Below are positions 1 through 37,257 of a stretch of DNA of 37,257 nt, one piece after another. The notes under the pieces are model-generated. The model was not told the DNA's origin, did no database searches, and saw nothing but the letters and a program-made list of their open reading frames with translations. The translations under genes were made by a program, and so were the position numbers. The stretch lies in the sequence record SRR31156797_9628. The stretch is one strand, 5' to 3'. Positions within the stretch are counted from its first letter, which is position 1. Each line of letters opens with the position of its first letter.

Positions 1-1
1 A

Positions 2-125
2 GACTTAAGCGAAGGGGCGAAGAAGGCGAATTGAGCGACTTTAGAGACGTTATTGTCCTGAGCGAACGAAGCTACTTAAGTGAAGTGGCGAATTAAGCGA
101 CTTACGCGAAGAAGGCGAATGAAGT
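2..125. repeat. Degenerate 9-bp tandem repeat (~14 units, consensus approx. GA(A/C)nnAAGC), probably continuing left of the window
   Basis: Units read in phase: gacttaagc, gaaggggc, gaagaaggc, gaattgagc, gactttaga, gacgttatt, gtcctgagc, gaacgaagc, tacttaagt, gaagtggc, gaattaagc, gacttacgc, gaagaaggc, gaatgaagt. Confidence 0.75.
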
Positions 126-231
126 AACCGAAACGAAAAGGAGGTTGTGGCGAATGGATTTTACGGGAAATGACTACCAATGACACGCGAAGCACAAATG
201 ACGTTGAACGTATTGAGACGAATCACCTCTC

Positions 232-1161
232 TTACTCCACCAGAATCTTCTTACTCCCAATAGTTTCACCGTTTTCTCCCAAAAGGGAAATAAAATACAT
301 CCCGGGGTTATAGCAGGATAAATCCAGATAATTGGCATTTACGCCAAATTCCAACCGCCAGGGTTTATTAATTATTTTTCTTCCGCTTAAGTCAGAAATC
401 ACAATAGAAACATCTTTGGCTACTAGTCTTTCAGTTCTTATAGTTACAAGTCCTGATGTTGGATTTGGGTAAAATTCAACTGCTGCCTCATTTGCCACAT
501 TCTGATCAATCCCTACAAACATATCGCAAGGAGCAAGAGGATTTGGATTTTCCCAATAAACAACCCCGTCCAATGAGAAGCAAACCAATGTTTCAGGATA
601 CCAGGGGTCGGGGAATCCACTTAAAAACCCATAAATGAAACCGATCCCTTCGATCATTTGTTCGGGCTCTCCCCAAATATATGTTGATAAGGAAAATACG
701 TTTCGGTAATCATCACCAACTAAAATGCTGTCGATGGCTGTAACAAAAATATTGTCCTCATACAAGAGCGGTGAATCGGGTAAAGTGTCCCCAACTTTCA
801 GATCAAAATCGTATAACATTACATCTGAATTTCCTTCTCTCTGGTAAATCTTTTTACCATCTTGCCTGAATAACCCTCTCAAATTACTGTAATTATAAGT
901 GCCTGAACAACCCTGGTTTGGTGGTGGCCCCTGCCAACTATATACCCGAGTGCCGGTTTCGAAAAGCCTGGCATAAGCAATTCCATCTATGGTATCATAG
1001 CTATTTACCCAGTAAACATAATCCCAAAATTCGAGGCATGGCATTGCCCCACCAAAGGTAAGGTGCATTCTCCACTGTGGATTGTCGGCAAAATAGTCGA
1101 TCTCCTGGGCATTGATGATTGTGGTGGTGGCGAGCAGTAAAAGCGTAATGAGTTTTTTCAT
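232..1161 (-). CDS. Secreted protein with T9SS type A C-terminal sorting domain, function unknown
   Basis: ORF 232..1203. The likely start is ATG at 1161 (MKKLITLLLLATTTIINA-QE signal peptide), which removes the overlap with the upstream gene. C-terminal FYPNPTSG...DLSGR...LDLS...PGMYFISL...KKILVE is a typical CTD. Confidence 0.85.
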   Translation of the reverse strand: MKKLITLLLLATTTIINAQEIDYFADNPQWRMHLTFGGAMPCLEFWDYVYWVNSYDTIDGIAYARLFETGTRVYSWQGPPPNQGCSGTYNYSNLRGLFRQDGKKIYQREGNSDVMLYDFDLKVGDTLPDSPLLYEDNIFVTAIDSILVGDDYRNVFSLSTYIWGEPEQMIEGIGFIYGFLSGFPDPWYPETLVCFSLDGVVYWENPNPLAPCDMFVGIDQNVANEAAVEFYPNPTSGLVTIRTERLVAKDVSIVISDLSGRKIINKPWRLEFGVNANYLDLSCYNPGMYFISLLGENGETIGSKKILVE

Positions 1162-1174
1162 GATAATTGAGTTT

Positions 1175-2113
1175 TTATTTAACAATGAGTTTTTGTTGAG
1201 CAAATGAGTATGGATCTTTACCTAAAATGGTGACAAAGTAAATCCCCGGATTCAGGGTAGATATGCTTAGATGGATGACATTATTTCCCGGAGTTTGTTG
1301 CCGGGATTCATTGATTAGCAATCTCCCTGTGAGGTCTGAAACTTGTACATAAATATCTGAACCGGTCATTGAATTCGCTGAGAGGGAAAGGCTCGTGGTG
1401 GCAGGGTTCGGGTAGAGTTCGAATTTTTGTTTAACAGCCGGAACTTCATCCAATCCAACCGTTAAAATGCAATTGGCATCTTCAGGAAAAATGGGCTCAC
1501 CATTCTCGGCGTAACATTCAAACCACGATCCCTGGTCTGGTGTTTCACAGCCTCCGTGCCAGATACCATTTTCGTGGCCGATGCCTTCGATAAACCAGGA
1601 AATATTGTTTAAGTCGTTGGAATCGAAATTATACCGCCTGTGATACCTTTCGTTGATTTCAACAGAATCTATCGAGGTAATAACAATTGAATTACCTAAC
1701 CAGCAATTTTCATTAATAATGCAGTCCTTCACGGTATCGCCCACCTGCCAGGAATAATCGAAAATCAGGTTAGTGATATTATTAAAATACACCTTAGGAC
1801 CATCGGTGCATATCTGACCGATATATTGATGCTCGAAAGTTGTTGTAGTTGTTGTCCCGTTTTCATAGATGTGCTCAATTAGTCCATCGGCATAAAGTTG
1901 GTGAAAGGTAAAATTTCCAGACTGGATTTCACCATCAAAGTACATCCGATATGACGTAGTGGTAACTTCAAAGGGGTTTGTTTCCCATTGCCCGTAATTA
2001 ATCCGCCACTCGGAGGTAGCATCAGGCGGGAAGGGGATATATTCCTGGGATTTAAGGCTAATCGAAATGCAAATCAGGAAAACCGAAATGGAAAGCAAGT
2101 ACATTTTTTTCAT
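1175..2113 (-). CDS. Secreted protein with T9SS type A sorting domain, paralogue of 232..1161
   Basis: Signal peptide MKKMYLLSISVFLICISISLKS-QE; CTD LYPNPAT...DLTGR...LNPGIYFV...QKLIVK. Shares (F/Y)D..VGDT, IDS, IEGIG and C(Y/F) motifs with its neighbour. Confidence 0.87.
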   Translation of the reverse strand: MKKMYLLSISVFLICISISLKSQEYIPFPPDATSEWRINYGQWETNPFEVTTTSYRMYFDGEIQSGNFTFHQLYADGLIEHIYENGTTTTTTFEHQYIGQICTDGPKVYFNNITNLIFDYSWQVGDTVKDCIINENCWLGNSIVITSIDSVEINERYHRRYNFDSNDLNNISWFIEGIGHENGIWHGGCETPDQGSWFECYAENGEPIFPEDANCILTVGLDEVPAVKQKFELYPNPATTSLSLSANSMTGSDIYVQVSDLTGRLLINESRQQTPGNNVIHLSISTLNPGIYFVTILGKDPYSFAQQKLIVK

Positions 2114-2342
2114 AGTTGTTCATTTTTTTGAGTTAGTAATCGCTATTGCAAAAAAAAAAAACTGAAACATCCAAACAAATTTAATATGTTTTTTTGATTG
2201 TTCTTAATTTTTATTCATGTAGAGGTATTTTTACTTTGTGAAACTCTGCGACTACTTTTGCCATGGGCATCCCTTTGGGAGAGGTTCTCTTGCCATAGGC
2301 ATCACTATGTGAGTGTAATAGCTATACCACTAAGTTGCTCAA

Positions 2343-2553
2343 TCCCGCACATGCGCGTAGCCGAGGCTAACGTTTTGGCGGCACTGTTTTCCGTAACCCG
2401 GTCATTTATGGCCGGGTAAAAAAAATGGTAACCCGCACAAATTAAGGCCGTTAACGGCCTTTCACAATTCCAGGTCACTACCGAAAATGCCCAGGACTAA
2501 AGCCCTGGTTTATAAATTCAGCCTTAAACTGATGGCTATGCGCACATGCGGGA
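2343..2553. mobile_element. Putative MITE/REP-derived element with 20-bp imperfect terminal inverted repeats and internal hairpins
   Basis: tcccgcacatgcgcgtagcc (2343-2362) and ggctatgcgcacatgcggga (2534-2553) are 17/20 reverse-complementary. Internal palindromes at 2396-2417, 2444-2461 (perfect, 18 bp) and 2491-2508. No transposase or clear target-site duplication. Confidence 0.55.
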
Positions 2554-2605
2554 CACAAAGTTATTCAAAGATTATGCGTCAAAGCATCTTTTGACTTATG
2601 CATTC

Positions 2606-2985
2606 CACTCGAAAAAAAGAATTAGCCCGTAAATCGGCTAAATCATTTTTTCGAGTGCTAATTACATTTTACAATGAAACGTTCGTATCTTATATATTAC
2701 GGTGCGCTGCACCTTGTGTTTTTTCTTACCGATATTCTTCTTTAAATATTATCGCCACGCTGTGGCTTAACAATAAGGTGCAGAGCACCGTAAATCTTTG
2801 TAGAATCGAAACCATTAATTAAGGAAAAGGTGCAGCGCACCGAAATATTGAAATCAATACCTTCAACAAATCCATGACAAAATATATTGCGATCATATGT
2901 TTTTGAGCGTAAAGCCGGGACTAATCTTTGCATTAGTAGAATAAGCAATAGCACTCGAAAAAAAGATTAGCCGTAAATCTTTGTA
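2606..2985. repeat. Composite palindromic repeat cluster: three copies of a cactcgaaaaaa..ttagcc motif bracketing four REP-like hairpins
   Basis: Motif copies at 2606-2635 (+), 2635-2660 (inverted) and 2949-2979 (+). Hairpins ggtgcgctgcacc 2701-2713, gccacgctgtggc 2754-2766, ggtgcagagcacc 2777-2789, ggtgcagcgcacc 2829-2841. Confidence 0.8.
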
Positions 2986-3010
2986 TTAATGCAGTGTGAT
3001 TTATTAATGA

Positions 3011-3018
3011 TACCTTTG
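3011..3018 (+). promoter_or_regulatory. Bacteroidota primary-sigma -7 box (TACCTTTG) for the DEAD-box helicase
   Basis: Exact TAnnTTTG match followed by CA, ~125 nt upstream of ATG 3142. The -33 box is not at canonical spacing. Confidence 0.6.
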
Positions 3019-3141
3019 CAGCCTGAAATCGTGTAAATTAGATTGCGCTTTAAGTCTTCCTACATTGATGTGTGGATCATGTCGCCGGAAGAAACAAATC
3101 CTCAATCCGGAAACACATCAATATTAATTAAAGTAAAAACA

Positions 3142-4899
3142 ATGACATTTGAAGAAATGGGCGTTTCGCCCGAGATTATGAAAGCTATTGGCGAACTGGG
3201 TTTCGAAAAGCCTATGCCTGTGCAGGAAAAAATTATTCCCATTCTTTTAGACCGCAACACCGATATTGTTGGCCTTGCCCAAACAGGTACAGGAAAAACG
3301 GCCGCCTTTGGTATTCCCATCGTTCAGCAGTCGGATATCCGGGTTAAAAAACCCCAGGTAGTAATACTCAGCCCGACCCGTGAGCTTTGTGTGCAGATCA
3401 CAAAAGACTTAAAAAGTTATGCCAAATACACCGAAGGACTGGAAATTCTGGCTGTGTATGGTGGCGCAAGTATTCAGCCTCAACTGGCGGCCCTCAAATC
3501 GGGCGTTCAGGTTATCGTGGCTACCCCGGGTCGTTTGCTTGACCTTGTAAAACGCAAAGCAGCAAAGTTGTCCAACGTGTATCGCGTGGTGCTCGATGAA
3601 GCCGACGAAATGCTCAACATGGGCTTTCTGGATGAAATAAATGAGATACTCGAAAGTATTCCCGAAGACCGCAACACCCTGCTGTTTTCGGCTACCATGC
3701 CCAACGAAATAAAAAAGATTGCCGCCAAATATATGCATGATCCCGAAGAGGTGGTGATCGGCACCCGGAATGCAGGCGCTGAAAACGTTAAACATATCGC
3801 ATATACAGTGCATGCCAGAGATAAATACCTGGCCCTGAAACGTATTGCCGATTTTTACCCGAAAATTTATGGTATTGTTTTCTGCCGCACCCGCCGCGAA
3901 ACCCAGGAAATTGCCGATAAGCTTATTCAGGACGGCTACAATGCCGATTCTTTGCACGGCGACCTTTCGCAGCCCATGCGCGACACGGTAATGCAAAAGT
4001 TCAGGCACCGCAGTGTGCAACTGTTGGTGGCCACTGACGTTGCTGCCCGCGGATTGGATGTGAACGACCTCACCCATGTTATTCATTACAGTTTGCCTGA
4101 TGATGCTGAAGTTTATACACACCGCAGCGGCCGGACCGGCCGGGTTGGTAAAACCGGTATCTCAATTGCCATCACGCATTTACGTGAGAAATACGCCATC
4201 AGCAAGGTGGAAAAAAGTGCTAAGGTAAAGTTCGAATTGGCTAAAATTCCATCAGGACGCGAAATATGCGAAAAGCAGCTTTTTAACCTCATCGATAAAA
4301 TGGAAAATGTGGATGTTGCCAATGCCGATATCGACAGCTACCTGCCGGTGATTTATAAAAAGCTGGATTGGCTGAGCAAAGAAGAGGTGATCAAACGCTT
4401 TGTCTCACTGGAGTTCAACCGGTTTCTGGATTATTACCGGGATGCCGATGAATTGAACGAACCGGTGGAAGAACGTCGCTCGAAAACGAAGCGCGACCGC
4501 AGAGACCGGGAAGATTTTAGTGGTGGTGGTCGCGATCGCAAATTGAGAGATCATGACGGAAAAGCAGAAAGAGGCTATACGAGGTTGTTTTTTAGTGTTG
4601 GAAAATTAGACGGCCTTGTACCAGCCGCACTCATCGATCATATCAACAAAAATACACCCGGTCTCAAAGTTCCTGTTGGCAAAATCGACCTGATGAACAA
4701 GTTCTCCTTCTTCGAGGTGAAACAGGAATTTGCCAAAGATGTTGTGGATTTGATTAAAGGTACCCGCTTCAGAGGTAATAAGGTAGATATCCAGATTGCC
4801 CAGGCCAAAGACGAAATCAGCAAAAGCTGGAAAAATAAACCCGGAAATAGTCGGGACAAATTCAGGTCAGGATCGAAACGCAGGAGGAAGCGGTTTTAA
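3142..4899 (+). CDS. deaD: ATP-dependent DEAD-box RNA helicase (DeaD/CsdA-like, with C-terminal DbpA-type RNA-binding domain)
   Basis: Q motif (GFEKPMPVQ), AQTGTGKT, PTRELC, TPGRL, DEAD, SAT, ARGLD and HRSGRTGR are all present. The C-terminal RLFFSVGKLDG...GKIDL..KFSFFEV segment is RRM-like. ATG 3142 (MTFEEMG) is preferred over TTG 3043. Confidence 0.92.
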   Translation: MTFEEMGVSPEIMKAIGELGFEKPMPVQEKIIPILLDRNTDIVGLAQTGTGKTAAFGIPIVQQSDIRVKKPQVVILSPTRELCVQITKDLKSYAKYTEGLEILAVYGGASIQPQLAALKSGVQVIVATPGRLLDLVKRKAAKLSNVYRVVLDEADEMLNMGFLDEINEILESIPEDRNTLLFSATMPNEIKKIAAKYMHDPEEVVIGTRNAGAENVKHIAYTVHARDKYLALKRIADFYPKIYGIVFCRTRRETQEIADKLIQDGYNADSLHGDLSQPMRDTVMQKFRHRSVQLLVATDVAARGLDVNDLTHVIHYSLPDDAEVYTHRSGRTGRVGKTGISIAITHLREKYAISKVEKSAKVKFELAKIPSGREICEKQLFNLIDKMENVDVANADIDSYLPVIYKKLDWLSKEEVIKRFVSLEFNRFLDYYRDADELNEPVEERRSKTKRDRRDREDFSGGGRDRKLRDHDGKAERGYTRLFFSVGKLDGLVPAALIDHINKNTPGLKVPVGKIDLMNKFSFFEVKQEFAKDVVDLIKGTRFRGNKVDIQIAQAKDEISKSWKNKPGNSRDKFRSGSKRRRKRF

Positions 4900-5436
4900 G
4901 CTTTGAACTGATCCGGCTCAAAATCCGATCTTCATATTATTTCTACCAATCAAGTTCCTGTTTAGTTGGTTGAAATGCCATATATTTCAAAAGAAAGTGC
5001 ATCAGATCGATTTTCAATGGTTTGCACACCCTTCCCGACAGCCAACGGAACATACGGGAGCAAACTATTGAAAATCAAAACATCCCTTTGGAAAGAGGTT
5101 TGATTGAAATCTCATCACGCCTGTTCATTCATGATTGATTATTGGCAACTAATCCCTCCGGGCATTCGGCGGAAAATATATTTCGCTCCACCTATCCTGA
5201 TCGTTTCAGCCTGAGGCAAAATAATTTTACGGCCTTCTACTTCTACCGAATACTGCTTGAATATGATATCGAAAGGGATGATTCGGTTTTTGTATTATAT
5301 CGATTGGATTTCAATATTTGGGCAATTGGGTTACCTAGAAATTGAAACCATGGGAGTTTTCCGGTTAACCAATATCGATTAATCCCATATCCCAACATAA
5401 AGAACTTTACACAGCCTTACATCTCCCGCTCTGGTT

Positions 5437-5461
5437 GTAACAAGCCGTTTTTTTATGCGTC
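5437..5461 (+). promoter_or_regulatory. Putative ECF-sigma promoter (GTAAC-N16-CGTC) upstream of the permease
   Basis: gtaac at 5437-5441, 16-nt spacer, cgtc at 5458-5461, ~34 nt before ATG 5495. Matches the general ECF AAC/CGT layout. Confidence 0.5.
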
Positions 5462-5494
5462 CACTTTGGTAAACACAATACAAAAACCATTTTT

Positions 5495-7876
5495 ATGATT
5501 AGGAGCTACCTCGTGATTGCCTGGCGCAATTTGCTAAAAAACAGAATTAACACATTGATTAACATTCTAGGCCTGACCATTGGATTTTCAGTGTCGGTGC
5601 TGATTCTTATTTATGTTTATCATGAGCTGAGTTTTGACAAGTTTCATGAAAACAATGCACGAATATATCGCATTACACTTGAAGGCTCAATGGCCGACGG
5701 GAAAACTCTTAAAGCTGCCCTGACCAGCGGAGAGGTTGCCCGGGAGGTAATCAACAAAGTGCCAGGGGTAGAGCAGGCAACAAGGGTTTACGACTGGGGT
5801 GAGAATGAGGTTTTTATTGGCGATAAGCGTTATACCAACGATAAAATTGCATGGGCCGACACAGGGTTTTTCCGGGTTTTTACTTTCCCGATGTTCTCAG
5901 GAAACCCTACCACATCACTTAAGGAGATGTATAGCATTGTGCTTTCAGAAACACTGGCTACAAAATATTTCGGAGTTAGGGATTGTTTGAACGAAACCCT
6001 GAAAATTGGAGATCAGGATTACCGTGTAACAGGAATAATGAAGGACTGGCCGGTTAATTCCCATCTTGATTATGAAGCCATTGCATCGTTTTCTTCACTT
6101 GAGCGAACCGATTTTGATATCGTAAAGCGTAACGGGATTTCGTTTCCAACTTACGTGATGCTGCGCAAAGGCGTGGATCATGAAATTGTTACGGAGGGTG
6201 TGCGTGAAACAGCAAATGAAGTGATGGATGCACGCTACGGGCCTGTAGGGATAAACACAAAATCGTTTACACAACCACTTGGAGATGCCTACCTGCGGAC
6301 TGAGGCCATGTTTTCGGACGGGAAAACAGGAGATATCCGTAATGTATATATTTTCTCGTTTCTGGCCTTCTTCATCGTACTTATAGCGGTTTTTAATTTC
6401 ATCAACCTGATGACGGCACAATCGGAGCGGCGGATGAAAGAGATAGGATTGCGCAAGGTGGTGGGGGCCGGCCGACAGGACGTAATCAGACAGTTTATCG
6501 GCGAATCGGTACTGGTGGCTGTGATTGCATTTTTACTTTCGCTGGCTTTAAACGAAATTTTGCTGAACCCATTCTCAAACCTTATGGCCGGCGAATTCAG
6601 GCTTGAATACTGGCACCAGCCTGTTTTGCTTTTGTCTATTTTCCTAGTTGTATTGTTTACCGGTGTGGTTTCAGGCATTTATCCGGCATTTTATCTTTCA
6701 ACATTCCGGCCTGTTAAGGTACTTAAAGGTTCGCTGAGTAGTTCGGGTAAAAGAAACACACTGAGAAAAGTGCTGGTAACCCTGCAATTTGCCATTTCCA
6801 TCTTTTTAATCATCTGCCTTGTATTGCTTCATGCACAAACCAGTTTCTTAAAAACCAAAGACTTGGGTTTTCAGCGTAAAGGAACATTGGCGTTACACAG
6901 CCTCACCGATGGCATCAAATCGTCGTATAAAAGCATCAAGGCCGAGCTGCTGCAAAATCCCAACATTCTCGCGGTTACGGCATCGCAGAGTATTCCGGGG
7001 CAACCCCGCAGCATCCAGAATTGCTATAAGAAAGGTGATGATCCGAAATCGGCAATCATGGTTCAGGAAAACAGGGTACAGCACGACTTTCTGGAAACTT
7101 TTGGAATAAGCGTGGTGAAAGGCCGTGGTTTTGATGCGGAAATGCGAACGGACACAGGAGCCTTTGTGATTAACCAAAAAGCCGCCGAAAAGCTTGGGCT
7201 TGCTGATCCTGTTGGTCAGGATATCTTTGTGTGGAGCATACCGGGGAAGATCATTGGAGTAATTTCTGACTATAACTATTTGTCATTACGTTCTGAAATT
7301 GATCCGCTGGTGCTCACCATGTATTCTGACTGGTTCAGAACAATTTCCTTGCGGATTCGCCCTGATAAGGTTAGTGAAACACTGGCATTTGTTGAGCGCA
7401 ACTTAAAAGAAGCTGACCCCAATTATGCATTTGATTACACCTTTGTGGATGATAGGTTTGCCAACATGTATCAAAAAGAGGAACGCGTTAACAGGCTGTT
7501 TTCTTCAGCGGCAATTCTGGCGGTTATCATTTCAATACTTGGTATTTATGCGTTGACTTCATTTACGGTTGGTCGCAAAACCAAAGAAATTGGTATACGT
7601 AAAGCAATGGGAGCCAGCATATTTCAAATCATCGGGATGTTGTTCACTGATTTATCAAAGTGGATCCTTATTGGTAATATAATTGCTTGGCCTGTTGCGT
7701 TTTGGCTTATCAGGGATTGGTTGGAAAATTTTGCATACCGAATAGAGTTAATAAATTTCTGGTGGGTTTTTCCAACTGCAGCACTGATCGCCATTGTTGT
7801 TGGCATGTTGTCAATGCTTTACCAGTCCTGGACAGCAGCACGTTTAAATACGGTGGATGCACTCAGATATGAATAA
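5495..7876 (+). CDS. ABC transporter permease, MacB/FtsX family (two periplasmic-core + FtsX repeats)
   Basis: N-terminal AWRNL..N...T.INILGL.IG; two R.KEIG.RK..GA motifs (RMKEIGLRKVVGA, KTKEIGIRKAMGA); C-terminal ALRYE. Confidence 0.92.
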   Translation: MIRSYLVIAWRNLLKNRINTLINILGLTIGFSVSVLILIYVYHELSFDKFHENNARIYRITLEGSMADGKTLKAALTSGEVAREVINKVPGVEQATRVYDWGENEVFIGDKRYTNDKIAWADTGFFRVFTFPMFSGNPTTSLKEMYSIVLSETLATKYFGVRDCLNETLKIGDQDYRVTGIMKDWPVNSHLDYEAIASFSSLERTDFDIVKRNGISFPTYVMLRKGVDHEIVTEGVRETANEVMDARYGPVGINTKSFTQPLGDAYLRTEAMFSDGKTGDIRNVYIFSFLAFFIVLIAVFNFINLMTAQSERRMKEIGLRKVVGAGRQDVIRQFIGESVLVAVIAFLLSLALNEILLNPFSNLMAGEFRLEYWHQPVLLLSIFLVVLFTGVVSGIYPAFYLSTFRPVKVLKGSLSSSGKRNTLRKVLVTLQFAISIFLIICLVLLHAQTSFLKTKDLGFQRKGTLALHSLTDGIKSSYKSIKAELLQNPNILAVTASQSIPGQPRSIQNCYKKGDDPKSAIMVQENRVQHDFLETFGISVVKGRGFDAEMRTDTGAFVINQKAAEKLGLADPVGQDIFVWSIPGKIIGVISDYNYLSLRSEIDPLVLTMYSDWFRTISLRIRPDKVSETLAFVERNLKEADPNYAFDYTFVDDRFANMYQKEERVNRLFSSAAILAVIISILGIYALTSFTVGRKTKEIGIRKAMGASIFQIIGMLFTDLSKWILIGNIIAWPVAFWLIRDWLENFAYRIELINFWWVFPTAALIAIVVGMLSMLYQSWTAARLNTVDALRYE

Positions 7877-7960
7877 TTAGCGTTTCTTTCATTAAGATTT
7901 TGGAAACCACTCCCAAGAGGTAGGGCTTATCATATTCGGCATCAAGAGGATATTCCGGAT

Positions 7961-7995
7961 AAACCCTGGCAGAACAGAAGTTTTGCCAGGGTTTT
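7961..7995 (+). terminator. Probable intrinsic terminator hairpin
   Basis: aaaccctggcagaac-agaa-gttttgccagggttt(t): 15-bp stem with one G-U pair, downstream of the permease stop. Confidence 0.7.
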
Positions 7996-8088
7996 GCATA
8001 TATGTCCCGAATAACAAAAAATGAGATCGTATTCTTAATGTCAGTTGAAATTCCTCTGGATTAGTTCACAAAGAAATTCTACCTTCGG

Positions 8089-8115
8089 GCAACTATTTCC
8101 AGCTTTGCTACCTCT
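8089..8115 (+). promoter_or_regulatory. Putative ECF-sigma autoregulatory promoter (GCAAC-N17-CCTCT)
   Basis: gcaac at 8089-8093, 17-nt spacer, cctct at 8111-8115, immediately upstream of GTG 8124. Confidence 0.45.
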
Positions 8116-8123
8116 AACCATCA

Positions 8124-8663
8124 GTGAGCAAATCAAACATGACATATCATTCCGAAGAGGACATAATTAAGGGGTGTTTAAAAAACGAGAGGGTAGCTCA
8201 ACAAGCGCTCTACGAGAACTTCAAAACCCGGATGTACACACTCGCCTATCGTATAACCGGAAATTTTGATGATGCCAATGATGTGTTGCAGGAAGGATTC
8301 CTGAGTGTGTTCAGAAACCTTGAAAGTTTTAAAGGTGAATCAAAATTAAGCTCCTGGATTCATACCATTATTGCCCGACTCGCTATCCGTAAAATTAAAG
8401 ACCGGATTTATTTTGAAGATATCGAGAACACTGATACTTCAAGCATCATCAACTGGGGTACTTCCATCGACATCGACCACCTCGAAAAAGCCATCGCTGA
8501 TTTACCGGAGGGCTATCGTACCATTTTCACGCTATTTGAAATTGAAGGGTTTAAACACCGGGAGATTGCTGATATTATGGAGATTAAAGAAAGTACCTCC
8601 AAATCGCAGCTTTTCAAGGCTAAAAAAATACTTCGGAGTAAACTAAATCAATTTGTCGGCTAA
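8124..8663 (+). CDS. RNA polymerase ECF-type sigma-70 factor
   Basis: Region 2 DANDVLQEGFL...F.GES.LSSWIHTI; region 4 LPEGYRTIFTLFEIEGFKHREIA.IM.I.ESTSKSQLFKAKK. 179 aa. Alternative start ATG 8139. Confidence 0.95.
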   Translation: MSKSNMTYHSEEDIIKGCLKNERVAQQALYENFKTRMYTLAYRITGNFDDANDVLQEGFLSVFRNLESFKGESKLSSWIHTIIARLAIRKIKDRIYFEDIENTDTSSIINWGTSIDIDHLEKAIADLPEGYRTIFTLFEIEGFKHREIADIMEIKESTSKSQLFKAKKILRSKLNQFVG

Positions 8664-9337
8664 TGGAAAAAAACCGCAACATATTAAAGGACGCCTTGCG
8701 GCATTTGCCCACTTATACACCGGATGATGAGGTTTGGGATGCACTGCTGGCAAAACTACCCGAAGCAGCATTAACTGAGGGCTTGTCGAAATTGAAGCCT
8801 ATCGATCCGCCTGAGATAACCTGGGATGCTATTTCCAATGAATTGGATAAACAGAAAAAAATCAATCAACTCAAACAGTTTACGCCTGAAGACGATATTT
8901 GGAATAAAATAGATGAAACGCTTAGTGCTGAGGACACAAGAAAACAACCGAGTTTAATTTTAAGGTGGAAATCCTGGTTAGTTGCTGCTGCGGCTGCCAT
9001 ATTTTTGGCCTTCTATTTTATGTTTCCAAAACTTGAAGAATCAAATATCAGCTATTCCGAAGAAATCATACAAATAGGAAAACCCGCTCTTTGGCAGGAA
9101 GATGATACTGAAATCAATGAGCTTTTGAACACCCTTTGTGCTAACAATCCCTTAGCATGCAGCCAGCCGGAATTTAAGGCAAAGCAACAGGAGTTGGATT
9201 ATCTGGATAAAAAGAAGTCGGAGATTTTAGGAAAAATGAATCCCTACGATCAAAATAAGGATTTGCAAATAATGCTCACTAAAATTGAATTGGAAAAAAA
9301 TGAAATTGTAAAACAAATGATCTCAAAGATTATGTAA
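8663..9337 (+). CDS. Putative single-pass membrane anti-sigma factor
   Basis: Coupled to the sigma gene (TAATG overlap). Three N-terminal P...W..(I/L)...L repeats, one TM helix (WLVAAAAAIFLAFYFMF), and a C-terminal helical domain with two Cys. Confidence 0.65.
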   Translation: MEKNRNILKDALRHLPTYTPDDEVWDALLAKLPEAALTEGLSKLKPIDPPEITWDAISNELDKQKKINQLKQFTPEDDIWNKIDETLSAEDTRKQPSLILRWKSWLVAAAAAIFLAFYFMFPKLEESNISYSEEIIQIGKPALWQEDDTEINELLNTLCANNPLACSQPEFKAKQQELDYLDKKKSEILGKMNPYDQNKDLQIMLTKIELEKNEIVKQMISKIM

Positions 9338-9341
9338 GGAG

Positions 9342-10235
9342 ATGAAAAAATCACACAAAAACATCTGGCCGCTTTTGATACTGATGATCACCATTTTTGG
9401 TGGACACTCATACGCTCAAACCAGAGTGCAGGTAGTAACCAAAATATTCAGTGGCGAAGAGAAATGGACTCCCGGAATGAAACTGGAGATCAATGGCGAA
9501 AATGCTTCAATACACTGCGAAACACATCCTGAACAATCCATCCTTTACGAAATAGAAATCATTTCAAAACATACCGAAAAAGAAAAGGCCGAAAATGACC
9601 TGAATAAAATGAAATGGCTTTCGGGAAAGCAAGGCAAAACCTTGTTTATGAGAAACTACATAGAACTTGCTTCCGGCGATGCGAAGCCCGAATCGAACCT
9701 CATAGTTATGTATCATGTTAAAATCCCGGAAGGGTGCCCTTTAACCATCAACAATTACTTTGGGGAAATAAAAGTAGAAAATACCCAGAGCACACTCAGG
9801 ATCAACAGCGAATTTGCTGGTATTGACCTGATAAATACAAACGGCAAGATTGAAGTTGAATCCAATTTTGGGGATATTTCCGGAAGATCAATGCAAGGCA
9901 ATATTGAAGTTACTTCGAATCGTGCTAACATCGATTTTGAAAATGTTTCCGGCACATTAAATATCCTGGCAGTAGTGGCCAGAATAAATCTGAGGGGTTT
10001 AAGTCAAATTAACTCATTAAATATTGAAGTCGAAAGATCGGAGATAACCATTGATGCCGGAAATGAGTTCAGGTATTACCTTGATCTTGAAAACACTGAG
10101 TTGGAAAAACCTGATTGGATGACCTTCGATCCCTCAGGTAAAGCAAAAAATATCCTTAAAGCCAATTTTATAAAATTACCGGATAATCCGCTTATTCAGG
10201 TAAAACAAAACATTGGCACACTTAAAATCAAGTAG
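9342..10235 (+). CDS. Exported beta-strand-repeat protein (DUF4097/adhesin-like)
   Basis: Signal peptide ending SYA-Q; repeated NNYFGEIKV / NSEFAGIDL / ESNFGDIS / TSNRANIDF units. Position after sigma and anti-sigma is typical. Confidence 0.7.
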   Translation: MKKSHKNIWPLLILMITIFGGHSYAQTRVQVVTKIFSGEEKWTPGMKLEINGENASIHCETHPEQSILYEIEIISKHTEKEKAENDLNKMKWLSGKQGKTLFMRNYIELASGDAKPESNLIVMYHVKIPEGCPLTINNYFGEIKVENTQSTLRINSEFAGIDLINTNGKIEVESNFGDISGRSMQGNIEVTSNRANIDFENVSGTLNILAVVARINLRGLSQINSLNIEVERSEITIDAGNEFRYYLDLENTELEKPDWMTFDPSGKAKNILKANFIKLPDNPLIQVKQNIGTLKIK

Positions 10236-10241
10236 CTTGCT

Positions 10242-11525
10242 ATGGAAAAGAAAACAATGATAATAAAAAGCATTACAGTCTTGATTATGTTCGCAGGCTT
10301 ATGTCTTTCGTTGGATAGCCATGCCCAAAGCGATCGTCTGACATATTCCACCGAATCCGGTCAGGACAGTCTGATTTCTTACCTCACCCCCATGGAATAT
10401 GCCTTTATGTTTCATGAAGAAACCAATTGGCTGCTTAAAGTTAATCTACTCGTTGCCACGGAGGTATATACTGGTGTGAATTTGAAATTGAGTTTGGAGA
10501 AAGAAATTGCAACAGGGTTCTCAATCAATGCAATGATCGGTGCTTCCAACCTCTATACTTTTTTAAACAATTCCGATGGTATTCACAACTATCGCCTCGA
10601 AGGGTCCATTGAATCAAGATGGTATTATCAAACAAGAAAAAACATCAGGACAGGCAAAGCGGCTTCAGGCCTGTCGGGTACATACCTGGCTTTGGGAGCC
10701 GGCTATCGTGTGTATATGCAAGAGGATAATTCTGTCGGAAGTTTTGTAAGTCCTGATTACCTCTCTGTATTTGGCAAATGGGGCATTCAGCGCCGTTTTC
10801 TGAAGCATGGCTACATCGACTTTGGTGTTAAAGGCGGATACAATAATGCTATTCCTGATGTGGGCTTATCCTATGGATTTTTAGAAACTTATGTTGATGC
10901 CGGCCTTGCCTTTACCCACGATAAGCAAAAACTCGACTACGCGAAACTATGCCCGGTGCTTAAATGTCAGGCAGCCGACAAGTTTTTGCTAAAAACCAAC
11001 CTTGTGGATGTTGTGAGCCTTGCCACGATCAGAAAAACGCTGATTAGCTCAGTTTCTCCAAATATCGCAGCAGAATTTAAGCTTGGAACATCTCCATTTT
11101 CCATCAATACACAATTGGGCAGCAGGGTAGAGTATGTTTTCTCAACAGGTTACGATTACAGTGCTTATATTTTTTCACCTGAAGTATTGCTTGAAGGCCG
11201 CTATTATTACAATCTCAACAGGCGCATTTTGACGGGAAAAACCGGGAATGGTTTATCGGCAAATTATGTTTCGCTGGGAGCCATATATCAGGGCGAATAC
11301 CAGATTTTAAAATCGAATGGTTACCGCTCGGATGTATCGAAATCTTTTGGCGGGATTCTTCTCGGCACGGGGATTCAGCGCGTCATTGCTGATCACCTTT
11401 ATTATGATATAAACATCGGACTGGGCTATGGAACCGAATTTGAATACAATGGATTAGAAGGAACAAAAAAATGGGACCACAAGTCAATATTTAACCTTGG
11501 TATTGCAATTGGGTACCGGTTTTAG
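10242..11525 (+). CDS. Outer-membrane beta-barrel protein with two tandem homologous (DUF3575-like) halves
   Basis: Signal peptide SHA-Q; C-terminal LGIAIGYRF beta-signal. Internal duplication: LLKVNL..ESRWYY..GLSGTYLAL..WGIQRR..YIDF versus LLKTNL..EGRYYY..GLSANYVSL..TGIQRV..YYDI. Confidence 0.7.
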   Translation: MEKKTMIIKSITVLIMFAGLCLSLDSHAQSDRLTYSTESGQDSLISYLTPMEYAFMFHEETNWLLKVNLLVATEVYTGVNLKLSLEKEIATGFSINAMIGASNLYTFLNNSDGIHNYRLEGSIESRWYYQTRKNIRTGKAASGLSGTYLALGAGYRVYMQEDNSVGSFVSPDYLSVFGKWGIQRRFLKHGYIDFGVKGGYNNAIPDVGLSYGFLETYVDAGLAFTHDKQKLDYAKLCPVLKCQAADKFLLKTNLVDVVSLATIRKTLISSVSPNIAAEFKLGTSPFSINTQLGSRVEYVFSTGYDYSAYIFSPEVLLEGRYYYNLNRRILTGKTGNGLSANYVSLGAIYQGEYQILKSNGYRSDVSKSFGGILLGTGIQRVIADHLYYDINIGLGYGTEFEYNGLEGTKKWDHKSIFNLGIAIGYRF

Positions 11526-12448
11526 TGTTTCTTTTGGAGATTTGAAACCAACTCCTTAACTGCATCTTTGGCGGATTTTGGCACATACCCAAAGCGTTTC
11601 TGAAATTTGTCGCTGTTAAAAAAATAATCGCGGTCGTTTTGATAGGCCATTTCCCTGAACTCTTTCATGATGGGGATAAACAATCCGAGCACACCCATCA
11701 TCCAGATCGGTAACACTCTGTATTTGGGTTTTACCTGCATTTCCTGAGCAAACAGCTCTACCCATTGTTTCATGGTCAGCTTTTCATTGATCGATGGAAG
11801 GTGCCAAACCTGGTTGTAGGCATCGGGCGTGTTACCCAGGATGGAGACCGCGTCTGCTGCATCGGACACCCATATATAATTATGAATCTTATCCGCTGAA
11901 GCCAGGATATCGGCAGGTTTTCCTTTTTTGAGATTCTTGTAGATGGTTTCAACAGGCACCGAATTTTTTTTGGCCAGAAAGTCTGGTGCGCGGGTTATCA
12001 TTGCGGTCAGCTCTTTTGCTTCCACATTTTCCATGATCATATCGGCCACCTGCTTTCTGATTTCGCCTTTTACACTTGTTGGCCGGATCGGTGTTTCCTC
12101 AGTCATGTTATCGAGATGATCACAATCGTACATGTATACATTGTCAAAAAATACCAGTTTGGCTTTGTGTTTTTTGCACCCATCAATTACCGATTTAATG
12201 AACGGTACCCAGTTTTGCTTCCATACTTTTCTGTTGTATTCAAAACCAATGGTCACATATACAATTTCCGATCCTTCGATGGCGTGATCCACTTCCACAG
12301 GGTTCCTTAAGTCTGCTCTGTGCAACTGGTCGGTATCATTTACCTTTTTGGGATTACGGGCAACCAGCCTGATATCTGTGGTGTATTTTGTTAACGCTTT
12401 GGCGAGTTCTTCACCGATTGATCCCCCTGAGCCTAAAATCGTTTGCAT
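11522..12448 (-). CDS. NAD(P)-dependent epimerase/dehydratase family (atypical SDR) protein
   Basis: N-terminal Rossmann motif TILGSGGSIG; LVFFDNVYMY..TEETP..P.S.KG.IR pattern. Confidence 0.85.
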   Translation of the reverse strand: MQTILGSGGSIGEELAKALTKYTTDIRLVARNPKKVNDTDQLHRADLRNPVEVDHAIEGSEIVYVTIGFEYNRKVWKQNWVPFIKSVIDGCKKHKAKLVFFDNVYMYDCDHLDNMTEETPIRPTSVKGEIRKQVADMIMENVEAKELTAMITRAPDFLAKKNSVPVETIYKNLKKGKPADILASADKIHNYIWVSDAADAVSILGNTPDAYNQVWHLPSINEKLTMKQWVELFAQEMQVKPKYRVLPIWMMGVLGLFIPIMKEFREMAYQNDRDYFFNSDKFQKRFGYVPKSAKDAVKELVSNLQKKH

Positions 12449-12613
12449 AATTCTAATCTTTACTGATTTCTTGATAAAATAACAATGAAATCACAGCCTG
12501 CATATTTTATATTAGATAAAAACTGTAAGGCCGGATTGATATAAAATCCTTTGAAATGCCCGATAAGTCGGGATATTCAATCCAATTAATTTATGTTAAA
12601 AACCCAACGCTCT

Positions 12614-12644
12614 TTTGCCGGATCGGACAATCTTCTTATTTTTA
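12614..12644 (+). promoter_or_regulatory. Putative primary-sigma promoter of the liu cluster (TTTG-N19-TATTTTTA)
   Basis: tttg at 12614-12617, 19-nt spacer, tattttta at 12637-12644 (one mismatch to TAnnTTTG). Confidence 0.5.
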
Positions 12645-12702
12645 CCCTTCTCAGAAAATTGATCAACAATACATTTTACCAAATATCCAAAATACTTGAA
12701 CA

Positions 12703-14310
12703 TTGTATAGAATCGAAAGCAAAATCGACCCGCATTCCCCGGAGTTTATTCAAAACAAAAACAATTTCCTGGACCTGATGAAGACTTACCGCGGACGGCT
12801 GCGGCAGGTACGAAAAGGGGGCTCGCCTTCATCCGTTGAACGGCATAAGAAACGTGGTAAACTTCTGGCTCGCGAAAGAATAGACCTTTTGATAGACCAG
12901 AATACGCCTTTCCTGGAATTGTCAACACTGGCTGCCTGGGGAACACACGATGATCAATTCCCGTCTGCAGGAATAGTTACCGGTATCGGGATCGTTCATG
13001 GTCGCGAAACAATGATTGTAGCAAACGATGCCACTGTTAAAGGCGGAACCTATGTGGCCGAAACCATCAAAAAGCATGTACGGGCACAACAGATCGCTAT
13101 CGAAAATCACCTGCCTTGTGTGTATATGGTTGATTCGGGTGGGATTTTCCTGCCGGAACAGTCCAAAGTATTTGCTGATCGTTTCGACTTTGGCAGGTTT
13201 TTTTATAATCAGTCTCAGCTTTCAGCAATGGGCGTTCCACAAATTGCCATTGTGATGGGGTCGTGTACGGCAGGTGGGGCATATGTTCCTGCTATGAGTG
13301 ATGAAACTATCATTGTTAAAAAACAGGGGACCATTTTTATTGGAGGCCCTCCTTTGGTTAAAGCAGCAACAGGTGTTGAAGTTTCGGCCGAAGAGCTGGG
13401 TGGTGCCGATGTGCACACTTCCATTTCAGGAGTTGCAGATCATTATGCTGAAAACGATCGTCATGCGATTCAGATATGCAGAAATATTTTCCAAAATCTT
13501 GAATATAAACAGAAGCAAATACTGGACATTTCACCAATAGAGGAGCCGTATTACGATCCGGAAGAGCTTTACGGCATTGCACCCACAGACCTGCGTAAAC
13601 CTGTCGACTCAAAAGAGATTATCGCCAGGATGGTCGATGGAAGCCGGTTCCATGAGTTCAAAGCACGATATGCACCGACACTGGTCACCGGTTTTGCCAA
13701 CATCATGGGATATCCCATCGGCATCATTGCGAATAATGGTGTTTTGTTTTCTGAATCTTCATTGAAAGGAGCGCACTTTATCGAGCTCTGTGCGATTAGG
13801 AAAATTCCAATTTTATACCTGCAAAATATAACCGGTTTCATTGTTGGGAAGGAATATGAGCGTGGCGGCATTGCCCGCGATGGAGCCAAGTTTGTGCATG
13901 CCACCGCCAATGCTGCTGTACCCAAATTCTCTGTGGTTTTTGGTGGTTCTTTTGGTGCAGGGAATTATGCCATGGCCGGCCGGGCCTACGATCCAAGGTT
14001 GTTGTTCATGTGGCCCAATTCAAAAATATCAGTAATGGGAGGAGAGCAGGCTTCCAATGTTTTGATCCAGGTAAAAGAAGATCAACTCAGAGCCAAAGGC
14101 GAGGAACTGGATGATAAGGTCAGGGAGTCGATGCGGGAGAAAATCCTCAAAAAATATGAAGAAGAAGGCTCAGCCTATTATTCTACTGCCCGAATCTGGG
14201 ATGATGGAATAATCGACCCTGTGGATACCCGGAAAGTACTGGCAATGGGCATTGCGGCGTCACTTAATAAAAAGTTTGAAGACAGTAAGTTTGGCGTGTA
14301 CAGGATGTAA
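12703..14310 (+). CDS. liuB: 3-methylcrotonyl-CoA carboxylase, carboxyltransferase (beta) subunit
   Basis: ANDATVKGGTY, DSGG.FLP.Q, GSCTAGGAYVPAM, LQNITGFIVG, GGSFGAGNYAM.GRAY.PR, ARIWDDGIIDP, FGVYRM. TTG start; pathway context agrees. Confidence 0.92.
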   Translation: MYRIESKIDPHSPEFIQNKNNFLDLMKTYRGRLRQVRKGGSPSSVERHKKRGKLLARERIDLLIDQNTPFLELSTLAAWGTHDDQFPSAGIVTGIGIVHGRETMIVANDATVKGGTYVAETIKKHVRAQQIAIENHLPCVYMVDSGGIFLPEQSKVFADRFDFGRFFYNQSQLSAMGVPQIAIVMGSCTAGGAYVPAMSDETIIVKKQGTIFIGGPPLVKAATGVEVSAEELGGADVHTSISGVADHYAENDRHAIQICRNIFQNLEYKQKQILDISPIEEPYYDPEELYGIAPTDLRKPVDSKEIIARMVDGSRFHEFKARYAPTLVTGFANIMGYPIGIIANNGVLFSESSLKGAHFIELCAIRKIPILYLQNITGFIVGKEYERGGIARDGAKFVHATANAAVPKFSVVFGGSFGAGNYAMAGRAYDPRLLFMWPNSKISVMGGEQASNVLIQVKEDQLRAKGEELDDKVRESMREKILKKYEEEGSAYYSTARIWDDGIIDPVDTRKVLAMGIAASLNKKFEDSKFGVYRM

Positions 14311-14367
14311 GGAGTTGTGAGTTCACCACGCCGAAGGCGGTTTTTGAGTCGTGAGTTGAGAAGTTAG
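14311..14367 (+). repeat. Short heptamer-like repeats (tgagttg variants) around a cgcc-gaa-ggcg hairpin followed by a T run
   Basis: ggagttgtgagtt...cgccgaaggcg (14329-14339) gtttttgagtcgtgagttgagaagtta, directly after the liuB stop codon. Confidence 0.55.
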
Positions 14368-14401
14368 TGTTACATGTTTCGAAAGGTTTTAGCAGATTAA
14401 T

Positions 14402-15484
14402 ATGAGGCTATTGAGGATAATTGGTATGGTTTTGATAACTTTTGGAGGATTACTATTCTCAGCCTTTTCTATTGCTCAAACATCCCCTGATTTAGAAACC
14501 TGGATTTTTCAAAGGGTTCAGGAACCCAACGAAAATGCTTTTAGTTTACGCATTCCTAAAGATTGGCGAACCGATGGAGGTATTTACCGGATCGATCCAA
14601 CTACAGGTGGCGGATCAGGCAATGCCATCGATGCCAAAGTCGATTTTTCAATCATGAGTGATGAATCCGGGGAAGTGATGATTCGTTTCCTGCCTGACAT
14701 GTACTATTTTGATATGCGCTACTCTCCAGCAGGGCAGATGGGCATGTATCCACCCGGAAGCAATTACAACGGCATGTTGGTTTCGCCGTTTCAGAATGCC
14801 GGAAGTTTTGTTCAGAATATTGTGATTCCTTATGTGCATCCAAACCTCGCTACCTATGATGTGATTGACTCCCGAAATTCACCAGAACTGATTGACTATA
14901 CCAGGAAAGAGGATGCCTACACTGGAATTCCATTCATATATGATGCCGGCGTGGTTGAGATTTCTTATGAAGAAAACGGAATCAATTATCATGAAGCCAT
15001 CATTGCGGTAACACAGGATTTTGGACAGGTAGGTGCCGGGTTATGGAAGAACAGGCACACATTTTTTGTTCGTGCACCTGAGCGGGATTTCGATAGCTGG
15101 GCGCCCATTTTTGGTGTGATCATAAATTCCTTGAACATAAATATGAACTGGTTCATTGGTGAAATTCGTGGACAGGTAGAACGGGGCCAGATCAGTGCTG
15201 AGGTTTTGAGGAGGTTGCAACAAATGGATTCTGAAATCACCAATCATCAGGCCCAAACCAATGCACAGATCAATAATGACATGTTTCTCAACCTGACCGG
15301 ACAGGAGGAATATGTGAATCCTTATTCTAACAAAATTGAAACGGGAACCAACGCATGGAATTACCGCTGGATCAATCAGGACGATGAAGTGATTTATACC
15401 GATGACATAAACTACAATCCCAACCAGGATCAAATCCTGAGCAGGGATGATTACAAATTAACGCCTGTTAAAAACAAAAAATAG
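14402..15484 (+). CDS. Hypothetical exported protein
   Basis: 360-aa ORF; signal peptide ending SIA-Q; a Q/N-rich helical segment followed by a YVNPY...W..RW...IYTDD..YNPN C-terminal motif. No family recognised. Confidence 0.75.
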   Translation: MRLLRIIGMVLITFGGLLFSAFSIAQTSPDLETWIFQRVQEPNENAFSLRIPKDWRTDGGIYRIDPTTGGGSGNAIDAKVDFSIMSDESGEVMIRFLPDMYYFDMRYSPAGQMGMYPPGSNYNGMLVSPFQNAGSFVQNIVIPYVHPNLATYDVIDSRNSPELIDYTRKEDAYTGIPFIYDAGVVEISYEENGINYHEAIIAVTQDFGQVGAGLWKNRHTFFVRAPERDFDSWAPIFGVIINSLNINMNWFIGEIRGQVERGQISAEVLRRLQQMDSEITNHQAQTNAQINNDMFLNLTGQEEYVNPYSNKIETGTNAWNYRWINQDDEVIYTDDINYNPNQDQILSRDDYKLTPVKNKK

Positions 15485-15526
15485 GGCGCCACAAAATTTT
15501 TTAATTAATAAACTTAAATACTGCTA

Positions 15527-16630
15527 ATGACTACTAAAAATTCACAATCCATATCGAAATCTGAAAAACGATTTTACGCTAACAAAATGAATGCTTTCTT
15601 ATCTCGTACAGACGCACGGCAGTGCGTCTCTGCCATTCTTATTGCAATCTTTTTTTTGATTCAATTACAACCCTTGATGGCCCAGGACACTTTCTCCATC
15701 ATTGCCGTGGATACGGTGACCGGCGAAATTGGCGGTGCGGGAGCTTCATGTATCGATGAAAATGCAATACCTACAGGGGTTTTGATTATCAACGATATTT
15801 TACCTGGTACTGGTGGAATTCATACGCAGTCCTACTGGCTTGCTGCGAACCAGCAAAATGCCCGTCAAAAGATGGAAGAAGGGCTTTCACCCCAGGAGAT
15901 CATCGACTGGTTGGTGGAAAATGATGTGCAGAATAATCCGGGAATCCGGCAATACGGTATTGTGGATACTGACGAGGATGGGCACCCTCGAAGTGCTGCC
16001 TTTACCGGAAACAATTGCTTTGACTATAAAGATCACATCACCGGGCCCAATTATGCTATCCAGGGAAATATTTTACTGGGACAGCAGATTCTTGATTCCA
16101 TCGAAGCCCGCTTTCTGAATACCGAAGGTTCGCTGGCCGAAAAACTAATGGCTGCCCTGCAGGGAGCCAATGTTCCTGGCGCCGATACCCGCTGCCTGAA
16201 TGAGGGGACCTCGTCACTCTCTGCTTTTGTGCGTGTTGCCAAAGCCGATGCTTTTCCGGGTGACTGGTGGTGCGATCTGCTGGTGCCATCCACACCCTAT
16301 GGTGTTGAACCAATCGATTCGTTGCAGGTATTGTTTGATAACTGGCTCATCTGGACCGGAACCGAAGACGAACCTTTTGTGCAGCCAAATCGTGCAACCG
16401 TTTATCCCAATCCGGGAAATCAAAGCATTACGCTTTCCATTGGAAAAATTTCTGGCGTTAAAGACCTGAGTGTGCAGATTTTTAATATGCAGGGAAGTTT
16501 AATTCAATCGGTTAAATTAAATGGTAAGTCTGTCGAAATAGATTGTTCTGGTTACAGGAGCGGAATGTATTTGTTTAAATTGATAGGGGATGGTCTGCCA
16601 CTGGATGCCGGAAAAATAAACATTGAATAG
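15527..16630 (+). CDS. DUF1028-family Ntn-hydrolase-like protein with T9SS type A sorting domain
   Basis: TFSIIAVD..TGEIG, RQYGIVD, AAFTG..C, AIQGNIL.G and LAEKLMAALQ are DUF1028 hallmarks. CTD VYPNP...IFNMQG...SGMYLFKL...KINIE. Start uncertain (15527 or 15587). Confidence 0.85.
   Translation: MTTKNSQSISKSEKRFYANKMNAFLSRTDARQCVSAILIAIFFLIQLQPLMAQDTFSIIAVDTVTGEIGGAGASCIDENAIPTGVLIINDILPGTGGIHTQSYWLAANQQNARQKMEEGLSPQEIIDWLVENDVQNNPGIRQYGIVDTDEDGHPRSAAFTGNNCFDYKDHITGPNYAIQGNILLGQQILDSIEARFLNTEGSLAEKLMAALQGANVPGADTRCLNEGTSSLSAFVRVAKADAFPGDWWCDLLVPSTPYGVEPIDSLQVLFDNWLIWTGTEDEPFVQPNRATVYPNPGNQSITLSIGKISGVKDLSVQIFNMQGSLIQSVKLNGKSVEIDCSGYRSGMYLFKLIGDGLPLDAGKINIE
15606..15633. repeat. REP-like palindrome inside the coding sequence
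   Basis: gtac-agacgcac-ggca-gtgcgtct-ctgc; shares the gcacggc(c/a)gtgc core with the repeats at 17484-17609. Confidence 0.6.
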
Positions 16631-16653
16631 AATCTTTCGCTAAACATATTTTC

Positions 16654-17442
16654 ATGAAAACATATCAAACCATCGAATTTGAAGTAAAAGAAGATATTGG
16701 CATTGTGTGGCTCAACCGGCCAAAAATTCACAACGCCTTTAATGAAGTGATGATCTCGGAAGTGCTCGACATTTTTACCGAAGTTAACAAAATGGATGAG
16801 ATCAGAGTTGTAATGCTACGGGGTCGCGGCAAATCTTTCTGTGCCGGCGCAGACCTAAACTGGATGGGTGGTGTGGCCGGCTACACTTACGAGCAAAACT
16901 ACGCTGAAAGCCTCAACCTCTCCAAATGCTTTTATGCCATTTACAAGTGTGCCAAGCCCACCATGGCTGTGGTGCATGGAGCTGCTATCGGCGGAGCAAA
17001 CGGGTTACTGGCTGCCTGCGATTTTGCTTACGCTGACGATAACACCACTTTTTCACTGAGCGAAGTAAAAATCGGGATTGTGCCGGCATGCATCTCTCCC
17101 TATGTCACCAAAAGGGTAGGAGAGTATGGCTCAAAAGAGTTGATGCTGACAGGAAAACGCTTTAAGGGCCCTGAGGCTGAAAAACACAAGCTGGTCAACA
17201 AATCGCTTCCCCCGGAACTCCTCGAAGCACACCTCGACTCAGTAGTGAAGCTGCTCCGCACCAGCGGCCCAAAAGCCATGACCCACTGTAAAAATCTTAT
17301 TTACGAAATCTCAAACAAGCTAACCCTGGATGACGCCATCACATACACTGCCAAAATGATCGCCGAAATCCGCGCATCCGATGAAGGCCAGGAGGGCATG
17401 GATGCATTTCTGAATAAACGCAAACCGAATTGGGTGGAGTGA
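16654..17442 (+). CDS. liuC: Methylglutaconyl-CoA hydratase (crotonase family)
   Basis: LNRP..HNAFN, FCAGADL.WM, GAAIGGANGL.AACD, FSLSEVKIG.VPA.ISPYV, EGQEGM.AFL.KRKP.W. Adjacent to the MCC subunits. Confidence 0.88.
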   Translation: MKTYQTIEFEVKEDIGIVWLNRPKIHNAFNEVMISEVLDIFTEVNKMDEIRVVMLRGRGKSFCAGADLNWMGGVAGYTYEQNYAESLNLSKCFYAIYKCAKPTMAVVHGAAIGGANGLLAACDFAYADDNTTFSLSEVKIGIVPACISPYVTKRVGEYGSKELMLTGKRFKGPEAEKHKLVNKSLPPELLEAHLDSVVKLLRTSGPKAMTHCKNLIYEISNKLTLDDAITYTAKMIAEIRASDEGQEGMDAFLNKRKPNWVE

Positions 17443-17483
17443 TGGATATGACTGCTATGGATACAGGCTTTGGCGGGCATGAA

Positions 17484-17609
17484 AAGCCGCACGGCCGTGC
17501 GGCTTAAAAGGCAAGCAGGGTTGGGGTGACATACGAACGCGCGCAGCCGTGCGGCTCAGAAGGCACCGCAGGGTGGGAAGGGTATGTAAAGCCGCACGGC
17601 CGTGCGGCT
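17484..17609. repeat. Three REP-like GC-rich palindromes at ~52-53 bp period
   Basis: aagccgcacggccgtgcggctt 17484-17505 (perfect 22 bp), a degenerate copy at 17536-17557, and agccgcacggccgtgcggct 17590-17609 (perfect 20 bp). Confidence 0.85.
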
Positions 17610-17672
17610 CCGTATGCCAGCCTCCCCACAGGCCATAAAAACTATAAGAAAACATAAAATAAAACTTACTAC

Positions 17673-19685
17673 ATGTCAATGAAAAGCAGACTCTTCGATA
17701 AAATCCTCATCGCCAACCGGGGTGAAATTGCCATCCGCATTATGCGGGCAGCAAAAGCTTTGAACATCAGAACCGTCGCTGTTTATGCTGAGGTAGATAA
17801 AGACTCCTGGCATGTTTCCTTTGCCGATGAAGCCTATTGCCTTGGTGAACAGGAACTGGCCGACACCTACCTGAATGTTGATAAAATCATTGAAATAGCA
17901 AGAGATGCCGGGGCTGACGCAATCCATCCGGGTTACGGTTTTCTTTCGGAGAACCCAACACTGGTTGAAGCCTGCGAAAAAAGCGGGATCGTTTTCATTG
18001 GCCCGGATACCCGTGCAATTACCTTGATGGGAAACAAAATCGAATCCAGGGCTTTTGTGCAGGAGTTGAAAGTGCCCACTACCCAGGGCGTAACGGGTGA
18101 TGCCAAAAAGCTAATCGCTGAGGCTGAAAAGATTCCAATGCCAATTCTCGTTAAAGCAGCTGCAGGAGGCGGTGGAAAAGGCATGCGGATTGCCAGGGAT
18201 TTAAAGGATCTTCCTGAAATCATTGAAACCACCCAGCGTGAAGCCCTATCTTATTTTGGTGACGGAACCGTGTTTGTGGAAAAATACGTTGAAGAGCCCC
18301 GCCATATCGAAATACAGGTTATGGGCGACAAGCACGGAAATGCAGTTCATTTGTTTGAACGCGAATGTTCCATCCAGCGGCGTTATCAGAAAATAATTGA
18401 AGAATCTCCCTCCCCAACCTTAAACGATGAAGTTCGTCATAAAATGGGTGAAGCGGCAGTTAAAATTACTAAAGCTATCGGCTACAGCAATGCCGGAACC
18501 ATCGAATTTTTGGTGGATAAAAACCTGGATTTCTATTTCCTGGAGATGAATACCCGGATCCAGGTGGAGCATCCTGTTACCGAAATGGTTACCGGAGTTG
18601 ACCTGGTTCAGGAGCAAATCTCTGTTGCTGCAGGCAATCCTTTAAGCTTTGCCCAGGAAGATATCTTGCAAAGCGGCCATGCCATCGAGTGCAGGGTCTA
18701 TGCCGAGGATCCTGCCAACAACTTTTTGCCTTCTCCCGGGCAGATGATTTTTTACAGGGAGCCACACAATCACAGAGTTCGGATCGACGCATGCACAAAT
18801 AAGGCTGCAACAATCCATAGCTTTTACGATCCCATGATCGCAAAGGTTATTGTTTGGGAAAATGACCGCGAACACGCACGTCGGAAAATGATTGATGTGC
18901 TGAAAGATTACATCAGCCATGGCATAAAAACCAATATCAGGTTTCTGATCGAACTGCTTCAGGAGAAAAACTATATCGAAAATACAATTTCCACAAAATT
19001 TTGTGATGATCATCTGGATGAACTGGTAAAGGCTTCTGAAGAAAAGCGGGGAAATATCGTAAATGATGCCCCCATTACAGCTTATGTTTTGTACTATCTC
19101 AAGTTTAATGAAGATGCCGAAAAACCTGATATCTGGCACCAGATCGGATACTGGCGTGATGTGATTGAATTTAACCTGAAAATGGATGAGGATGATTACG
19201 ATGTGATTGTTTACCACCTGAATAAAAACCTTTCGCGCGTAATTATTGATGACCGCGAGTATGTTGTTGAAACCCCACATCTTACAAAAAACGAAGTCAC
19301 CATCAAATCAAAGGAAGGTATTTTCAGAGCTGTGATCTCGCATGATAGGTTGGGTAATGCTTTTGTGAGCGTTAATGGTCATATTTTCAACATTCATCGT
19401 GATGATTTGTTGATCAAAGAGGACGTGTACACCGGCATCGACAGTCCCGACGGAGGGGGAGACGGCCTGATTTTTACCCCAATGCCCGGTAAGGTAGTGA
19501 AGGTAAATGTGAAACCTGGTGATGATGTCACCAAAGGCGCAGTCCTTTTGATCGTTGAAGCCATGAAAATGGAAAACAACATCGTTGCCCCTCGGGAGGG
19601 TAAGATTGAAAAGGTGAATGTGAAGGCCGGCAAAATGGTTGATGGAAGTCAGCCGCTGATGGTCATGGCAGAAGGTGAGGGTTAA
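17673..19685 (+). CDS. liuD: 3-methylcrotonyl-CoA carboxylase, biotin carboxylase/biotin carrier (alpha) subunit
   Basis: ILIANRGEIA, HPGYGFLSEN, GGGGKGMR, RECSIQRRYQK, EMNTRIQVEH, and C-terminal biotinyl EAMKM. Start 17673 or 17679. Confidence 0.9.
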   Translation: MSMKSRLFDKILIANRGEIAIRIMRAAKALNIRTVAVYAEVDKDSWHVSFADEAYCLGEQELADTYLNVDKIIEIARDAGADAIHPGYGFLSENPTLVEACEKSGIVFIGPDTRAITLMGNKIESRAFVQELKVPTTQGVTGDAKKLIAEAEKIPMPILVKAAAGGGGKGMRIARDLKDLPEIIETTQREALSYFGDGTVFVEKYVEEPRHIEIQVMGDKHGNAVHLFERECSIQRRYQKIIEESPSPTLNDEVRHKMGEAAVKITKAIGYSNAGTIEFLVDKNLDFYFLEMNTRIQVEHPVTEMVTGVDLVQEQISVAAGNPLSFAQEDILQSGHAIECRVYAEDPANNFLPSPGQMIFYREPHNHRVRIDACTNKAATIHSFYDPMIAKVIVWENDREHARRKMIDVLKDYISHGIKTNIRFLIELLQEKNYIENTISTKFCDDHLDELVKASEEKRGNIVNDAPITAYVLYYLKFNEDAEKPDIWHQIGYWRDVIEFNLKMDEDDYDVIVYHLNKNLSRVIIDDREYVVETPHLTKNEVTIKSKEGIFRAVISHDRLGNAFVSVNGHIFNIHRDDLLIKEDVYTGIDSPDGGGDGLIFTPMPGKVVKVNVKPGDDVTKGAVLLIVEAMKMENNIVAPREGKIEKVNVKAGKMVDGSQPLMVMAEGEG

Positions 19686-19769
19686 TTTTTAATTGTGAAT
19701 AGAATAAGTACCCCAAAAAATAATAATTATCGAATACCTGGTAACAAATAACCAAAAACCTTATTAGAT

Positions 19770-20918
19770 ATGGACTTTGAATTAACAGATGATCAAAAAA
19801 TGATTCGCGAGGCTGTTCGCGATTTTGCCGAAAGAGAGATCCGGCCTGTAGCTCAGGAGCTGGACGAAAAGGCAGAGTTTTCCCCTGAACTCACCAGAAA
19901 AATGGGTGAGCTTGGATTATTCGGAATGTATCTCCCGGAAAAATATGGTGGTCAAGGCATGGATACACTGGCATATATCATTGCTGTGGAAGAAGTTTCA
20001 CGTGTTGATGGCAGCCAGGGAGCAACGCTTGCAGCGCACAATTCGCTGGGTATTGGCCCATTATACTATTATGGCACCGAAGCGCAAAAAATGAAATATC
20101 TCCCACAGCTTTGCACCGGCGAAGCACTTTGGGGATTTGGCCTCACCGAACCCAATGCCGGCTCCGATTCCAGGGGAACAAAAACCACTGCTGCAATTGA
20201 AGGAGACGAATGGGTGATCAACGGATCAAAAATTTTCATTACCAATGGTTCAGCAGATATTTCTGTTGGTTCAGCGGTTCAGGCCGTGACAAAAACACAT
20301 GACAACGGAAAAAAAGAATATACTACGATCATAGTTGAAAAGGATACACCGGGTTTTAAGCGGGTTTCGATGCATGGTAAAATGATGTGGCGGGCATCTG
20401 ATACTGCAGAATTGTATTTTGATGATTGCCGCGTGCCAAAAGAAAACCTGCTAGGCGAAGTGGGAAAGGGCTCAAAAATAATGCTTTCAACGCTGGATAA
20501 TGGCAGGCTTTCGATCGCAGCCATGGGGCTTGGAGCGGCCCAGGGGGCTTTTGATCTGGCTATGCAATATGCTCAGGAAAGACATCAGTTTGGTAAGCCC
20601 ATTTCGAAATTTCAGATCAATGCTTTCAAACTGGCCGATATGGCCACAAAAATCGAACATGCCCGTTGGTTCCTATACCGGGCCTGCTGGCTGAAAGACA
20701 ATAATAAACCCTTTGCAAAGGAAGCAGCCATGGCAAAACTGCATTGCTCAGAAATTGCCAGGGAAGTAGCTGATGAAGCAGTTCAGATTCACGGTGGATA
20801 CGGATTAATGAAGGATTATGATGTGGAAAGAATTTACCGCGACCAGCGCTTGCTCCAGATTGGTGAAGGAACCTCAGAAATACAGAGGTTGGTAATATCA
20901 CGACATTTGGGATTATAA
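19770..20918 (+). CDS. Acyl-CoA dehydrogenase, probably isovaleryl-CoA dehydrogenase function by context
   Basis: FGLTEPNAGSD, INGSKIFITNG, R.QFGKPI, AVQIHGGYG, QIGEGTSEIQR. Confidence 0.9.
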   Translation: MDFELTDDQKMIREAVRDFAEREIRPVAQELDEKAEFSPELTRKMGELGLFGMYLPEKYGGQGMDTLAYIIAVEEVSRVDGSQGATLAAHNSLGIGPLYYYGTEAQKMKYLPQLCTGEALWGFGLTEPNAGSDSRGTKTTAAIEGDEWVINGSKIFITNGSADISVGSAVQAVTKTHDNGKKEYTTIIVEKDTPGFKRVSMHGKMMWRASDTAELYFDDCRVPKENLLGEVGKGSKIMLSTLDNGRLSIAAMGLGAAQGAFDLAMQYAQERHQFGKPISKFQINAFKLADMATKIEHARWFLYRACWLKDNNKPFAKEAAMAKLHCSEIAREVADEAVQIHGGYGLMKDYDVERIYRDQRLLQIGEGTSEIQRLVISRHLGL

Positions 20919-20950
20919 AATCCCAACTAAACAAATTAAAAATTACAATT

Positions 20951-21142
20951 ATGGAAATTAAGAAAACTGAATGCACTGTATTTGACCAAGGCCCTTACAT
21001 GATTAAGGGAGATTTTAAAATGGTTGATGCAAAAGGCAATGAAATTCGTGTAGCCGATACAACATATTTATGTCGTTGTGGCCATTCCAAAAACAAACCA
21101 TTTTGCGATGGTATGCACAAAGAAGTAGATTTTAAAGGATAA
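20951..21142 (+). CDS. Small CDGSH-type iron-sulfur protein
   Basis: 63 aa; GPY.IKG beta-cap and LCRCGHSKNKPFCDGMH (Cys3-His [2Fe-2S] motif). It fills the intergenic gap in the operon orientation. Confidence 0.88.
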   Translation: MEIKKTECTVFDQGPYMIKGDFKMVDAKGNEIRVADTTYLCRCGHSKNKPFCDGMHKEVDFKG

Positions 21143-21181
21143 TTCAAACCAGTAGTTTTTTAAAACCTAATATCAAGAACA

Positions 21182-23122
21182 ATGGCTGAAAAAATGCTAT
21201 GGAAACCCAAACCTGATAAAGCGAAAAAATCACAGATGTGGGAGTTTCTTCAGCTGGTGCATAAAAAATATGATTTGGCTGCAGCAGATTACGCTCATCT
21301 GCATGCATGGAGTGTTAAAGCTCCCACGGAGTTTTGGGGTGAGTTCTGGAAATATGCTGGTGTAACACACGACAAAGAATTTGAGACTGTTGTGGATGAT
21401 GCCCATAAAATGCCCGGAGCCAAATGGTTCAAGGGGGCCAGACTAAATTATGCTGAAAACCTGCTGAAATACCGGGGCGGAAAAACAGCTATAATATTCA
21501 GTGGCGAAAATGGTACAGATCGACGGATTTCGAGGAATGAGTTGTACACTGAGGTTAAAAGAGTTGCTGATGGATTAAAAATGCTGGGTGTAAAAAAAGG
21601 TGATTGTGTGGCAGGATTTATGCCCAATATCCCGGAAACAGTAATTGCCATGTTGGCAACATCTTCCATCGGGGCGATCTGGTCATCCTCATCACCTGAT
21701 TTTGGGATCAAAGGGGTGCTCGACCGGTTTTCGCAGATCGAACCCAAGGTTGTTTTTTCGGCAGATGGCTATTTCTACAACGGAAAACAATTCGATTCGC
21801 AGGAGAAGCTCAAAGGAATTCTTGAGAAACTTCCTTCTGTTGAAAAAGTCGTGCTCATAAATTACTCTGGAAAAAGGGATATTACTAAAATTGACAAAGC
21901 TGTTGCCTGGGAAGGCTTCGGCAATGCCAATGCTCCCGAATTATCGTTTGAACAGCTTCCCTTCGATCACCCGCTTTACATCATGTATTCTTCCGGGACC
22001 ACTGGACTACCCAAAAGTATTGTTCATTCAGCCGGTGGTACGCTGATCCAGCACCTTAAAGAATTACGATTGCATTGCGACCTGACCGAAGAGGACACCA
22101 TTTTTTATTTTACCACCTGTGGCTGGATGATGTGGAACTGGGTGGTGAGCAGCCTTGCTGTTGGTTCAACGCTGGTGCTTTTTGATGGCAACCCTTTCCA
22201 TCCGTCTCCTGATGCCTTGCTAAAAATGGCTGATGAACTGGATATTACCATTTTTGGGACGAGCGCAAAATACATTGCATCACTGGAAGATGCTGAAGTT
22301 AAACCCAAAGAAATTTCATCATTTCCCAAACTCAAAGCCATCACAAGCACAGGCTCCCCACTATCCAACGAAAGCTTTGAATACGTTTACCGGGATTGGA
22401 AAGCTGATGTACAGCTTTCTTCAATAGCCGGAGGGACAGATATCATTTCCTGTTTTATTCTCGGAAATCCTTTGCTTCCGGTTTATCGGGGTGAAATACA
22501 ATGTGCCGGCCTGGGCATGGATGTTGATTGCTTTGATGACATGGGTAGGTCGATCCGGAATGAAAAGGGCGAATTGGTGTGCAAGACCGCTTTTCCTTCC
22601 ATGCCGGTTTACTTCTGGAATGACAAGGATGGGAAGAAATATCACAAAGCTTACTTTGAGGTCTATGATAACATTTGGCACCATGGCGATTATATTGTAA
22701 TGAGTAACTATGGTGGCGTTACCATGTATGGCCGTTCTGATGCCACACTCAACCCTGGCGGTGTAAGAATTGGTACGGCCGAAATTTACAATGTGGTTGA
22801 AAATATGGATGAGGTTGCAGATTCTGTGATTGTTGGGCAGCAGCATGATGGTGATGAAAGAGTGGTTTTATTTGTGAAGCTAAACCAGGGAATAACCCTG
22901 GGTGATGATCTGGTAAAGAAAATCAGGACAAATATCAGGAAGGGATGCAGCCCTCGACATGTTCCTGCTATCATCAAGGAAGTAACAGATGTTCCTTATA
23001 CCTTAAACGGAAAAAAAGTTGAAGTAGCTGTGAAGAAAATCATTCACGGGGAAGATGTGCTAAATCGCGATGCTTTGAAAAACCCGGAATCATTGGATCA
23101 GTTCGTTAGCATTTTGAAATAA
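21182..23122 (+). CDS. Acetoacetate--CoA ligase (acetoacetyl-CoA synthetase)
   Basis: WF.GARLNYAENLL, SPDFG..GVLDRF.QIEPK, YSSGTTGLPK.IVH, TTCGWMMWNW, GGTDIISCF, GRSDATLNPGGVRIGTAEIY, TLNGKKVE. Confidence 0.93.
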   Translation: MAEKMLWKPKPDKAKKSQMWEFLQLVHKKYDLAAADYAHLHAWSVKAPTEFWGEFWKYAGVTHDKEFETVVDDAHKMPGAKWFKGARLNYAENLLKYRGGKTAIIFSGENGTDRRISRNELYTEVKRVADGLKMLGVKKGDCVAGFMPNIPETVIAMLATSSIGAIWSSSSPDFGIKGVLDRFSQIEPKVVFSADGYFYNGKQFDSQEKLKGILEKLPSVEKVVLINYSGKRDITKIDKAVAWEGFGNANAPELSFEQLPFDHPLYIMYSSGTTGLPKSIVHSAGGTLIQHLKELRLHCDLTEEDTIFYFTTCGWMMWNWVVSSLAVGSTLVLFDGNPFHPSPDALLKMADELDITIFGTSAKYIASLEDAEVKPKEISSFPKLKAITSTGSPLSNESFEYVYRDWKADVQLSSIAGGTDIISCFILGNPLLPVYRGEIQCAGLGMDVDCFDDMGRSIRNEKGELVCKTAFPSMPVYFWNDKDGKKYHKAYFEVYDNIWHHGDYIVMSNYGGVTMYGRSDATLNPGGVRIGTAEIYNVVENMDEVADSVIVGQQHDGDERVVLFVKLNQGITLGDDLVKKIRTNIRKGCSPRHVPAIIKEVTDVPYTLNGKKVEVAVKKIIHGEDVLNRDALKNPESLDQFVSILK

Positions 23123-23204
23123 TTAACTATATTAGCTTGTTGAATTTTAGCTAATAGTTTAACATAATAAGGAGAATATAATCGTATTAATAAGACACTA
23201 ACCT

Positions 23205-24215
23205 ATGAAATATCCAAAAAAAGTTGTTGTTGGAGATATCACTGTGAGGGATGGCTTCCAACATGAAGAAATTTTTATTCCTACTCGGGCCAAACTTTGG
23301 CTTGCCGAGGAACTGCTGTTGGCAGGATTTAAGCATATCGAGGTAACCAATTTTGGAAATCCTAAGGGAATGCCCCAATTTGCCGATGCTGATGAGCTGT
23401 TTAAATTGATCAGGGCCAGTAAACGGGTTAAGCATTTACTGGATGATGCCATGCTTACAGCCATTACCATTCGTGAACGATCGGTACAGCGTGCCATCGA
23501 TGCCAAAATTGCAGGATACGGCCCCGACAGGATTTTGCTAATGGTATCTACCAGCGAATCACACCAAAAGAAAAATTCAGGTCTCACCATTGATGAATAC
23601 TGGAAGATGAGCGAAGAATGGGTGAAAAAAGCCCGCGATGCCGGCCTTGCTGTTAACGGAACGGTAAGCACAATTTGGGGCTGCCCAATTGAAGGCCCTA
23701 CCGAAATGAAAAAAGCTATTGAGTTTACAAAGCGTTGGTTTGATATTGGAGCAACAGATGTGGAGCATGCCGATCATGATGGATCAGCATCTCCGGATAG
23801 GGTTTATCGATATTTTTCTGACCTTCTTGATAATGTGGATAATCCTGAAAAACAAATCGCACACTTCCACACCACCCGAGGTTGGGGATTGGCAAATGTT
23901 TTAGCTGCGCTTCAGGCAGGCATGACAAACTATGAGGCTACTATGGGAGGCCTGGGCGGACAACCGGCAAATTTTGTAAGCGGCGTTCCGGTGCCCGGAA
24001 CTGGGGATTATTATTACAAAGATCCTTCGGATGTTGGGCTTGTTTCTACCGAAGACATGGTGGTTATGATGGATGAAATGGGCATCGAAACCAACCTGGA
24101 TATCGACAGAATTCTGGAGATTGGAAAAATGGTTGAAAAGATTGTTGGCCGGAAGCTACGCTCCGAGTCTATCAGGAATGGCCGAATACCAAAAGAAATG
24201 TCTGGACGTGCTTAA
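23205..24215 (+). CDS. HMG-CoA lyase family (DRE-TIM metallolyase) enzyme, probably the LiuE-equivalent step
   Basis: RDGFQHE, STSESHQKKN, STIWGCPIEG, metal-binding HFHTTRG, STEDMVVM. Last gene of the cluster. Lacks the GGCP cysteine. Confidence 0.8.
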   Translation: MKYPKKVVVGDITVRDGFQHEEIFIPTRAKLWLAEELLLAGFKHIEVTNFGNPKGMPQFADADELFKLIRASKRVKHLLDDAMLTAITIRERSVQRAIDAKIAGYGPDRILLMVSTSESHQKKNSGLTIDEYWKMSEEWVKKARDAGLAVNGTVSTIWGCPIEGPTEMKKAIEFTKRWFDIGATDVEHADHDGSASPDRVYRYFSDLLDNVDNPEKQIAHFHTTRGWGLANVLAALQAGMTNYEATMGGLGGQPANFVSGVPVPGTGDYYYKDPSDVGLVSTEDMVVMMDEMGIETNLDIDRILEIGKMVEKIVGRKLRSESIRNGRIPKEMSGRA

Positions 24216-24233
24216 GAGAATTCACACTAAAAT

Positions 24234-24270
24234 AAAATCCCCGGTTCGTCATTGAAACGGGGTTTTTTTT
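24234..24270. terminator. Probable bidirectional intrinsic terminator between convergent genes
   Basis: aaaatccccggttcg-tcat-tgaaacggggtttttttt: imperfect stem with A and T tracts on either side. Confidence 0.7.
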
Positions 24271-24893
24271 TACTTCCTGAGTTTATCATATTTAAAATGC
24301 TCTTCGCTAAATGGCAATGAATTTACATCTGACTTAAAGGCAAGCCAGTCAAGGATTTTAATGGCCAACTCCCGGTTCAGATTCATAATTTCATATTCAA
24401 ATACAACCTTTACCCTTGGAAATCCATCATCGAGAATTTTTTCTTTTTTACTGTCATCGGTTACGAGACGTGTCTTGGCCAGGTAATCATCCCTGATCTC
24501 GATTTCAGCAAAATTCATTTTTTTTGAGACATTAAAATGAACAGACCTGATATGTTTATAGTGCTGACGCTTAACAAAAGGAAATGAAGTGGTTTTTACG
24601 ATCTTATCCAGGCTCTCTGACGTTGAAGCAAAATAGAGGTGATTATCGAGTTTCGATTCTTTATTTTTGAAATCAATGACATTCCAGGGCAGTTTTTTCT
24701 CGTTGGGAAGGTTATTGGCACGTGAGCATAAATCGAAAAAAACGGCTATGAATTCCTCGTATGCTTTTTTGTTGGCTTTGTAGTTCTCCCTGATCCTGAA
24801 AATTTTATCCTGTACCTTCGCACTTTCGCGCGAAGGTTTCTCCCGCTTTCTTTGTTCTTCTCTTTCCGCTTCTTCTAACCAGTGTGACATCAA
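24270..24893 (-). CDS. Hypothetical cytoplasmic protein (charged, N-terminal helical region)
   Basis: 207-aa ORF 37 nt downstream of the buk-like gene on the same strand. No signal peptide or recognisable motif. Confidence 0.7.
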   Translation of the reverse strand: MMSHWLEEAEREEQRKREKPSRESAKVQDKIFRIRENYKANKKAYEEFIAVFFDLCSRANNLPNEKKLPWNVIDFKNKESKLDNHLYFASTSESLDKIVKTTSFPFVKRQHYKHIRSVHFNVSKKMNFAEIEIRDDYLAKTRLVTDDSKKEKILDDGFPRVKVVFEYEIMNLNRELAIKILDWLAFKSDVNSLPFSEEHFKYDKLRK

Positions 24894-24930
24894 TAGTATT
24901 TTTGTAGATTATTATAGATCGAAAAATAAA

Positions 24931-26001
24931 TTATTTATACTCAAGTATTTCAGCTTCCTCTTTCATGATCATCATGGCGCTATCGGCCAGTGCATCCATA
25001 TCAGAAACAAATGGAGAAATAATTATGTTGCCAAGTTTCAGAATGCGTTTCTTTACTTCGTCGGTAAATAGTTTGGATTGGAAAATGTTTCCTGAAAGTA
25101 TGATCGCTTCTATGGGATCTTCCAGGGCAACATACATGGAGCCAATTTCCTTGGAGAGCTGGTATGCCATGGCTTTGATTATGAATTCTGCTTTCTTGTC
25201 GCCTTCCTTAATGCGGCTTTCGATGAGGTTGATATTTGAAGTTCCCAGGTGTCCATAAAGGCCGCCTTCGTGAACAAGCATTTTACGCAATTGTGCGCGT
25301 TCATATTTTCCGCTGTAACAAAGGTCAATCAGATCGCCGTAAGGAATGGAGCCGGCGCGGCTGTAGGAAAAAGGCCCCTCACCATCATAAGCCTGGTTTA
25401 CGTCTACTACTTTTCCTTTTCGGTGTGCGCCAACTGAAATCCCTCCTTCGCCTACATGTGCGATTATGAGATTCAGTTCTTCATATTGCTGGTTTACAGA
25501 CTTTGCATAGTTGCGGCCTGCAAATTTATGGTTAAGGGCATGGAAAATAGATTTCCTTTCAAACATGGGATGACCGCTTACACGGGCAATATCGTCAAGT
25601 TCGTCAACCACCACCGGATCAGCTAAAAATGCCCTTGCATTTGGAATCATTGTAGCAATATGGTCGGCGATGAGGCCACCCAGGTTGGTTTCGTGCATCT
25701 TGCTTTCCTGGCGAAGATCATTTTTGAGTGCATCATTTATTTCATAAACGCCTGACGCAATCGGCTTTATCAGTCCACCTCTTCCAATCACAATTTCAAT
25801 CTCCTCCATCCTGATGTCATTTTCTTTCAACTCCGCAAGAATCTGATCTGTACGTGGTGTTTCCTGTTTTAGTACATCCTGGTCGTAAAGTTTCGGATCT
25901 ATTTTAATGGTTTTGAAAAATACCCAACTGTTGTTTTGGAAAACGGCGATTTTGGTATCATAAACCTGAGGGTAAATTACTAGGATTTTCCTGGTCAGCA
26001 T
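24931..26001 (-). CDS. buk: Butyrate kinase homologue (ASKHA acetokinase family) with degenerate nucleotide-binding motifs
   Basis: GRGGLIKPI.SGVY.IN, NLGG.IA, DPVVVDEL..IARVSG.P..ERKSIFHALNHK, GISVGAH.KGKVVDVN, GEGPFS..RAG and AMAYQLSKEIG are Buk-specific. NPGSTST, TGG and GEDE motifs are altered. Confidence 0.8.
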   Translation of the reverse strand: MLTRKILVIYPQVYDTKIAVFQNNSWVFFKTIKIDPKLYDQDVLKQETPRTDQILAELKENDIRMEEIEIVIGRGGLIKPIASGVYEINDALKNDLRQESKMHETNLGGLIADHIATMIPNARAFLADPVVVDELDDIARVSGHPMFERKSIFHALNHKFAGRNYAKSVNQQYEELNLIIAHVGEGGISVGAHRKGKVVDVNQAYDGEGPFSYSRAGSIPYGDLIDLCYSGKYERAQLRKMLVHEGGLYGHLGTSNINLIESRIKEGDKKAEFIIKAMAYQLSKEIGSMYVALEDPIEAIILSGNIFQSKLFTDEVKKRILKLGNIIISPFVSDMDALADSAMMIMKEEAEILEYK

Positions 26002-26042
26002 TTTATCAAGTTTTCGTTTGATTCACTAAAAAATTTGGCGGT

Positions 26043-26050
26043 CAAAAATA
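26043..26050 (-). promoter_or_regulatory. -7 box (TATTTTTG) upstream of the buk-like gene
   Basis: + strand caaaaata equals TAnnTTTG on the - strand, ~40 nt upstream of the start codon. Confidence 0.5.
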
Positions 26051-26070
26051 TAAATATTTTATGTCGCGAT

Positions 26071-29000
26071 TTACATATTGCGCCGATACTTTCCGCCCAC
26101 TTCAAATAACGCATCGCTGATTTGCCCCAGTGAGGCATATTTTGAAACCTCCATCAGGCTTTCAAAAATATTGTGGTTATGCAATGCTGCATCTTTTAAG
26201 GTCTCCATATTTTCTTCAACTTCTTTTTGATAGGTCTTATGAAGCTCGCTTAACATTGAAATCTGGTACTCCTTTTCAGCTTTTGTGGCCCTGATCACTT
26301 CTCCTGGAATTACAGTAGGTGAACCTTTGGAAGAGAGGTAGGTGTTTACGCCAACAATGGGCAGTTTGCCTGTGTGTTTCATGGATTCATAATACAACGA
26401 CTCTTCCTGGATTTTACTGCGCTGGTACATGGTTTCCATCGCGCCAAGTACACCGCCACGCTCGGTAATGCGATCAAATTCTGAAAGAACGGCTTCTTCA
26501 ACCAGGTCGGTCAATTCTTCAATGATAAACGAACCCTGTAGCGGATTCTGGTTTTTGGCCAGCCCAAGTTCCTTGTTTATGATCATCTGTATGGCAATGG
26601 CACGGCGCACAGAATCTTCGGTGGGTGTGGTGATGGCCTCATCGTAGGCGTTTGTATGCAATGAATTACAATTGTCATAGATGGCGTAAAGTGCCTGGAG
26701 TGTGGTCCGGATATCGTTAAAATCGATTTCCTGTGCGTGTAAGGAACGGCCGGAAGTTTGAATATGATATTTCAATTTTTGGGAACGTTCATCTGCGCCG
26801 TATTTTAGTTTCATGGCTTTCGACCAGATCAATCTGGCAACGCGGCCCATCACGGAGTATTCAGGATCAATTCCATTGGAGAAGAAGAATGACAGGTTGG
26901 GTGCAAATTTACTGATGTCCATACCGCGACTGGCGTAATATTCCACGTAAGTGAAACCATTGGCCAGCGTAAACGCCAACTGGGAAATTGGGTTGGCACC
27001 GGCTTCTGCGATATGGTATCCCGATATGGAAACCGAATAAAAATTCCGCACATTGTTGTTGATAAAATATTCCTGGACATCACCCATCACTTTTAAGGAG
27101 AAATCGGTAGAGAAAATGCAGGTGTTCTGGGCCTGATCTTCTTTCAAAATGTCGGCCTGGATGGTGCCCCGAACTATACAAATGGTGTCCTTTTTTATCT
27201 TTTCATAAACGTCTTTTGGCAGTACCTGGTCACCGGTAACGCCAAGCAGCATCAGGCCAAGGCCGTCATTTCCCTTTGGTAGACTTCCCTGGTATTCGGG
27301 CCGTTTGGTTCCCCGTTTTTTATAAATGGATTTAATTTTCTTTTCAACCTCAGCTTCCAGGCCGTGCTCTTTAATATAAAGTTCACATTGCTGATCGATG
27401 GCCGCATTCATAAAAAAGCCGACCATTGTAGGCGCCGGGCCATTGATGGTCATAGAAACGGAAGTTTTAGGGTCAGCCAGGTTGAAGCCGGAGTACAGTT
27501 TCTTGGCATCATCCAGGCAGCAAATCGAAACACCTGAATTTCCTATTTTTCCGTAGATATCCGGACGCCTGTCGGGGTCGCGGCCATAGAGGGTAACCGA
27601 ATCAAATGCCGTAGAAAGCCTGCGGGCGGGCATGTCGTAAGAAACATAATGGAAACGTTTGTTCGTACGTTCAGGACCGCCTTCACCGGCAAACATCCGC
27701 GTTGGATCTTCACCTTCCCGCTTGAATGGAAATACGCCGGCAGCAAACGGGAATTCTCCCGGTACATTCTCCCGCAGGTTCCATTTCAGGATATCTCCCC
27801 ATCCGGTGTATTTGGGCAGGCTGATCCTGGGTATTTGCAAATGTGATAATGATTCTGTGGAGGTCTCAACACAAATATCCTTTCCGCGCACTTTATAGCA
27901 AAATACTTTCTCCTGCAATGCGGTTTTTTTACCTTCCCAATCATCAAGAATTTTTTTGTTGTGTGGATCCAGGTTGAGGACTGTTTTATCGTAAATCCCC
28001 TTGATGGCATCGGCAACCTCTTCATTGCCGTGTTCCCTGGCCATTTTTATGGATTCGTCAAGCGCGAAAAGTTTTTGAGCGATTTCACGCTGCTCCTCGG
28101 TCCATGAATTGTAATTTCTCACAGTTTCGGAAATCTCGGAAAGATATCTGACCCTTTTTGGTGGAATGATGAAAATCTTTTCGGACATCTCCTCGGTGAT
28201 CACCATATTTGATTTCAGATCTGCCCCGGTTTTCTCAACGATTTTTTCCATCAATGCCTTGTAAAGTGCATTGGTGCCCGGATCGTTAAATTGTGAAGCG
28301 ATTGATCCATAAACCGGCATGTCGTCAGGTTCCTGATCAAAGAGCTGATGGTTTCGTTGATATTGTTTTTTTACATCGCGCAGAGCATCCAGAGAACCCC
28401 GTTTGTCGAATTTATTTAAGGCAATAATATCGGCAAAATCCAGCATGTCAATCTTTTCAAGCTGTGTGGCAGCTCCGTATTCCGGAGTCATCACATACAT
28501 CGATACATCGCTGTGATCAACGATGGCCGTGTCGCTTTGGCCTATCCCGGAAGTTTCCAGAATGATAAGATCAAAACCGGCAATTTTCATTAGACAAACG
28601 GCATCCTTCACATAATTCGACATGGACAGGTTGGCCTGGCGGGTTGCAAGCGAGCGCATATAAATCCGGGAGTCGTTGATGGAGTTCATCCTGATCCTGT
28701 CGCCAAGTAAAGCCCCGCCGGTTTTTCGTTTTGAGGGATCTACCGAAACAATCGCAATGGATTTGTCCGGAAAGTCTTCCAGAAACCTGCGAACCATTTC
28801 ATCCACCAGTGAGGATTTTCCGGCTCCTCCCGTACCTGTAATGCCTAAAACCGGGATTTCCGTTTTGCATTCATTCACATGATTTTGGATAAAATCAGCA
28901 GTGCCGTTGGGGAAGTTTTCAACCGCTGAAATCACCTGCGACAGGTGTACCACATTTTTGTTCCTGATTTTGCCAATATCAGGTGAAATATTTTTTCCAG

Positions 29001-29439
29001 TGGGATGGTCCGACTTTTTAAGCAGGTCGTTGATCATCCCCTGCAGTCCCATGGAGCGCCCATCATCAGGCGAATAGATTCTTGCAATGCCATATTCATG
29101 CAATTCGGCGGCTTCCTCGGGGAGGATTACGCCACCGCCGCCACCAAAGATTTTTATATGGCCGGCGCCTTTTTCTTTGAGCAGATCATACATGTATTTG
29201 AAATACTCAATGTGTCCACCCTGGTAGGATGTTATGGCCACAGATTGGGCATCTTCCTGGATAGCACAATCCACGATCTCCTGCACAGAGCGGTCGTGGC
29301 CAAGATGGATCACCTCAGCACCCGATGACTGGATAATCCTGCGCATAACATTTATGGCTGCATCGTGCCCGTCGAAAAGAGAAGCAGCTGTGACTATTCT
29401 GACTTTGTTTTTGGGTTTGTAGATTTTTGGTGCCTGCAT
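26071..29439 (-). CDS. icmF: Fused isobutyryl-CoA mutase IcmF (B12-binding domain + MeaB-like GTPase + mutase barrel)
   Basis: N-terminal [13 protein letters not shown] cobalamin motif; [19 protein letters not shown] and NKFD of the G-protein; [40 protein letters not shown] and [11 protein letters not shown] of the mutase. 1122 aa ending YRRNM. Confidence 0.95.
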
Positions 29440-29473
29440 GAAAATAAATTTAGCGTGTTGAAATTTTGACAGG

Positions 29474-29481
29474 CAAAGATA
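29474..29481 (-). promoter_or_regulatory. -7 box (TATCTTTG) of the icmF promoter
   Basis: + strand caaagata equals TAnnTTTG on the - strand, 35 nt upstream of ATG, with a TTG 20 nt further upstream. Confidence 0.6.
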
Positions 29482-29718
29482 ATGATATTCTCATCCCTTC
29501 ACAATGCCGAATTGGGTGCTATCAGTTTGGTGTGATGTGTTAAGCCAGGATATTTAACCTGCCAAATTCTCATCGAAACCAGCCACTTACAAAACAGGAG
29601 TGCCACTTGCTCATTGTGGCTTGTGCAACGGTGCTTACCTTTCATATTTTTATATTGAAATAAAGGATAAACTTTACCAACGACTCCCCTTGCTCAAAGT
29701 TTAAATAATAACAAAATA

Positions 29719-32700
29719 ATGAAAGGAAAAACAGTTATGAAAACCTTTACAACACTGCTTATGGCCGTAATTTTGAGCGTTATGGTCACGGCGCAGGATT
29801 ATGAAATGATTTCGCTGAAAGAAGTTAAAGAAATTGCCAACCGGAATGCCAAAGCTCAGTGGGGAGAAGTCTTCCCGAATGAACCGATCGCCTATTACGG
29901 TTTCGATGGCGAAATCATTGCCTGGCGCATAAATTATTCAATCGGAAAACCTTTTCCTTCTGTTCGGGATTTAAAGGCAGAAAGAAAAACATCCCGTGAA
30001 AACGGGGATAAACTCTCGCAGTGGGGATCAGGTAAATTCGGACGGTTATTAATTTCAGCCCGAAGTAATATGCCGGTAATTCTCGAACGATCCAAAAGCC
30101 TTTCGCCGGAATATGCTGAGATATTAAAGCTGGAACGGATGAAGAAAACCGCTTTTGGCTCACAGGATGCTGTTCTGAAAAAGGTATGGTATTTCAATCA
30201 CTTTAATACATGGTATGAATTTCACGCGAATGACCAGATCAGGTACATCAATATTTCACCAACCGGAGGAATATTAGATGAAAAGGAATTTAAGGAGGAA
30301 AGGTCAAAAGCCGGTCATTTTGTTGAAACTGCCGATTTTTCGGAAGAATGGAGCAAGTATAGAAAGGGATTCAGCCCGGGAGGAAAGGATATCATCATGA
30401 TACCTGCTCATGGGGTGATGCCTTTTTACGACTGGAGTTATGGTTGCACCCCCACGGCAGGAGCTATGCTGCTGGCATATTGGGATTACCTTTCGCTTCT
30501 GACGGATGAAGACAACTATTCGGGTTTTGTATCCTACCATTACCAGCGTTATGATACGATTGACAGCGAAGACCGCGAAAGTCACTGGGATTATAATGTG
30601 CCAAACCTGCAGAAAATGCTGGCGCTGGCCATGGACACGGATACCATCTCAGGAACTACCTGGCCACATAACATGGATGATGGATATGCACATGTTTGTA
30701 ATTCTATGCTGGATTACGATTTTGAAATTGAAGGGCGCTACACCATGCACTGGACCCTGACCACCGGTGAAATAGATGCGGGCAGGCCCATTCATATTGA
30801 TATCAGCGGCCACTCGGTATGCGGCGTGGGCTACGATCCCGATGAAAATCTGGTAATTACAAGATATACCTGGGATCCCGTTTATACAGCAATCAGTCGT
30901 TGGTCGATGCTTCATATGGTACTCGTAAAACCCGGAGGCCCGCGGGGTGTAGCAGTCAGCCTGGCTGAGCCCTTTGGCGACAGAAGGTACAACAGAACCG
31001 GCAACGGAGAACTATTGCATGGAAACGACTACTTTGAGATAAAATGGTATGCTGATAAATATCTTAATGACACATGGGCACAAATTGCCTATTCCACAAA
31101 TGGAGGGCATCACTGGGAAGAGATTGTTGCCAATACGCCAAATATTGGCTATTATAACTGGCATGTGCCCGATGGCATTGATTCGGAAGAATGCCGCGTG
31201 CAGGTCATCATTCACGATCCATTGTGTGAACCCCGAAGTGCCGGCGTTGACGGCAGTTATGGCAATTTCGAAATTCAATCAGGAGGAAGTGTTTCATTTT
31301 TGCCTCATGAATCAATCCGGTCAACCGACACAAGAACCAAATATTATAATCTTCAACATAACCACAACTCATGGGGAGCTGTAGGCGCTATTTCATCCGA
31401 CCCGGAGGTCACCTGGACCTGTGATCTGTGGGATGATGAATTTGATGCCTCCCTGGTTGAATCCTATTTTGATCACGCTCAGAATCTTGTGGTATTCGAC
31501 AGAAATCATCTTACAGAGGAATTTTACGGTATAAAAACACGCCCGCTAAACGGAGATACCACGGTTTACATTCAATTCGACGGGCACGATGAAAGTCTTG
31601 AATTGATGCCGGGCGCCGAACTACAAATCAACTGGCCCAACAACCGTATTATTAAAATGTATGATGTTCATCTTGATCCCGGACAGTATTATTTCAGGGT
31701 TCGTCCAATAGGAACCGGACCGAAGGTTGACATCGCATTTTTTAGCTCAGGTGATGGCGAATATTTTAAATCCATTTTCGATGCTGATTATATTTCGGAG
31801 AACACGGGCAGTGCCGATGACTCATTTGTAGTAACTATTGATGAGGAAGATGATTATGGGTTTTGTATTTTTTCATCAGAAAGAGGTGCAGGCATAGTTA
31901 GCATAAAGCTGGAGGAAGCTTTTATCTGGAGGGGAACGGTCGACAATGACTGGCACAACCCTGAAAATTGGAGTGGCGGAAGTGTTCCTACCAGTTCGAA
32001 CGATGTAGTGATTCCGGATGTTACCAATCCGCCAAACATTTATACCGGAGCAGCAAACTGCAACAAATTAGATTTGCTTGAGGGAGCGGAACTCACTATT
32101 ACCAATTATAATTTACAGGTAAGTGGCCAGGCATCCATTGGCGGGCATTTGCATATGCCCGGCCCAAGTGCAATTTTATCCTGTTATGATGACATTTCGG
32201 TTGGGGCATCAGGCCATTTTGACCTGCATGAAAATGCAAAAATTGATGCCTATAAAAACTGGACTTTTGAATCAGGTTCACACGCAAACTTCGATGATGG
32301 AAAGGTGCAATTTATGGGTTCGGAAAACTCGATCATTTACGTTAAATCCGGAAATGTCTGGTTTCACAGCCTTCATATATACAAATCCAGCGGAGCATTC
32401 GTGGCATACGACAACTGTCCCGGTTTGCAACCCTTGCGCATCAAGGGCCAGTTTATTATTGGTAATGGGGCGCAGTTTATACAGTGGGCTTTGTACAACA
32501 CCATTTTTGAGGGGCCTTTTCTCGCATATTCCGGCAGCAGCTTTGGGTTTGTTAACGGCACTGCCATATTCGACTATGATGGAAGTGGCGGTATCGCAGT
32601 GAATTCAGAGCCCGGCAGTTATTTTAATGATGTTGTGGTAAGCTGCACAAACTTTCTGGACCTTTCGGGTGATATCGAAATCCGGGGCGACCTGACCATC

Positions 32701-35700
32701 GAAGAAGGAAATTTCAGAACCATGGGCCACGATGTTTATATCCAGGGCGACTGGAACGACGAGGCCTGGGGATTTAACCACGGCAACAGCCGGGTGATAT
32801 TCAATGGAACGGGTATTCAGGAATCCTATGGCGGTGCGTTCTGGGAGCTGGAGCTGGATAAGCCTTCCGGCGAGTTGCGAATCCGTGAAAATACTACCGG
32901 AGTGCAGCATTACGACTGGACCCAGGGAACAGTCAGGGTTAATGGCGGATACTTTTATGTGGCCGACCTGGAAGATGACGGCTTGTATGGTGGAATCATC
33001 CTCACCGAAGGAAACATCGAAATACAGCAGGACCCGGGCCAGTTCTTTGACATGAATGCTGACCTGGAGATTTCAGGCGGAGAAATGGAAATATCCGGAG
33101 GCAATGGAATTGGATTCTGGCCCTATTCCAATGATGCTTCCATAACCATGTCTGACGGTGTTTTAGACATCAAGGATAACGGTATCAGGATTCACAATTC
33201 GATCAATTATAATTTTGAAACAAATATTACGGGCGGAACAATAAGAATCAACGGCGACCTGGGCATTTACCGCGATGATTTTCATCCGGCCGGAGGCACG
33301 ATCTTTATGTACGGCTATGATGAGGATTCGGAAATTTATGGTTTGAGCACGGCAAGCCTGCACAATTTAACCGTGCATAAAAGCAGTAGTAAGGCGATCA
33401 AGAAAACGCTTGTGGCCAGCGGAACGCTTGATATTAATGGTGATTTTGTGCTGGAAGACGGGGTATTTTCCGCTCCCCCGGTTATGAAAATTTATGGCCA
33501 GTTTATCAATAACCAAAGTGGAAGCTCATTTCATGAGATGGAAGGAACTGTGATCTTTGACGGACCGGAAGAAAATACAATTTCGGACAATGCCACATTT
33601 TACAATCTCACCATTCAAAAACCATCCGGATATTTTATTGTAAATGAAGGTGTTTCTATCGACATTAAAAATACCCTAACCGTTGATGAAGGCCTGATGG
33701 GTTTTCTGGCCGGTTGCGACCTGTCGCTTGGTGAAGCCCTTGCTGTGAATTCTGGTGGCACCATTATTTTCGAAGGCCAGGAACTTGACAGAATTAACGT
33801 AAATTCCGCAGTTGATAAAGGAAATTATACATTCGATGTCAATAGCGGCGGTACCTTTGGTGCGGGTTACACCACTTTTATTTACATGGACATGGAGGGA
33901 ATAAACCTCCACAGCGGCAGCTACATTATACCCGAAGGTGCTTTCTACCATTGCAATTTTGCCCACGGTTTGCCAGGCGGAACTTTGCTGACCATCGACA
34001 ATGGTGCGGATATCGTTATTCATGATGCATATTTCCTCACAAATACAACGGGTATGGCGCACAATGTGACAAAAAATGTTGACAATGGCTCCGTTCAGTT
34101 TGATGAGGCAATCGGTGATTTTTCAGGTCCGGATTTTGAAAATGATCCCTACAACCGCATCCACTGGGAGTATATCCCTCCATTTGACCTGCCGTTTGCA
34201 GAAAACTGGGATTCTGAAGATTTTGAAACGAACAACTGGACGCCCACCGGGGACAACTGGATTGTAGATGCATATAACGGGAATGATGCGCCTTCAGCCG
34301 CTTTCCGTTTCACCCCGTCAATTACAAATTATTCGCAACATTTGCGCAGCTACCAGATCAGCGGTGTAGGCCATGACTGGATAAATCTGAGCTATGATAT
34401 TGCTTATGATGAATACCTCTCCGGCACACTCGAACAACTTTCGGTGCGGGTGGTCTATCCCAATGGAGATTTTTATACCGTTGCAAATTATACCAACGAT
34501 TCCGGATCATTCGGCTATAGTTCAGAGGAGATTGACATTTCAGCATATGCAGCCGGAGAGATTTTTCAGGTAAGCTTTGTAGCCCATGGCGAAAATTCCT
34601 ATAACATAAACAACTGGAACATCGACAACATTTTAGTGGAGGAGTATGTTCCTGAACCCGGAACTTTAAAAGGTACAGTTACAGGGCCTGACGGAAAAGG
34701 AGTAATCGAAGGGGCGTATGTACAAATTCTGAACACACCCTTCGAAACATTCACTAATAGTGAAGGCTCGTATATTTTAGAAAACATTCCGCCAGACTTT
34801 TATTCCGTGCAGGTTTCAGCAAACGGTTATCAAAATGAAAATAAAGGTGTGGAAGTAGCATCTGGAATTACCGTTGTCATGAACTTTGGGCTTACACCGC
34901 TGCCTCCTGAATATTGCTCTGAAAACCTGTATGAAACCGGCTGCTTGGAAGGCGATGGCATCAATTCTTTCTTCCTGGAGGATATCGAAAACGAAGATTC
35001 GGGTTGTAGCGAGGGTGGTTACGGAGATTTCACGGATATGTCAACCGACCTGAGTATTGGAGGGTTTTATCCCCTCAAAGTTTCATCCAACTATGGAAAT
35101 CAGTATGTGTCGGTTTGGATTGATCTTCAGGACGATTATACTTTTTCGCCATTTGAATTATTTGTTGAGGATTATGTGGTACCTACCGCAGGTGAACTGG
35201 TTGAAATACCTTTTGAAATTCCTGATACGCTTGGGGCCGGAACCCACAGGCTGAGGATCAGATCCAACTGGAATGCATCCTCCTCCGATCCCTGTGCGAC
35301 ATACACCTATGGGGAGGTTGAGGATTATACGGTCAACCTCGTAGATACAGCGGCCCTGTCAGGGTTAACGATCTTCGTTTCTGATTCACTCACCAAAGCA
35401 CCCATTGAGAACGCATATGTTGAAGTGGTCGGAACCAATTGGTTCGGTTACACCGAAGATGAGGGTTATTGTTTCATCAGCGGAATGGAATCCGGGATAT
35501 ACGATGTGCTCGTCATGGCAGAAGGTTTTGAAGATTTATTGCTGCCGGATCAAAACTTGTACGCGAACCAAACACTTGCTGTTTCTTGCGAGCTAACATC
35601 CGCTGAACCGGAAACACACACTATTCAACTACAACAAGGCTGGCAGGGATTATCGTCCTACCTGATGCCACAAGACAATACAATTGCAAATATTTTTCAG

Positions 35701-36756
35701 CCTATACTACCCCAACTAACCCTGGTCCATAATTTCGAAGCATTTTTCTGGCCGGATGCCGGCATCTATTCCTTAAATATGTGGGAGCATCACGATGGTT
35801 TTTTCATCCGTGTTAAAGAAGATGTAACACTCAATATCCAGGGATTTCCCGAAACCGATCAAATCTGCGAAGTGCCTGAGAGCTGGTCAATTTTGCCTGT
35901 ATTGAGTCGCGGGGCCATTTTATTGGAGTCTCTGTTGGATGGTACTACAGCTCTGGAGAATATTGTAATCATCAAAGAAATTGCCAACACAGGCATTTTC
36001 TGGCCGCAATACGGCATTCATACGCTAAATGCGCTGGAACCCGGCAAGAGCTATCTGATCTGTATGGCCCAGGAGGATGCGATTGTATTTCCGGAAATAC
36101 CCGATAAGCAGGAAATTATATCTGAAAGGTGGGATTATCCCGATGTTGTGGATTGGAATAAACCCTGTAAAACCCCGGTTTCGCATATAGTAATGTTCCC
36201 TGAATCAGTTTTACCGCCGATGATTAGCCCCGGTTGTTTGCTTGCAGCATTTACGCCTGAGGGCATTTGTGCAGGTTTGATCCCTGCAACGGGAAATAGC
36301 TGTATTACCATTTTTGGTGATGACCCGGCTACCTTTGAAAAGGAGGGGTACAGCATTGGCGATCCACTGCATTTTGCCATTCTCAACCCGTTAACCATGG
36401 AGCAGAAAGACCTGGATGTGGATTTCGATCCTGCCTTTCAATCGTTCAACGGCAAATTTGAAAACAATGGAATTTCAATGGTCTTGGCCGCTCACTTTAA
36501 TCCAAATCAGATCATGAGGCCCTGGACTTCGCAAATTGAAATGTATCCAAATCCAACAGATGGAAAAGTTATCATCAGCGGATTTAATGAGAAAGGTGAG
36601 ATAACTGTGTTGGATGCAGGCGGACAGGTTTTACTGCAAGGAGATATATCGGAGGATAAACAATATCTGGATCTCAGCAGCTTACAAAAGGGAGTGTACC
36701 TGGTACGTATTCAAACAAAATCGTCCACAATTTCTAAACGAATCATTCGCCTATAA
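29719..36756 (+). CDS. Giant T9SS-secreted multidomain protein: prodomain, papain-fold (C39-like/C10-like) cysteine peptidase, beta-helix-like repeats, two carboxypeptidase-regulatory-like domains, GEVED domain, CTD
   Basis: Signal peptide VTA-Q; WSYGCTPTAGAMLLAYWD (Cys243) and HSVCGVGY (His365); WRGTVDNDWHNPENWSGGSVP; GTLKGTVT..IEGAYV..T.TN.EGSY; GEVEDY at aa 1865; MYPNPTDG...LQKGVYLVRI...KRIIRL. Start 29719 or 29737. Confidence 0.85.
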   Translation: MKGKTVMKTFTTLLMAVILSVMVTAQDYEMISLKEVKEIANRNAKAQWGEVFPNEPIAYYGFDGEIIAWRINYSIGKPFPSVRDLKAERKTSRENGDKLSQWGSGKFGRLLISARSNMPVILERSKSLSPEYAEILKLERMKKTAFGSQDAVLKKVWYFNHFNTWYEFHANDQIRYINISPTGGILDEKEFKEERSKAGHFVETADFSEEWSKYRKGFSPGGKDIIMIPAHGVMPFYDWSYGCTPTAGAMLLAYWDYLSLLTDEDNYSGFVSYHYQRYDTIDSEDRESHWDYNVPNLQKMLALAMDTDTISGTTWPHNMDDGYAHVCNSMLDYDFEIEGRYTMHWTLTTGEIDAGRPIHIDISGHSVCGVGYDPDENLVITRYTWDPVYTAISRWSMLHMVLVKPGGPRGVAVSLAEPFGDRRYNRTGNGELLHGNDYFEIKWYADKYLNDTWAQIAYSTNGGHHWEEIVANTPNIGYYNWHVPDGIDSEECRVQVIIHDPLCEPRSAGVDGSYGNFEIQSGGSVSFLPHESIRSTDTRTKYYNLQHNHNSWGAVGAISSDPEVTWTCDLWDDEFDASLVESYFDHAQNLVVFDRNHLTEEFYGIKTRPLNGDTTVYIQFDGHDESLELMPGAELQINWPNNRIIKMYDVHLDPGQYYFRVRPIGTGPKVDIAFFSSGDGEYFKSIFDADYISENTGSADDSFVVTIDEEDDYGFCIFSSERGAGIVSIKLEEAFIWRGTVDNDWHNPENWSGGSVPTSSNDVVIPDVTNPPNIYTGAANCNKLDLLEGAELTITNYNLQVSGQASIGGHLHMPGPSAILSCYDDISVGASGHFDLHENAKIDAYKNWTFESGSHANFDDGKVQFMGSENSIIYVKSGNVWFHSLHIYKSSGAFVAYDNCPGLQPLRIKGQFIIGNGAQFIQWALYNTIFEGPFLAYSGSSFGFVNGTAIFDYDGSGGIAVNSEPGSYFNDVVVSCTNFLDLSGDIEIRGDLTIEEGNFRTMGHDVYIQGDWNDEAWGFNHGNSRVIFNGTGIQESYGGAFWELELDKPSGELRIRENTTGVQHYDWTQGTVRVNGGYFYVADLEDDGLYGGIILTEGNIEIQQDPGQFFDMNADLEISGGEMEISGGNGIGFWPYSNDASITMSDGVLDIKDNGIRIHNSINYNFETNITGGTIRINGDLGIYRDDFHPAGGTIFMYGYDEDSEIYGLSTASLHNLTVHKSSSKAIKKTLVASGTLDINGDFVLEDGVFSAPPVMKIYGQFINNQSGSSFHEMEGTVIFDGPEENTISDNATFYNLTIQKPSGYFIVNEGVSIDIKNTLTVDEGLMGFLAGCDLSLGEALAVNSGGTIIFEGQELDRINVNSAVDKGNYTFDVNSGGTFGAGYTTFIYMDMEGINLHSGSYIIPEGAFYHCNFAHGLPGGTLLTIDNGADIVIHDAYFLTNTTGMAHNVTKNVDNGSVQFDEAIGDFSGPDFENDPYNRIHWEYIPPFDLPFAENWDSEDFETNNWTPTGDNWIVDAYNGNDAPSAAFRFTPSITNYSQHLRSYQISGVGHDWINLSYDIAYDEYLSGTLEQLSVRVVYPNGDFYTVANYTNDSGSFGYSSEEIDISAYAAGEIFQVSFVAHGENSYNINNWNIDNILVEEYVPEPGTLKGTVTGPDGKGVIEGAYVQILNTPFETFTNSEGSYILENIPPDFYSVQVSANGYQNENKGVEVASGITVVMNFGLTPLPPEYCSENLYETGCLEGDGINSFFLEDIENEDSGCSEGGYGDFTDMSTDLSIGGFYPLKVSSNYGNQYVSVWIDLQDDYTFSPFELFVEDYVVPTAGELVEIPFEIPDTLGAGTHRLRIRSNWNASSSDPCATYTYGEVEDYTVNLVDTAALSGLTIFVSDSLTKAPIENAYVEVVGTNWFGYTEDEGYCFISGMESGIYDVLVMAEGFEDLLLPDQNLYANQTLAVSCELTSAEPETHTIQLQQGWQGLSSYLMPQDNTIANIFQPILPQLTLVHNFEAFFWPDAGIYSLNMWEHHDGFFIRVKEDVTLNIQGFPETDQICEVPESWSILPVLSRGAILLESLLDGTTALENIVIIKEIANTGIFWPQYGIHTLNALEPGKSYLICMAQEDAIVFPEIPDKQEIISERWDYPDVVDWNKPCKTPVSHIVMFPESVLPPMISPGCLLAAFTPEGICAGLIPATGNSCITIFGDDPATFEKEGYSIGDPLHFAILNPLTMEQKDLDVDFDPAFQSFNGKFENNGISMVLAAHFNPNQIMRPWTSQIEMYPNPTDGKVIISGFNEKGEITVLDAGGQVLLQGDISEDKQYLDLSSLQKGVYLVRIQTKSSTISKRIIRL

Positions 36757-36783
36757 ACCCAAAGGAGGATTGCATATCAACTA

Positions 36784-36817
36784 AAAGTCCTGACCGTAGC
36801 GTCAGGACTTTGTTTTT
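36784..36817. terminator. Bidirectional intrinsic terminator
   Basis: aaagtcctgac-cgtagc-gtcaggacttt: perfect 11-bp stem followed by gtttttt, between convergent stop codons. Confidence 0.85.
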
Positions 36818-37194
36818 TACTTCATCGCAATGGTTTCAATTTCAACCATCACTCCCAAAGGAAGTTTAACCACGCCATAAGCTGCACGGGCCGGTGGGTT
36901 GTTGGGGTAATATTTCGCATAAACCTCGTTCATGGCGGCGAAGTTGTCCATATCGCTGAGCAGGCAGGTGGATTTGATGACATCACCAAAGTTGTATCCG
37001 GCTTCGTATAGGATAGCTTCAATGTTTTTCATTACCTGTTCGGTTTGTTCTTTGATGCCTCCTTCAACTACCTTCCCTGTGTCAGGATTTATGGGTACCT
37101 GTCCCGAAATAAAAAGGTGTCCGTTGTGTTCAATAGCCTGGCTGTAAGGGCCAACGGCATTTGGTGCTTTTGCTGTGTAGATTACTTTTTTCAT
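36817..37194 (-). CDS. ridA: RidA family reactive intermediate/imine deaminase
   Basis: AP.AVGPYSQA, FISGQVP, NIEAIL..AG, DMDNFAAMNEVY, PPARAA (catalytic Arg), LPLG..VEIE. Confidence 0.93.
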   Translation of the reverse strand: MKKVIYTAKAPNAVGPYSQAIEHNGHLFISGQVPINPDTGKVVEGGIKEQTEQVMKNIEAILYEAGYNFGDVIKSTCLLSDMDNFAAMNEVYAKYYPNNPPARAAYGVVKLPLGVMVEIETIAMK

Positions 37195-37219
37195 GATTTG
37201 ATTGTATTGTTAAATTAAA

Positions 37220-37257
37220 GTTGTCAATTGTTGTCATTGTTGTCGGGTTGTCATTGT
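37220..37257. repeat. Short ~9-bp tandem repeat (gttgtcatt variants) running off the window end
   Basis: gttgtcaatt gttgtcatt gttgtcgg gttgtcatt gt. Confidence 0.7.

Follow-up and report, generated by a model that had tools for sequence, protein, structure and literature searches.

In a 37,257-nucleotide stretch of DNA (the window), a + strand set of genes resembling the liu genes of leucine catabolism converges on a - strand unit made up of icmF, a remodelled paralogue of butyrate kinase (buk-like) and a gene for a conserved 207-aa protein (unk207). We put at roughly even the chance that the two units belong to a single conserved module that breaks down short branched-chain acyl-CoAs in a Bacteroidales lineage whose members are mostly uncultured. 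The recurrence of this icmF-liu neighbourhood in many uncultured Bacteroidales provides a testable clue to the cellular role of IcmF.

Gene content of the two converging units

All genes named in an earlier note on this DNA were located at the positions it gave. The features are as follows, the + strand set running 5' to 3'.

12703-14310, + strand: carboxyltransferase, methylcrotonyl-CoA carboxylase beta-like (MCC-beta; acyl-CoA carboxylase subunit; PF01039, 495 bits); first liu-like gene
14402-15484, + strand: family-less protein (360 aa) whose N-terminus resembles a signal peptide; a lineage-specific insertion
15527-16630, + strand: DUF1028 protein ending in a T9SS sorting domain (PF06267, 117 bits; PF18962)
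16654-17442, + strand: enoyl-CoA hydratase (crotonase family), methylglutaconyl-CoA hydratase-like (PF00378, 172 bits)
17673-19685, + strand: biotin carboxylase with biotin carrier domain, methylcrotonyl-CoA carboxylase alpha-like (Biotin_carb_N, CPSase_L_D2, Biotin_carb_C, Biotin_lipoyl)
19770-20918, + strand: acyl-CoA dehydrogenase, butyryl-CoA dehydrogenase or short-chain type (by comparison with solved structures)
21182-23122, + strand: acetoacetate-CoA ligase (AACS; TIGR01217, 924 bits, cut-off 521)
23205-24215, + strand: 336-aa HMG-CoA-lyase-like (HMGL-like) protein (PF00682, 121 bits)
24238-24272, no strand: hairpin and T-run, terminator-like for both strands (read from the sequence)
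24270-24893, - strand: unk207, conserved family-less 207-aa protein (homologue search); last gene of the icmF unit
24931-26001, - strand: buk-like, atypical butyrate-kinase paralogue (TIGR02707, 379 bits, cut-off 289)
26071-29439, - strand: IcmF, a fusion of a B12-binding domain, a MeaB-like GTPase and the substrate domain of isobutyryl-CoA mutase (NF045497, 1765 bits, cut-off 1500)

Orthologues of the carboxyltransferase (57-88% identity) head the liu-like clusters of relatives, and there the hydratase gene follows it. The best NCBIfam match of the window hydratase was gamma-carboxygeranoyl-CoA hydratase, whose cut-off of 426 bits it did not reach (243 bits). The biotin carboxylase type was present in 7 of 12 related clusters, and a 5S/OadA-like protein took its place in the other 5. 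Subunits A and B of 3-oxoacid CoA-transferase stood in place of the acetoacetate-CoA ligase at four related loci (L114, G126, G229 and G232). The gene content of the window included no ptb, ETF, CoA-transferase or thiolase gene. The two secreted-protein genes that interrupt the + strand set had not figured in the earlier note. The 360-aa protein had no match in Pfam or NCBIfam, and tblastn of related loci found none in any of them; the DUF1028 gene, inserted between the carboxyltransferase and hydratase genes, has a 59%-identical counterpart in the same slot of metagenome locus L114.

The dehydrogenase and the lyase were compared with solved structures. The best solved relatives of the dehydrogenase were 5ol2_C (407 bits) and 4l1f (380 bits), chains deposited only as 'acyl-CoA dehydrogenase', followed by 1jqi (355), 9w60 (353) and 1buc (323), which are named short-chain acyl-CoA or butyryl-CoA dehydrogenase; solved isovaleryl-CoA dehydrogenases scored lower (263-277 bits). 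The protein carries the C-terminal motif IGEGTSEI and is 68-96% identical across related clusters. It is a candidate for acting on isovaleryl-CoA and butyryl-CoA. The 336-aa lyase matched NF004283 at 200 bits, below the cut-off of 246, and contains an insertion of ~20 residues. Aligned with 1YDO it reads GGLGGQP against GGLGGCP, so that Gln replaces the canonical Cys of the active-site loop; this Gln was kept in 22/22 orthologues. Four of the five related genomes searched also contained a second HMGL paralogue, with the Cys.

The stop codons of the two units are separated by a 54-bp gap. It holds an A-rich run, then a CCCCG...CGGGG hairpin followed by nine T, which agrees with the shared terminator proposed earlier. 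The predicted fold has an energy of -14.7 kcal/mol (z -2.6), equalled by 2 of 200 shuffles; a generic consensus terminator scan did not list this hairpin.

The buk-like protein differs from Thermotoga Buk2 in PHOSPHATE1 (YPQVYDTK for NPGSTSTK), in PHOSPHATE2 (HVGEGGIS for HMG-GGIS, one residue longer) and in ADENOSINE (SGNIF for TGGLA). The label 'buk-like' was apt. In the tree the protein grouped with other atypical sequences in a clade of 27 rows (support 99/96), and a canonical ptb-buk pair was present elsewhere in all eight of the genomes with buk-like that were checked, and in G003. Judged by sequence, buk-like is a paralogue linked to IcmF, separate from canonical ptb-buk and altered in its ATP-binding motifs, and it may be something other than a kinase. 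In 20 of 21 lineages the unk207 gene followed buk-like or icmF. None of its 45 homologues had a Pfam domain; its predicted model (pLDDT 84.7) combines helix and antiparallel sheet, and fold comparison of this model gave no convincing match.

IcmF aligned with the solved IcmF 4XC6 at 1376 bits. The Phe of its RMFAG motif, residue 583 (codon 27691-27693), aligned with Phe in 4XC6, Tyr in human methylmalonyl-CoA mutase and Ile in 2-hydroxyisobutyryl-CoA mutase, which bears out its earlier assignment as an ICM-type residue.

Linkage and co-occurrence among relatives

Our order-level sample comprised 301 genomes of the order that holds the window's nearest relative. IcmF was found in 111 of these, the MCC-beta type in 138 and both in 95. 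The MCC-beta type thus occurred in 95/111 genomes with IcmF and 43/190 without it, and the 336-aa lyase in 72 genomes, 70 of them with IcmF; the genomes behind these counts are not phylogenetically independent. The earlier note had thought such a module unusual for Bacteroidales-type fermenters, a view contradicted, for the order as sampled, by the frequency of both genes. COX1 (haem-copper-oxidase) family genes were present in 3 of 4 related genomes searched, and the relatives are therefore not plain fermenters.

At least 12 of the 111 IcmF-bearing genomes carried icmF within 10 kb of a liu gene. The icmF and MCC-beta genes shared a contig in 17 genomes, at a distance of ≤10 kb in 8, 23-96 kb in 7 (25 kb in G002) and >2 Mb in 2 (G269 and G285); most genomes with both genes had them on separate contigs, where linkage could not be judged. 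Among 21 dereplicated lineages, the junction of unk207 with HMGL-like or AACS was found in 10, was missing from 8 and could not be assessed in 3. The linked units were arranged in at least four layouts. They converge in the window, G001, G092, G222 and G262, diverge in G019 and G290, and form a single operon in G125 (icmF-MCCb-ECH-MCCa-ACAD-HMGL2-buk), in G229 (icmF-buk-etfB-etfA-MCCb-ECH-MCCa-ACAD-scoA-scoB) and in G058. With at least 12 linked genomes and co-directional operons among the layouts, the proposition that relatives have icmF unlinked to liu does not stand for the window's lineage.

Beyond this lineage the picture was different. A first synteny survey of 80 IcmF loci, mostly from Flavobacteriia/Cytophagia, gave almost no linkage to liu, and liu adjacency was seen in 0/66 IcmFs of the Flavobacteriia/Cytophagia clade. 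It was likewise absent from 50/50 full-flank IcmF loci of other Bacteroidota orders, except for two ACAD-like genes in L010, and in four complete genomes outside the lineage icmF and liu genes lay 0.1 to 1 Mb apart. On the IcmF tree all 15 liu-adjacent genes fell outside one 66-row clade, and three changes explain the trait. The linkage holds within the window's lineage and not outside it; within the lineage, it supports the earlier note's core idea of a single branched-chain acid module.

For ETF, Ptb, thiolase and B12 supply we looked at the relatives' genomes, where Thiolase_N matches were weak. ETF with an Fe-S/CCG oxidoreductase stood beside icmF or liu at six loci (G002, G229, L003, L026, L116 and L118), ptb-buk headed the liu operon in G126 and G092, and an aminotransferase gene, a possible point of amino-acid entry, lay within the cluster at L093, L095 and L104.

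Proposed catabolic logic and its alternatives

Gene identities, motifs and the conserved co-occurrence and linkage are observed; what the enzymes act on, which way flux runs and what buk-like and unk207 do in the module we infer. The + strand unit would be a leucine/isovalerate pathway, in which the acyl-CoA dehydrogenase would oxidise isovaleryl-CoA, the biotin carboxylase and carboxyltransferase would carboxylate methylcrotonyl-CoA, and the hydratase would form HMG-CoA. The HMG-CoA-lyase-type enzyme would release acetyl-CoA and acetoacetate, and the ligase would recapture the latter as acetoacetyl-CoA. In the - strand unit, of icmF, buk-like and unk207, the most likely logic is that IcmF converts isobutyryl-CoA, from valine or isobutyrate, to n-butyryl-CoA, which the same butyryl-CoA-dehydrogenase-like enzyme would oxidise with ETF. 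C4 and C5 branched substrates would then both reach acetoacetyl-CoA and acetyl-CoA, and free acids would enter via the canonical Ptb-Buk pair, encoded elsewhere and heading the liu operon in some relatives. Several observations count against the module reading. Beside the shared ancestry behind the co-occurrence counts and the genomes in which linkage could not be judged or icmF and MCC-beta lie far apart, the dehydrogenase is nearer to butyryl-CoA than to solved isovaleryl-CoA dehydrogenases, and buk-like is perhaps no kinase. The 336-aa lyase has no canonical Cys and a Cys-bearing paralogue exists in relatives, so that either lyase may serve the pathway.

There is perhaps one chance in a handful that icmF, buk-like and unk207 are instead mainly anabolic or homeostatic, balancing butyryl-, isobutyryl- and isovaleryl-CoA to supply primers of iso-branched fatty acids or the reductive synthesis of amino acids, and lie near liu only through common acyl-CoA pools. 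Iso-branched fatty acids abound in Bacteroidota membranes, and unk207 and buk-like occurred without liu genes nearby in 8 of 21 lineages. In G125 a FabH-like KAS III gene precedes icmF and the tail buk is followed by a 4HBT thioesterase, and L012 has a thioesterase near icmF-buk-buk. However, FabH stood beside icmF in this one case only, and the G229 and G125 operons, which join icmF with carboxylase, dehydrogenase, ETF and acetoacetate-activating genes, look catabolic.

It seems distinctly less probable that IcmF serves the C5 branch directly by passing pivalyl-CoA, or another tertiary acyl-CoA, as isovaleryl-CoA to the liu enzymes. Exchange of the RMFAG Phe is reportedly what raises the C5 activity of IcmF, and this Phe was kept in 100/100 IcmF homologues, operon-embedded ones included, together with the substrate-site motifs that flank it in the solved, characterised isobutyryl-CoA mutase. 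IcmF also appears too common in the order for so rare a substrate as pivalate, and we found nothing to favour the pivalyl-CoA funnel into Liu that the earlier note had raised. The C5 route does fit the position of icmF directly before the carboxyltransferase gene in G125 and within one operon with liu in G229, and PMC10481361 reports that IcmF interconverts pivalyl-CoA and isovaleryl-CoA beside the C4 pair.

Least probable, and to us quite unlikely, is a historical accident in which two unrelated units came to abut and were inherited jointly in a shallow clade: the opposite strands, the missing linkage in other orders, the distances in the four complete genomes and the three changes on the IcmF tree would suit it, but proximity has outlasted the rearranged layouts, the genomes with those layouts have buk-like proteins merely 41-55% identical to the window's, and IcmF accompanies the 336-aa lyase almost throughout.

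Comparison with known systems

The + strand set shares an acyl-CoA dehydrogenase, a two-subunit biotin-dependent carboxylase, a hydratase and an HMG-CoA-lyase-type enzyme with the Pseudomonas liu cluster and the mitochondrial leucine pathway, which we take to be its closest points of comparison. It differs from them in a dehydrogenase that is butyryl-CoA- rather than isovaleryl-CoA-dehydrogenase-like, a lyase with Gln for the loop Cys and a score below the family cut-off, a built-in acetoacetate-CoA ligase, two inserted secreted-protein genes and, among the related clusters, the 5S/OadA-like replacement of biotin carboxylase.

Butyrate kinase 2 of Thermotoga maritima (PDB 1SAZ, 1X9J) is homologous to buk-like over its full length (264 bits), whereas all three motifs are changed in buk-like; unlike canonical ptb-buk operons, the window has no ptb gene beside it. 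A lead by analogy is the pyrophosphate-dependent acetate kinase of Entamoeba histolytica, whose PHOSPHATE2 loop, according to PMC5517563, is likewise one residue longer than in ATP-using relatives. The same paper describes the ADENOSINE-motif Gly as conserved in ATP-dependent enzymes and replaced by Gln in the Entamoeba enzyme; buk-like has Asn, another amide residue, at the position that matches the second Gly in TGGIGEN of the Salmonella enzyme. In contrast to that enzyme, buk-like belongs to the butyrate rather than the acetate kinase subfamily, and its PHOSPHATE1 is changed as well.

The IcmF of Cupriavidus metallidurans (PDB 4XC6 and related entries) has the same three-part architecture as the window IcmF, aligns with it over the full length and is identical to it at the RMFAG Phe and in the substrate-site motifs nearby. 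The difference lies in the surroundings: the window icmF is followed by the remodelled butyrate-kinase paralogue and the 207-aa protein, and is linked to a leucine-catabolic cluster.

Gene content of the window

The ORF listing and family scans recovered, at their coordinates, the genes that the earlier note had named: a + strand liu-like leucine/isovalerate set (unit 1), converging on a – strand run of icmF, an atypical butyrate-kinase paralogue (buk-like) and unk207, a family-less 207-aa protein (unit 2).

Genes of the icmF–liu feature, with family models and scores
12703–14310, + strand: carboxyltransferase of MCC-beta type (PF01039, 495 bits)
14402–15484, + strand: 360-aa protein without family, signal-peptide-like start
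15527–16630, + strand: DUF1028 protein with T9SS sorting tail
16654–17442, + strand: crotonase-family hydratase (best named model gamma-carboxygeranoyl-CoA hydratase)
17673–19685, + strand: biotin carboxylase with biotinyl domain
19770–20918, + strand: acyl-CoA dehydrogenase
21182–23122, + strand: acetoacetate-CoA ligase (equivalog TIGR01217, 923.6 bits, cut-off 520.9, passed)
23205–24215, + strand: 336-aa HMG-CoA-lyase-like (HMGL-like) protein
24270–24893, – strand: unk207, 207 aa, without family
24931–26001, – strand: buk-like, butyrate-kinase family (TIGR02707, 379.2 bits, cut-off 289.1, passed)
26071–29439, – strand: IcmF (equivalog NF045497, 1764.6 bits, cut-off 1500, passed)

Intergenic gaps were 23–263 bp in the + strand set and 37 and 69 bp on the – strand. 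The 54-bp gap separating the converging stop codons of the two units contained a hairpin followed by nine T (fold –14.7 kcal/mol, z –2.6), and the observation of the earlier note was thereby confirmed. The family scan found both subunits' domains of a biotin-dependent acyl-CoA carboxylase, predicted to act on methylcrotonyl-CoA. The hydratase, a candidate methylglutaconyl-CoA hydratase, scored 243 bits with the gamma-carboxygeranoyl-CoA hydratase model, below its cut-off of 426, and belongs to the crotonase family. The window carried no ptb, ETF, CoA-transferase or aminotransferase gene.

Two unrelated secreted-protein genes (14402–16630) interrupt the + strand catabolic set, which is odd for a cytoplasmic pathway; a DUF1028 gene at 59% identity fills the matching slot in a distant locus, L114. 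The region 8124–11525, upstream of an NAD-epimerase-like gene and the liu set, carries an ECF-type sigma factor gene and, after it on the same strand, three genes of 224, 297 and 427 aa without family. The gene at 29719–36756, divergent from icmF, encodes a T9SS-sorted protein of 2345 aa that carries Peptidase_C39_2-like, CarboxypepD_reg and GEVED domains, and a 53%-identical gene adjoins buk-like in locus L093, where icmF is missing.

An Rfam scan of the window returned no family at threshold, and therefore no cobalamin riboswitch was found. Scans of the window for sigma-70-type promoters and terminators did not rise above shuffles. The motif TAnnTTTG, which we take to be the Bacteroidota-type promoter, had 32 matches in the window compared to 33 expected; those 35–42 nt upstream of icmF (29474–29481) and upstream of buk-like (26043–26050) are offered as suggestions of candidate promoters only.

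Linkage of icmF and liu genes among relatives

Linkage was surveyed three times. Among the best 80 IcmF loci in genome_contigs, 50 with full 10-kb flanks, a liu gene at ≥50% coverage was found only in L003, the locus of the window's nearest relative (G001), with two acyl-CoA-dehydrogenase-like genes in L010; buk adjoined icmF only in L003, L012, L013 and L023. The distance from icmF to the closest MCC-beta-like gene (44–48% identity) was ~0.1, 0.29, 0.82 and 1.0 Mb in four other Bacteroidota with complete genomes; in a fifth, none was found at E ≤ 1e-100. This first survey favoured adjacency by coincidence, but the two that followed, one built around unk207 and the other around G001's order, overturned that reading. 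In L003 itself icmF is in two or three frames with its B12 domain apart from the rest (L003:4436-7679, G001:C164), the result of either a frameshift or an assembly error, and buk-like is set apart from icmF by an insertion of ~3.3 kb that carries AAA_15/AAA_21 ATPase, DUF2442 and TPR genes.

The second survey combined 30 metagenome unk207 loci with L003 and the window, giving 21 lineages at 90% unk207 identity. Buk-like lay directly upstream of unk207 in 17 of the 21, icmF took that place in three, and one had neither. Upstream of unk207 on the same strand, icmF was present in 11 lineages, absent with enough sequence in six and not assessable in four; an HMGL-like or acetoacetate-CoA ligase gene converged within 400 bp downstream of unk207 in 10, was absent in eight and not assessable in three. 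An aminotransferase gene lay inside the cluster in L093, L095 and L104, and in L114 3-oxoacid CoA-transferase A/B (TIGR02429 and TIGR02428, both over cut-off) stood in place of acetoacetate-CoA ligase.

For the third survey, 301 genomes were drawn evenly from the order containing G001. The genomes with a match numbered 33 for unk207 (26 at E < 1e-30), 111 for IcmF, 72 for the 336-aa lyase, 138 for the MCC-beta type and 226 for the buk family (best 150 of 324 matches listed). MCC-beta was found in 95 of the 111 genomes with IcmF compared to 43 of the 190 without it, and of the 72 genomes with the 336-aa lyase, 70 had IcmF and 70 had MCC-beta. Fisher p-values for gene co-occurrence were tiny, but the genomes are related and the counts not phylogenetically independent. 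A 94-row IcmF tree holds one clade of 66 rows, from Flavobacteriia, Cytophagia and others, and none of those 66 (48 with full flanks) is liu-adjacent; the 15 liu-adjacent genes all fell elsewhere on the tree, on which three changes explain the trait. Because of this kinship and the tree, we read the co-occurrence statistics as a clade-level association rather than as many independent events.

Distance between icmF and liu genes was judged only where they shared a contig; in most other genomes the genes were on separate contigs. The icmF and MCC-beta genes shared one in 17 genomes, at ≤10 kb in eight (G019, G058, G125, G126, G222, G229, G272, G290), at 23–96 kb in seven and at >2 Mb in two (G269, G285). 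Counting lyase and acetoacetate-CoA ligase positions, a liu gene was no more than 10 kb from icmF or the genes that follow it in at least 12 genomes, the eight plus G001, G092, G127 and G262. Among the matches listed, at least 18 genomes had buk-like starting ≤400 bp downstream of icmF, and unk207 followed icmF within 5.2 kb in 14 of the 26 strong-match genomes. The synteny survey that the earlier note had called for revealed linkage within the order of the window's nearest relative and almost none in the first 80 loci.

Layouts of icmF and liu genes in relatives (MCCb/MCCa, carboxyltransferase/biotin carboxylase; ECH, hydratase; ACAD, acyl-CoA dehydrogenase; AACS, acetoacetate-CoA ligase; HMGL2, second, Cys-bearing HMG-CoA-lyase paralogue; scoA/scoB, 3-oxoacid CoA-transferase A/B)
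Convergent as in the window: G222, MCCb-ECH-(5S-like)-ACAD-HMGL2-AACS-HMGL > < buk-like-icmF
Convergent as in the window: G262
Convergent as in the window: G092, AACS-HMGL only; other liu genes 13 kb off with ptb-buk at their head
icmF converging on a liu operon that opens with ptb-buk: G126
Divergent, MCCb < buk, then icmF >: G019, G290
One direction: G125, icmF-MCCb-ECH-MCCa-ACAD-HMGL2-buk
One direction: G229, Fe-S/CCG oxidoreductase, then icmF-buk-like-etfB-etfA-MCCb-ECH-MCCa-ACAD-scoA-scoB
One direction: G058

In G002, icmF-buk-like and the liu cluster shared an 851-kb contig with 25 kb between them, and 3.4 kb upstream of MCCb there were an Fe-S/CCG oxidoreductase gene, etfAB and a second dehydrogenase gene; an Fe-S/CCG protein gene was also divergent from icmF in L003, L026, L116 and L118. 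The main argument for a functional tie between icmF and the liu genes is that their proximity outlasts many rearrangements. The central idea of the earlier note, that the two form one module, is better supported than it was from the sequence alone. We found no description of icmF–liu linkage, and no paper containing both 'isobutyryl-CoA mutase' and 'methylcrotonyl-CoA carboxylase', in the literature searched, whose scope lay largely outside subscription journals.

The relatives' clusters varied in other ways. In five of 12 related liu-like clusters the biotin carboxylase slot held a ~725-aa protein with HMGL-like (5S-type carboxyltransferase), PYC_OADA and biotinyl domains (L137:6267-8441, L141:11151-13334, L157:4518-6698, L152:15250-17421, L090:11123-13204), which is a transcarboxylase/OadA-alpha-like partner of the MCC-beta-like subunit; together they may carboxylate methylcrotonyl-CoA without ATP. 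The window carries the ordinary ATP-grasp biotin carboxylase rather than this type. Small 23S_rRNA_IVP genes (PF05635) were inserted at varied places inside liu or buk-like/unk207 units (L089:10647-11021, L093:9427-9786, L095:18476-18967). In G125 a FabH-like KAS III gene stood upstream of icmF (L154:807-1883) and a 4HBT thioesterase gene after the tail buk of the icmF–liu operon (L154:15144-15611), which may point to a link with branched-chain primer supply.

IcmF, the liu-like enzymes and a proposed route

IcmF is a well-studied enzyme and chaperone model whose cellular role, to our knowledge, is still unsettled. In the window it is one chain with B12-binding (PF02310, residues 14–117), MeaB-like GTPase (PF03308, 183–371) and mutase substrate (PF01642, 756–1115) domains, and it aligned over its whole length to the solved Cupriavidus IcmF with 1376 bits. 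Where the window's protein has Phe583 of the RMFAG motif (codon 27691–27693), 4XC6 also has Phe, human methylmalonyl-CoA mutase (2XIJ/8GJU) has Tyr and 2-hydroxyisobutyryl-CoA mutase (4R3U) has Ile; by these alignments the earlier note was right to call this Phe the ICM-type residue. The Phe was kept in 100 of 100 IcmF homologues from the collected loci, in all of which the stretch HIAEAGAN was identical and [10 protein letters not shown] nearly so. IcmF is reported to act on isobutyryl- and n-butyryl-CoA and also on pivalyl- and isovaleryl-CoA (PMC10481361). The suggestion that pivalyl-CoA might be funnelled into the Liu pathway found no support, the C4-type active site being conserved among the IcmF homologues.

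The best solved matches of the dehydrogenase were 5ol2_C (407 bits) and 4l1f (380), deposited only as 'acyl-CoA dehydrogenase' and presumably clostridial-type butyryl-CoA dehydrogenases, followed by chains named short-chain acyl-CoA or butyryl-CoA dehydrogenase (1jqi, 355; 9w60, 353; 1buc, 323); isovaleryl-CoA dehydrogenases reached 263–277 bits. Its C-terminal end reads IGEGTSEI, which we take to place the catalytic Glu as in short/medium-chain enzymes, unlike in isovaleryl-CoA dehydrogenase.

The 336-aa lyase scored 200.1 bits with the HMG-CoA lyase model NF004283, under its cut-off of 246. It retains the R-D and H-x-H motifs (VRDGFQ and HFHTTRG for PRDGLQ and HFHDTRG of Bacillus 1YDO), has a ~20-residue insertion and reads GGLGGQP where 1YDO has GGLGGCP. 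The Cys of this loop is catalytically important in HMG-CoA lyase, and Gln occupied its position in 22 of 22 orthologues. JGI annotates the protein as 'hydroxymethylglutaryl-CoA lyase', NCBI as 'pyruvate carboxyltransferase' or 'hypothetical'. HMGL2 (284 aa) retains GGCP and lies within the liu cluster in G002, G003, G004, G222, G092, G125 and G272; in other relatives an HMGL2-type paralogue was outside the cluster, and one was found in four of five genomes searched. Either the Gln variant or HMGL2 may serve as the pathway lyase.

Unit 1 is predicted to catalyse the reactions that its families assign, and the repeated swapping of acetoacetate-CoA ligase for 3-oxoacid CoA-transferase argues for acetoacetate as the lyase product. 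IcmF would isomerise isobutyryl-CoA into n-butyryl-CoA, which would pass through crotonyl-CoA to acetoacetyl-CoA and there join the leucine branch. We believe this route fits best because of the C4-type IcmF site, the butyryl-CoA-dehydrogenase-like enzyme and the presence of ETF in shared operons. In Streptomyces, valine catabolism is tied to n-butyryl units via isobutyryl-CoA mutase. Genes for 3-hydroxyacyl-CoA dehydrogenase were found in all five relatives searched; a Thiolase_N search of five relatives gave weak or FabH-like matches only. COX1-family (haem-copper oxidase) genes were found in three of four relatives searched, and IcmF was above cut-off in none of 14 control genomes, Bacteroides thetaiotaomicron among them; for these reasons the carriers look like respiring, environmental Bacteroidales and not gut-type fermenters. 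The substrates, the direction of flux and the roles of buk-like and unk207 are what we infer from these comparisons.

The neighbourhood is built of known families with three uncharacterised components: a buk paralogue with three altered nucleotide motifs, a conserved 207-aa protein and an HMG-CoA-lyase variant without the loop Cys. Recurring and rearranged, up to single operons that join icmF to ETF, carboxylase, dehydrogenase and acetoacetate-activating genes, it offers a testable setting for IcmF, in which branched C4 acids would be used in a B12-dependent way next to leucine/isovalerate. If this is true, many uncultured Bacteroidales would consume, and not only excrete, branched short-chain acids in a cobalamin-dependent manner.

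The kinase paralogue and unk207

Three nucleotide motifs of buk-like differ from those of solved kinases. PHOSPHATE1 reads YPQVYDTK compared to NPGSTSTK in Thermotoga Buk2 (1SAZ); PHOSPHATE2 reads HVGEGGIS compared to HMG-GGIS in 1SAZ; and the ADENOSINE motif reads SGNIF, lacking the conserved Gly of TGGLA (1SAZ) and TGGIG (Salmonella acetate kinase, 3SK3). NPGST was absent in 31 and present in 14 of 45 distinct Buk-family sequences from the collected loci and the window. Within 5.2 kb downstream of icmF, 17 of 18 Buk-family sequences were atypical, the sole canonical one being the second of a tandem, while all 10 that followed a ptb gene were canonical. A tree branch with support 99/96 separated off 27 atypical sequences, the window's among them, none of which has NPGSTSTK. 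Neither a PTA_PTB domain nor a ptb tblastn match accompanied buk-like in the window; a second, canonical buk copy sat in a ptb-buk pair in eight of eight genomes checked, plus G003.

For unk207 we collected 45 homologues (34–87% identity), none with a Pfam domain; those with a named source were all labelled Bacteroidales. An AlphaFold model from a 27-row alignment (pLDDT 84.7) has long N-terminal helices packed on an antiparallel sheet. Foldseek matched it to nothing in the PDB at E ≤ 0.001, and in the ESM Atlas its sole hits came from its own cluster of hypothetical proteins. The best match of the wide VIA-align search was frataxin/CyaY-like (Z 6.6), under the stated background of 7–8, and we assign no fold. 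When its profile was compared with that of the DUF6125 protein encoded next after buk in L023, the probability was 0.2%. In G004 the gene for a distant homologue (30% identity; L126:2592-3176, G004:C54) is convergent with a stand-alone ptb-like gene, which again hints at a place for unk207 in acyl-phosphate/acyl-CoA metabolism.

It is conceivable, though we consider it improbable, that buk-like and unk207 form a dedicated partner pair of IcmF, as an acyl kinase using PPi/phosphate or another donor or as a non-catalytic ASKHA mutase helper, and that with IcmF they would open, in environmental Bacteroidales, a B12-dependent valine/isobutyrate route with the same dehydrogenase, ETF and acetoacetyl-CoA end point as leucine catabolism. 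A PPi/phosphate donor is considered because an Entamoeba acetate kinase uses one after similar loop changes, a parallel that we take as a lead only. The PHOSPHATE2 loop of that PPi-dependent enzyme is one residue longer than in ATP-dependent ones, and Gln-Met replaces the conserved Gly-Ile of the ADENOSINE motif (PMC5517563).

Follow-up and report, generated by a model that had tools for sequence, protein, structure and literature searches.

The closest described systems to the locus considered here are canonical butyrate kinase (EC 2.7.2.7), represented structurally by Buk2 of Thermotoga (PDB 1SAZ/1X9J), the acetate kinases that depend on PPi, and IcmF, the fused mutase and G-protein chaperone of Cupriavidus metallidurans and Geobacillus kaustophilus, for whose systems we know of no description of a kinase-like accessory gene. 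The glycine of the PHOSPHATE1 turn and the second glycine of the ADENOSINE motif are generally conserved in the ASKHA superfamily. A search of the full-text literature found no paper on the butyrate kinase paralogue described below, none that connects IcmF to a protein resembling butyrate kinase, and no relevant paper on butyrate kinase as a pseudokinase. According to the sections of PMC5517563 on which we draw, a PHOSPHATE2 loop with one additional residue occurs among acetate kinases only in the PPi-dependent Entamoeba enzymes and in four putative bacterial ones, which come from Anaerolineaceae, and the position equivalent to Gly331 of MtACK is occupied by Gln in Entamoeba PPi-ACK and by Asp in the putative bacterial PPi-ACKs. 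The same sections report that the donor was switched neither by occluding the MtACK pocket nor by opening the EhACK pocket, and because these pocket changes failed, the longer PHOSPHATE2 loop and the lost Gly331 must be regarded as correlates of donor choice rather than as proven determinants of it.

The window, by which we mean the whole stretch of DNA that was analysed (37,257 nucleotides of record SRR31156797_9628), contains a butyrate kinase paralogue whose open reading frame lies where the first-pass annotation had placed it:

24931..26001, minus strand: YP-type butyrate kinase paralogue, 356 aa, ATG start; Buk fold with rebuilt motifs

The protein exceeds the cut-offs of the curated butyrate kinase models (TIGR02707, 379.2 bits against a cut-off of 289.1; NF002834, 387.8 bits against 222), and the database name for such proteins is “butyrate kinase” everywhere. 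Its predicted two-domain Buk/ASKHA fold is intact (AF2 pLDDT 83.8), and in Foldseek the model matches 1x9j/1saz with a TM score of 0.91 and an rmsd of 2.3-2.4, the alignment to Thermotoga Buk2 having 38% identity (E 1e-77). The Pfam Acetate_kinase match (PF00871) is confined to residues 149-307, and matches to acetate kinases themselves extend over residues 149-350 only (E ~1e-13).

The motifs quoted in the first-pass annotation are all present in the protein, and an alignment with Thermotoga Buk2 as the reference locates the departures from the canonical pattern. PHOSPHATE1 (residues 9-17) reads IYPQVYDTK where Buk2 has INPGSTSTK; PHOSPHATE2 (182-189) reads HVGEGGIS where Buk2 has HMG-GGIS, the loop being longer by one residue; ADENOSINE (302-306) reads LSGNI where Buk2 has LTGGL; and the C-terminus (330-339) reads PFVSDMDALA where Buk2 has PGSNEEKALA. 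RKSIFHALNH (149-158) and FS..RAG (211-217) are intact in the same alignment, as had been claimed. When residues are counted over 85 YP sequences and 18 canonical Buk sequences, the N, G, S and T of PHOSPHATE1 are each found in 18/18 canonical proteins and the second S in 17/18, and all of them are replaced in 85/85 YP sequences, which do keep the end of the motif (T16 and K/R17, both 85/85). The canonical PHOSPHATE2 pattern, H-x-G-G-G-(I/V)-(S/T), has seven residues; the extra residue is present in all 85 YP sequences and in none of the 18 canonical ones, and the second ADENOSINE Gly (position 305, N305 in the window) is present in 18/18 canonical sequences and 0/85 YP sequences, the YP clade having N, S, A, V or I at this position. 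On this sequence evidence, the elements predicted to grip ATP (PHOSPHATE1, the Gly331 equivalent, the LOOP3 position and the length of PHOSPHATE2) are systematically replaced.

The Mg-binding Glu had also been described as lost, but this does not hold, because Asp334 aligns with the first Glu of the NEE of Buk2, and the position is Glu in 18/18 canonical sequences and Asp in 85/85 YP sequences, so that a carboxylate is kept at the metal site; we take the C-terminal Glu to be the metal-site residue, with the role of Glu384 of MtACK. On the acyl and phosphoryl side, R74, D133, H154 and R215 are kept in 85/85 YP sequences and H103 in 84/85, and we take these to be the counterparts of R91, D148, H180, R241 and H123 of MtACK, respectively, the assignment of D133 being that of the present analysis. 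The residues predicted to hold the carboxylate and the acyl-phosphate are retained, together with the metal-site carboxylate. Several of the replaced positions have been fixed again in a new state, namely position 10 (N to Y; 83 Y, 2 F), position 12 (G to E/Q; 53/32) and position 332 (E to V; 83/85), and positions 14, 15, 213 and 305 have been released from canonical constraint.

It could be supposed that the protein is an ordinary ATP-dependent kinase for short- or branched-chain acyl substrates (e.g. an isobutyrate kinase) in which the nucleotide loops have merely diverged. Its score exceeds the curated equivalog cut-off and all databases call it butyrate kinase, PHOSPHATE1 makes no ATP contact in open MtACK crystal structures, and MtACK with Gly331Ala or Gly331Gln is still active with ATP, though less so (kcat of 88 and 16 s-1, respectively, compared to 715, in the sections of PMC4390882 used here). 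In the paralogue, however, five PHOSPHATE1 hallmarks (Asn, Gly, Ser, Thr/Ser, Ser) are changed jointly with the length of PHOSPHATE2, LOOP3, ADENOSINE and the metal Glu, and the same sections of PMC4390882 indicate that single changes at such sites cost MtACK 6- to 200-fold. In addition, all five genomes checked contain, elsewhere in the genome, a canonical INPGSTSTK Buk beside a phosphate-butyryltransferase-like gene, and because canonical Buk and Ptb are available in the same genomes, a crippled duplicate for the same job is unneeded. We therefore consider an ordinary kinase quite unlikely. That no ptb gene adjoins the paralogue was borne out by a scan of 21 window ORFs, from which the PTA_PTB domain is absent.

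The rebuilt motifs are a property of a clade. The pattern YP(E/Q)xxxTK is found in 30/30 aligned database relatives with 54-93% identity to the window protein, and the substitutions are identical in relatives as distant as 45% identity, an agreement that lies far beyond chance. All 85 distinct YP sequences group together with a FastTree support of 99, and a quick IQ-TREE analysis limited to 41 of the 109 rows recovers the same clade (SH-aLRT 99); in both trees the paralogue sits in the Buk branch, beside Bacteroidota Buk. Frames with a stop or an X were dropped from the 109-row set, as were matches starting after residue 10 or ending before residue 345, and the YP frames read after this filtering are open and full-length. 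The sequences come from metagenomes and from Bacteroidota-type MAGs, those sampled being labelled mostly Lentimicrobiaceae and Bacteroidales; in a class-level sample the YP type was present in 1/301 genomes, the centre genome only. Profile scores proved unusable for separating YP from canonical proteins, since in an order-level sample canonical proteins reach 507 bits and so overlap with NPK types, which score 504-518.

What speaks for a decaying duplicate, a pseudogene in the making, is the rate of change, which in 10/10 genome pairs is higher in the paralogue than in the canonical copy. The first-pass annotation had associated simple decay with changes unique to one genome and a neutral dN/dS, but the changes are clade-wide, being shared down to 45% identity, the filtered frames are intact, and the 12 YP pairs whose dS was not saturated give a dN/dS of 0.026-0.069 (four further pairs being saturated), as compared to 0.026-0.059 in three canonical Buk pairs (two further pairs saturated). 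Because the changes are clade-wide and dN/dS equals that of canonical Buk, decay is ruled out, and what probability we leave to it is negligible. Judging from the trees and the substitution rates, the paralogue descends from the buk genes of Bacteroidota, and strong purifying selection maintains it beside a canonical ptb-buk pair.

The HMMER alignment to acetate kinases places N305 opposite Gly331 of MtACK and again shows one additional residue in PHOSPHATE2. The NPK sister forms read HAGGGGIS and SGDLF, and so have an extra Gly and an Asp at the Gly331 site. Because the YP clade and its NPK sisters share these two features with PPi-ACKs, the use of a different phosphoryl donor gains the most among the three options that had been proposed for the protein.

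The genomic setting of the paralogue involves the following features:

26071..29439, minus strand: icmF, fused isobutyryl-CoA mutase/GTPase, 1122 aa (NF045497 and Pfam)
26002..26070, minus strand: icmF-buk intergenic spacer, in which TATTTTTG (26043-26050) fits the Bacteroidetes -7 consensus
24270..24890, minus strand: p207, 206 aa when started at the ATG at 24890 (TTG at 24893 in the ORF list), conserved but of no known family, 40 bp downstream of the paralogue
24222..24269, minus strand: hairpin and U-run in the gap between the convergent genes, immediately past the stop codon of p207, folding at -14 kcal/mol
19770..24215, plus strand: convergent leucine/ketone-body genes, whose synteny with the paralogue extends to many loci, comprising the next three
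19770-20918, plus strand: acyl-CoA dehydrogenase
21182-23122, plus strand: acetoacetate-CoA ligase
23205-24215, plus strand: HMG-CoA-lyase-like

The product of icmF scores 1764.6 bits with NF045497 (cut-off 1500) and matches the Pfam families B12-binding, MeaB and MM_CoA_mutase; the gene lies 69 bp upstream of the paralogue on the same strand, an order that recurs in related loci. Among the 56 YP-like loci whose upstream flank spans 3.5 kb or more (near-duplicates and three NPK-type loci included), 19 have icmF no more than 400 bp upstream on the same strand, 26 have it no more than 5 kb upstream, and 30 have no icmF nearby; for canonical or other buk loci the upstream count is 0/15. In the order-level sample a Buk homologue lies directly behind icmF in at least 16 genomes, and the two that were read (G580 and G337) are both non-canonical. 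Canonical buk also occurs near icmF, in four cases, and for this reason the link between icmF and buk looks metabolic rather than chaperone-type. Co-occurrence is uninformative, as IcmF is present in 17/18 YP-positive and 3/5 YP-negative genomes of a 23-genome family, and an IcmF match is absent in two YP-type genomes (G614 and G393). The paralogue may be a partner of IcmF, an option that draws on gene order only.

The gene p207 has no match in Pfam or NCBIfam, but 25 distinct homologues with 28-75% identity and an invariant N-terminal HWLE-AE are encoded behind the paralogue elsewhere. Foldseek returned no match at E <= 0.001 for its predicted structure (AF2 pLDDT 80.2), and a CyaY/frataxin-like identity was rejected because the best VIA-align match (Z 7.5) falls inside the stated background of the tool. 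The genes icmF, buk and p207 likely form a transcription unit that ends at the hairpin behind p207, for which z is -2.48 and 4/200 shuffles fold as well, and which was not picked up by a simple terminator scan. The paralogue had also been credited with a -7 box of its own. The sequence TATTTTTG does occur on the minus strand 42 nt before the ATG, and fits TAnnTTTG, which we take to be the Bacteroidetes -7 consensus, but this motif has 32 occurrences in the window against 33.4 expected, and because it is at chance frequency the box is weak evidence. Beyond icmF, p207 and the leucine genes, the neighbours of the paralogue vary between loci; in one subclade a signal-peptide protein of ~820 aa, which has no Pfam match and is unrelated to p207, is often found 3' of it.

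These neighbours bear on the question of whether the protein is a non-catalytic pseudoenzyme that retains only an acyl or acyl-phosphate half-site and acts as a sensor, a regulator or a subunit docking on, for example, IcmF, p207 or the canonical Buk oligomer. The tight spacing to icmF and to p207 (40 bp in the window, 10-16 bp in several loci) would suit such a role, as would the coexistence of a canonical Buk in all five genomes checked, which is expected for a pseudoenzyme with an active paralogue. The two glycines that every canonical sequence has, in the PHOSPHATE1 turn and second in ADENOSINE, are gone from every YP sequence, the Asn7 equivalent is Tyr, and the icmF-adjacent relative in G580 lacks even the PHOSPHATE1 Lys (VYPEERSTF); the change from Asn to Tyr and the loss of the hairpin Gly could equally be compatible with no phosphoryl transfer at all. 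A pseudoenzyme nevertheless appears somewhat unlikely, given that at least 84 of the 85 sequences keep the catalytic-side Arg, His and Asp and a metal-site carboxylate, that the replaced positions are re-fixed instead of varying freely, that a fully equipped canonical buk is also found near icmF elsewhere, and that only some members of the clade have p207 with them. Of the pseudokinase reading in the first-pass annotation, the rebuilding of the nucleotide- and Mg-side motifs and the retention of the acyl- and phosphoryl-side residues stand, but a re-tooled active site fits better than a dead one, because Asp334 is invariant, the Arg, His and Asp residues are kept, and positions 10, 12, 332 and 334 are tightly conserved.

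Re-tooling could also have given the old scaffold a new function, such as hydrolysis of an acyl-phosphate, transfer of the acyl group from acyl-phosphate to an acceptor (CoA or some other), or the binding of acyl-CoA, whose ADP moiety would then occupy the former nucleotide pocket. The new conserved polar residues on the old ATP side (Tyr10, Glu/Gln12, Asp334, and His158 in 77/85) would be consistent with this, as would the lack of a ptb beside the gene and the handling of acyl-CoA by the neighbouring enzyme IcmF. However, Ptb is present elsewhere in the genomes checked, a precedent in the acetokinase family was not found, and the proposal, which is pure inference, seems to us quite unlikely.

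The reading that we favour, tentatively and at a little under an even chance, is that the paralogue is a neofunctionalised butyrate kinase, i.e. a still-catalytic acyl-phosphate enzyme in the (iso)butyryl branch of IcmF that would have abandoned the normal use of ATP. A related but non-standard job is probable in view of the exchange of the ATP-grip residues, the conservation of the acyl-phosphate residues and the frequent location behind icmF. The neofunctionalised enzyme would still bind (iso)butyrate or (iso)butyryl-phosphate and would still transfer a phosphoryl group, with a non-nucleotide partner for which Pi/PPi would be the best candidate by analogy to the Entamoeba acetate kinase; its place would be in the branch where IcmF converts isobutyryl-CoA and butyryl-CoA into each other, and Ptb encoded elsewhere would make or consume the acyl-phosphate. 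A bolder version, built on the same analogy and in our estimate unlikely, would make it the first nucleotide-independent member of the Buk branch, a Pi/PPi-linked (iso)butyryl-phosphate enzyme convergent with Entamoeba PPi-ACK, with the NPK forms as surviving intermediates, which together with IcmF and Ptb would tie butyrate/isobutyrate isomerisation to PPi-based energy conservation in anaerobic Bacteroidota.

Surveys of butyrate producers based on counts of buk, whether gene-targeted or metagenomic, would include a protein that probably does not catalyse the butyrate kinase reaction, since all databases list it under that name. The progression from canonical to NPK to YP forms would offer a natural series for how an ASKHA kinase gives up ATP, and the clade a second, independent test of donor-selection rules that have been proposed from a single PPi-dependent acetate kinase. 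In the Bacteroidota-type MAGs that were sampled, the association with IcmF suggests that the metabolism of butyrate/isobutyrate and of branched-chain amino acids includes an unstudied step.

The comparison with the known systems can be summarized as follows. The IcmF beside the paralogue is full-length, like that of C. metallidurans and G. kaustophilus. Canonical butyrate kinase has the fold, the acyl/phosphoryl-side residues and the phylogenetic position in common with the paralogue, but has N-P-G-S-T-S-T-K in PHOSPHATE1 where the paralogue has Y-P-(E/Q)-x-x-x-T-K, and PGE(D/N)E at the C-terminus where the paralogue has PxV(N/S)D; P213 and E214 have been lost from the paralogue along with the second ADENOSINE Gly, and PHOSPHATE2 has gained its residue. 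Canonical Buk of Bacteroidota is encoded in ptb-buk operons, whereas the paralogue lies away from ptb and often beside icmF. The Entamoeba histolytica PPi-ACK (PDB 4H0O) and the Anaerolineaceae candidates, as described in the sections of the literature drawn on here, are like the paralogue in having the longer PHOSPHATE2 loop and a replaced Gly331 equivalent. They differ from it in that, according to those sections, PPi-ACKs have a conserved Asp next to Gln323, at the preceding ADENOSINE position, where the paralogue keeps G304 unchanged in 85/85 sequences, and in that PHOSPHATE1, altered in the paralogue far beyond anything those sections describe for PPi-ACKs, and the metal Glu have changed as well. 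The paralogue is no orthologue of the EhACK lineage, and because it belongs to the Buk branch, any likeness to the PPi-ACKs is convergent.

The butyrate kinase (Buk) homologue of the window, a genuine open reading frame (24931-26001, minus strand) with a 356-aa product, exceeds the cut-offs of two curated butyrate kinase profiles (TIGR02707, 379.2 bits versus 289.1; NF002834, 387.8 bits versus 222), and the Pfam acetokinase model covers only its residues 149-307. Its closest solved structure is Thermotoga maritima Buk2 (1x9j/1saz, E ~1e-77), on which the AlphaFold model of the paralogue (pLDDT 83.8) superposes with a TM score of 0.91. Residue-by-residue alignment to Buk2 bears out the first-pass annotation where it had reported altered nucleotide motifs: PHOSPHATE1 reads IYPQVYDTK where Buk2 has INPGSTSTK, PHOSPHATE2 reads HVGEGGIS versus HMG-GGIS and is longer by one residue, and ADENOSINE reads LSGNI versus LTGGL, while RKSIFHALNH and FS..RAG, described as intact on the substrate side, are unbroken. 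The C-terminal motif is likewise changed (PFVSDMDALA versus PGSNEEKALA), but the metal-position Glu that had been thought lost is not simply absent; it has become Asp (D334), at what we take to be the counterpart of Glu384 in Methanosarcina acetate kinase (MtACK), which has a role in metal binding. A -7 box had also been assigned to the gene, and TATTTTTG is present at 26043-26050, but such motifs occur in the window at chance frequency (32 occurrences versus 33.4 expected).

These alterations characterize a clade. In a search of a 5.8-billion-protein collection, 8000 candidates were scored and the best 120 listed (mostly unnamed, the remainder named "butyrate kinase"); all 30 relatives aligned from these 120, at 54-93% identity, carry YP(E/Q)xxxTK. 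Loci were gathered from species-representative genomes (40) and metagenomes (80), and after removal of partial matches, frames with a stop or X, and exact duplicates they supplied 109 distinct full-length homologues, comprising 85 YP-type (53 YPE, 30 YPQ, 2 FPQ), 18 canonical NPG, 5 NPK and 1 KPE. The YP-type is monophyletic (FastTree support 99; SH-aLRT 99 in an IQ-TREE LG+C20 tree of 41 chosen rows), the NPK forms come closest to it (YP+NPK, 99/98), and the combined group adjoins canonical Bacteroidota Buk (87/89). Nei-Gojobori dN/dS is 0.026-0.069 for 12 YP pairs with unsaturated dS (4 more were saturated) and 0.026-0.059 for 3 canonical pairs (2 saturated). The paralogue is under purifying selection, and since the same substitutions mark a clade rather than being private to one genome with neutral dN/dS, it is scarcely credible that the gene is a decaying duplicate.

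A canonical INPGSTSTK Buk (496-516 bits) is also present in all five YP-holding genomes checked, and in each the gene directly beside it has phosphate butyryltransferase (Ptb) as its best match. The paralogue is evolving somewhat faster than this canonical copy, and was the less identical of the two in 10 of 10 pairs among five genomes compared (for example, 76 versus 85% and 48 versus 63%). As the first-pass annotation had stated, no ptb is adjacent in the window, where the PTA_PTB domain was found in 0 of 21 ORFs scanned; on one metagenome contig (L129) a canonical ptb-buk pair (3520-5522, minus strand) lies divergent and directly beside a YP-type paralogue (6001-7074, plus strand). YP-type genes (at least 635 bits, versus at most 466 for canonical Buk) occur in 18 of the 23 genomes that make up the GTDB family to which a close relative belongs, and in 1 of 301 genomes, the centre genome, in a class-wide sample. 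A 50%-identity cluster library holds one representative more than 50% identical to the paralogue, of NPK type; further odd motif sets in P0125, P0128 and P0129 point to erosion of nucleotide motifs in several Buk lineages. Unusual relatives include a degenerate set such as IIPEIQDTR / HMGKGSVS / SGKIF, and a tandem double Buk (P0124, 597 aa) whose second half has no N-terminal domain.

Comparison of the 85 YP with the 18 canonical sequences separates what has been kept from what has been rebuilt. Common to both are P11, T16, K/R17, R74, D133, H154, G184/G186/G187, R215, G304 and P330, with H103 kept in 84 of 85 YP sequences and R149 in 82; the residues that in MtACK bind acetate and the phosphoryl group in transfer are left unaltered. 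The acyl/phosphoryl site is retained. That the protein is a non-catalytic binding subunit or sensor is, to our minds, rather unlikely. Other positions are re-fixed in YP: position 10 has gone from N to Y (83 sequences; F in 2), 12 from G to E or Q (53/32), 13 from S to V (65/85), 158 from Q to H (77/85), 332 from E to V (83/85) and 334 from E to D (85/85), and an extra residue, 185, is present in 85/85 versus 0/18. Constraint is relaxed at T14, S15, P213, T303, G305 and G331, each 17-18/18 in canonical Buk and variable in YP. In a HMMER alignment to acetate kinases, N305 aligns with Gly331 of MtACK and residue 213 with the LOOP3 Gly239 position. According to PMC4390882, NTP use is determined chiefly by Gly331, which touches the alpha and beta phosphates; the hallmarks of PHOSPHATE1 are Asn7, Ser10, Ser11, Ser12 and Lys14; and replacing any one of Asn211, Gly239 and Gly331 lowers activity 6- to 200-fold. 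Taken with these roles, the residue comparison and alignment indicate that every nucleotide-side element is altered, and a conventional ATP kinase with unusual loops appears improbable.

The neighbourhood of the gene is as follows.

69 bp upstream of the paralogue, same strand (minus): icmF, full-length fused isobutyryl-CoA mutase/GTPase gene (NF045497, 1764.6 versus 1500 bits)
24270-24890, minus strand, 40 bp downstream of the paralogue: p207, 206 aa, no known family
After p207: hairpin and U-run (fold -14 kcal/mol, z -2.48)
12703-24215, plus strand: seemingly complete leucine-catabolic set
14402-15484: unrelated ORF within that set, no family
15527-16630: second unrelated ORF, DUF1028 protein with T9SS tail
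8124-11525, plus strand: ECF-type sigma factor (8124-8663), then three ORFs (224, 297 and 427 aa) that match no Pfam family and may form an anti-sigma/sensor module
29719-36756, plus strand: 2345-aa protein with Peptidase_C39-like region, CarboxypepD_reg and GEVED domains and a T9SS C-terminal sorting domain
232-1203 and 1175-2113: further ORFs with T9SS tails

The leucine/ketone-body cluster is convergent to the icmF-paralogue-p207 unit and encodes methylcrotonyl-CoA-carboxylase-type carboxyltransferase and biotin-carboxylase subunits, enoyl-CoA hydratase, acyl-CoA dehydrogenase, acetoacetate-CoA ligase and an HMG-CoA-lyase-like product (200 bits, under its 246 cut-off).

Adjacency to icmF is frequent. 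The placement of icmF was compared at 56 YP-like loci flanked upstream by 3.5 kb or more, a set that takes in 3 NPK-type loci and near-duplicates such as L003/L053, L057/L058 and L070/L071. At 19 of them a same-strand icmF precedes the Buk gene by no more than 400 bp, and at 26 by no more than 5 kb; at canonical or other loci icmF is upstream in 0 of 15. Pairs occur throughout the clade, at identities of 45 to 93% to the window protein, MAGs labelled Chlorobiota included; loci that lack a flanking icmF have unrelated housekeeping genes there instead. Within the 23-genome family, icmF and YP genes are adjacent in 8 genomes, within 10 kb in 3 and on different contigs in 6; IcmF presence (17/18 YP-positive, 3/5 YP-negative genomes) is uninformative there. 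In an order-level sample IcmF occurs in 110 of 301 genomes, at least 16 of which have a Buk homologue directly behind icmF, and the two of these that were read are non-canonical (VYPEERSTF; INPDKDHTR with SGEPF). Among 20 genes retrieved, four genomes have a canonical Buk close to icmF, in one an NPK type is convergent with icmF, and two YP-type genomes (G614, G393) gave no IcmF match. We read the association of IcmF with the Buk family as pathway-level in these bacteria, with the YP paralogue specialized within it.

Homologues of p207 (25 distinct sequences, 28-75% identity) are encoded behind the paralogue in each of the two YPQ subclades and at a single YPE locus, often starting 10-16 bp past its stop, and have an invariant N-terminal HWLE-AE. 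The p207 model (pLDDT 80.2) combines a helix of 55 residues with a sheet of five strands and a helix at the C-terminus; structure comparisons gave no trustworthy fold match, the best resemblance being weak and frataxin/CyaY-like (Z 7.5), and the one cluster it matches in the ESM Atlas comprises 91 "hypothetical protein" members, most often from Bacteroidota. One YPE subclade has a gene for a conserved protein of ~820 aa behind the paralogue, with the stop and start overlapping in some cases; this protein has a signal-peptide-like N-terminus, no Pfam hit and no kinship to p207.

L012: 9101-11596
L016: 6787-9246
L021: 4729-7164
L022: 9077-11536
L025: 9032-11512

We tentatively propose that the paralogue remains active on (iso)butyryl-phosphate or (iso)butyrate but uses a phosphoryl partner other than a nucleotide, for which Pi or PPi would, by analogy, be the leading candidate; the acyl-phosphate might be supplied or consumed by a Ptb encoded elsewhere, and IcmF could set the butyryl/isobutyryl balance. 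Some other chemistry on the kinase scaffold seems quite improbable. No description of the YP paralogue or of IcmF-Buk pairing was found in searches of the main text of openly available papers.

A different phosphoryl partner is ranked first mainly on the likeness of the YP and NPK forms to PPi-dependent acetate kinases, as these are described in PMC5517563. There, the PPi/Pi-dependent Entamoeba enzyme (EhACK) has a PHOSPHATE2 loop longer by a single Gly, and Gln-Met replaces Gly331-Ile332, occluding the adenosine pocket; the longer loop is confined to Entamoeba (four enzymes) and to four putative bacterial acetate kinases from anaerobes, the bacterial ones having Asp at the Gly331 position, and exchanging these residues converted donor specificity in neither direction. 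The NPK paralogues (INPKNTSSK, HAGGGGIS, SGDLF, YP(D/N)EDE) were found as follows.

Metagenome loci: L107, L116, L124, L126, L128
Genomes: G438, G511, G384, G329, G470 (L138, L143, L145, L148, L152)

At L116, L126 and L128, three of the five metagenome loci, a small gene with a GAF domain sits immediately upstream, and at L116 and L126 a CNNM/CorC transporter gene follows. The YP clade has both types of change seen in EhACK and the bacterial candidates, a longer PHOSPHATE2 and a replaced Gly331 equivalent, and the NPK forms, which still have the PHOSPHATE1 Asn and a PDE(D/N)E motif, combine the extra Gly with Asp (HAGGGGIS, SGDLF) as the bacterial candidates do; unlike the PPi-dependent enzymes, which have Asp before Gln323, the YP clade has an invariant G304.
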